Part shown: in pieces, positions 1 through 64,000 of the stretch
Numbering within the stretch: position 1 is the first letter of the stretch
Layout of the letters: every line of letters begins with the position of its first letter
NCBI GenBank assembly: GCA_000165345.1
Contig: CM000431.1
Location: 224,001 to 288,000 of the forward strand
Length of the DNA: 64,000 bases
Direction: 5' to 3'
Notes under the pieces: model-generated
The model's database searches: none
What the model saw: only the letters and a program-made list of their open reading frames with translations
What the model was told of the DNA's origin: nothing
Program-made: the position numbers and the translations under genes

Positions 1-29157
<29,157 letters not shown>

Positions 29158-30388
29158 TCAAATTCTTAGATGCTTTGTAAACAAATAAATATTTAAATCA
29201 ATTCTAATTGATTGACGAGCTCATTTGCTAAGTTAGAAATATAAATGACTAGATTAGAATTACAATTAGCATAAACAACTTTCTTAAAACATTGATTCTA
29301 CTAATATTTTACAAATATTTTACAATTTATTTACTCATTCTTTTGATAGAAAAATGTTTCAAATATAGTGACCGCCTTTTGTTACATTAACTATTTTTCT
29401 AAATTGCATGTATTTAATTCCTATTTGAAGGGCTGGCGCATGTGGGCATGCATATATAAATTGTTTATAGCCTAAAGTTTATCACTAATTCCTCTTTTTT
29501 TTTTTCTTTTTTTTTTTTTTTAAATCAATTTTTGGATAGAAATGGTTTTCGTTATTGTATTTATAGTTTTTGCTCTGTTAGTTACTTTAATTGTCATAAT
29601 AATCGTTATTGTTAAGCTAACTAAGTAAATTAATAAATATTTCAATTTAAAGTTGAAGGAAAATGTAAAATTTCTAACCAAATAATTGACAAAAAGTTTC
29701 AATTAGGCGGCAACATCACAAGTTTGAATTGAATTGACCAATATTAAAAAAAGGTAACATAAATATTTAAGGAAAGAGAGGAAAAAATGAGAGAAAATAG
29801 ATGAGCAGGTAATTGGAATTTTAAAAATATAAGTTTATTATAGAAAAGAGGGAAATAGTTGTCATTTTGAAGAATTATGTACCAATATTTAAATTTCAAA
29901 AGAAATACAAGAAAAATACAGTGTGTGAAAAAAGAATGTAAGTTGAAGTAGATTGATCCGAAGTTACAGAGTCTGGAAAAAACAATTTTTCTTGGATTTG
30001 TATATTTTTAATGAAACAATTTGTGGTAATATTGAAATTTTGAAAATTAATAAACTTAAATATCAAGCGGGAATTAGAGTAATAGTAATCGTCAAAAATT
30101 AAAGTTTCCCAACGAGGGGAAAACGGAGAAAGAATATAAATCCTGCAGATAAAATAAATTGAAAGAGTACAAGTCCGGGAATTAATTGCTTCTTAAATTT
30201 GTTAGTTGAAGGTTTTTACTTGTCAAAGGTTTAGATTGTGATTTTCATTACAGATATAAGCCTATTAATTGAGCTTTAAGGGAACCTACTAGGGGAAAAG
30301 AAAGAATACGAGTATTGAGAGAGTTCATCTGTGGATTTAGAGGTTTCAGAATAGCTAAATAACTGTCAGAGTAAGTGAATAAAATATT

Positions 30389-31648
30389 ATGGATTTAAAA
30401 TTGGAATTTCTCAATAAAACTGAAAATAGAACAACAGGATGCAGTGTACAATGCATATTTGGCAAAATAATTCTGTTAATAGTGTCAATAATATTATTAT
30501 TAGGGCTTTTGGTTTGGATTTTCCAGGAGAAGCTACTGTTCTTTCCAAATATTAATGGGAAAAGAGACTTAGCATCAAACTTCCCAGGATACAGACATCC
30601 AAATGAGAATAAAATGAATTCAGAAGACGTAGTTTTAACTACGGATGATAATGTTAAATTATATTGCTGGTTTATAATACATAAGAAGTTTGACAGATAC
30701 TCTCATGGACAATCAAGTGCGATGCATTTTAGTTCTAATCTAACAGAACCTCATCATTCGGAACAAGTTAAAAAAGATGGTCCAGAGAAAAAGATTTTAG
30801 ATAGAATAAGAAAGGCTCCAAAATATATGAAATTCCATTTCCCTGAATTTTCAGATAGATATGAACAACAGGAAAAAGCTCCAACAATTGTCTTTTTTCA
30901 TGGTAATGCTGGCAATATTGGGCACAGACTACCTAGGTTCTTGGAGTTTTACAATTTGATCGGTGTTAATATATTTGCAGTTTCTTATAGAGGATATGGG
31001 GACAGTGAGGGGACCCCTTCTGAAGAAGGCTTTTATTTGGATGCTAAAGCTTCACTTGAGTACGTCCTTTCTAGGACTGATGTGGTGGACAAGAATATGA
31101 TCTTTTTATATGGACATTCCATTGGCGGCGCTGTTGCTATTGATCTCGCTTCTAAGTATAATGTTACTGGCGTTATTCTAGAAAATACCTTCACTAACAT
31201 TAAATCTGTTGCTTTCAGAGTTTATCCAATATTTAAGTATTTTGGATTCTTCTTCAAATTCATACAAAGACTTAAATTTGATTCAGTATCTAAAATCTCA
31301 CGTGTTAAATCCCCTATCTTATTTGTAGTTGGGAATGAGGATGAAATAATACCTCCCACACATTCTGTTGAATTATATATGAAGGCGGGATCGCCAAAAT
31401 CTTTAAAAAAAATTTATTTAGTATCAGGTGGCTCACACAATGACACATGGATTAAAGGCGGAATGGAGTTTTATTTGATGCTGCTACAATTTATATATAA
31501 TGCCATTGATTATAGTAAACCCGAATTAGAAGTATCTTCAAACAATTTGATAAACAAAAGTCAAGAAGAGACCTTATCTTCAATACAGGAAATTTTAAAA
31601 ACTAAAGAAAGTTCTCCTATAAATAAGCTAAGAAAAAAAACAAATTAA
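30389..31648 (+). CDS. BEM46/ABHD13-like alpha/beta hydrolase, membrane-anchored
   Basis: Single 419-aa ORF. It has an N-terminal hydrophobic anchor (ILLIVSIILLLGLLVWIF), the HGNAGNIGHR motif, the nucleophile elbow GHSIGG, then GNEDE and GGSHND as candidate Asp/His. The order matches the BEM46 family from memory. An insertion of about 70 aa (KKFDRYSH...EQQEKA) precedes HGNAGN. Confidence 0.8.
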   Translation: MDLKLEFLNKTENRTTGCSVQCIFGKIILLIVSIILLLGLLVWIFQEKLLFFPNINGKRDLASNFPGYRHPNENKMNSEDVVLTTDDNVKLYCWFIIHKKFDRYSHGQSSAMHFSSNLTEPHHSEQVKKDGPEKKILDRIRKAPKYMKFHFPEFSDRYEQQEKAPTIVFFHGNAGNIGHRLPRFLEFYNLIGVNIFAVSYRGYGDSEGTPSEEGFYLDAKASLEYVLSRTDVVDKNMIFLYGHSIGGAVAIDLASKYNVTGVILENTFTNIKSVAFRVYPIFKYFGFFFKFIQRLKFDSVSKISRVKSPILFVVGNEDEIIPPTHSVELYMKAGSPKSLKKIYLVSGGSHNDTWIKGGMEFYLMLLQFIYNAIDYSKPELEVSSNNLINKSQEETLSSIQEILKTKESSPINKLRKKTN

Positions 31649-31797
31649 ACTAATATTTTTTATAAGACTCTAATAGATTAATTAATCCGATACATTTTCT
31701 TTAAATTATTTTTTTCTTCCCTTTACTTTTTTTTTTTACATTATTTCTTCCCCTCGCATGGCGCTTCATTTTATACAAATAGTCAGAAACCTATGGA

Positions 31798-31819
31798 TGC
31801 ATGCAATAATGTGCATGCA
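31798..31819. promoter_or_regulatory. Two TGCATGCA palindromes in a convergent 3'-3' gap
   Basis: TGCATGCA occurs at 31798-31805 and 31812-31819, between the stop at 31648 (plus gene) and the stop at 31929 (minus gene). Confidence 0.35.
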
Positions 31820-31928
31820 TTCCCTATACTTGCAACATTTTATTCGTAATAAATATACAAAAGAAAGAACAAAATAAATTAATAAAATGTAAAATTTAAC
31901 AATATTAAACAATTACTTAACTTGACCC

Positions 31929-32984
31929 CTAAACTTTTTCTAGTTGTTCGTCATTTGAAATTAAGGCAACTTTTTCTGATGTTTCCGCTTTCATTATTTC
32001 ACATTTAGATTCTGAGCTGCTAATAAGATTATTATTTGGAAGAGGATCAACTAGCAAATTCTTTTCTCTGAATAGAAACCAAAGGAAAATAAGTAAAAGC
32101 GGATAAAATAATGTAAAAATAAAAATTAATAAACTTGGAGCTATCTTTATATGATTTTCATCGTTAAAATTGAAAAATGTATATAAACCATTTATACTTA
32201 TTGGTAGCAAGGAAAGAAATGAATTTGGAAAGAGATTTATGGCGCCAATTGCCAAAAGAATTCCAATAATATATGCATATAAATAAAGGCCATGCAATAA
32301 AAAGAATGGTTGATAAGTAGAGTAACAATCCCAAAAAACTAGAATACTTGCAATTGCATGTTTGGCTATTGCTAAAATTAGAGTTACACTTGTATTTGGG
32401 TGAGAAACCATCCAATATCCAATATTTACTATAAGTCCTGTAGGAAGTAGAAAACTTTGAATCATCCATGCATACCAACATGTCCAATTCAGATAACTTG
32501 CTTTTCCAATTATATCTTCAATTTCTGCAATATTTTTCCCATAAATATTGTCATCGATGCTTGAGCTCACTAAATTCTGCGCCTGGATTGAAACAATACT
32601 TAAAACAAGAAAATATCCTATTGTTGCAATACTGCACCAATTTGTAGTATAGTACCTTGCTAAGTTTTCAATCCTCCAAATTTTTATTTCTGTAAAAATA
32701 TCGTATAGTATAATTGTACAAAAAAATACCAGGCAAAATAGCCTGAATAAGAGTACTTTTGAATGATTAACATAAGGTAGCCAACTATTTGAGAAAATTA
32801 TTCTACAATCTCCTCTAGCTAATTTGAAATATAGTCTTGAGAATTGGAATTCCCATAGGAAAGATTTCCAATAGTCACTCAAACTTTCATTGAATTGTTC
32901 ATTTTCTAAAAATAAGTTATCTTTGATTAAATTATTTAAAGGTTTTGTTCCAAGAATACCCAATACATCATTATTTCCAATCAT
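31929..32984 (-). CDS. Polytopic membrane protein, family not recognised
   Basis: Single 351-aa ORF with about 7 hydrophobic helices, for example VLLFRLFCLVFFCTIILYDIF, WCSIATIGYFLVLSIVSIQA, VTLILAIAKHAIASILVFW, FFLLHGLYLYAYIIGILLAIGAINLF and LLIFIFTLFYPLLLIFLWFLF. Confidence 0.65.
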   Translation of the reverse strand: MIGNNDVLGILGTKPLNNLIKDNLFLENEQFNESLSDYWKSFLWEFQFSRLYFKLARGDCRIIFSNSWLPYVNHSKVLLFRLFCLVFFCTIILYDIFTEIKIWRIENLARYYTTNWCSIATIGYFLVLSIVSIQAQNLVSSSIDDNIYGKNIAEIEDIIGKASYLNWTCWYAWMIQSFLLPTGLIVNIGYWMVSHPNTSVTLILAIAKHAIASILVFWDCYSTYQPFFLLHGLYLYAYIIGILLAIGAINLFPNSFLSLLPISINGLYTFFNFNDENHIKIAPSLLIFIFTLFYPLLLIFLWFLFREKNLLVDPLPNNNLISSSESKCEIMKAETSEKVALISNDEQLEKV

Positions 32985-33379
32985 TACTTTTCAATTTGAT
33001 TCAATTTACGAATAATTCTATTTTTTGGAAGAGGGAGTTGTGTGATAAGGATTTTAGGGATTACACACGAATCTTTAACTTTAATTTTATATTATTTAAC
33101 TCCGGATTAAAGTTATTTTTACGATAATCATGCCATATAAAAACCAAATTAGCTTTCAATAATAAAAAAAAACTCGAATTTATGATTATTAATTTTTAGA
33201 AATTATTTAGGCCTAAAAAAAATGAAATAAAATTTATTCATTGCTCAGTCAGGCCGGAGTTAACATTACACAAAAAATTATGGCATAACACACAATAAAA
33301 TAAATTAGAAAAAAATAAAATCAGTAAAATTTATTGAAGTCAAAAAGTATAATATTTTTAGAATAATAAATTAACACTT

Positions 33380-33964
33380 TCAATAAATATCTGAACCAAA
33401 TTTATTGATCATGCTATTACTCATTATGGAAGAATGAGACGACTGAATATACATATTCAGTGTTTCATTAGCGTCAACTAACTTTTTGAGTTGGACCTTA
33501 TACTCACTAAGCTCCCTATCTTTCTGTGAACATAGCTCATTTAGTTGTGAAAGCTTATCCAACAACGACTTAACTACCTTTTGTAGGGTGGTATGGCTGT
33601 TTTGCAAGCTCTCATACTTTTTAACAAGTTGTCCGTAGCTCTGTTGCTCTTCTGCAGATTCTAAATCTTGCAATCTTCTTCCCTCCACTTCTGTTCCAGA
33701 AACAGTTCTAGTCCCTAATACATTCTCAGATCCAACTCCAGCTTCAGTAATTTCATTTCCTGTTCCCAATGAAGCTGTAGGAGCAAGAACTGAATTCTCC
33801 TTCTCACAAATATCTCCAATAAACCCCAATACTTGTCTACCATTGTAATATTCATTCAAGTTTCGCCTTTTGTCTCCAAATCCATATATGTCAAAATTAC
33901 CACCCATCAATTGCTCATGGCAAGACACCTCAACCCCTTCTGATCGCTCCTTACGCTTATTCAT
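33380..33964 (-). CDS. Hypothetical protein with C-terminal coiled coil
   Basis: 194-aa ORF. The C-terminal half has heptad-like character (LQDLESAEEQQSYGQLVKKYESLQNSHTTLQKVVKSLLDKLSQLNELCSQKDRELSEYKVQLKKLV). No family recognised. I found no convincing upstream exon. Confidence 0.55.
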   Translation of the reverse strand: MNKRKERSEGVEVSCHEQLMGGNFDIYGFGDKRRNLNEYYNGRQVLGFIGDICEKENSVLAPTASLGTGNEITEAGVGSENVLGTRTVSGTEVEGRRLQDLESAEEQQSYGQLVKKYESLQNSHTTLQKVVKSLLDKLSQLNELCSQKDRELSEYKVQLKKLVDANETLNMYIQSSHSSIMSNSMINKFGSDIY

Positions 33965-35933
33965 AATCTAACAGACGTACTTGATAGCAAGAAAATAATC
34001 TATCAGCACGTCATGACGTTTAACATGATTCTTCTTTCTTGATTCTGATGCCTTGAAGTTTATTACCACTTCCTAGTCGGACAATAATTTCTTGTTTTGA
34101 TTTGGGACTAGGCTATCAAAATCACCAAGATACTGTTAAAAATAGAAATATTTTTCAAATTTTACAGAAAATCTGAATGTATGGCTTTCTTTGGTTATTT
34201 TTTTGCTCTGTCCTCCCCCAATGTACTTACTAAAGTTGTAGTCCTTTTTTTTTTACTTTGAAACGCACTCTTTCCTTTACGAAAAAATGAATCTCTTTTC
34301 CCGCCTAAACTTAACGACAATAAGTATATTTAATATAATAAATTAAAATCAAAAAAATACATAAATATATTACAAGTAAATGAATAAATAATAAAAATGT
34401 ATATATTTATCTTTATAAATATTATTATGTAAATAAATTAGAATTAAATGAATATGGATATTTAGTAGATTGTTCAAATGGAGCATATTCACATATTTGC
34501 CAGTCTATAGGTTAAGTTTATTTGTTTGAGGAATTTAATATTTGGATTTCTTAAAATGTGATTTGGCAATGTGTGTGAATATTAACTTTAATATGTACAT
34601 CTATTTTTCGTTCATTCCAAAAACTATTTTAAATCTATTTATTTGTTTTTTTTTTGTTGAAATTTGAAATTAGTTTGAGCTACTTGGATTTGATATTTTT
34701 TAGAATAATTTACTCTTAATTCACTCCAATTGTACTGAGTTAGGTTTTCAGCTATAATTTCGTGCTTAAAGTAACAATGATTTTAGATTCGGATTGAGAG
34801 TATATACTATCTATCGAATTTTGGGTTAAGTTTATCTAAGTAGGGATACGGAGGAGATATTCTAAGAAATTTGAGTAAGTTGAATTGTAATTTGAATGTA
34901 CATTTGGTATTTGAGCATTTTGAAAAATTTGTTTATCTTAAAATTAAGACGAGTTACAACGTTGATAGAGCGTTTAGTCTTTTCGCATATTGGACTTTGT
35001 ATGAATATTTAACCTATGCATGAAAAAAGAAGTGGACAAGTTGTTTGCACACAAATACAATTTATTGAGAAATATATTGCAGATCAAACAACTATAACTT
35101 TAGAATGCTCGTTGAAATTAAAACAACATTATCAGGCAAATAAAGCAATCGTGTTAATTACTAAAAAAACAGATGAACTAGGTAAAATGAACTTGAATCT
35201 TTGTTAAAATAATTTGAATATTAAAAACACTTTTCCGCAATTATTCTATGCAAGCCGCATGCAAAATGAAAAGTGTTTGCACAGGAAATAATCTCTAGAA
35301 CGCCCGCCTAACCCTTTGATAGAAATAATTTAGAGAATCCATGCAATTATTGTGGGGAGGCGCCATTTTAGTCTTAAGTTTCGTAAATAGAAAGTGTGCA
35401 TGCAAATCTGGTAGTTTGCAAAGGTTGTGAATACATATTTAAATTTAAATATTGTATGTAACCTGTATTTATGCTTTAGAGCTGAACTGAATAGGGCTCA
35501 GTGGATAGCTATGTTGAAAAGTTCATACGGGATATCTATAAAATACAATACAAAAATACAGATATTCCAATCAAATGATTAAAATTAAGTAGTGTAGAAA
35601 AGGGTTAGAATAATATAATTAAAGCAAAATTAAGTTATGTTCCTTTCGTGGCCTTCAGTATTAATTTTCGCAAATAGTATTTGAATATTGATGCATGGGA
35701 AAGTATTTGTAAATTGTGTGCCGCCTAATCTCTGATAAAAATGTTTAACAAATAATAGCAAATAAAGTATGAAATTAGTTTATATAGAAGTTATTCTCAT
35801 TTTGATACAAGATTGGAATAAATAATTATACTGTGATGCTAATATTATAAGACTAAAAACTAAGAGTTATTATATAATTAATAGGGAAACAGTAGAGAAG
35901 TATTGCCGATTAAGAAAAAAAAAGAAGTTAAGA

Positions 35934-36685
35934 ATGGAGAACACTCAGGTAAATAGCGATTTATCGAGTAAGTTTGTAGTAAATTTCTCTCAAATTATGG
36001 AAAAGTTGCCTCGGAATTGGCTTATTGGAGGAGGATTGATAGAGAGAATATTGATATTTAAACCGAAAAATACTAATATATATTACCCTTATTATTAATT
36101 GATTGTTTAGATATTGAGAATTTTATAAGGCTTTCGTACAAACAACAATTGGAGCTTGTTACTGAACAAGAGAAGCAAAAGTTAAACTTATATGCTGATT
36201 ATATTTTGAATTGTATTCCTTTAAACATTAGAAAGTTGAAGATTAGAGAAATACTTGAAGACCAAGGCAAAAATTTAATATTATCAGGTAAGTCTATCTG
36301 TTTAACTCTCTAATAGATTTGTTATATTAACTTTAATAATCCTTCAGAGGATGAGAAAACTGAAATTTTAAAAAAGTTAAATGAAATTGTTAGTATGAAG
36401 TCATTCAAACCAGAATCAATGCCAGTGAACTCATCTTCGGAATCAAAGAATGTAGGACTATACAAGGACCATCTTAAAAAGTCTAGAGTGAAGCTCTTGC
36501 CAATTTCAAATACATGCTATACGATTATTAGAGAAAAGACTGAAGATTTTTTTCCAGGTGAATGTGATGAAAACGCTGATAATCACAACAGTAACGGACA
36601 AATCCAAGATAATATGAACAAAAATACCTTAGAAAATCAAATGTTAGATTCTAACATGATTAGAGATGTGATAAGTTCACTATAA
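35934..36685 (+). CDS. Three-exon hypothetical protein; N-terminal helix resembles the Borealin/Nbl1 N-terminal motif (tentative)
   Basis: Exons are 35934-35967, 36111-36287 and 36348-36685. Introns are 35968-36110 (GTAAGT...TTTAG) and 36288-36347 (GTAAGT...TTCAG). Phases check out (34 + 177 nt, phase 1 at both junctions), and exon 3 joins in frame to the track ORF at 36395. The spliced N-terminus is MENTQVNSDLSNIENFIRLSYKQQLELVTEQEKQKLNLYADYILNCIPLNIRKLKIREILEDQGKNLILSEDEKTEILKKLNEIVSMKSF... Confidence 0.6.
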
Positions 36686-36719
36686 AAGGAAAAAGATCTA
36701 CCATAATATTAGTGTCTAA

Positions 36720-37226
36720 TTATATATATGGATGCACTTTTTTGATATTTGAGATAACTTTACTATAAATACTATAAAATGGTTTGTCTTGAACTGAACT
36801 CTCGCTGTTGAATGAAATCATTAGTACACTAGCTGGTCTCTTAGATTTACATATAGTACCTAAAGTCTTCTTACTTCCAAGATATCCATAGTAAATATTC
36901 TTTTCCTCGCACAAAATAGGAATATGAGCAATAATATCCACTGGATGAATATCACAGGCAATTAGAACAAGCCCTGTCTGCCCTTTTCGTATGCTCTTTG
37001 TAACTTCATGTACTCCTCTGCGTATATATCTAACTTTCTTACTTCCTTTCTCTTTCCTTTCTTCCTTCTCATACTCTTGAACCTTCTTCACAAGCTTAAG
37101 ACATCTCTCTAAAAGCTTTCCTCCAAAGATTGGGTCTGCTATTGCTGATTTGTTTGTAATTGCTTCCTCTCCTTCCATTTCAATCTCGTCTTCAACATGA
37201 CTTAATTCTGTTGTATCTTCCTTCAT
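36720..37226 (-). CDS. NHP2: H/ACA snoRNP protein NHP2 (L7Ae/L30e family)
   Basis: 168-aa ORF with an acidic N-terminus followed by an L7Ae core: IRRGVHEVTKSIRKGQTGLVLIACDIHPVDIIAHIPILCEEKNIYYGYLGSKKTLG...KRPASVLMI. This aligns with NHP2 (RRGVKEV..KG.KG..V.AGD..P.....H.P..CE......Y...K..LG) from memory. Confidence 0.85.
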   Translation of the reverse strand: MKEDTTELSHVEDEIEMEGEEAITNKSAIADPIFGGKLLERCLKLVKKVQEYEKEERKEKGSKKVRYIRRGVHEVTKSIRKGQTGLVLIACDIHPVDIIAHIPILCEEKNIYYGYLGSKKTLGTICKSKRPASVLMISFNSESSVQDKPFYSIYSKVISNIKKVHPYI

Positions 37227-37394
37227 TTCTTCAACCTTTTATTCTTCCAAATTAATTGTCAAATTAACCCAATCTGTATAGTCTAAACTCTTTTATTCAC
37301 TTTTTTTTTCAAAATACTTTTCCTATTCTAAGTTTATGCAGCTTTTCCCTTTTAACTCAAATATTACAAGTCAATTCATTAATTAAAAAGTCAT

Positions 37395-37428
37395 TTTCCG
37401 CCAATCATTTGGGCGGGGCATTGGGCGG
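37395..37428. promoter_or_regulatory. TTTCCGCCAAT + GGGCGGGG + GGGCGG cluster in the NHP2/Ulp1 divergent promoter
   Basis: The sequence is tTTTCCGCCAATcatttGGGCGGGGcattGGGCGGta, between the starts at 37226 (minus) and 37918 (plus). Confidence 0.45.
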
Positions 37429-37917
37429 TACACTTCAATAGTCAAAAATAATTGTAAGAAATTTAATGTGGGAATTTAAAGTGAGATAAATGAGTAAATA
37501 AAAAAGAAATAGGAAGAAGGAAAGAGTAGGAGTAGAGATATCGATTAGATTTCATAGGAGGAGGTCTTTGAAATTTATTGAATGAAAGGTCTAATAATAA
37601 TAGGTTGAGTATTTTTTCAATATTAAAATTGTTTTTATAAGAGTTATATAAAAATATTTGCACAACAAGATTCCTTGAAAATAAAAAAAAGTCTACTTTA
37701 AGATAAAGGCAAATTTTGTCATGTATACTAGTTTTGGCTAAGTTTGAAACCATTTGGATATAAATATAATTTATTTATTATGAAATTTATGTAAGCAGAA
37801 TAGAGGCAGCCAGATACTAAATATTGATATACAAAAAGGAAAGGGAGGTTTTCATACCCACCATTTCTTTTTGTAATAAAGTCCAATTCTCTGTGAGATT
37901 GCCATTCAGACTGGAAA

Positions 37918-39036
37918 ATGAGTGTAATTTCCACAAATAGTTATCTTTTAGGCCAAAAAACTATCAATTTTAATGGTATTTCTTTGGGTCTGGATAAAGC
38001 CAAAAAACAGTTAATGAATAATAGTTACTTGGACGATCTAATTCTTGACTTCTTTATGGAATTTGCTAAAGAGTTATGTGTTGGAATTAAAGAAAATTGT
38101 TCTAAAGGCAAATATTGTGTATTCAGTAGTCTATTTTACACTATTCTAAGTATGTGTGGAGACTATCAAGATTATTTAAGGCTAAGAAAATGGGTTAAGA
38201 GGGTTTCTACTCCATTATTGCTAAATGATGCAATTGTAATTCCAATGCATTGTAACCAAACTAGTCATTGGTGGTTGATTGTTATTTGCCATCCTCGTAA
38301 AATCTTTAATTTGATGAATTCCTCTAGTCCAAGAAATAACTCAACAACAAAAATTGAGAACTCGAATAGAGGTTGGATTATATGTATGGATTCTCTAGGA
38401 GGAAAGAATATTGGTCAGAATGAAAAGAAAAAAGCTATAATAAATATTTTGAAGTTTTTAGATATAGAAAGACAAAATAATGATAGCTATTTTAATCTTC
38501 TAGAGGCTGGAAACATACCTACAATGGTTTATGATTCTGTAAATACTAAAGCTCATAATACTAACACTTCAGCTACTCATGATAAATTATCTGAAACTTT
38601 TAGATCCTTGAGTAACTGGGAGATTATATATAATCCAAGGAACCTTCCTTTTCAGGAAAATAACTTTGACTGCGGAATATATATCATTGAATATGCTCAC
38701 TTGCTTTTCCACTATGGAACCACTATTTTTAACTCTATGATTAATACTAGTTCAAGCTCTGATATTTCGTATACAACTCATTTGGATCAAAACAAATTCT
38801 CGAGAAACTGGTTTCAAAATAGAAGAACTGTTTACACCAAAGTTTTGGAATTTATGAGTAATAATGAGAGTTGGAATGAGGACAATTTTCTGAGAAATAA
38901 GTTAGTGGAGATTTTTGATGACAGTATCAAGGCTTCAAATCATAATGAAAAACCTTCTCAAGAGAATATTTCATCATTACAATCCAGAAGAAGATTTGTA
39001 ATGTCATCCTTAAACAAAAGCTATTTCAATAAGTAG
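37918..39036 (+). CDS. Ulp1/SENP-type cysteine protease (peptidase C48)
   Basis: 372-aa ORF with the catalytic motifs in the correct order: His in TSHWWLIVICHP, Asp in WIICMDSLGG, and Gln/Cys in FQENNFDCGIYIIEYA. Confidence 0.85.
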   Translation: MSVISTNSYLLGQKTINFNGISLGLDKAKKQLMNNSYLDDLILDFFMEFAKELCVGIKENCSKGKYCVFSSLFYTILSMCGDYQDYLRLRKWVKRVSTPLLLNDAIVIPMHCNQTSHWWLIVICHPRKIFNLMNSSSPRNNSTTKIENSNRGWIICMDSLGGKNIGQNEKKKAIINILKFLDIERQNNDSYFNLLEAGNIPTMVYDSVNTKAHNTNTSATHDKLSETFRSLSNWEIIYNPRNLPFQENNFDCGIYIIEYAHLLFHYGTTIFNSMINTSSSSDISYTTHLDQNKFSRNWFQNRRTVYTKVLEFMSNNESWNEDNFLRNKLVEIFDDSIKASNHNEKPSQENISSLQSRRRFVMSSLNKSYFNK

Positions 39037-39090
39037 ATACCAATTAAATAACAGTTTTTTTTTAAACTTAATTATGAACGTCAAAGCATT

Positions 39091-39104
39091 GCATGCATGC
39101 ATGC
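39091..39104. promoter_or_regulatory. GCATGCATGCATGC in a convergent 3'-3' gap
   Basis: Lies between the Ulp1 stop (39036) and the RRP40 stop (39219). Confidence 0.35.
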
Positions 39105-39218
39105 GTTTGTTTTGGTAAACTACTTATTTCAGGAAAATATAATCAAATTCAATATAGCCAATTTATTAATATGCAACTATAAGGAAGCAAATGATAACAG
39201 GTCTAATAAAGCAAAAAG

Positions 39219-40260
39219 CTAAGATTGCGATTGAATCTTACTCCAGAAACTTTCTAAAATAACTTCAAGCTAGAAATTTCAAGGTAAATATAAGTTATTT
39301 GAGCCCGCCAAAAAAAATTATTTAAGCTTACCTGTGGTTTTGTACAGTTTGGGATGACTTTTAAAGCACTCATAATAAGAAGCATTTCTTTGATGTTTGA
39401 TGCTGAAAACCAAATGATTCCATTTTGACCAACACAAATTTCATATGCAAAGTACTTGGAAAGAGCCTCGAGAACATAACTTTGGTCAGCAAGAAGTATT
39501 TGTGCAACAGACTGAGGCACAGTAACTGTCATGCCGTCTTTAATGCATGACTGGCTTTCTCCAGGCAATGAAGATCTATCAGATTTGGAGTAATCTTCAA
39601 TGATATTGGTATTTTTGTAGTTGGAGTTCTTTAAAACTCCTAAATAATTTTCATTATTCGACCATGTTTTCTTCTCCTCTGGTGTGATACATGTAAGTTC
39701 AATTTCCCCGCTTTCAAGGTCTACGTAGTTTATTCTTGAACATACATAATTACCTGGAACAAGATTTGGCTTATTTCTTTTAGTTGCTCCCTCAAATGCC
39801 ATATCAGGAAGGATTCCATCATGCGAGCAGTTGAGCGAAACCTTTGAAATATACAGAGTTGAGTTAATTTCCTTAAGATTAAAATCTTTTCAAGTACAAC
39901 TTACCTTATAGAATTCTCCAAGCTTGTTAATTATCGTTCCTACTACAACGTCTCCTTTTCTTGGAATGTACTAAAATTTCAAATGAAAAGAGAAAATAGA
40001 AAATAAACTTCAAACTTACACATCCTTTAAAAGGCAAAACAATTCTATCATAAGGCCAATATGGTCTCTTGCACTCAACCCCAGCTATCTTGTCTATAAT
40101 AGGATTAATCAATCAAATATTTAATAAGTTGATAAACATGTGAATATATATACTCGCATATTTAAAACTTACTTTTCTTTGATTCTTGAGAATTTATGGA
40201 TATCTCTTCTCCTGGAAGAACAATTCTGAAATCATCTGAAATTTTGTCATTAATATTCAT
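39219..40260 (-). CDS. RRP40: Exosome complex component RRP40 (EXOSC3), 5 exons
   Basis: Exons on the minus strand are 40260-40173, 40093-40020, 39970-39905, 39841-39332 and 39269-39219. Introns are 79, 49, 63 and 62 nt, with donors GTAAGT x3 and GTAAGC and acceptors TAG, TAG, AAG and TAG. Phases sum to 789 nt, giving 262 aa. The spliced protein is MNINDKISDDFRIVLPGEE...FKGC/YIPRKGDVVVGTIINKLGEFYK/VSLNCSHDGILPDMAFEGATKRNKPNLVPGNYV...ICVGQNGIIWF... The S1 motif (YIP..GD.V.G) and the motifs AFEGATKRN.PN and G.NG.IW match RRP40 from memory. The last intron is the least certain; the read-through alternative ends at 39254. Confidence 0.8.
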
Positions 40261-40660
40261 TTTGATTTTAGTTGTGGAATATCCTCGAAAAATAGTAAAA
40301 TGATATTTAGTCTTATAATAACCAAGTATTTTATTATTTAAAATTATATTCGGATTTTTGAAAGTAGCGAAAATTATTCCTTATTTATTAATATAAAATG
40401 ACCGAGATTTTCCTCGCAATTATACTTTTAATTAGTAGTACAGAATTAAACTTTGTATCAAAATAATATTTCTTTGGGATCCAGCTTCTTAAAGTTGCTT
40501 GATCAAATGATATTGTACTTAATTCCTAGAAATACATCATGCAATTACTTCTAGAGTCAAGAATCCATTTATTCAGGTAAAACTCGATATAGGTAATAAA
40601 TTTTGACTTTATTACTATTGTTTTTTTGATTTCATTTATTAATAATATATTACGTGTTTA

Positions 40661-40669
40661 GGCGCCAAT
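40661..40669. promoter_or_regulatory. GGCGCCAAT in the RRP40/40787 divergent promoter
   Basis: Lies between the starts at 40260 (minus) and 40787 (plus). Confidence 0.4.
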
Positions 40670-40786
40670 GTTGGTTATTTAGGGAAAAAGATGATCCTGG
40701 GGAAAAGTGACAAGAAAAAAAGGAAATTTGTAGATTTGCAAGAACTAGATAAGGAGCTCAATTTGGGCTAAAACAAAGAGGAGAAT

Positions 40787-42397
40787 ATGGTGGAGGTGGC
40801 TCGGAGAAAGGTTTTGGGAGGAAGAGGAAGTATGGGAATAGTGAATAGTTTACGTCGTAAGCTAATACACCTGGTAAATTGGGAATTAGGCACATCTGGG
40901 GATGAGGGCTCTATATTGAATCTTCTCAAGTTACTTTTAAACAGTGTGGGGTCTGAGCATTTTAGAAGCATGACAGCTATTGAGATTATACAGTGTCTGG
41001 ACAATGTAATGAAAGTAGTTTTAAACAAGAGAACAAGAAGTAGTTGGTTACTACTACTTAATAATATAGGTAAAAGTAATGTTATATTTAGAGATTATAT
41101 ATTATATTGCACTTTAGAAATACTAAAAGATAATGATAAAAGTGAGATATTGCAGAATCTGGATGCAAAATGCATTTACTGGAAATTGGGGAATAACTTC
41201 CTTTATACTCTATATAGTTTAATACTAAAAGATGATACGGAAAATGATGATATTAAAAGATGTATGGAAAATTGTTTAAGTGAAGGGATTTCTCCTCCAA
41301 GAGAGTTACTTGATCTTTATTTGAGAAGAAACTCTTGCCGAGACTTATCATTATTAAAAGGATTTAGATTAACATCAAATTTGTTAGGCCATTTAACGTA
41401 CAATCTGTCAAAGATAGAAAGTCTGAATGATTTGGAAATTCAGGACTATATTGAAATCCTTTTAAACCACCAGAAGAGTTTGGAAAGAAAGATGAGCTCG
41501 GAGGCTATTAGAAATCCATTTAGCAATGTATTTAGCCAAGCTTTAATAAATATAATTGAAAAGGGAGAAAATCCCGAGATTACTGACGGATTCTTTCATC
41601 ATTTAAGTTTGGTGTATTTGGTTAATAGTATTGATTCTTCTCCTTGGAATCTCAGACTTTGGAAGGAGCTTTTGAGTTATTTAAAAAAAGTACTCGCTTT
41701 CCTTTCTTTAACTTGTATTCTGGATAACTCCTTTAATACTGAAGGTGGAATATTGAGAAACCTAACAATAAGCTCAATTTCACACAAAGACTTTTTTCAA
41801 GAGCTGATCTCATTTTTTAGATTTGATTTCAATATTGAATCAAATGGTAATCCTGATTTAGTGCAACTTCACAAAGTAGAGACTTTAATCAAGTCCATTC
41901 TTGCTATAAGGAAAACGTTGACAAATTTAGATTTCTACTGGAGATATTTTAACTTTAAAGATTCTAAGAATATTCAATCAGAAATGCAAATAGTTAGATT
42001 TCAGGTCTATTCACTATTGGTCTTGATAAATCATTCCAATTTATACCTGAACGACCATTTAAGAAAGACAAGCAATTCACTAAATTCAATAGTTTATAAT
42101 AATAGCTCTGAATCAAGCTTGGATATGAGTTTTGTCCTAAAACTATCAGAATATAATGATCTTGAAAATTATTCTACTTCTATTACTCTGAAAAAAATCA
42201 ATTTATCTCTTTTAATTCTACCAGTTTCTCTTTTGAGCCTATTGGAAAGTGAAGAGGACGCCAAATCAGCTTTTGAAGCCATTCAAAATAGCAATGCGTT
42301 TGGGTGCATACAAAATGAAAGCTTCTCAAGTCTCTTTGACATTTGGAACGAATTGGAAAAAAAATATCTGAACAAGAATGGAGAATCAGAACAATGA
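40787..42397 (+). CDS. Hypothetical Leu-rich, probably helical-repeat protein
   Basis: 536-aa single ORF with no recognisable motif. A 26-codon ORF at 40691-40771 lies upstream in the same frame, separated by one TAA (see findings). Confidence 0.6.
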   Translation: MVEVARRKVLGGRGSMGIVNSLRRKLIHLVNWELGTSGDEGSILNLLKLLLNSVGSEHFRSMTAIEIIQCLDNVMKVVLNKRTRSSWLLLLNNIGKSNVIFRDYILYCTLEILKDNDKSEILQNLDAKCIYWKLGNNFLYTLYSLILKDDTENDDIKRCMENCLSEGISPPRELLDLYLRRNSCRDLSLLKGFRLTSNLLGHLTYNLSKIESLNDLEIQDYIEILLNHQKSLERKMSSEAIRNPFSNVFSQALINIIEKGENPEITDGFFHHLSLVYLVNSIDSSPWNLRLWKELLSYLKKVLAFLSLTCILDNSFNTEGGILRNLTISSISHKDFFQELISFFRFDFNIESNGNPDLVQLHKVETLIKSILAIRKTLTNLDFYWRYFNFKDSKNIQSEMQIVRFQVYSLLVLINHSNLYLNDHLRKTSNSLNSIVYNNSSESSLDMSFVLKLSEYNDLENYSTSITLKKINLSLLILPVSLLSLLESEEDAKSAFEAIQNSNAFGCIQNESFSSLFDIWNELEKKYLNKNGESEQ

Positions 42398-42553
42398 CAA
42401 AAAATGACAGACAATAAACCAAATAAATTATTAAGACCCACAATTGGCAAAAAATAATATATTATCAATAAATCGATAAAAGCAAAGCTTTTTCAAAAAT
42501 TAATATTTTAATATATTAACATTAAATATATTAAAATAAGCAAAATCATAAAT

Positions 42554-42559
42554 GGCGCC
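42554..42559. promoter_or_regulatory. GGCGCC about 165 nt upstream of POP4
   Basis: The sequence is aaatGGCGCCataac. Confidence 0.35.
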
Positions 42560-42721
42560 ATAACGGGCACAAATAGGTTAAATATAACAAGTATTGTAGG
42601 TCAAGTCCTCGAATTATAGTTAACTGAAAAATATTCTGAAAATAACAAAATCTGACTTAAACAAAACAAAGTGGAATTTGACATGAGCTGTATAGAAGAT
42701 TGATTAATCCATTCATTTACG

Positions 42722-43534
42722 ATGAAGAAATCTGACTTTGAAAATGAAAGAGGTCATTCAATTTATGATATTTTTACTGATCAAGAAAAAGTAACATATT
42801 TTGGAAATGGTAACTTAAATTCTAAGACCATTTGTAGCTCTTTGAAAGATGCTGGTCTTGACTTGAAGGTTATGAGGGATGTAGAAAATTTTTTGGGGAA
42901 TTCAGGTGGAATTGACGAGTTAAAACAGTCTGGACATAGTAGCTCAAATCCAAAGCTAACAGGTATTACAACAAGTGTGATTCGAATGGATAAGGTAAAG
43001 GAGGAGAAGAAGTCTCAGGATGGCCAAGATCTGAAAAAGTTAAACCATAAAGTTTTTAAGAATGAAGGCTTTTTTGACATTGCAAGGGAAATCAAGCTTA
43101 GAAAATTAAGTTATTCTCATTTTATTCCTCTTCATCAACTTTGGAAGCAATATATCAAAGGGTTAACAGAGTCAAATTCAGTTAATAGTGGGACAAATGG
43201 AGCTATAAGAACAAGAGGAGGGATCAAACTTTCTCAATTATCCCAAAACCTTTCTCAGGCTGATTTACATGGTAGCATGATCAGCGTGATTTCGAGTAGA
43301 AACATAAGTTGTGTGAATGTCCAAGGAATCGTTGTTAAGGAAACTAAAGAAACTTTTGTTATTATTTCTGCTGATAATAAAGTGAGAACAATTCTGAAAA
43401 GCCAGAGCATTTTTGGAATTGTAATTTCTAATAACTACTTAGTAACTATTTATGGAAGCCAGCTTTGTTACCACCCTTGTGAAAGAATCAAGCACAAGTT
43501 CAGACATAGAGACTCTTTGAACATTACTCCCTGA
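42722..43534 (+). CDS. POP4: RNase P/MRP protein subunit POP4 (Rpp29)
   Basis: 270-aa ORF. The C-terminal Rpp29 barrel LHGSMISVISSRNISCVNVQGIVVKETKETFVIISADNKVRTILKSQSIFGIVISNNYLVTIYGSQL matches the POP4 pattern (L.GA...V..S......G..GI...ETK..F.I......K.IPK....F) from memory. Confidence 0.8.
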   Translation: MKKSDFENERGHSIYDIFTDQEKVTYFGNGNLNSKTICSSLKDAGLDLKVMRDVENFLGNSGGIDELKQSGHSSSNPKLTGITTSVIRMDKVKEEKKSQDGQDLKKLNHKVFKNEGFFDIAREIKLRKLSYSHFIPLHQLWKQYIKGLTESNSVNSGTNGAIRTRGGIKLSQLSQNLSQADLHGSMISVISSRNISCVNVQGIVVKETKETFVIISADNKVRTILKSQSIFGIVISNNYLVTIYGSQLCYHPCERIKHKFRHRDSLNITP

Positions 43535-43694
43535 TCATTTTATTTATTCTTTGATTTAAAACCCCCTGATAATTAATTAGGCATACACCTTGTATTATTG
43601 CTTTTTGCATGGTTCCAATTTCATTATTTAAAAATTATGTACTTAATATCGTTTTCCATTTTTTCTTTCTTTTTTTCTATTTTAACATTTAACA

Positions 43695-46655
43695 TCACTT
43701 TCGGATTATCCTTGGTTTCATTAATTCAGCCATATTTACTTTTATTCCACTACTAATTAATGACTTAAATCCCAAATTCGGCTCCTTTCTTACCTGGACC
43801 GGAGCGTGTGGTCTATTTTGATTATTTGTTAGTTTGCCGCCAAACAAATTATTGGATGCCGGCCCCCTTGTCATTTTTTCGCATGCACGCTTATTTGCAT
43901 GTTGATTAAAATTATTGTTTGTGGATGATGAATTATTGGAGTTTGAGAATGGAACAGAGCATGTATTCAATCTAGGTCTGAAACTTACGTTACTTTGACT
44001 TTTTTCATATATGTTATAGCCTTTATTTCCCTCTAAATTATTATTATTGTTATTTGTGGCCAATTTGATAGTTTTAGAATTGATTACTCTGCATTGAGAA
44101 AGCCTTGCTAAAATTTCATCATCTTTATCAATTATTTCTTTATTAAATTCGCTTCCCGCCAAATTTGCATTTTTTTGTGTGGGATTTGCATACGAAAGAG
44201 TTTTGCCCTTAATTTTCAAATCATTTTGAGGTTTCTTTAAAATATTAGACGAGGATGTTTTCTTGGGAATATCATTTGAGTTGGGAATATTAATCGTTGG
44301 AATTTTAACTTTTTGGTGATTTTTGGTTGAGTTACTTAACTCCTCGTTTTTCGTTTTTGAAACTAGGACTGTTCTAGAAATTGAGCTAGTGGCTGCCATT
44401 TTATTTTCAATATGAATAGGATTTAAAGGGAATAATTGAGTTTTTGAGTCCTTTGGGCTAGATAATCGGGAATTTTTAATAAGATTTTGTTCTTGAGTTT
44501 TAATCTCTTCAGCTTCTAATTGAAGTAAATCTTGTTTTGGAGGCTTATCTTCTTGATTATGCTCATCCTTGATTAAATCATTGTTGTATTCATCTACAAA
44601 CTTGTCAGGAATATCCAAAATATCTTCACAGTGTTTGTTAGCAACTCCATCCATAACCTCATTCTCCTTGGTTTCAATGAAGTCAGAATTAACTTCGGAA
44701 ACAGCTATAGAATCTACTGCAGATTCAGGATCAGACTCAGAAAATGCGTCCGAGTTATAGGATGAATCCTTGAATTGACTATTTAAGGAGCTCATAGCGT
44801 TTTCATAATTTCTCTCCCATCTATGAGTATTTAGTCTTGATTCGCATACGCCAAGAAGTCCCTCTCTAGCAAAGTAATCGTTAATTGCTTGAATATATCT
44901 TTGTACATGCTCCTCCCCTTGTTCGAGTTCTCCTTCTACATCTGCCAATCTTTCAGATGAGCTTTCAAAACTTCTATCCTCTACATTTTTGTAAATAATA
45001 TGGGGATTGCTGTCATAAATATCCTTGACTATTCCCAAAGCACTGCATTCAGAGACACTCTTGTCGTCTTCTAATTGGTTTTCTTCCATCTTTCCCTTAA
45101 TGCCGTCCAGACCTCGTGTTTCACTATTTAAGTTAGAGTTCAAATTCCATTTTTCACTTAAAAATGCTTCCTTAAATGATATATTCATTTGTTCCATCTT
45201 ATTTATCTTTTCCAAGAGTAAATTAAACCTTTGAATCTTTTCACTTAATTCTTCCAGGCTTTCTCTACTATTTTTGGGGCTTCCAACCTCACTTTTGATA
45301 TCTTGTACTTTTTCTTTTTTTGTTTGTATATTTTCCTCGGTTTCTTCTTTTTTATTTGTTTCTTGAAAATGATCTTTGTTATCTTTTTCTTCTTGTTCGT
45401 TTTTCTCATCTTCTAAGACCTCCACTAGTTTGGAAGTATGGTTGGATTGTGAGAAAGGTCCATTATTTACAATATAAAAACAATTATCTCCGAAACCTAA
45501 CAAATTTGGTTCAACTTGACTTTCGTAGGGGGAATAATCTCCAAAACTAAGTGATCTCACAAAATTCTCATAATAGTAAGAGTTACCATCAATTACGCAA
45601 TTGTCAATGTTCTGTTCCATGAGATTCAAAATATCTGTCCCAACATTATTCTTATACTTAATAACCAAAATTGAATCTTCTTCAATCTCAATTTCTCCTT
45701 GATTACCATTCAGAGAAACTTCTTCAAGCTCTGATTCACTTTCTAGAATCTGTTCATCTTGAATTTCACAATTATAGCATTCCTTCAAATCTACTTCTAT
45801 ACTGCGATTATTAATAGGCTCATAACCAAAGTCATTAAATTTTTGATCAAAACTACTCTCAGAGTATTTCTCTTCTTCGAAATTCCTTGTCTCATAGACA
45901 TTCACCTCAATTTCTTCACTCGTATCAGAATTCATGTTAATCTTTTTTTCACTTAAAAGCTCATCCCTAACAGTCTCAAGTTCAATATCTTTATCCCCTT
46001 TCTTGATCTCAACCTCAACTTCCATTTCCTGATATCTAGAGCTCTTGTTCTTACTGAGATCTACATGTGATACATCTCTTACTGTTACAGTATTATCACG
46101 CTTTGGTATAATTAAAATCTCATATGGTTCTAAGACTTCAAGTTCTCGTTGATCATTTGAATAACAAATCTCGGAATACATATTTTCAGCTTTTCCAAAT
46201 GTTTGAGGATCCGGTAATGTTGTTACTGGTCCATTCATAATTGTTGGCTGGTTTTGAATATGAGAGTTTCGCTGTATATTAAATCGATTCTGATTTAATT
46301 GTTGCTGCAACTGATATTGGTATTGAAGTTGTAAACTATATTCATATTGCTGTTGAGTAAACAGAAGTTGTTGTTGCTGTTGCTGAAGTTGGACTTGCTG
46401 ATATTTAATTACCTGTTCCAAGTAATTTTGATGATTTACAAATCCAACTCCATTGTTATAACCTACTGTTCCACTCATTTCGTTTCTGGGTACTAGTTGA
46501 CCTCTATTTCCACCTCCACTGTATGAGTATAATTGATCATTATTAAATGAATATCTCATTGTGAGTTGATTACGAAGTACATTCTGAGGCTTTATATTAT
46601 TATTATTATTATTATTCTTATTATTATTATTGTTAATATTATTAAGCTTAAACAT
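43695..46655 (-). CDS. Large low-complexity protein (poly-Asn N-terminus, Gln-rich block, acidic Glu/Ser/Lys-rich body)
   Basis: 986-aa single ORF containing NNINNNNNKNNNNNNNIK near the N-terminus and QQVQLQQQQQQLLFTQQQYEYSLQLQYQYQLQQQL. No catalytic or fold motif recognised. Confidence 0.65.
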   Translation of the reverse strand: MFKLNNINNNNNKNNNNNNNIKPQNVLRNQLTMRYSFNNDQLYSYSGGGNRGQLVPRNEMSGTVGYNNGVGFVNHQNYLEQVIKYQQVQLQQQQQQLLFTQQQYEYSLQLQYQYQLQQQLNQNRFNIQRNSHIQNQPTIMNGPVTTLPDPQTFGKAENMYSEICYSNDQRELEVLEPYEILIIPKRDNTVTVRDVSHVDLSKNKSSRYQEMEVEVEIKKGDKDIELETVRDELLSEKKINMNSDTSEEIEVNVYETRNFEEEKYSESSFDQKFNDFGYEPINNRSIEVDLKECYNCEIQDEQILESESELEEVSLNGNQGEIEIEEDSILVIKYKNNVGTDILNLMEQNIDNCVIDGNSYYYENFVRSLSFGDYSPYESQVEPNLLGFGDNCFYIVNNGPFSQSNHTSKLVEVLEDEKNEQEEKDNKDHFQETNKKEETEENIQTKKEKVQDIKSEVGSPKNSRESLEELSEKIQRFNLLLEKINKMEQMNISFKEAFLSEKWNLNSNLNSETRGLDGIKGKMEENQLEDDKSVSECSALGIVKDIYDSNPHIIYKNVEDRSFESSSERLADVEGELEQGEEHVQRYIQAINDYFAREGLLGVCESRLNTHRWERNYENAMSSLNSQFKDSSYNSDAFSESDPESAVDSIAVSEVNSDFIETKENEVMDGVANKHCEDILDIPDKFVDEYNNDLIKDEHNQEDKPPKQDLLQLEAEEIKTQEQNLIKNSRLSSPKDSKTQLFPLNPIHIENKMAATSSISRTVLVSKTKNEELSNSTKNHQKVKIPTINIPNSNDIPKKTSSSNILKKPQNDLKIKGKTLSYANPTQKNANLAGSEFNKEIIDKDDEILARLSQCRVINSKTIKLATNNNNNNLEGNKGYNIYEKSQSNVSFRPRLNTCSVPFSNSNNSSSTNNNFNQHANKRACEKMTRGPASNNLFGGKLTNNQNRPHAPVQVRKEPNLGFKSLISSGIKVNMAELMKPRIIRK

Positions 46656-46857
46656 AACCTAGCTTCAACCTCCACAATCTTTTCTACCTGTTTTTTTATC
46701 AAATGTCTATTCTTAAAATAACTTTGCTTTCCATACAACCTTTCAATTCTCTATGAATATCTTTGCGTTTTCAATTTTTTCCTCTTTAAATTTATATGAT
46801 CTCTAATCTTTTTTTTTCACATTTTTTATTAGTAACGGTACTTACAAATTGCATGAA

Positions 46858-46876
46858 GGCGCCACTTTTGGGCGCC
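46858..46876. promoter_or_regulatory. Paired GGCGCC sites (GGCGCCACTTTTGGGCGCCAAT) upstream of the 986-aa gene
   Basis: GGCGCC occurs at 46858 and 46871, about 200 nt upstream of the ATG at 46655 (minus strand). GCATGC follows at 46934. Confidence 0.45.
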
Positions 46877-47494
46877 AATATTTTGCTTTTATGTCATTTT
46901 AAAATAGACCAGACAATATACATTAGGAATGCCGCATGCAAAAGTAATTATTTATAAATAGTAATTGACAGAAAAAAAAAATTGCAAGGAAAAAAGGAAC
47001 ATAGACTTTGCTCAATTTATTCTAGATAATTTTTAAAAAGATCTATGATAAAGAATGATGAATTTCATCCATTTTAAAATGCAAAGAAAGTTGAATAATG
47101 ATATATACAATTAACATGCTAATAATAAAGGCAAGTTTCTCTTGGGATTTTCCGAGGGAAAAAGGGACTTTTATATGCATACATGCAAATTCGTCATTTT
47201 TTTTTTATTTTTAATTAAACAAAATGTGTGCAGAGATAAAACTGATTAAAAAAAATAAAAAAAAAGAAAACACAAAAAATTAAACAAGCTTAAAAGAAAT
47301 TCGATAGCATTTTTTGACTTTTCCTTCCTTTTGAACCTATAACGATCATGTTCTATTAAATCTCAAGTTTAATATTTAACTAACCCATTAGATAATAGGA
47401 TCCTATATTCCCTCACTGTTTTTTTTTAACTTTAAAGACTTTACTAATACACAATATTTAGATAGAACTTGTGCATTGCTCAAACTCCTTTTAT

Positions 47495-47923
47495 TTAGCA
47501 ACAACAACAGAGCTTGCAAATACAGAGACAGTGAATAATTCCTGCAATAATAATAATTGCAACAACTACAATAGCAATGATAATACCAGCCTTCGCTCCA
47601 CTACTTAAAGAATCCCATGTATTCTTTGCTTGTTCTTGAGCATGATCGGCTAACTCTTTATAAAGATTATTCATATTATCTTGAACAATATCGCCAATTG
47701 AATTGCTTGAACCTTGATTGGTTCCCGAATTACTACTGCTACCAGCCTCTTGAAGTGCTCTATCATTTTTCTCCTGAATACAGTTTTCATTACAAGAGCT
47801 CTGATCTTTTGAATCAGCTAATTCAAGAGCAGTAGATCTAAATGGATGATAAGCATCTTGAGAATTAACTTGATAGTAACTGATAAAAAGCACCAACAAA
47901 GATAAGAAAAAACTTCGCTTCAT
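47495..47923 (-). CDS. Small type-I membrane protein with a Cys-cluster tail
   Basis: 142-aa ORF with a signal-peptide-like N-terminus (MKRSFFLSLLVLFISYYQVNS) and a Ser/Asn/Gln-rich ectodomain. A C-terminal TM segment (AGIIIAIVVVAIIIIAGII) runs into HCLCICKLCCCC. Confidence 0.6.
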   Translation of the reverse strand: MKRSFFLSLLVLFISYYQVNSQDAYHPFRSTALELADSKDQSSCNENCIQEKNDRALQEAGSSSNSGTNQGSSNSIGDIVQDNMNNLYKELADHAQEQAKNTWDSLSSGAKAGIIIAIVVVAIIIIAGIIHCLCICKLCCCC

Positions 47924-48054
47924 TTTCTTAGTAGAATATGTAACTTAAATATCTTAACTAATGAATTTTCTTAGTTTTAGTGATAGACTTTTTTTTTTGT
48001 GGACCTTTATACATTTTTTGTACGTATTCACACTTATTAAGTTAAAGTCTAAAA

Positions 48055-48093
48055 GGCGCCAACAGTTTGACAATTTTTTTAAATGTGCATGCA
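48055..48093. promoter_or_regulatory. GGCGCC plus TGCATGCA upstream of the 142-aa membrane-protein gene
   Basis: GGCGCC is at 48055-48060 and TGCATGCA at 48086-48093, 130-170 nt upstream of the ATG at 47923 (minus strand). Confidence 0.4.
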
Positions 48094-49297
48094 GATTAAT
48101 TTTGGCAATATTCCTCAAGTATATTATTTATACAAGCTAAACTAACTGTGAGATATGTAATTCAATTTGTTAATTCTTTACTTGGATAAAATACTTTCCT
48201 TTAAGTTAATTTAAAAATAACTAAAATATACAGGTTTACCTATATTTCTATTAACAATGAATGTTAATATACGTAATTAAGTTTCTCCCCACACATTAAT
48301 CATTATTAAATAAATTTCATGCACCTCCAAAAATTAATTTTTATCATTAATTCACTAATTCAACATAACAAGAATATTTTTCTAGTCTTTATTTCATAAT
48401 AGCACAGTTTGGCTTCCAATAGAATGCGAATCTTCTTGATGGAAAGAGTTGAGGTTGACGGGTTGTTTTTCTTTCTTTTGAACCTATACTAAAATTTAAA
48501 ATATGCACTAAATATTACATGCTAGGCGCCAATAATCAACAAATTGATGACTTTGTTGCATGTTTTTTTTTAATTAAAAAAACACACCTTTGGCTCTTTT
48601 TGTTAAAGTATATTGATCTTTAACTCTCCCTACTTTTGTTTCCCCATATATTTTTCTCCATAATTGACTCATTTGTATAACCAAATTCTTTTTTTCATTT
48701 AAATAAACATTTATTATATATATTCTGTTTACATGTGAGTTAATTAAATATAATCTGGGTGCTTCTAAACAAGAATTCAAAAAAAAAGCGTTGCTAAGAC
48801 ATGAATATGAAAAGAAAATCAAGTCCAAAGAATTTGAATAAAATGGATGTAAATTTAAGTATTTCTTTAATATGATCTTTATTGTGGGAGTAGTTTAATG
48901 AACATCAAGTTAGAGTATTTGTAGTGGGGTTGATATTACTAAATCATTTATAATAAAAAACTCAGGATAATTCAAAGTTAAGACACAAAGTTTTCAAATC
49001 ATTTAATTTTGCTAATTGCAGCTAGTAATTCAGATTTTGAAATAAAAATAAAGTTTGTAAATAATTACTATTAAACCCATTTTTATAGTCGAGGCATGCT
49101 AATTTCTCTAATTTTATTTAAGAACCTTAAGTATTTGAATATTTGATTGTTCTCTTTCTTGAGAGATATTTGTAATTGTTCTAGTTCTATATTTTAGGTG
49201 AGTTTTTTTATAATAAGTAAATTCGATCAATTTTTTTATTCAAAAAAAAAGGATGAAACAAGGACAAGTATTTTCTATAAGGTCAAAATATATTGCT

Positions 49298-49328
49298 GGC
49301 GCCTATTAATGCATGCAACATGCATGCA
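49298..49328. promoter_or_regulatory. GGCGCC + GCATGC + TGCATGCA cluster inside the long ORF-free interval
   Basis: The sequence is ctGGCGCCtattaatGCATGCaacaTGCATGCAtt. Confidence 0.35.
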
Positions 49329-49932
49329 TTGCCGGTATATAATATCAATATCTACTATATTAAAGTATAAGTAGGCAAATTTCCCTAGATTTATTGTCTA
49401 TATAACTACAATTTATATAATAAGGGACGATTTTACTAGGATAAAAAGTAAACAAAAAAGATATTAGATATATTTAAATTAGTAAATTGACGATTGGAGT
49501 TATCAGTATAAGTGGGAAAAGCTGTCTCAGTATGATACCCGTTAGTAGCCTTAAAATTAGTGGGTTCAAGTAGGTTTCTCCTATTTAATAAACTTATAAA
49601 AAATATTTATCTGGAAAATTCAGATATTTGAATGAAGGCATGCTTTAGGAATTTGCATCAAGCTTATAGTAAAGAAAGAGTAATTGTTAAATATTAGAAA
49701 AAAAATGATTACGACAAAAAAGAAATTCCAATGAATAACACAATTAGTTGTGATAATTATTGCTTATTAGAATTTTTAAAGATTCATCTATGTTGAAAAA
49801 ACAAAAATTTCCCCCCAAAAATTCCTTGTTATTAAATTTATTTCAATACGTAATATAAAACTTGACATTCAATAATTTATTTATTAATATATATTTTGCA
49901 AAATTTATTATTTTATTTATTAAAGATGGTTT

Positions 49933-49938
49933 GGCGCC
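49933..49938. promoter_or_regulatory. TTTGGCGCC about 270 nt upstream of RPL35
   Basis: The sequence is ggtTTGGCGCCctgag. Confidence 0.4.
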
Positions 49939-50209
49939 CTGAGACAGAAATGAGTCTAATACCGGTATAGGTCTTAAAAAAATAATAATAATGTTAATAA
50001 TAAATAGTAAAGACGAATATTGAATAATAAAACGAATATTAACAATTAATTTAAATTAATTACCAATATTTTAAATTGCGCTTAGACCAGGAATTTAGCA
50101 AAATTAATTAGAAACTAATTTAAAGGGTGAAAATTCTTTAGTTGGTTTAATTTCTCTAAGGCTTATTTAAAGGGAACATCCACTATAAGGTTATTAAAAC
50201 AAATAAAAA

Positions 50210-50590
50210 ATGAACAAAAACTCAGGATTACAGATTAAGCAGTTGATTTCACTCTCTGAGGAAGAACTTACCGTTAAGATTGACGAACTCAAGAAGGAAT
50301 TAGCAAGCTTGAGAGTTATTCAATCTACTGGTACTGCTCCAAACAAGCTTTCTAGAATTAATGTTGTCAGAAAGGGAATTGCTCGTATCTTGACAATCTT
50401 GTCTCAAAGGAACATTAAGAGCTTAAGAGAGAAACACGCAGGTTCTAAATTTATGCCTTTAGACTTACGTAAGAAGTTGACTAGAGCTAAGAGAAGAGCT
50501 TTAACTCCACAACAAGCTAAGAAGATGACCGTTAAGGCCAGCAAGAAGGCTTTGAATTTCCCAAAGAGAAAGTTTGCCATCATTGCATGA
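50210..50590 (+). CDS. RPL35: 60S ribosomal protein L35 (uL29)
   Basis: 126-aa basic ORF. The stretch EELTVKIDELKKELASLRVIQSTGTAPNKLSRINVVRKGIARILTILSQ matches the uL29 core (L..LK.EL..LRV....G....KLS.I..VRK.IAR.LTV) from memory. Confidence 0.9.
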   Translation: MNKNSGLQIKQLISLSEEELTVKIDELKKELASLRVIQSTGTAPNKLSRINVVRKGIARILTILSQRNIKSLREKHAGSKFMPLDLRKKLTRAKRRALTPQQAKKMTVKASKKALNFPKRKFAIIA

Positions 50591-50805
50591 GCAGCTTAAC
50601 GTTGGTGGTTTATAGGAGTTAGAAAAAAAATAGTATGGGCTTAATATTAGTACAATTGGCGTGCATACACCTTGTTTTAGTATTATATGCCTGTTTAGCA
50701 TCTTTAGTACTAGGAAAGTAAGCTACTATAAAAGAATTAAAGTCATAAAGCGTCTACCTTATCCTAATTACTATGAATCTTCTTAATACCTCAAATGATC
50801 AAGGA

Positions 50806-52119
50806 TTATTGTTGATTTGGATGACTCTGTATCCTCTGATCTTGCCCAAATCCACTACGTCTCCTGATCTTTTCACATGCAGAGACTGATGCTACAGTCT
50901 TATTCACTCTTTCTTCAAAGTTCTTGTTCTTACATGACAAATACTTTTCTATTGCTCTAGGTACCCATGGCTGTCTATAGTATTCTGCATACTTATCAGC
51001 AATCTGGTATTCATAAATAGCATTAGGATCTGATAATATGTTATTAATTGAGTTATTTCCATATAATTGAAAGTGCTTTGTAGTTAATAGTGAGTGAATG
51101 AAATCCACAGGATCATTCGCAAATCCTTGATAAAAGTTTATCTTATTACAAGAGCTATATATCTTTGACAATATACTCTGATTCTTATGATAAAGCTCCT
51201 CTAAAGCTTTATTAATGTTAGAAAATTCACCACTTTCTTGGATTCTGGTTGACATATTTGGAAGCCACAATGTGATGTCTCCTGGAACATTCTCAGTAAG
51301 ATCTATAGTAAAATCATAGGTTGATTCATTGTCAATCCAATCTCCTTTCAAAGCTAATCTATGTCTGATCTTTATTGGTTTTGGAGGTAATAAATGCTGT
51401 TTTAAAAGATCTGGAACATCTTTAAGTAGAACATGTTCAGTATCTACTGATAACAATTTGCCAAGATATTCATCTATCATAATACTATCATGAGAAGCTT
51501 TTGAGTTTTGAAGCCCTTTCATTTCCACATATTGCCAAATTCTTTTCACAATACTCGGAAGGTTGGCCAAACTTGTTCCCATAAACTCTTCTAACTGAGG
51601 AGATAAGCTATAGTGAGGAGTTCTATAATCTAAAAAAAACAGTATATCTATATCTCTTTCCTCATCTCCAATACGATGTATTTCCAAACCATCACATTCT
51701 GGAGTTGGACTTGTCTTCTTATCCCATATAATAGTTTCTGTTTCTGACAACTGAATAATAATTTTAGAAAAGATTGAAGTAAATCTAGGCTGATAAGCAT
51801 CTCCTTGAATAATGGATCCAAGTATCTTAAGAGTCCAAGATGGAGGAACTTTTCTAGTCCAATCATTATCAAAGCTAAAAGATTCCAACTCAGCATCAGT
51901 TGGTTTCTGACTCTCATATGTGTTGAAAATATGTACTCTTAGCTTCTTCCTATAACATCGAATGCTCTTATCATCCATTAGAGTTAGCCATACATCGCTT
52001 AAGCTATACCTCTGTTGGAGTATTGATTCATCTAAAAGTCTCTCATATTCTAATAAATTTTCGTACTGGTTATACTGCTCCTGAGAAAATTCTTTAATAC
52101 ATTCTGGTATTCTGGCCAT
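50806..52119 (-). CDS. SWI/SNF BAF60/SMARCD-type subunit with SWIB/MDM2 domain
   Basis: 437-aa ORF. The N-terminus RIPECIKEFSQEQYNQYENLLEYERLLDESILQQR...KKLRVHIFNTY parallels BAF60 (RIRELVPES.AY..LL.FERKLD..I.RKR...RKLR.YISNTF). The SWIB-like segment is LANLPSIVKRIWQYVEMKGLQNSKASHDSIMIDEYLGKLL. Confidence 0.8.
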   Translation of the reverse strand: MARIPECIKEFSQEQYNQYENLLEYERLLDESILQQRYSLSDVWLTLMDDKSIRCYRKKLRVHIFNTYESQKPTDAELESFSFDNDWTRKVPPSWTLKILGSIIQGDAYQPRFTSIFSKIIIQLSETETIIWDKKTSPTPECDGLEIHRIGDEERDIDILFFLDYRTPHYSLSPQLEEFMGTSLANLPSIVKRIWQYVEMKGLQNSKASHDSIMIDEYLGKLLSVDTEHVLLKDVPDLLKQHLLPPKPIKIRHRLALKGDWIDNESTYDFTIDLTENVPGDITLWLPNMSTRIQESGEFSNINKALEELYHKNQSILSKIYSSCNKINFYQGFANDPVDFIHSLLTTKHFQLYGNNSINNILSDPNAIYEYQIADKYAEYYRQPWVPRAIEKYLSCKNKNFEERVNKTVASVSACEKIRRRSGFGQDQRIQSHPNQQ

Positions 52120-52483
52120 TTCTAATTAGAGTATTCTCCCAGTTTTTTGTTGTATTCACACAAGAAACCTAATTACTGAAATGACTTTCTGTCCACCAAT
52201 TTTACTCTTTATAGAATTTCACTATTTTTGTATATTTCCGTGATGCTTAAATAGTCAATTGCTTCCCAATCTCTTAATCTTAAACGTAACTAGAGAATAG
52301 GAAGCTCAGTATTTAGTTTCCTCCCTCTCTCAATTACGTATTACTGTTGGAGTACCCTAAGCGTTATTCCTCTTCAAACCATTAAATTCTTTCTTTCTTA
52401 GGCTCGCCCTTAATTTACCTTGAATTTTTTTCCCGGCTTAGAATGATTTATTGCCTGCAGACCAAATGAATAATATTGGAGAG

Positions 52484-52508
52484 CCCGCCAATAGCCACAT
52501 ATGGCGCC
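52484..52508. promoter_or_regulatory. CCCGCCAAT plus GGCGCCAAA upstream of the BAF60-like gene
   Basis: The sequence is gaGCCCGCCAATagccacatatGGCGCCaaat, about 370-390 nt upstream of the ATG at 52119 (minus strand). Confidence 0.4.
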
Positions 52509-52609
52509 AAATATTGTGAAGTGGGGAGAATAAGTAATGAACATGGAATAAAAGGTGAAGAAATAAAAGAATAGTGATTTAATTAGGTCTAGTAACATCT
52601 ATAGAGCTA

Positions 52610-53325
52610 GCTAGTTACTTGTTGAGAATTCCATGACAAGTTTCTCATATTCGGTTAATGGAGCAGCTTTAGAGACATTTTCCTGGTGAAGCTTACATTC
52701 TTCAGGAGTCATCTTCAGAATTGTTTGAATACCAATTTTCTCAACGCTTTTTGCTGTAAATTTGTTGTTATTGAGAAGCAAGGCTTTCATTAAGGATTGA
52801 AAGTAGTTTTTCTCAAGTTCTCTTTTGTAGTCTTGCCGATTAATAAGATTGAGCGCAGCTAAATCTTGTTTATATAGTTTATCAGCCTAAGTATGACATT
52901 ATTAGGAGTATGTAATTGAAATAAGGAAATTAGTAGGAAGAATCGATCAAAATGGATTAAATGAATATAGATGAGTATTTGATAGTAAACAATAGTAAAT
53001 GAATGAATACTTTTAAGCTTACCTTAATTAATAATGCTTTATGTAGAGATAATGCTCTATTGTCAATGGAAGACCAGGAGTCTTGAATTACTTTTGTTTT
53101 AGTAATTTCTAAGTCTTCTCCTTCATCTGACCTAGACAACATTAATAAATGCTCGACATAATCAAGGAAACCCCAATCCATGGTGTGGCTAATTACATCA
53201 CTTTCTTCATCACTGGACTCTTCAGGAGGAGGTGTTGATCCTGTCTCACTTAAAGTTTTCTCTGTATTCTCGGAAGCACTTGCATTTGCTACTTCTCCGA
53301 CATATTTATTGATAAAGTCAAACAT
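52610..53325 (-). CDS. Hypothetical acidic/helical protein, 2 exons, acceptor site unresolved
   Basis: Exon 1 is 53325-53023 (101 codons, phase 0, donor AAG|GTAAGC). The downstream open frame runs to TAG at 52610-52612 and reads ...LAALNLINRQDYKRELEKNYFQSLMKALLLNNNKFTAKSVEKIGIQTILKMTPEECKLHQENVSKAAPLTEYEKLVMEFSTSN. The in-frame acceptor is a weak AAG that places the exon 2 start at 52864. The stronger TTAG acceptor, with exon start at 52886, is out of frame by 1 nt (see findings). Confidence 0.5.
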
Positions 53326-53517
53326 TTGAGAGATCTTTACTATAAAGGTTTAAAAACGGAATGATTTAATTCAAGAATTTAGGCAGAAAACTAAGTTTGA
53401 ATAGTTTAATTTTCATCCCTTTTAAATAAATCCTTTATTATTCGTTTTCCTCTTTTTAAGTATTATTTCTCAAAATCTTTGTCATTTATTACATTTATGT
53501 ATGCATACACAACAGTT

Positions 53518-53540
53518 GGCGCCGGAACACTCAGGCGGGA
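53518..53540. promoter_or_regulatory. GGCGCC plus GGCGGGA in the divergent promoter of ARF1 and the 53325 gene
   Basis: The sequence is ttGGCGCCggaacactcaGGCGGGAac, between the starts at 53325 (minus) and 53973 (plus). Confidence 0.45.
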
Positions 53541-53954
53541 ACTGTGGCAACATAAAATAAAGGAGGCTAGGCTAAGAAGGAATGGGGATAGTGGGGAAAG
53601 AGGATAAGGAAGAATATAACTCAAGGAAGATAAGATTTTAAGCGTACTTCGGGCTATTGCTTTAGAGTTTGAGATTGTATAATTAAAGCAAACTGGTATT
53701 TGTGGAAGAAAAAAATGATTGGTGTAAAATATAGTGGTTTAATGAAAATTAACAATTCGGCAAAGGAACCGGCAAAATGTATACTGGGATAAATAAAGCG
53801 CCTGTGGGGCAAATGCCAAGATCAAGGCATAAAAACAAATTATTTTCAAGGGAATAAAACTGAGTCTTGAGGAGAAAAGAATATCAAATATTGGATAGTG
53901 ATCTTTAAAAATTAGTTTTTTAAAGAAAATCTAGCATAGGATTAATAAAGGTAA

Positions 53955-54524
<570 letters not shown>

Positions 54525-54954
54525 TCTCTTAGATAATTCTACTTTTAAGTATAATGCCTAATTTAAGGCCTAGGAATCTAAAATTGAGTGTATTGAGAGC
54601 TATTTTCTCTCAATATGTACTACCAAAAGTAGTGAAATCTCTAATAAAGAATAGATTAAAATGTTTCCAATAAGTTACTTTTATTCACATGCTTTTATTT
54701 ACTCTTAAGTTTTCATCAAATATTCATATTAAACATATTTTTTTGGTCACCAGTTTCCCGCCTTAAAGTAGTTGTAGAAATAGGGGGAAAAATTACTGGT
54801 ATAATTATTCGAGCCAAAGAATAATGAACTATTAGAATTGACAATATTTTATTTATTTAAAATCTAATCTTACAATTTTATTAAATAACGCATTTTGCGG
54901 GTAATTGAATTTCTTTTAATGATATAACTACAAAATGTGAGCCTCCATATGTAA

Positions 54955-55026
54955 TCCCACGTAGTCTAGGGGCTAGGATACTCGGCTTTCACCCGGGCGA
55001 CCCGGGTTCGATTCCCGGCGTGGGAG
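54955..55026 (+). tRNA. tRNA-Glu (anticodon UUC)
   Basis: Manual cloverleaf. Acceptor is TCCCACG/CGTGGGA. D arm is GTCT-AGGGGCTA-GGAT. Anticodon stem is CTCGG/CCGGG with loop CT-TTC-AC. Variable region is CGAC. T arm is CCGGG-TTCGATT-CCCGG. Discriminator is G. It matches the eukaryotic tRNA-Glu pattern (TCCC..GTCTAG.GG.TAGGAT...CCCGGGTTCGATTCCCGG). Confidence 0.93.
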
Positions 55027-55028
55027 TG

Positions 55029-55032
55029 TTTT
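55029..55032 (+). terminator. T4 run 3 nt after tRNA-Glu (possible weak Pol III terminator)
   Basis: The sequence g-TG-TTTT-atcc follows directly after the discriminator base. Confidence 0.4.
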
Positions 55033-55150
55033 ATCCGTGAAGGAGGATTGCACCGCTGCCTGACTCCGATCGCACTGTTTAGCCCGCAGTGCGAGCTGTA
55101 GGAGTTCGGGCCTCGGTTTGGTCTGGGGAGAGGAGGTTCCACCGCGGATA
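55033..55150 (+). ncRNA. Candidate structured small RNA (about 118 nt, Pol III-like), family unassigned
   Basis: This is a GC-rich island in AT-rich intergenic DNA. A terminal stem pairs 55033-55039 (AUCCGUG) with 55143-55149 (CGCGGAU): 7 bp including one U-G pair. An internal hairpin pairs 55070-55077 with 55087-55094 (8 bp, 9-nt loop UUUAGCCCG). It is extended by 55059-55067 pairing with 55101-55109, with one mismatch. A T7 run follows immediately. The only ORF here (54973-55212, minus) overlaps the tRNA and looks spurious. Confidence 0.5.
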
Positions 55151-55151
55151 G

Positions 55152-55158
55152 TTTTTTT
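55152..55158 (+). terminator. T7 run, Pol III-type terminator after the candidate ncRNA
   Basis: The sequence ggata-g-TTTTTTT-aa follows directly after the closing stem. Confidence 0.5.
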
Positions 55159-55293
55159 AATGTATTTTTTGTGTCTTGAACTTTTATAGTTTAGATGAGT
55201 GTTTTCTAGCAATTTTTTATTTATATGAGAGAATAGTTGTTTTTTTGTTAAAACATAATAAGTGTTAATTAGTATGCTGATAGGAAAGATAGA

Positions 55294-56141
55294 ATGAAAA
55301 AAAGAAACGTCTTAATTGGAGTAACGGGGAGCGTTGCAGCAATAAAAATTCATGAATTTATAAAGAAATTAAAAGAAAAAGTTATAAGTAACAATATTGA
55401 AATAGAGATCAAAGTTGTTGCAACTGACTCAGCAAAAAACTTCCTCAATGGTTTAGCTTTAGATTTATTAGTAGATTGTCAAGATGAATTTGGTAATTGG
55501 AAGAGTATGGGGGACGATATTCCTCATATAAGCCTCAGGCAATGGGCTGATTTATATATTATTCTTCCTTTGTCGGCAAATACGTTGGCAAAACTATCTA
55601 ATGGGCTTTGTGACAATGTTTTGGTAAGTTAGCAAAAGTTGTGATTTATGGAGAGGTTGATAAGGTATGAAAATACAAGTTAATGAATACAACGAGTTAT
55701 ATTGTTTTGATATGGAAAATTCTATAAATTTACGAATATGAATAACTTTAACATTTCATAACAATATAAAGTTGTAATGGCAACACCTAAATATGCTAGA
55801 ATATTGCTATTTCGAAGCTTTTTAAACAAACATGTTTAAAGAGTGCATATAGTTCTTCTCCAATTAAAAATCTTGTTCATAACTAATTAACTGACTTAAT
55901 TCAGACTAATATTGCAAGAGCTTGGGATTTCAAGAAACCCATTATAGTTTGTCCCGCAATGAACAGTTTCATGTGGGAGCACCCAATTACTTTAACTCAA
56001 ATTAACATTCTTATCTCTTTTGGTTACAAAGTGGTATTCCCAATTGAAAAAAAGTTGGCATGTGGCGAATATGGGATGGGTGGAATGCAAGAAATTGAAA
56101 AAATTGTTGAACAAATTCTTCTTGAACTAAACTCATCCTAA
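55294..56141 (+). CDS. PPCDC: Phosphopantothenoylcysteine decarboxylase (flavoprotein, CoA biosynthesis), 2 exons
   Basis: Exon 1 is 55294-55623 (110 codons, donor TTG|GTAAGT). The intron is 55624-55904 (281 nt, acceptor TTCAG). Exon 2 is 55905-56141, in frame with the track ORF at 55959. The protein reads VLIGVTGSVAAIKI...HISLRQWADLYIILPLSANTLAKLSNGLCDNVL/TNIARAWDFKKPIIVCPAMNSFMWEHPIT...ACGEYGMGGM, which matches PPCDC motifs (G.TGSVAA.K, PAMN..MW.HP.T) from memory. Confidence 0.85.
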
Positions 56142-56207
56142 ACAATTTTAGCTTATGGATAATATAAATTTATTTTCAGTCATTTCATGTTAACTACATG
56201 TCATCAT

Positions 56208-56227
56208 TGCATGCAAATCTGCATGCA
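56208..56227. promoter_or_regulatory. Two TGCATGCA palindromes in a convergent 3'-3' gap
   Basis: TGCATGCA occurs at 56208-56215 and 56220-56227, between the PPCDC stop (56141) and the minus-strand gene ending at 56483. Confidence 0.35.
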
Positions 56228-56482
56228 CTACTACGTGTATTATTTAATGGAAAAACAAGAAAAAAAAATTATAGGCTTAAATAATATTTAGAGACTCCAT
56301 TTTAAGTAACTCAAGAGTGTAAAGGTAGATAACATATCTAGATTTGGAAGATAATTTAGAAATAGATGCAACAAATCTAGTTTTAATACAGTTATTCTAT
56401 CTATTTCTTTGTAAAATCAGACGGATAATTAAGAAATAGTACAGAACTGAATAACAGTTCCATCATAGTCTTTAATGACAAT

Positions 56483-56893
56483 TCATCCCATACATCCCAA
56501 AGGACGTGATGGTTGAGTTTCACTCCAATATTTCCCAAAATTTTCTTCTCCTTTTTCAAATTGTAAACCTCTATTTCTACCAGAATTTCTTTGGAATACA
56601 TTCCTTCTTTGATCAATACTAATGTCTAATTGCTGGAAGAAACTTGGAACTCCCAAATTTGACATATAGTGTACTACATATGGTGGAGAAGATACAAATG
56701 GATAACTACAAGTTACTTCTGGATACTTATATCTTGGGGAATATGGATAGTAATCAAATGGGACAGCAGAAACCGGTGGTAATATAACAGAGTCAGGATG
56801 AAATACTTGTTCTTCTTGCATTTCTTCCTCTACTGGATTCATGCATTGTGCCAAAACTGATAAATCTTTTCTTGGCGAATTTATGTTAACCAT
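56483..56893 (-). CDS. Hypothetical Pro/Tyr-rich protein
   Basis: 136-aa ORF with no recognisable motif. An overlapping alternative-frame ORF at 56401-56616 leaves the 3' end unclear. Confidence 0.4.
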   Translation of the reverse strand: MVNINSPRKDLSVLAQCMNPVEEEMQEEQVFHPDSVILPPVSAVPFDYYPYSPRYKYPEVTCSYPFVSSPPYVVHYMSNLGVPSFFQQLDISIDQRRNVFQRNSGRNRGLQFEKGEENFGKYWSETQPSRPLGCMG

Positions 56894-57277
56894 TATTAAC
56901 TTTTTTTTTTAACTTAAATGAAATTCTAAACTTTGCTCACAATTACTGAAAATTTATTCTTTTTATTTAATTTTTATCTTTTTACTACTTTTGTCTTCGT
57001 GACTAATTTAATGATTTACTATTTCCTGATTTACATGAGGCGCCTTGTCTCCAACATGCGCATTTCGGTACTCAAAGTAGATTAGTTGATAAACATTGGT
57101 AATTCAAAAAAAAAAAAAAAAAGATTTTATATTTGGAAATAATAGGGTTATAGCCAAATTTGTAATAGCTTGTATATTGAGTATGCTTATATTTATATTT
57201 GAGTGTTCCAGCTTCAACTTTTAAATAATTTAATAATTTTTAATAATTTTATGAAATATCAAATAAATCAAACATAC

Positions 57278-57296
57278 GGCGCCAAATTTCGGCGCC
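57278..57296. promoter_or_regulatory. Paired E2F-like sites GGCGCCAAATTTCGGCGCC in a divergent promoter
   Basis: GGCGCC occurs at 57278 and 57291, between the minus-strand gene starting at 56893 and TRM7 starting at 57655. Another GGCGCC lies at 57039. Confidence 0.5.
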
Positions 57297-57654
57297 ATTG
57301 ATATTAATTGATTAAAACCGTAAACATAGAAAAGAAAATTATCGCAATTAAAATTACAAGAAAAGTAGGGAGAATATCGCAAAATTTAGTATATTAGGAG
57401 TGGATCTTAATATATTTTTGATTCTGTTTTAAGATTAGATCCTCACTTGTAGTAATGATTCTTTTTGCAAAACATTTTGAATGCAAATAGAATTTCATGC
57501 TTAAATTAATATAATACACAAGCCTCGTGAATAATTTTTAATGGTTCTTCTCTCATAACAGATACCTCTTTACTTCGTTCAGATTTATTAGATTGATTTA
57601 CAAAATAAGAAAAAAATATTAAACTTAAAAATTTATAATAGTATTGTATTACAA

Positions 57655-58482
57655 ATGGGTAAATTAAGTAGAGATCGCAGGGATATTTACTATAGAAGGG
57701 CAAAACAAGAGGGATTTCGTGCAAGATCAGCATATAAACTAATCCAGATAGATGAAAAATATAATATATTTGATAAAGTGACAAGGGCAGTGGATTTATG
57801 TGCAGCTCCTGGAAGTTGGAGTCAGGTTTTGAGCACAAAGTTGCTCAATAATTCAGAGTATAATGAAGGTCAGCCCAAAGAAACTGATCAAATAGATTCA
57901 AATAATGGGGAGGCTCCGTTAATTGTAGCTGTTGATCTACAAGAAATGGCTCCAATTTATGGTGTTAATATTATTAAGGGAGATATCACTTCACAATTGA
58001 CTGTCAGCAGAATTTTGGAATATTTTCAAGGAAAAAAGGCAGATTTAGTATTATGCGATGGATCACCAGATGTGACTGGATTACATGATATTGATGAATA
58101 TATACAAAATCAGCTTTTAGTTTCTTCGCTTAGTATTACAAGCAAGATCATGCGGAAAGGTGGGACATTTGTTGCAAAAATATTTCGAGGGGAAAATATA
58201 TCAAGGATTTACCAACAAATGTTTTGTTACTTTGAACTAGTTGATTGTTGTAAGCCTGAAAGTTCTAGAAATTCAAGCCTTGAGGCTTTTATTGTATGTA
58301 GATATTTCAAATTTGATGACCAAGATTCAACTAATGTTAATTTTGAGATTCCAGATCCATTGACTGTTCCCTTTATTTCTTGTGGAGATCTTTCTGAATA
58401 TGATCCTGATAAAACATATGAGACAGAATATACCAGTTCACTTGAACCTATACAACCTCCAATAAATGCACCTTATCATTAG
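57655..58482 (+). CDS. TRM7: FtsJ-type tRNA 2'-O-ribose methyltransferase (TRM7/FTSJ1)
   Basis: 275-aa ORF. MGKLSRDRRDIYYRRAKQEGFRARSAYKLIQIDEKYNIF..VTRAVDLCAAPGSWSQVLS matches the TRM7/FTSJ1 N-terminus almost motif for motif. It also carries VAVDLQ, DLVLCDGSPDVTGLHDIDE and GGTFVAKIFRG. Confidence 0.9.
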   Translation: MGKLSRDRRDIYYRRAKQEGFRARSAYKLIQIDEKYNIFDKVTRAVDLCAAPGSWSQVLSTKLLNNSEYNEGQPKETDQIDSNNGEAPLIVAVDLQEMAPIYGVNIIKGDITSQLTVSRILEYFQGKKADLVLCDGSPDVTGLHDIDEYIQNQLLVSSLSITSKIMRKGGTFVAKIFRGENISRIYQQMFCYFELVDCCKPESSRNSSLEAFIVCRYFKFDDQDSTNVNFEIPDPLTVPFISCGDLSEYDPDKTYETEYTSSLEPIQPPINAPYH

Positions 58483-58500
58483 AAATTGTACATTTTTATT

Positions 58501-59145
58501 TCATTTAATCCAATTACACTCAAATGGGACCTTAACTTCCAATTGTTCTTCATCTTCAATTCCTATTTCTTTAATTTCCATCTCCATATTTACACAATCC
58601 CCATCAAAGTAAACCTTTATGTCTTCCAAATATTTTTCTGGTTTAGGATTCAAGTTTTTTGAAATATATGTTACTAATTTTTTAACAAGATCATTTCTAT
58701 ACAAAGCTACAACTAAAGTTTTAATTACTATTATATCTGATTCTTTTCTTTTATATACTTTAACATTTAATTTGATTACACTTTTTTCTCTTTCTTCATC
58801 CTCAATTGTGATAACTTGTGAAACTTGCTCATTTTTTGTTCCAACCTTTTTTTGGGTCTTTTCTATAGTTAAAACTGTGTCTTCTTTTCTGGATATTTTC
58901 TTTCTAACAGCTGGTCTAAACTCTTCATAGTCAGAATCTTCTTCTATATGATTGTTGTCATTACTACTAATTTTTTCTCTGGTTTCATTTTGTTGTGATT
59001 CCTTGTTAATACACACTTTTTTTGCTAATCTATTCCTTTTCTGAACTTTTCCTAACCTCCTGTTTACACTCTCTTGACTAAAAGCGATATCTTCTCCAAA
59101 CAAATCGTCATCTTCATTATTTTCTTCTATATTTCTCTCTTCCAT
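58501..59145 (-). CDS. Acidic/Lys-rich protein with a C-terminal SUMO-like (Rad60-SLD-type) domain (tentative)
   Basis: 214-aa ORF. The C-terminal ~90 aa, IKLNVKVYK...LVKKLVTYISKNL...IKVYFDGDCVNMEMEIKEIGIEDEEQLEVKV, parallels SUMO (IKLKV...L+FLF.G..I....TP.ELGMEEEDVIEV). There is no Gly-Gly end. Confidence 0.5.
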   Translation of the reverse strand: MEERNIEENNEDDDLFGEDIAFSQESVNRRLGKVQKRNRLAKKVCINKESQQNETREKISSNDNNHIEEDSDYEEFRPAVRKKISRKEDTVLTIEKTQKKVGTKNEQVSQVITIEDEEREKSVIKLNVKVYKRKESDIIVIKTLVVALYRNDLVKKLVTYISKNLNPKPEKYLEDIKVYFDGDCVNMEMEIKEIGIEDEEQLEVKVPFECNWIK

Positions 59146-59643
59146 GATGATTTTAACATTTATTTACATAAATGCCAATATTTAATCGCAATTAATCTAT
59201 TTTTTTACAAAGATAAATTCCAATTTTGATTAAAATAAACCACACACAGTATTACTATATTATTTGCTTCCCACAATTTTATCCACAATATATAAAAAAT
59301 TCACAAATAAACTCAGATCTACAAGTTCTGACATGTATGAAAAAAAATACAAGAGTTTTTAAGAGGAAGACTGTACGAGAATTAACACTTTCTCTTTATA
59401 TACTCCAGTAACTCAACTATTTAACAACCCTGTATTGTTTTTCTCCCCTTTAATAATTTCAAACAGGCACAATTATGACACGTGGCAGAAATTCCCGCCA
59501 ATCGATTTCATAATTATCAACTAATTGCTAATAAAAATGAAAATTTGCATGCGTAAGATGGCGCTAAAATATAATAATATTAAAATAGTAATGTACAAAA
59601 AATAAATCAAAAAAGAAAAAAAAAAAAAATCTACATTTTCAGT

Positions 59644-60686
59644 CTAGCATGTCTTATACTTTGAGAATTCGATAAGGTCTGTGTCTGGTAGTGTTGAATT
59701 ATAAGGATATAGCGCAACTTTTAAAGTTTCAAGATCACTGGAAATTAAGTGATCAACGGAAGGTAATTTACAACTATGTTTATGAATGATTTCTGAAGGA
59801 GGCATCAAGCAAAACTCTTTGATATCTTTCCATTGACAAATCTTTCTCATCCTGGGACTTTTGTGTTTGAAAAACTCCTCCCAATCTTTTTCAATACTGA
59901 ATTCTTTTTTAACCATATCAGAAATGACATTTCCACTATAACCTGTTACCATTCTTAGTAATGCTTCTTCTACTTTAGAATCTGGAATATGGTCAATATT
60001 TAGCTTTTCATTACTAATTTTAATAGTTTCACCATCGATTTTAATCGTTTTTGAATCTATAGCGGAAATATCATAATCCGGAACTATTGTTAAATGTTCT
60101 ATACACGTATTTAATAGATTTAGGTCATAAAAGTAAACTGGTGACAAAGATTTATAAAGCCAGTTAATCTTATTCAAGTCATCCAATATATTCACATGAT
60201 TCATTCTTGACCTTATTATCACTTTTCTCCAATTTATTCTTACATCTACTAATGTTTGGTTTCCTCTTGTATACTTATTTACATCCCAATCTCCATATCC
60301 TATAATTTGTCTTGAATAATTCTCAAGTTCACATCCACTTGTGGAATTATACTCATATCTCATAAATTCTACCTTTTTTTTTGGAGAAACCTTGTATGTC
60401 CTACTTTCTCTAATATGAACTCTATTATAACCTAGCCATTGACATCCAGAAACTGGGGTCCTAAGCTCAGAACCTGTCATTAACTCGGAATTTATTTTTT
60501 CCTTCGTTTCCCATTTCCCACATATACCTGCACTTGCAATATATTCATCAGATTTTACTTGTATTGTTAAAATACCTATTCAGGTAAATTTAATTACTTT
60601 AATAAAAATATTAAAATTTATATTAATTTAAACTTACCAATAAGTAATAAAGACTGCTTTACAATGAATAAATATTTTCTTAACAT
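59644..60686 (-). CDS. Hypothetical secreted protein, 2 exons
   Basis: Exon 1 is 60686-60638 (MLRKYLFIVKQSLLLI + 1 nt, signal-peptide-like, donor GTAAGT). The intron is 60637-60576 (62 nt, acceptor ATAG). Exon 2 is 60575-59644, in frame with the track ORF at 60480. Total length is 326 aa. No family recognised. Confidence 0.6.
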
Positions 60687-61236
60687 TTTTTTTTTTTTCT
60701 AACCTTTAATTCAATCCACTAACATTCTAGGATTTATTTTGTTCTGGAATAATTAACTTGTCAGCTATAATAACTTTAATTTACTATTTCTCTGAGTATA
60801 CAAAATTTATATCTTATTAATTTCAAAAATTGCCTATTAAATTCCTATATCTTCTATTACTCAACTTAAAACTAAACTTTTATTATTCCTAATTTATTTT
60901 GTGGGCAAATTAATACACACATTTCATTTTTTTCCTAATGCACACACAAAATCGCACACAATTGGGTCAAATCGGACTAGATATATTAAATTTTTAATTT
61001 AAATCACTCTAACCAAAAAAAAGAGAAGCTAATGACTGTATAAGAAGATAATGTTAACAAATCTACTATGTTATTTTAGAAATACATATATATTTTCTTA
61101 TCTCGCCCTCTTCTCATTTATTCTTTCTGTTAGCTTTTATTTCTATCAATTCCCTTTTCCAAATTTATATTCATTGTTTTATTATTTACTTAACACGTAT
61201 GGCGGCAAAGACACCATACATGTGCCAAATCTAAAT

Positions 61237-61506
61237 TGCATGCATTAGTACCGGCATCAAACAATTCTAATTACATGTAAAAGAATTTGAAAAATTAATT
61301 AAATTTTTAACAAAATTTTATACTTTTATAAACCAAAGTTATTTTAAATTTCTTGGTTGACTTAGTTATACTTTGAAGAAGAATATATACATAAATACAT
61401 TTATCTATTCTTTAAACAATTTTTTATTATTATTTTTTCTCAAAGTAGTTTTGACAACTAATACTGATTAGGTATAAGAAAATTTTATTGCAGGGACATG
61501 CATGCA
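61237..61506. promoter_or_regulatory. Two TGCATGCA sites in the divergent promoter upstream of CDPK1
   Basis: TGCATGCA occurs at 61237-61244 and 61499-61506, between the starts at 60686 (minus) and 61974 (plus). Confidence 0.4.
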
Positions 61507-61973
61507 ACTCTTACTACTGCAATTAATTTTCTGAAATTTCAATTGAATACCAGTCGACGTTTTCCACTAAATTCTACACAAAATCACAGAATTTAAAAAG
61601 GAATGTTAATTCAGTTAAAATGAATATATTTAAGAATATCAGATTCTACTTTAAGATGATATTAAATTAAAAAATCACATTTAAAGAAGATTATCCAGTA
61701 TAGATATTTTATTTGATTCAATCTTGCAATATACATTGTATGTATCGTATACATATACTTTAAGTATTCAGTGTACATATATAGAATAGACATAATACGG
61801 AAATCAAAATAACAGTAACATTTAATTAAAATATGACAGATAACTGGAGTCGTAATAATAGTGTAAATTCGAGGGAGAAACAATTACAAAGTATTTTTCA
61901 GATTAACCTCACTGAATTAAAAAATTTTAGTTCAGGAATAATCCAAACAACTCACAATTAAGGCTTGTTATAA

Positions 61974-63590
61974 ATGGGAAATACTGCAGTAGGGAATACA
62001 GGAACAAGGCTTAGAGCACCAGTAGATGCCGTAGTAAACACTACTAATAAGAAAGCACCTGTAAGTGAAAAGCCATCTCAACCACAAATACCAAACAAAA
62101 CTTCTGATGTTAAAAAGGGAGGAACTATGGGAGGAGAGAGAGGAAGTGTAACAACTGGTATGTTTGTTCAGAGTGGTAGCGGGACCTTTGCAGAAAGGTA
62201 CAATATTGTATGTATGCTTGGCAAAGGTTCTTTTGGAGAAGTTTTGAAATGTAAAGACAGAATCACTCAACAAGAATATGCTGTCAAGGTTATTAACAAA
62301 GCTAGTGCAAAGAACAAGGATACTAGTACAATTTTGAGAGAAGTTGAGCTTTTAAAGAAGCTTGATCATCCAAATATTATGAAGCTATTCGAGATTTTGG
62401 AAGATTCATCTAGCTTCTACATTGTAGGAGAGCTTTACACAGGAGGAGAACTCTTTGATGAAATTATTAAGAGAAAAAGATTTAGTGAGCATGATGCTGC
62501 TAGAATTATTAAACAAGTATTTTCAGGAATTACTTACATGCATAAACATAACATTGTACATAGAGATTTAAAGCCAGAAAACATACTTTTAGAGTCTAAA
62601 GAAAAAGACTGTGATATTAAAATTATAGATTTTGGATTATCAACATGCTTCCAGCAAAATACCAAGATGAAGGATAGAATAGGAACAGCCTACTATATAG
62701 CTCCAGAAGTTTTGAGAGGTACTTATGATGAGAAATGTGATGTATGGTCAGCTGGAGTAATTCTATATATTCTCTTATCTGGAACACCTCCATTCTATGG
62801 AAAAAATGAATATGATATTTTGAAGAGAGTCGAGACAGGAAAGTATGCTTTTGACCTTCCACAATGGAGAACTATTTCTGATGATGCCAAGGATTTAATA
62901 AGAAAGATGTTAACTTTCCATCCTTCTTTGAGAATTACTGCAACACAATGTTTAGAACATCCATGGATTCAAAAATATTCAAGTGAGACTCCAACAATTA
63001 GTGACTTACCTTCATTAGAATCTGCTATGACAAATATTCGTCAATTCCAAGCAGAAAAGAAACTTGCTCAAGCAGCTCTACTATATATGGCAAGTAAATT
63101 GACAACATTGGACGAAACAAAGCAACTTACAGAGATCTTTAGGAAGTTAGATACTAATAATGATGGTATGTTAGATAGAGATGAGCTCGTTCGTGGTTAT
63201 CATGAATTTATGAGATTGAAAGGAGTAGATTCTAATTCTTTAATTCAGAATGAAGGATCAACAATAGAGGATCAAATTGATAGCTTAATGCCATTGTTAG
63301 ATATGGATGGATCGGGTTCTATAGAATATTCAGAATTTATTGCATCTGCAATAGATAGAACAATTTTGTTGAGTAGAGAAAGAATGGAAAGAGCTTTTAA
63401 AATGTTTGATAAAGATGGTTCTGGTAAGATTTCTACAAAGGAACTTTTTAAACTCTTTTCCCAGGCAGATAGCAGTATTCAGATGGAGGAGTTGGAATCA
63501 ATAATTGAACAAGTTGACAACAATAAGGATGGGGAAGTAGACTTTAATGAGTTTGTAGAAATGCTTCAGAATTTTGTCAGGAATGAATAA
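61974..63590 (+). CDS. CDPK1: Calcium-dependent protein kinase 1 (CDPK)
   Basis: 538-aa ORF starting with MG. Kinase motifs are [26 protein letters not shown] and APE. A junction region follows, then 4 EF hands ([48 protein letters not shown]). It matches the C. parvum CDPK1 sequence as I remember it. Confidence 0.97.
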
Positions 63591-64000
63591 TAATAATAAT
63601 AGAATTGAAATATATAGAGTTCACTACTATTTGAGAGTAGGCCGAGTTCTAAATTATTGTTATTTTCAATAGGGAGGCAATAGTCTTGTTAAGCATACAA
63701 TAGAAAGTAATAGGGGAAAAATAGGAGGAAAGTACGAAATAATTATTGAAAGCTGTAACTGACATAATTTCTTTTTTTTTTTTTTTTGAATAATTCAGTC
63801 GTACCCCTATAATATTGGTTCGAGTAAAATCCAAGGGGTTAATATATGATTTAGAAGTTCCACTATTGTACTAGAATGCAAATTAACAATCAAATAATAA
63901 CATATATCAATACAAAATAGTGTTCTTGGATTTTTTTTTGGGAGAGAACTCCCCCTTTTTTACTGATTACAGGGATATTCTTTATTATTGCATAGGTTCT

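Follow-up and report, generated by a model that had tools for sequence, protein, structure and literature searches.

What does a palindrome recognized by ApiAP2 proteins do between the tails of two convergent genes? The question arises in a 64-kb stretch of Cryptosporidium parvum chromosome 3 (hereafter the window, whose positions are used throughout), which reaches approximately from cgd3_720 to CDPK1 by match to the annotated C. parvum assemblies GCA_015245375.1 and GCA_048859185.1; gene borders and gap limits were taken from the annotation of these two assemblies. As a sample, this single 64-kb window contains five or six long convergent gaps; five exceed 100 nt and are referred to from left to right as g1 to g5, and two further convergent gaps are tiny (34 nt and 18 nt). 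Comparisons encompassed the window and ten orthologous loci, with six species examined at syntenic positions (C. meleagridis, Cryptosporidium chipmunk genotype I, C. ubiquitum, C. canis, C. felis, and C. bovis). Known small RNA genes do not explain the gaps: Rfam searches (E ≤ 1) over 29–64 kb, together with ARAGORN, returned a tRNA-Glu at 54955–55026 as the sole match.

The palindrome in question, TGCATGCA, forms tight multi-copy clusters in g1, g2, and g5, located at roughly 258.8, 266.1, and 283.2 kb of CP044420.1 and at about 257.25, 264.54, and 281.66 kb of CM109963.1 (GCA_048859185.1). The C. parvum gene calls and locus tags place g1 (31649–31928) between the stops of a plus-strand gene for a 419-aa alpha/beta hydrolase (CPATCC_001055) and a minus-strand gene for a 351-aa membrane protein (CPATCC_001056). 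This gap contains TGCATGCA twice (31798–31805 and 31812–31819), with ATAATG between the copies; TGCATGCA is also its best-conserved 8-mer, and the motif is retained in the orthologous gaps of C. meleagridis, chipmunk genotype I (two copies), C. ubiquitum, and C. canis, while C. felis has ACATGCAA only. The second cluster lies in g2 (39037–39218), which extends from the stop of a gene for a Ulp1-like protease (plus strand, CPATCC_001062) to that of RRP40 (minus strand). Here TGCATGCATGCATGC (39090–39104) comprises overlapping AP2_1 sites, 54 nt past the plus-strand stop and 115 nt past the minus-strand stop; it is identical in C. meleagridis, occurs as a single TGCATGCA in chipmunk genotype I and as GCATGCGCATGC followed by GGCGGGA in C. 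canis, is represented by ATGCATGT only in C. ubiquitum, and has no counterpart in C. felis.

The third cluster, in g5 (56142–56482), lies between the stops of a two-exon, plus-strand flavoprotein gene ending at 56141 and a minus-strand gene for a highly conserved 136-aa protein (CPATCC_001074). It forms a dyad-symmetric element (56195–56239) with arms TACATGT (56195–56201) and ACGTGTA (56233–56239), which enclose TGCATGCA (56208–56215), AATC, and a second TGCATGCA (56220–56227). The dyad is found in four species: in addition to C. parvum, it is present in chipmunk genotype I (as TACATGCA/TGCATGTA with arms ACGTAAT/GTTACGT), in C. ubiquitum (two TGCATGCA), and in C. canis, where the arms ACGTCATTTGCATG and CATGCAAATGACGT are perfect over 14 nt; C. 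bovis has ACATGCAT only and C. felis none. The possibility that an unrecognized ncRNA lies rightward of the motif in g5 was considered and is unsupported, with an identity of 0.59 as compared with 0.72–0.74 in ordinary tandem gaps and a weak structure signal. Across g1, g2, and g5, the sites stand 54–164 nt from the plus-strand stops and 110–256 nt from the minus-strand stops. A further site near a gene 3' end occurs in a tandem gap (GCATGC at 29446–29451), 289 nt past the stop of a gene encoding 9678 aa, with 943 nt remaining to the next start codon; it is retained 121–293 nt past the orthologous stop in C. meleagridis, chipmunk genotype I, C. ubiquitum, and C. canis.

The initial annotation, made from the sequence, had described GCATGC as enriched in non-coding DNA and had placed full sites in three of the five convergent gaps that exceed 100 nt; both statements hold with the annotated gene map. 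The window contains 20 occurrences of GCATGC, as compared with a mean of 2.98 and a maximum of 10 in dinucleotide-preserving shuffles (0 of 100 shuffles reached 20), and 12 of the 20 occurrences extend to the full palindrome TGCATGCA. All but one are non-coding, with 19 falling within 13.9 kb of gaps and one within a genic span of 49.5 kb; the number expected from base composition is 0.007–0.013 per gap. The motif positions listed in that annotation are correct to within 1–2 nt (59545 should read 59546, where the sequence is TGCATGC), and the list lacked three non-coding sites (29446, 49094, and 49638) and the coding one (43881). The last of these was evaluated as a fourth tail-end site and rejected: it encodes Ala-Cys of a conserved KRACEKMTRGP peptide and is lost in C. 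ubiquitum along with the amino acids; coding constraint suffices as an explanation.

GCATGC clusters number three in 1230 nt of convergent gaps, eight in 8167 nt of divergent gaps, and three in 4547 nt of tandem gaps, so that the density in convergent gaps is at least that of the promoter-type gaps. Taken alone, the convergent excess over other gaps is not significant, with a Poisson P of ~0.13 for GCATGC clusters and of ~0.035 for clusters of the full 8-mer. Tight multi-copy clustering characterizes all three convergent-gap sites as compared with one or two of the 11 promoter-side clusters (post hoc P ~0.01–0.03).

The identity of the motif is established by published protein-binding microarrays, in agreement with its earlier description as an ApiAP2 recognition sequence: TGCATGCA is the site of the C. 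parvum ApiAP2 proteins cgd2_3490 and cgd1_3520 and of P. falciparum PF14_0633, and the exact TGCATGCA present in g1, g2, and g5 matches the microarray-defined consensus [T/C]GCATGC[A/G] (PMC3734150; PMC4117751). In promoter-type gaps, TGCATGCA lies 10–65 nt from an E2F site, and this pairing is conserved. A comparable arrangement is seen in g1, which holds an E2F-like core, ATGGCGCTT (31758–31766), located 32 nt leftward of the two TGCATGCA copies; a GGCGC core next to the motif is found in five of six species (C. parvum, C. meleagridis, C. ubiquitum as TTTGGCGCC, C. canis as TTTGGCGCCCGCC, and C. felis), with GACGCC in chipmunk genotype I. C. canis has an E2F-like site within 10–90 nt of the motif in all three convergent gaps, for which the chance is ~0.08 per site by a composition estimate. 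No E2F site occurs in g2 or g5 of C. parvum; for these two gaps the E2F company is confined to C. canis, plus GGCGGAAA in g2 of chipmunk genotype I. A count of E2F-like sites across the window gave 11 of 14 promoter-type gaps versus 0 of 7 convergent gaps, while the AP2 palindrome is found as commonly in one gap type as in the other; these distributions hint that the two factor families differ in role. Open chromatin in sporozoites, as mapped by ATAC-seq, lacks an AP2 motif (bioRxiv 10.1101/2025.01.17.633476), so any activity of the sites must fall in other stages.

Conservation is specific to the gaps that carry the motif. GCATGC is present in the orthologous gaps of four of five other species for g1, three of five for g2, and two of five for g5 (expected 0.006–0.05 per gap), with a CATGCA core in g5 orthologs of four of five; none of the ten orthologous gaps of g3 (43535–43694 in the C. 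parvum annotation) and g4 (50591–50805) contains it. C. canis gaps otherwise share little sequence with their orthologs, yet the motif is present in g1, g2, and g5. This retention in the same gaps across species, together with its absence from g3 and g4, indicates that the g1, g2, and g5 sites are under selection. In combination with the match to a published binding site and the non-coding enrichment, it identifies the three clusters as genuine, selected predicted binding-site clusters for TGCATGCA-recognizing ApiAP2 proteins of the cgd2_3490/cgd1_3520 type. The same cannot be said of the 13-mer GCATACACCTTGT, which had been proposed as a variant of the motif in the two remaining gaps. Its positions are as described (43581 in g3 and 50663 in g4, with TGCATG at 43606), but its status as a variant is rejected, as the orthologous stretch varies without ever becoming GCATGC and drifts away from that sequence rather than toward it; additionally, the copy at 50663 sits within a separate, strongly conserved element that spans g4.

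What these sites do is best read, though at somewhat less than even confidence, as antisense or bidirectional promoter activity between convergent genes. Each cluster would constitute a small palindromic, and hence direction-neutral, promoter module; when the cognate AP2 factor is present, the gap would be opened and transcription would proceed outward in one or both directions, yielding antisense transcripts, restricted to particular stages, that would extend back across the 3' portions of the neighboring genes, with co-regulation of these genes as a possible result. Much of this idea, which the initial annotation had also raised, is already published in general form: BGCATGCAH ranks among the two leading motifs in the 100 bp upstream of the 396 C. 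parvum lncRNAs catalogued by Li et al. (2021; PMC7840661). Antisense transcripts make up 92% of these lncRNAs, and their starts tend to lie at the 3' end of the sense CDS, a position that the g1, g2, and g5 sites share. For 19 lncRNAs of that catalog, ApiAP2_1 is the single type of motif present upstream, and a head-to-head arrangement with an upstream gene is lacking for 54 of 363 antisense RNAs (PMC7840661). The proposal is plausible, with the published precedent, the conservation of the sites, and, chiefly for g1 and for C. canis, their E2F company in its favor; however, no transcript among those listed in the catalog lies at these loci. Twelve flanking 20-mers, searched on both strands against the sequences listed for the 396 lncRNAs, identified none at g1, g2, or g5; the 11-mers of these sites do not appear in the motif table of Li et al. 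(2021), and their flanking genes are named in no row of its lncRNA table. Among the sequences listed, the only catalogued lncRNA in the window is Cp_lnc_320, at a tandem gap with E2F sites only. The catalog is conservative and dropped candidates resembling read-through from an upstream gene sharing their strand (PMC7840661), a filter that would affect transcripts born in convergent gaps.

An AP2 factor bound between the tails could instead act on both flanking promoters, 1–1.3 kb away, by looping or local chromatin opening, with no functional antisense RNA needed. We consider this unlikely, though it draws on several observations, among them the lack of a catalogued lncRNA at the three gaps. 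When expression is divided into seven k-means clusters, the two neighbors of each gap with the motif are assigned together (7/7, 7/7, and 3/3), whereas three motif-less convergent pairs differ (6/1, 2/3, and 5/3), and the genes flanking g2 and g5 have no GCATGC in their own upstream gaps, only E2F. However, adjacent genes share a cluster at a baseline of 14 of 57, runs of one cluster occur regardless of the motif (e.g., four consecutive cluster-7 genes), and the association is post hoc with a Fisher P of ~0.05 for three pairs versus three. The co-expression of the pairs also counts in favor of antisense promoters, under which the flanking genes may be co-regulated. Regulation from the 3' side is, to our knowledge, without precedent in Cryptosporidium. 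A related and equally doubtful proposal is that the paired palindrome may be a bidirectional 3' control element rather than a classical upstream promoter, coordinating both convergent genes or shielding each from the other; such control would explain the shared clusters, the motif-less upstream gaps of the genes flanking g2 and g5, and the want of a stable catalogued lncRNA.

Shielding of a different kind would result if a protein bound to the palindrome stopped RNA polymerase II past the poly(A) site, guarding each gene from read-through of the other. Reb1-type roadblock termination in yeast is a precedent, and the location between gene ends and the tight multi-copy form of all three convergent-gap sites are in keeping with it. 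The evidence from poly(A) signals is divided, and A[AG]TAAA, at ~1 per 290 nt per strand by chance, is too frequent for reliable placement of mRNA ends: the only such signal for RRP40 in g2 is 52 nt past the stop, which would put the motif ~40 nt beyond the likely cleavage site, but the predicted signals of the Ulp1 (g2), hydrolase (g1), and 136-aa (g5) genes lie beyond the motif, so that their mRNAs must read through it. With promoter-marking E2F sites nearby as well, and with no such element in g3, g4, or the 18-nt and 34-nt gaps, we regard a roadblock as slightly less probable than control from the 3' side, though an insulation role for the three sites is possible. A general role in 3'-end formation, also suggested initially, is unsupported: g3, g4, and both tiny convergent gaps are motif-free in every species examined; gene ends at the 18-nt and 34-nt gaps evidently form without such a spacer. 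Least probable of all, and by some distance, is an RNA-level element in which the doubled palindrome folds into an 8–10 bp hairpin in the 3' UTR of either convergent mRNA that extends across it and affects stability, processing, or termination. The predicted hairpins have energies between −14 and −26 kcal/mol, and z-scores range from −2.1 to −4.0 for g1 and for the orthologs of g5; four species retain an outer stem in g5, G-U pairs (on the plus strand only) result from substitutions in C. meleagridis g1 and in the outer stems of g5 in C. parvum and chipmunk genotype I, and the chipmunk g5 copies TACATGCA and TGCATGTA are mutually complementary. However, hairpin potential follows automatically from repetition of a palindrome, and a like pair (49310/49321) belongs to a gap of promoter type. 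Sites in orthologs frequently consist of one copy, which cannot form the stem (C. ubiquitum and C. canis g1, chipmunk g2), the conserved unit is the protein-binding 8-mer, and TGCATGTA is, among the variants that the DNA motif tolerates, the most frequent (TGCATGYA), which makes the apparent compensation weak evidence.

Motif studies in Cryptosporidium have been confined to sequence upstream of start codons and would overlook, or attribute to the wrong gene, regulatory sites situated between convergent 3' ends. Approximately 10% of C. parvum genes have antisense transcripts; conserved AP2 sites in convergent gaps offer specific, mutable handles on possible regulation of the neighboring genes by antisense transcription or from the 3' side.

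The g1, g2, and g5 clusters are a new instance of a known cis-element. They share with the Cryptosporidium AP2_1 element, which is bound in vitro (De Silva, 2008; Oberstaller, 2013, 2014), the palindromic 8-mer, the strong restriction to non-coding DNA, and the frequent pairing with E2F; that element has so far been described and analyzed only upstream of start codons, whereas here it is downstream of both neighbors. The motif is likewise common to the promoters of C. parvum antisense lncRNAs, which carry one or two copies at most 100 bp from the lncRNA start. Most of those lncRNAs (309 of 363), however, are transcribed from a bidirectional promoter that also serves a tandem downstream gene (PMC7840661), and there is no such gene at g1, g2, or g5. 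The core is also that of the Toxoplasma TRP-2/TGCATGC element of ribosomal-protein promoters, linked to AP2XII-8; TRP-2 is promoter-proximal and serves one regulon, while the genes flanking our three gaps are functionally unrelated. In the compact genome of yeast, antisense transcription can begin in nucleosome-depleted regions where genes end, and promoters can be bidirectional. Giardia offers a further compact genome of this kind (cited in PMC7840661). What our gaps have in common with such cases is a direction-neutral element at gene ends, in a genome whose spacers are very short. Unlike either case, the Cryptosporidium gaps, known here from sequence alone, are marked by a specific, conserved transcription-factor palindrome.

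The palindrome TGCATGCA, with core GCATGC, is the in vitro site of the ApiAP2 proteins cgd2_3490 and cgd1_3520 and has been named AP2_1 (PMC3734150; PMC4117751). Within the window, GCATGC occurs 20 times as compared with 2.98 expected, a count reached in no shuffle, and the full TGCATGCA occurs 12 times; intergenic DNA, 13.9 kb in all, holds 19 of the GCATGC sites, and the genic span, at 49.5 kb, holds one. Gene boundaries were taken from the annotation of two C. parvum assemblies in which the window-encoded proteins are matched exactly, GCA_015245375.1 (CP044420.1) and GCA_048859185.1; this map includes spliced genes missed by a plain ORF scan, namely those for RRP40 (ending at 39219) and a flavoprotein (ending at 56141). 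Genes are densely packed in the window, which has ~30% G+C; their locus tags run from CPATCC_001055 to 001078, and the last gene is CDPK1. The product of the single 9678-codon ORF at 121–29157 (+) is repetitive and contains long runs of threonine; it is annotated at 11,621–11,696 residues in C. parvum assemblies, and its start is therefore cut off by the window.

Five convergent (3'–3') gaps between annotated gene ends exceed 100 nt: g1 (31649–31928, between hydrolase and membrane protein genes), g2 (39037–39218, Ulp1-like protease and RRP40), g3 (43535–43694), g4 (50591–50805, RPL35 and SWIB), and g5 (56142–56482, the flavoprotein and a 136-aa protein). Two further convergent gaps measure only 34 nt and 18 nt. 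The motif is present in g1 as TGCATGCA-ATAATG-TGCATGCA, in g2 as TGCATGCATGCATGC, and in g5 as TGCATGCA-AATC-TGCATGCA, where composition predicts ~0.01 GCATGC per gap; the initial annotation had reported this pattern, and its coordinates prove correct to 1–2 nt, with cross-species conservation adding strength. Motif clusters number three in 1230 nt of convergent gaps, eight in 8167 nt of divergent gaps, and three in 4547 nt of tandem gaps. Gaps with a known promoter are clearly not the only ones to carry the motif; its excess in convergent over other gaps is marginal (Poisson P ~0.035 to ~0.13 in this window). In C. parvum, each of the three convergent-gap sites is a tight multi-copy cluster, versus 1–2 of the 11 elsewhere, a post hoc comparison (P ~0.01–0.03). 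Two unusually long divergent gaps, at 33965–35933 (~2.0 kb) and 47924–50209 (~2.3 kb), have no protein-coding gene called and together account for 7 of the 20 GCATGC sites and for seven E2F-like sites; locus tags 1057–1061 correspond to only three proteins, so two more annotated loci lie somewhere within 33–37 kb. A tRNA-Glu (TTC) lies at 54955–55026 (+), in the tandem gap that separates the ARF gene from the flavoprotein gene.

Syntenic loci were compared in C. meleagridis, C. sp. chipmunk genotype I, C. ubiquitum, C. canis, C. felis, and C. bovis (right half only); gene order and orientation are kept throughout, save that C. bovis is rearranged to the left of the FtsJ gene. In g1, TGCATGCA is retained in C. 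meleagridis, chipmunk genotype I (two copies at the same 6-nt spacing), C. ubiquitum, and C. canis, and is the best-conserved 8-mer of the gap; C. felis has ACATGCAA only. The g2 motif is kept in C. meleagridis, chipmunk genotype I, and C. canis, and reads ATGCATGT in C. ubiquitum. The g5 motif is kept in C. ubiquitum (two copies) and C. canis, with TACATGCA/TGCATGTA in chipmunk genotype I, ACATGCAT in C. bovis, and no motif in C. felis. GCATGC is found in none of the 10 orthologous g3 and g4 gaps. Even the four closest species show an intergenic identity of only 0.6–0.74, and the C. canis gaps (37–49% G+C) have little else in common with those of C. parvum; given retention in g1, g2, and g5 and absence from g3 and g4 despite this divergence, the sites are under purifying selection of a gap-specific kind. 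That the three convergent-gap sites are selected, ApiAP2-type DNA sites is regarded as shown. The 136-aa protein beside g5 (56483–56893, −) lacks a Pfam domain and is itself unusually conserved (96% identity in chipmunk genotype I, 76–79% in C. bovis and C. serpentis), far above its neighbours.

E2F-like sites ([CG]GCGC[GC] or GGCGGG), scanned in all intergenic gaps from 29 to 64 kb, occur in strict form in 11 of 14 promoter-type (divergent and tandem) gaps versus none of seven convergent gaps, and their positions are conserved between species. In promoter-type gaps the motif lies 10–65 nt from an E2F-like site, a conserved pairing exemplified by TGGCGCCTATTAATGCATGCAACATGCATGCA at 49298–49328. 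The make-up of g1 resembles that of promoter-type gaps (ATGGCGCTT at 31758), and strict TTTGGCGCC-type sites adjoin the motif in its C. ubiquitum, C. canis, and C. felis orthologues; in C. canis, an E2F-like site lies near the motif in each of the three convergent gaps. The g5 motif pair sits within a larger dyad, flanked by outer arms TACATGT and ACGTGTA, which is kept in chipmunk genotype I, C. ubiquitum, and C. canis; the C. canis arms are perfect repeats of 14 nt.

The likeliest, if still tentative, reading is that these sites function as a direction-neutral promoter module, which in a convergent gap would start stage-specific antisense or intergenic transcripts. The antisense or lncRNA promoter role proposed in the initial annotation is plausible and largely anticipated in print: the AP2_1 motif and E2F are the top two motifs ≤100 bp upstream of 396 lncRNAs, of which 92% are antisense, with starts that tend to lie at the 3' end of the sense CDS, and 309 of 363 antisense RNAs are head-to-head with an upstream gene, while 54 are not (Li et al., 2021; PMC7840661). 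Sporozoite open chromatin contains E2F motifs and no AP2 motifs (2025 preprint, bioRxiv 10.1101/2025.01.17.633476). However, twelve 20-mers from both strands beside g1, g2, and g5 had no match in the FASTA file of lncRNAs from Li et al. (2021); shorter words were recovered from the same file, so the method works. The corresponding table has one entry in the window's gene range, Cp_lnc_320, antisense to a 192-aa gene (52611–53325) and head-to-head with the SWIB gene over an E2F-only gap; the antisense prediction is thus not confirmed at these loci by that catalogue, which is conservative and excludes candidates that look like read-through from a same-strand gene upstream (PMC7840661).

A 3'-side regulatory element common to both flanking genes seems unlikely. 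As an unplanned observation, the pairs flanking g1 (CPATCC_0010550/0560), g2 (0010620/0630), and g5 (0010730/0740) each fall together in one of seven k-means expression clusters (Li et al., 2021, Table S4; 7/7, 7/7, and 3/3), three convergent pairs that lack the motif differ (6/1, 2/3, and 5/3), and neither gene flanking g2 or g5 has GCATGC in its own upstream gap. This sharing is suggestive only, because 14 of 57 neighbouring pairs already share a cluster. That the motif acts as a roadblock or boundary element is distinctly unlikely, and an RNA hairpin highly improbable: a fold follows automatically from repeating a palindrome, and is missing in orthologues with a single copy. A general role in 3'-end formation, also suggested in the initial annotation, is not supported, as some convergent gaps do without the motif, the 18-nt and 34-nt ones among them.

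The 13-mer GCATACACCTTGT, at 43581 in g3 and 50663 in g4, had been taken for a motif variant; it is not a degenerate AP2 site, and in g4 it lies inside an element conserved almost end to end (50591–50805; for example, ATCTTTAGTACTAGGAAAGTAAGCTACTATAAAAGAATTAAAG) in C. parvum, chipmunk genotype I, C. ubiquitum, C. canis, and C. felis. Folding models suggest a possible consensus hairpin on the + strand (RNAalifold −8.76 versus −0.70 ± 1.02 for column shuffles, z ~−7.9), with weak covariation. The element has no Rfam match and is probably an unannotated small RNA or structured 3'-UTR element. Separately, GCATGCA and TGCATG at 43881–43901 lie within the coding sequence of a 986-aa gene, 192 nt from its stop, where they encode the H-A and A-C residues of the conserved peptide NQHANKRACEKMTRGP; C. 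meleagridis, chipmunk genotype I, and C. canis retain them, and C. ubiquitum has lost them along with the amino acids.

A literature search found no publication on this motif in convergent gaps, and earlier motif studies of AP2_1 were restricted to regions upstream of start codons (PMC4117751). The cis-element itself is known, and the convergent-gap sites add another instance of it in a location that has received little study.

What the first reader, a model, noticed from the sequence alone, without database searches (positions are those of the whole stretch)
54955..55158. tRNA-Glu followed directly by a GC-rich, highly structured, T7-terminated small-RNA candidate of unknown family
Seven nt after the tRNA-Glu(UUC), on the same strand, a segment of about 118 nt (55033-55150) stands out as GC-rich in an AT-rich intergenic region.

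Its ends pair (AUCCGUG with CGCGGAU). It contains an 8-bp hairpin (55070-55077 with 55087-55094), extended by a second helix (55059-55067 with 55101-55109). It is followed immediately by TTTTTTT, which is the layout of a Pol III transcript.

By eye it lacks several known signatures:
- the U6 ACAGAGA box
- an Sm site
- 5S-like ends
- terminal C/D boxes (the only CUGA, at 55060, is internal)
- an ACA box 3 nt from the 3' end

The tRNA is separated from it only by TGTTTT. The element could therefore be a read-through dicistronic product, or it could use the tRNA A/B boxes as its promoter. tRNA-linked small-RNA genes are known in plants and trypanosomatids.
Basis: partly seen in the sequence, partly recalled or inferred. 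Interest (0 to 1): 0.7.

Follow-up and report, generated by a model that had tools for sequence, protein, structure and literature searches.

The report
tRNA-Glu-linked structured small RNA gene
Directly behind a tRNA-Glu gene of Cryptosporidium parvum lies a GC-rich hairpin RNA that shares the tRNA's promoter and terminator, is kept at that spot in all 19 Cryptosporidium genomes examined although its sequence changes very fast, and matches no known RNA family.

Summary
tRNA-Glu(UUC) lies at 54955-55026. It is followed by TGTTTT, a 119-nt segment of 61% GC (55033-55151) and T7. This is the only GC-rich island in the 64-kb window, which is C. parvum.

I fetched the syntenic locus (ARF, tRNA-Glu, element, PPCDC-like flavoprotein) from 18 other Cryptosporidium assemblies, from C. 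hominis to C. muris and C. andersoni. In all 19:
- the tRNA is 72/72 identical;
- a roughly 6-nt spacer never has five or more T, and five species have no T-run there at all;
- a GC-rich (54-70%) hairpin of 59-163 nt follows, then T5-T8.

The element cannot be aligned between clades and diverges about 2.4 times faster than the flanking intergenic DNA. Its fold is nevertheless kept:
- compensatory pairs occur in every clade;
- the sense strand folds better than the antisense in 18 of 19;
- the 5' and 3' ends co-evolve (permutation p = 5e-5).

Rfam gives no hit in the four species tested. No ortholog has a C box, a consistent ACA box or a telomere template.

Best reading: a dicistronic Pol III tRNA-sRNA gene whose sRNA is released by RNase Z. 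The closest analogue is Yarrowia tRNA-Trp-RUF70. Expression and function were not tested here.

The parts
54923..54928 (+). TATA-like box (TATAAC) at -32..-27 of the tRNA; presumed site of TFIIIB/TBP placement for the whole unit
   Evidence: TAT(A/T)A(C/A) sits at the same distance upstream of the tRNA in all 19 orthologous loci, while the sequence between it and the tRNA varies. Its function is inferred.
54955..55026 (+). tRNA-Glu(UUC) gene; leader cistron carrying the internal A and B box promoter
   Evidence: ARAGORN; Rfam RF00005 at 57.8 bits; 72/72 identical in all 19 Cryptosporidium loci.
55027..55032 (+). 6-nt spacer TGTTTT; single-stranded trailer at the expected RNase Z site; a weak T4 stop at most
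   Evidence: Spacers in the 19 loci are TGTTTT, TATTTT, TGTTTC, TATTTC, TATTTA, TAATTA, TGGTCT, TGGAAG and TATTGG. None has five or more T. It is unpaired in the fold of the precursor.
55033..55151 (+). 119-nt GC-rich (61%) structured RNA element, the second cistron
   Evidence: Composition; fold; orthologues of 59-163 nt at the same place in 19 loci; no Rfam family.
55033..55039 (+). 5' strand of the closing stem (AUCCGUG); pairs with 55143-55149 (CGCGGAU)
   Evidence: 7 pairs, 2 of them with compensatory C-G to U-A changes in chipmunk genotype I. The ends co-evolve across the genus.
55045..55055 (+). 5' strand of helix 2 (GGAUUGCACCG); pairs with 55114-55124
   Evidence: parvum G-C becomes A-U in C. 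hominis at one pair; U.G becomes C-G at two more.
55059..55067 (+). 5' strand of helices 3 and 4 (CCUGACUCC); pairs with 55101-55106 and 55109-55110
   Evidence: one compensatory pair.
55070..55094 (+). Apical hairpin: a 9-bp stem (55070-55078 with 55086-55094) and the loop UUAGCCC (55079-55085)
   Evidence: 100% of cells are paired across six sequences, with one A-U to U-A swap. The loop and its closing pairs are invariant in parvum, hominis, GCA_007210665.1 and chipmunk.
55124..55140 (+). Purine-rich segment UGGGGAGAGGAGG with a small hairpin (GGAG 55127-55130 with UUCC 55137-55140)
   Evidence: Invariant in parvum, hominis and GCA_007210665.1. It is kept in the 64-nt natural deletion variant L006.
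55143..55149 (+). 3' strand of the closing stem (CGCGGAU)
55152..55158 (+). T7 run; Pol III terminator of the whole tRNA-sRNA unit
   Evidence: A T5-T8 run follows the closing stem within 0-6 nt in all 19 loci.

Best explanation
This is a dicistronic RNA polymerase III gene.

Proposed mechanism:
1. The tRNA-Glu(UUC) gene supplies the only promoter: an upstream TATA-like box and internal A and B boxes.
2. Pol III reads through the 6-nt spacer and the GC-rich element, and stops at the T-run behind the element.
3. RNase Z cuts after the tRNA's discriminator base. This frees a hairpin RNA of about 120 nt (59-163 nt in other species).
4. The RNA's paired ends and 3' oligo-U tail should make it stable. 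The tail is the usual La-binding end of Pol III transcripts.
5. Selection acts on the fold and on GC content, plus a few loop motifs within clades, far more than on overall sequence. I therefore take the product to be a genus-specific structural small RNA that works as an RNP, piggy-backing on a strongly expressed tRNA gene.

Shown here: the gene layout, its conservation across the genus, and the conservation of the RNA fold on the sense strand.

Inferred: co-transcription, RNase Z release, stability of the product and action in trans.
For: 1. Layout. tRNA, TGTTTT, a 119-nt element of 61% GC, then T7. This is the only GC island in 64 kb.

2. Synteny. The same order (ARF, tRNA-Glu, element, flavoprotein) is found in 19 loci from C. 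parvum to C. muris and C. andersoni.

3. Terminator position. No spacer has five or more T, and five species have no T-run in the spacer. T5-T8 always follows the element. As a control, in 110 tRNA genes from metagenome contigs that share the tRNA's last 21 nt, the first T4 run lies at a median of 8 nt, and within 15 nt in 85 of 110.

4. Structure is kept.
- Parvum clade: 38 pairs, 96.9% of cells paired against 34-47% with slid partners. Five pairs carry compensatory changes; 0 of 500 shuffles reach that number.
- Other clades: 6, 3 and 5 compensatory pairs in muris/andersoni, bovis/xiaoi and canis/GCA_027243965.1.
- MFE z-scores are negative in all 14 orthologues tested, from -0.3 to -5.2.
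- The sense strand is more stable than the antisense in 18 of 19, by 11.6 kcal/mol on average, with many G.U pairs.
- In 16 of 19 MFE folds the first and last paired bases close the molecule.
- Cognate 5' and 3' ends pair better than non-cognate ends: -10.6 against -7.6 kcal/mol, permutation p = 5e-5, and p = 5.5e-4 with one sequence per clade.

5. GC of 54-70% is held against flanks of 16-42% in every species.

6. The tRNA's acceptor stem and the hairpin fold independently in the precursor, leaving the spacer single-stranded.

7. Precedent. Dicistronic Pol III genes led by a tRNA, with 4-7-nt spacers and a downstream RNA matured by tRNase Z, are documented. One example is the 70-nt RUF70 of unknown function (Acker et al. 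2008, PMC2566860).
Against: - No expression data were available to me. A C. parvum sRNA-seq study reports 79 novel intermediate-size ncRNAs, but its tables are not held, and its text mentions no tRNA-linked RNA.
- In the parvum clade the spacer has T4, which may stop part of the transcription.
- Outside close relatives the sequences cannot be aligned. A covariance model of the parvum clade finds only L006 (E = 3e-4) and, weakly, C. felis (E = 5.8). Homology across clades therefore rests on position and architecture.
- The alignments are small (2-6 sequences), and RNAalifold picks structures that favour covariation.
- Some orthologues fold hardly better than shuffles (z = -0.3 to -0.9).
- Nothing identifies a partner or a target.
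Confidence: 0.68

Rival explanations
1. The hairpin is a cis-acting 3' trailer and not a gene product in its own right. It would be transcribed with the tRNA and would control tRNA-Glu maturation, or Pol III termination and recycling. For example, it could force the RNase Z pathway, or delay or gate 3' processing. It would then be degraded.
For: - The layout and the selection for structure are the same as in the main explanation.
- Overall sequence is free to change and length varies from 59 to 163 nt. That fits a role that needs only a stable hairpin.
- A natural 55-nt internal deletion is tolerated in L006.
Against: - Within the parvum clade, unpaired motifs are invariant while the stems under them vary. 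These are the apical loop UUAGCCC and the segment UGGGGAGAGGAGG. That is not expected if only a hairpin is needed.
- Ends closed by a stem plus an oligo-U tail are the build of stable Pol III RNAs.
- Pol III needs only the T-run to terminate (established knowledge). The 110 control tRNA genes do without such a trailer.
Confidence: 0.2
2. It is the decayed remnant of a second tRNA gene from an old tandem tRNA-tRNA unit, or a partial duplication of the tRNA-Glu 3' end. It would now be without function.
For: - The closing stem is 7 bp and is followed by one or two unpaired bases, like an acceptor stem.
- T-arm or B-box-like words (GGUUCC, GAUUCC, GAAUCC) lie 10-25 nt from the 3' end in parvum, L006, felis, L007 and L009. 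This was noticed after the fact.
- Tandem tRNA genes are the commonest Pol III dicistrons (PMC2566860).
Against: - ARAGORN and the Rfam tRNA model find nothing tRNA-like in the element in any species tested.
- A neutral relic in a genome whose intergenic DNA is 16-42% GC would not stay at 54-70% GC in 19 lineages while changing 2.4 times faster than its flanks.
- A neutral relic would also not keep compensatory pairs and co-evolving ends.
- A tRNA origin could be true and the RNA could still be functional today.
Confidence: 0.05
3. It acts as DNA rather than RNA. It would be a GC-rich, G-skewed block serving as a boundary, a nucleosome-positioning element or an R-loop or G-quadruplex element between the Pol III gene and the Pol II promoter of the downstream flavoprotein gene.
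For: - It is the only GC island in the region.
- G exceeds C on the sense strand in most orthologues.
- It always lies between the tRNA and the flavoprotein gene.
Against: - Compensatory base changes, G.U pairs that would be C.A mismatches on the other strand, and the sense/antisense asymmetry all point to RNA pairing.
- Co-evolution of the two ends has no explanation at the DNA level.
- The distance to the flavoprotein start codon varies from about 135 to about 700 nt.
Confidence: 0.04
4. It is a very divergent member of a known RNA class that Rfam cannot recognise: a snoRNA, Y RNA, vault RNA, telomerase RNA, MRP RNA or 5S-like RNA.
For: - Y and vault RNAs are also Pol III hairpins with closed ends and a variable middle.
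- Ciliate telomerase RNAs are Pol III transcripts of similar size.
- Few snoRNAs are known in Cryptosporidium (PMC9465071).
Against: - There are no Rfam hits at E <= 10 in four species.
- No C box (RUGAUGA) occurs in any of the 19, and there is no consistent ACA box.
- No hexamer of the (CCTAAA)n template occurs in any ortholog.
- 59-61 nt in the bovis clade is too short for MRP, P or 5S RNA.
- An MRP RNA candidate for C. parvum was reported in 2007; its position is not given in the text I read (PMC1796607).
Confidence: 0.03

Closest known systems
Yarrowia lipolytica tRNA-Trp-RUF70 and tRNA-5S rRNA dicistronic Pol III genes (Acker et al. 2008, PMC2566860)
   Same: - A leader tRNA gene provides the promoter.
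- The spacer is very short: 4-7 nt there, about 6 nt here.
- There is one T-run, after the second RNA.
- The second RNA of RUF70 is a roughly 70-nt RNA of unknown function found only behind one tRNA species.
- Maturation is attributed to tRNase Z.
   Different: - The organism is a fungus and the tRNA is Trp.
- RUF70 occurs in 13 copies, while only one copy of this element was found per locus fetched; whole genomes were not scanned.
- There is no sequence relation.
- The Cryptosporidium RNA varies about three-fold in length and evolves faster than its flanks.
- Co-transcription and the mature product were shown experimentally for RUF70, not here.
Plant tRNA-Gly(GCC)-snoR43 dicistronic genes (Kruszka et al. 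2003, as described in PMC2566860)
   Same: The unit is a tRNA followed by a small RNA. It is transcribed by Pol III from the tRNA promoter and cut by RNase Z.
   Different: The downstream RNA there is a C/D box snoRNA. None of the 19 orthologues here has a C box, and most have no CUGA at all.
Murine gammaherpesvirus 68 tRNA-pre-miRNA genes (cited in PMC2566860)
   Same: A Pol III tRNA-like leader is followed directly by one or two long hairpins and a T-run. C. muris and C. andersoni have two hairpin domains.
   Different: Those hairpins feed the miRNA pathway. Cryptosporidium lacks Dicer and Argonaute, and no miRNAs were found in it (PMC9465071).
tRF-1 / pre-tRNA 3' trailer RNAs (my own knowledge)
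   Same: The 5' end is made by RNase Z and the 3' end by Pol III termination in a U-run.
   Different: tRF-1 RNAs are unstructured and about 15-30 nt long. This trailer is 59-163 nt, GC-rich and folded, and it is under selection for its fold.
Plasmodium falciparum RUF6 GC-rich ncRNA family (PMC6974570, PMC11208047, PMC9670795)
   Same: An apicomplexan, Pol III-transcribed, GC-rich small RNA standing out in an AT-rich genome, with no relatives outside its genus.
   Different: By my recollection RUF6 genes have their own A and B boxes, number about 15 and lie among var genes. RUF6 is not linked to a tRNA. No RUF6 model in Rfam matched the element.
Y RNAs and vault RNAs
   Same: These are Pol III RNAs of about 80-140 nt. 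Their 5' and 3' ends form a closing stem, the middle part evolves fast, and the 3' end is oligo-U.
   Different: - They have their own promoters.
- Defining motifs are not seen here: the bulged Ro60-binding helix of Y RNAs, and the internal A and B boxes of vault RNAs.
- There are no Rfam hits.
- Whether Cryptosporidium has Ro60 or MVP was not tested.

Membership tests
Dicistronic Pol III tRNA-ncRNA gene | An intact leader tRNA gene with an internal promoter | tested here: met
   ARAGORN and Rfam tRNA at 57.8 bits. Identical in 19 species. Conserved TATA-like box near -30.
Dicistronic Pol III tRNA-ncRNA gene | A short spacer with no efficient terminator between the two cistrons | tested here: met
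   The spacer is 6 nt and never has five or more T. Five species have no T-run there. The parvum clade has T4, which may be leaky. Control tRNA genes have T4 at a median of 8 nt.
Dicistronic Pol III tRNA-ncRNA gene | A single T-run terminator directly after the second RNA | tested here: met
   T5-T8 lies within 0-6 nt of the closing stem in 19 of 19 loci.
Dicistronic Pol III tRNA-ncRNA gene | A common primary transcript cut by RNase Z, and a stable downstream RNA | not testable with these tools
   No RNA-seq data were available. The supplements of the sRNA-seq paper are not held.
C/D box snoRNA | A C box RUGAUGA near the 5' end and a D box CUGA near the 3' end, next to a terminal stem | tested here: not met
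   No RUGAUGA or UGAUG occurs in any of the 19 orthologues. CUGA is internal or absent. No Rfam snoRNA hit falls on the element.
H/ACA snoRNA | An ACA box 3 nt from the 3' end, after a hairpin with a pseudouridylation pocket | tested here: not met
   The 3' ends before the T-run are GAUAG, GAUGA, ACAGCC, UAAAC, AACCAC, AUUCC and others, with no consistent ANA box.
5S rRNA (as in Yarrowia tRNA-5S genes) | A three-way junction of about 120 nt that matches RF00001 | tested here: not met
   No 5S hit at E <= 10. Length ranges from 59 to 163 nt.
Telomerase RNA, ciliate-like Pol III type | A template complementary to more than one telomere repeat (TTTAGG in Cryptosporidium, from my own knowledge) | tested here: not met
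   No hexamer of any permutation of (CCTAAA)n occurs in any ortholog.
RNase MRP / RNase P RNA | A P4 pseudoknot formed by CR-I and CR-V, and a size of at least about 160 nt | tested here: not met
   No Rfam hit. The element is 59-61 nt in C. bovis, C. xiaoi and C. ryanae. RNase P RNA is already annotated, and an MRP RNA candidate was reported in 2007 (its position was not in the text I read).
tRNA or tRNA-like (tandem tRNA gene) | A cloverleaf recognised by tRNA models | tested here: not met
   ARAGORN finds one tRNA per locus. The Rfam tRNA model hits only the tRNA-Glu.
Y RNA | A conserved lower stem with a bulged C (the Ro60 site), and a Ro60 orthologue in the genome | tested here: inconclusive
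   No RF00019 hit, and the closing stem has no conserved bulge. The presence of Ro60 was not tested.
Vault RNA | Internal A and B boxes, and the vault proteins MVP and TEP1 | tested here: inconclusive
   No Rfam hit. B-box-like words occur in only some orthologues. A literature search for MVP in Cryptosporidium found nothing relevant.
pre-miRNA behind a tRNA (MHV68 type) | A hairpin processed by Dicer and loaded into Argonaute | tested here: not met
   The hairpin layout is similar, but Cryptosporidium lacks Dicer and Argonaute, and no miRNAs were found in it (PMC9465071). This rests on the literature, not on my own test.

The most novel reading that the evidence does not exclude
The element is a fast-evolving effector RNA and not a housekeeping RNA. 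It would be a Pol III hairpin comparable to adenovirus VA or EBV EBER RNAs, or to Plasmodium RUF6. It would act at the host-parasite interface or in lineage-specific gene control, for example by binding double-stranded-RNA sensors or chromatin factors. Its divergence, faster than that of the flanking DNA, would then reflect diversifying selection together with a co-evolving partner.

A second reading would also be new. It could be an RNA gene born from the second tRNA of an old tandem tRNA unit.
Probability: 0.1. Interest if true: 0.85.

Novelty: new variant of a known kind. Interest (0 to 1): 0.6.

Why it matters
Pol III genes with two different products are rare. Acker et al. 2008 list only tRNA-tRNA, tRNA-snoRNA, tRNA-miRNA, tRNA-5S and tRNA-RUF70.

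This would be, as far as my searches go, the first case described in an apicomplexan. It is kept across the 19 assemblies sampled, which span the genus from C. parvum to C. muris and C. andersoni.

It defines a Cryptosporidium-specific RNA that no Rfam model finds. Its pattern of evolution is unusual: the position, GC content and fold are fixed, yet the sequence turns over 2.4 times faster than neighbouring non-coding DNA.

Uses:
- a clear target for deletion by CRISPR and for RNA-protein pull-down;
- a test bed for Pol III termination and RNase Z processing in this parasite;
- a hypervariable marker next to an invariant tRNA, with 9 substitutions and a 4-nt insertion between C. parvum and C. 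hominis in 119 nt, which could serve species typing.

Tried and rejected
- **Rfam.** Gathering thresholds on the whole window, and E <= 10 on the element in C. parvum, C. muris and two unnamed species, gave only the tRNA and chance hits that overlap it.
- **5S rRNA.** I saw a resemblance by eye (CCGAUC..., GGGCCU...GG). It is rejected by the lack of a model hit and by the length range.
- **Telomerase RNA.** No template hexamer is present.
- **C/D and H/ACA snoRNA.** The boxes are absent.
- **K-turn.** GGA/GGGGA around helix 2 fits in parvum but not in chipmunk or L006, so I dropped it (by eye).
- **MRP-like CR-I.** GAAGUCC occurs in C. muris and C. andersoni. Rejected on size in other clades and because an MRP RNA candidate has already been reported.
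- **A shared loop motif, CYGYYUDGCCMGCRG.** It links the parvum clade with the gastric species and is found only in the elements among 247 kb. However, it was derived after the fact, and a 12-of-15 match between two such sequences is expected about once by chance. I kept it only as a lead.
- **Covariance model of the parvum clade.** It does not reach most other clades.
- **Literature.**
  - Full-text searches for stretches of the element's sequence found nothing.
  - Searches for a tRNA-linked or co-transcribed ncRNA in Cryptosporidium found nothing relevant.
  - The supplements of the sRNA-seq paper are not held.
- **Metagenome scans.**
  - A scan with a 30-nt tRNA word found no further Cryptosporidium loci.
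  - A scan with a 21-nt word gave only other organisms, which I used as a control.
Full report
**1. What is in the window**

ARAGORN finds one tRNA in the 64 kb: tRNA-Glu(UUC) at 54955-55026 on the + strand. Rfam confirms it at 57.8 bits and reports nothing else at gathering thresholds.

The sequence then reads TGTTTT (55027-55032), followed by a 119-nt stretch of 61% GC (55033-55151) and T7 (55152-55158).

The window as a whole is 29.8% GC. The only 80-nt windows that reach 55% GC are 54927-55164, which is the tRNA plus this element.

- AUCCGUG (55033-55039) with CGCGGAU (55143-55149);
- the apical hairpin 55070-55078 with 55086-55094;
- the helix 55059-55067 with 55101-55110.

The MFE is -51.4 kcal/mol, z = -2.2. 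In a fold of the whole 204-nt unit, the tRNA's acceptor stem and the hairpin form separately and the spacer stays single-stranded. The reverse-strand ORF 54973-55212 is an artefact of the mechanical ORF list.

**2. Organism and neighbours**

The element lies between an ARF GTPase gene (53973-54524, +) and an intron-containing PPCDC-like flavoprotein gene (from 55294, +).

The window is C. parvum. It is 100% identical over 6.5 kb to GCA_015245375.1 CP044420.1. The flavoprotein is 100% identical over the 110-aa exon-1 query to 'flavoprotein [C. parvum Iowa II]'. In that record the element is at about 282,067-282,185.

**3. Orthologous loci**

I fetched the syntenic locus from 18 further assemblies, using the exact ARF protein and homologues of the neighbouring SWIB, FtsJ and flavoprotein genes:
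- C. hominis UdeA01 and TU502, and a hominis-like assembly, GCA_045269125.1;
- GCA_007210665.1 (C. tyzzeri, if I recall the accession correctly);
- chipmunk genotype I, C. ubiquitum, C. canis and a relative of C. canis (GCA_027243965.1);
- C. felis, C. bovis, C. xiaoi, C. ryanae, C. muris and C. andersoni;
- four unnamed Cryptosporidium contigs assembled from SRA runs.

In all 19 loci:
- the 72-nt tRNA is identical;
- it is followed by a spacer of about 6 nt (TGTTTT, TATTTT, TGTTTC, TATTTC, TATTTA, TAATTA, TGGTCT, TGGAAG or TATTGG);
- then comes a segment of 59-163 nt with 54-70% GC, against 16-42% in the flanks;
- then a T5-T8 run.

No spacer has five or more T. In C. bovis, C. xiaoi, C. ryanae, C. 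muris and C. andersoni the spacer has no T-run at all. The only Pol III stop signal of the tRNA gene in those species is therefore behind the element.

As a control, I took 110 tRNA genes from metagenome contigs of other organisms that share the last 21 nt of this tRNA. Their first T4 run lies at a median of 8 nt, and within 15 nt in 85 of 110.

A TATA-like box, TAT(A/T)A(C/A), sits about 30 nt upstream of the tRNA in all 19 loci. Nothing comparable precedes the element.

**4. The fold is under selection, on the sense strand**

Parvum clade. In six sequences of the parvum clade, a 38-pair structure has 96.9% of cells paired, against 34-47% when the partners are slid by 1-3 columns. Five pairs carry changes on both sides, and 0 of 500 shuffles reach that number. 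Between C. parvum and C. hominis alone, one G-C becomes A-U and two U.G pairs become C-G in helix 2.

Other clades. RNAalifold finds further compensatory pairs:

| Pair of species | Compensatory pairs |
|---|---|
| C. muris / C. andersoni | 6 |
| C. bovis / C. xiaoi | 3 |
| C. canis / GCA_027243965.1 | 5 |

Stability. MFE z-scores are negative for all 14 orthologues tested, from -0.3 to -5.2. The sense strand folds better than the antisense in 18 of 19, by 11.6 kcal/mol on average, with 1-11 G.U pairs each. In 16 of 19 the outermost pair closes the whole molecule, starting 0-2 nt after the 6-nt spacer and ending 0-6 nt before the T-run.

Alignment-free test. The first 12 nt and the last 16 nt of the same ortholog pair better with each other than with the ends of other orthologues: -10.6 against -7.6 kcal/mol. 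The permutation p is 5e-5, or 5.5e-4 with one sequence per clade.

**5. The sequence itself turns over fast**

Between clades the elements cannot be aligned.

Over six close species pairs, the element has 93/580 mismatches (16.0%). The flanks -300..-41 and +1..+140 have 155/2346 (6.6%). The difference is significant in parvum against GCA_007210665.1, in muris against andersoni (22.8% against about 5%, p = 5e-8) and in the canis pair.

One unnamed species (L006) carries a natural 55-nt internal deletion. It keeps the closing stem and the 3' purine-rich part.

Within the parvum clade, unpaired columns vary more than paired ones (15/47 against 11/76). Two unpaired motifs are nevertheless invariant there: the apical loop UUAGCCC and UGGGGAGAGGAGG.

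A covariance model of the parvum clade recovers L006 (E = 3e-4). It also recovers C. felis weakly, at the exact syntenic spot (E = 5.8), but no other clade.

**6. What it is not**

- Rfam 15 gives no hit on the element at E <= 10 in C. parvum, C. muris and two unnamed species.
- None of the 19 orthologues has a C box. CUGA is internal or absent. The 3' ends show no common ACA box. No hexamer of the telomere-template repeat (CCTAAA)n occurs.
- The 59-61-nt forms exclude 5S, MRP and P RNA. RNase P RNA is annotated in C. parvum, and an MRP RNA candidate has been reported, though its position was not in the text I read.
- tRNA finders see nothing in the element.
- A miRNA-precursor role is unlikely, because the genus lacks Dicer and Argonaute (PMC9465071).

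**7. Most likely mechanism**

The layout matches the few known heterologous Pol III dicistrons: a leader tRNA gene, a spacer of a few nucleotides, a second RNA and one terminator. In those, the second RNA is freed by the tRNA 3' endonuclease RNase Z.

Acker et al. 2008 list tRNA-snoRNA (plants), tRNA-miRNA (MHV68), tRNA-5S and tRNA-Trp-RUF70 (Yarrowia). RUF70 is a 70-nt RNA of unknown function, and it is the closest analogue.

I therefore read the locus as a tRNA-Glu-sRNA gene. Its product is a closed hairpin with a 3' oligo-U tail. It is selected for stability and for a few clade-specific loops.

Shown: the layout, the genus-wide retention, and the conserved and co-evolving RNA pairing on the sense strand.

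Inferred: co-transcription, RNase Z cleavage, accumulation of the RNA and action in trans.

The main rival is that the hairpin is only a cis-acting trailer that governs tRNA-Glu maturation. I give this 0.2.

**8. Novelty**

No paper in the searchable library describes a tRNA-linked ncRNA in Cryptosporidium.

The sRNA-seq survey of C. parvum (Li et al. 2022) reports 79 novel intermediate-size ncRNAs, 43 of them intergenic and of unknown function. This RNA may be among them, or it may have been merged with the tRNA-Glu transcript. The tables are not held, so I cannot tell.

The gene organisation is a known kind. New here are the RNA family, its presence across the whole genus, and its mode of evolution. 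Another apicomplexan GC-rich Pol III RNA family, Plasmodium RUF6, shows that such RNAs can have regulatory roles. It is not related in sequence or in gene layout.

Noticed in passing
window 1-22000 (+): A tandem array of about 11 paralogous units. The period is about 1.86-1.98 kb and copies are 60-95% identical. Each unit has a long Thr-codon tract (ACT/ACA/ACC), for example 14099-14700. It looks like a cluster of secreted mucin-like paralogues.
   Followed up: no
window 54923-54928, and the same offset in L001-L023: A conserved TATA-like box, TAT(A/T)A(C/A), lies about 30 nt upstream of tRNA-Glu in all 19 Cryptosporidium loci. The 20 nt between it and the tRNA vary freely. This suggests that Cryptosporidium tRNA genes use an upstream element as well as the A and B boxes.
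   Followed up: partly
L006:4064-4127 (Logan DRR848573, unnamed Cryptosporidium close to C. parvum): A natural 'mini' version of the element, 64 nt long. About 55 nt, including the apical hairpin, are deleted. The closing stem and the 3' purine-rich part are kept. It shows which part is dispensable.
   Followed up: partly
window 55033-55151 against L022/L023:1372-1494: C. parvum and C. hominis differ at 9 positions plus a 4-nt insertion (GUAG) in this 119-nt element. The two C. hominis isolates differ from each other at 2 positions. This is a hypervariable marker next to an invariant tRNA.
   Followed up: partly
L011:4132-4294 (-) and L019:2948-3108 (+): In the gastric species C. muris and C. 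andersoni the element is 161-163 nt and folds into two hairpin domains. The 5' domain is much better conserved (GUCYGUCUGYCUUGCCAGCAG, UAGAGG, CCCAAAG) than the 3' domain.
   Followed up: partly
window 54973-55212 (-): A 79-aa reverse-strand ORF with a TTG start spans the tRNA and the element. It is a by-product of the GC-rich stretch and not a gene.
   Followed up: no
window 55294-56141 (+): The downstream PPCDC-like flavoprotein gene (Pfam PF02441) has an intron. Exon 1 reads through as a 112-aa ORF, and gene callers on some assemblies split it into two genes.
   Followed up: no
L044, L103, L112 and L108 (metagenome contigs of other organisms): Some tRNA-Glu genes in the control set, which share the same 3' end, are followed by another tRNA with no T-run between them, about 40 nt downstream in L044, L103 and L112 and about 10 nt in L108. 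They are tandem or arrayed tRNA genes.
   Followed up: no
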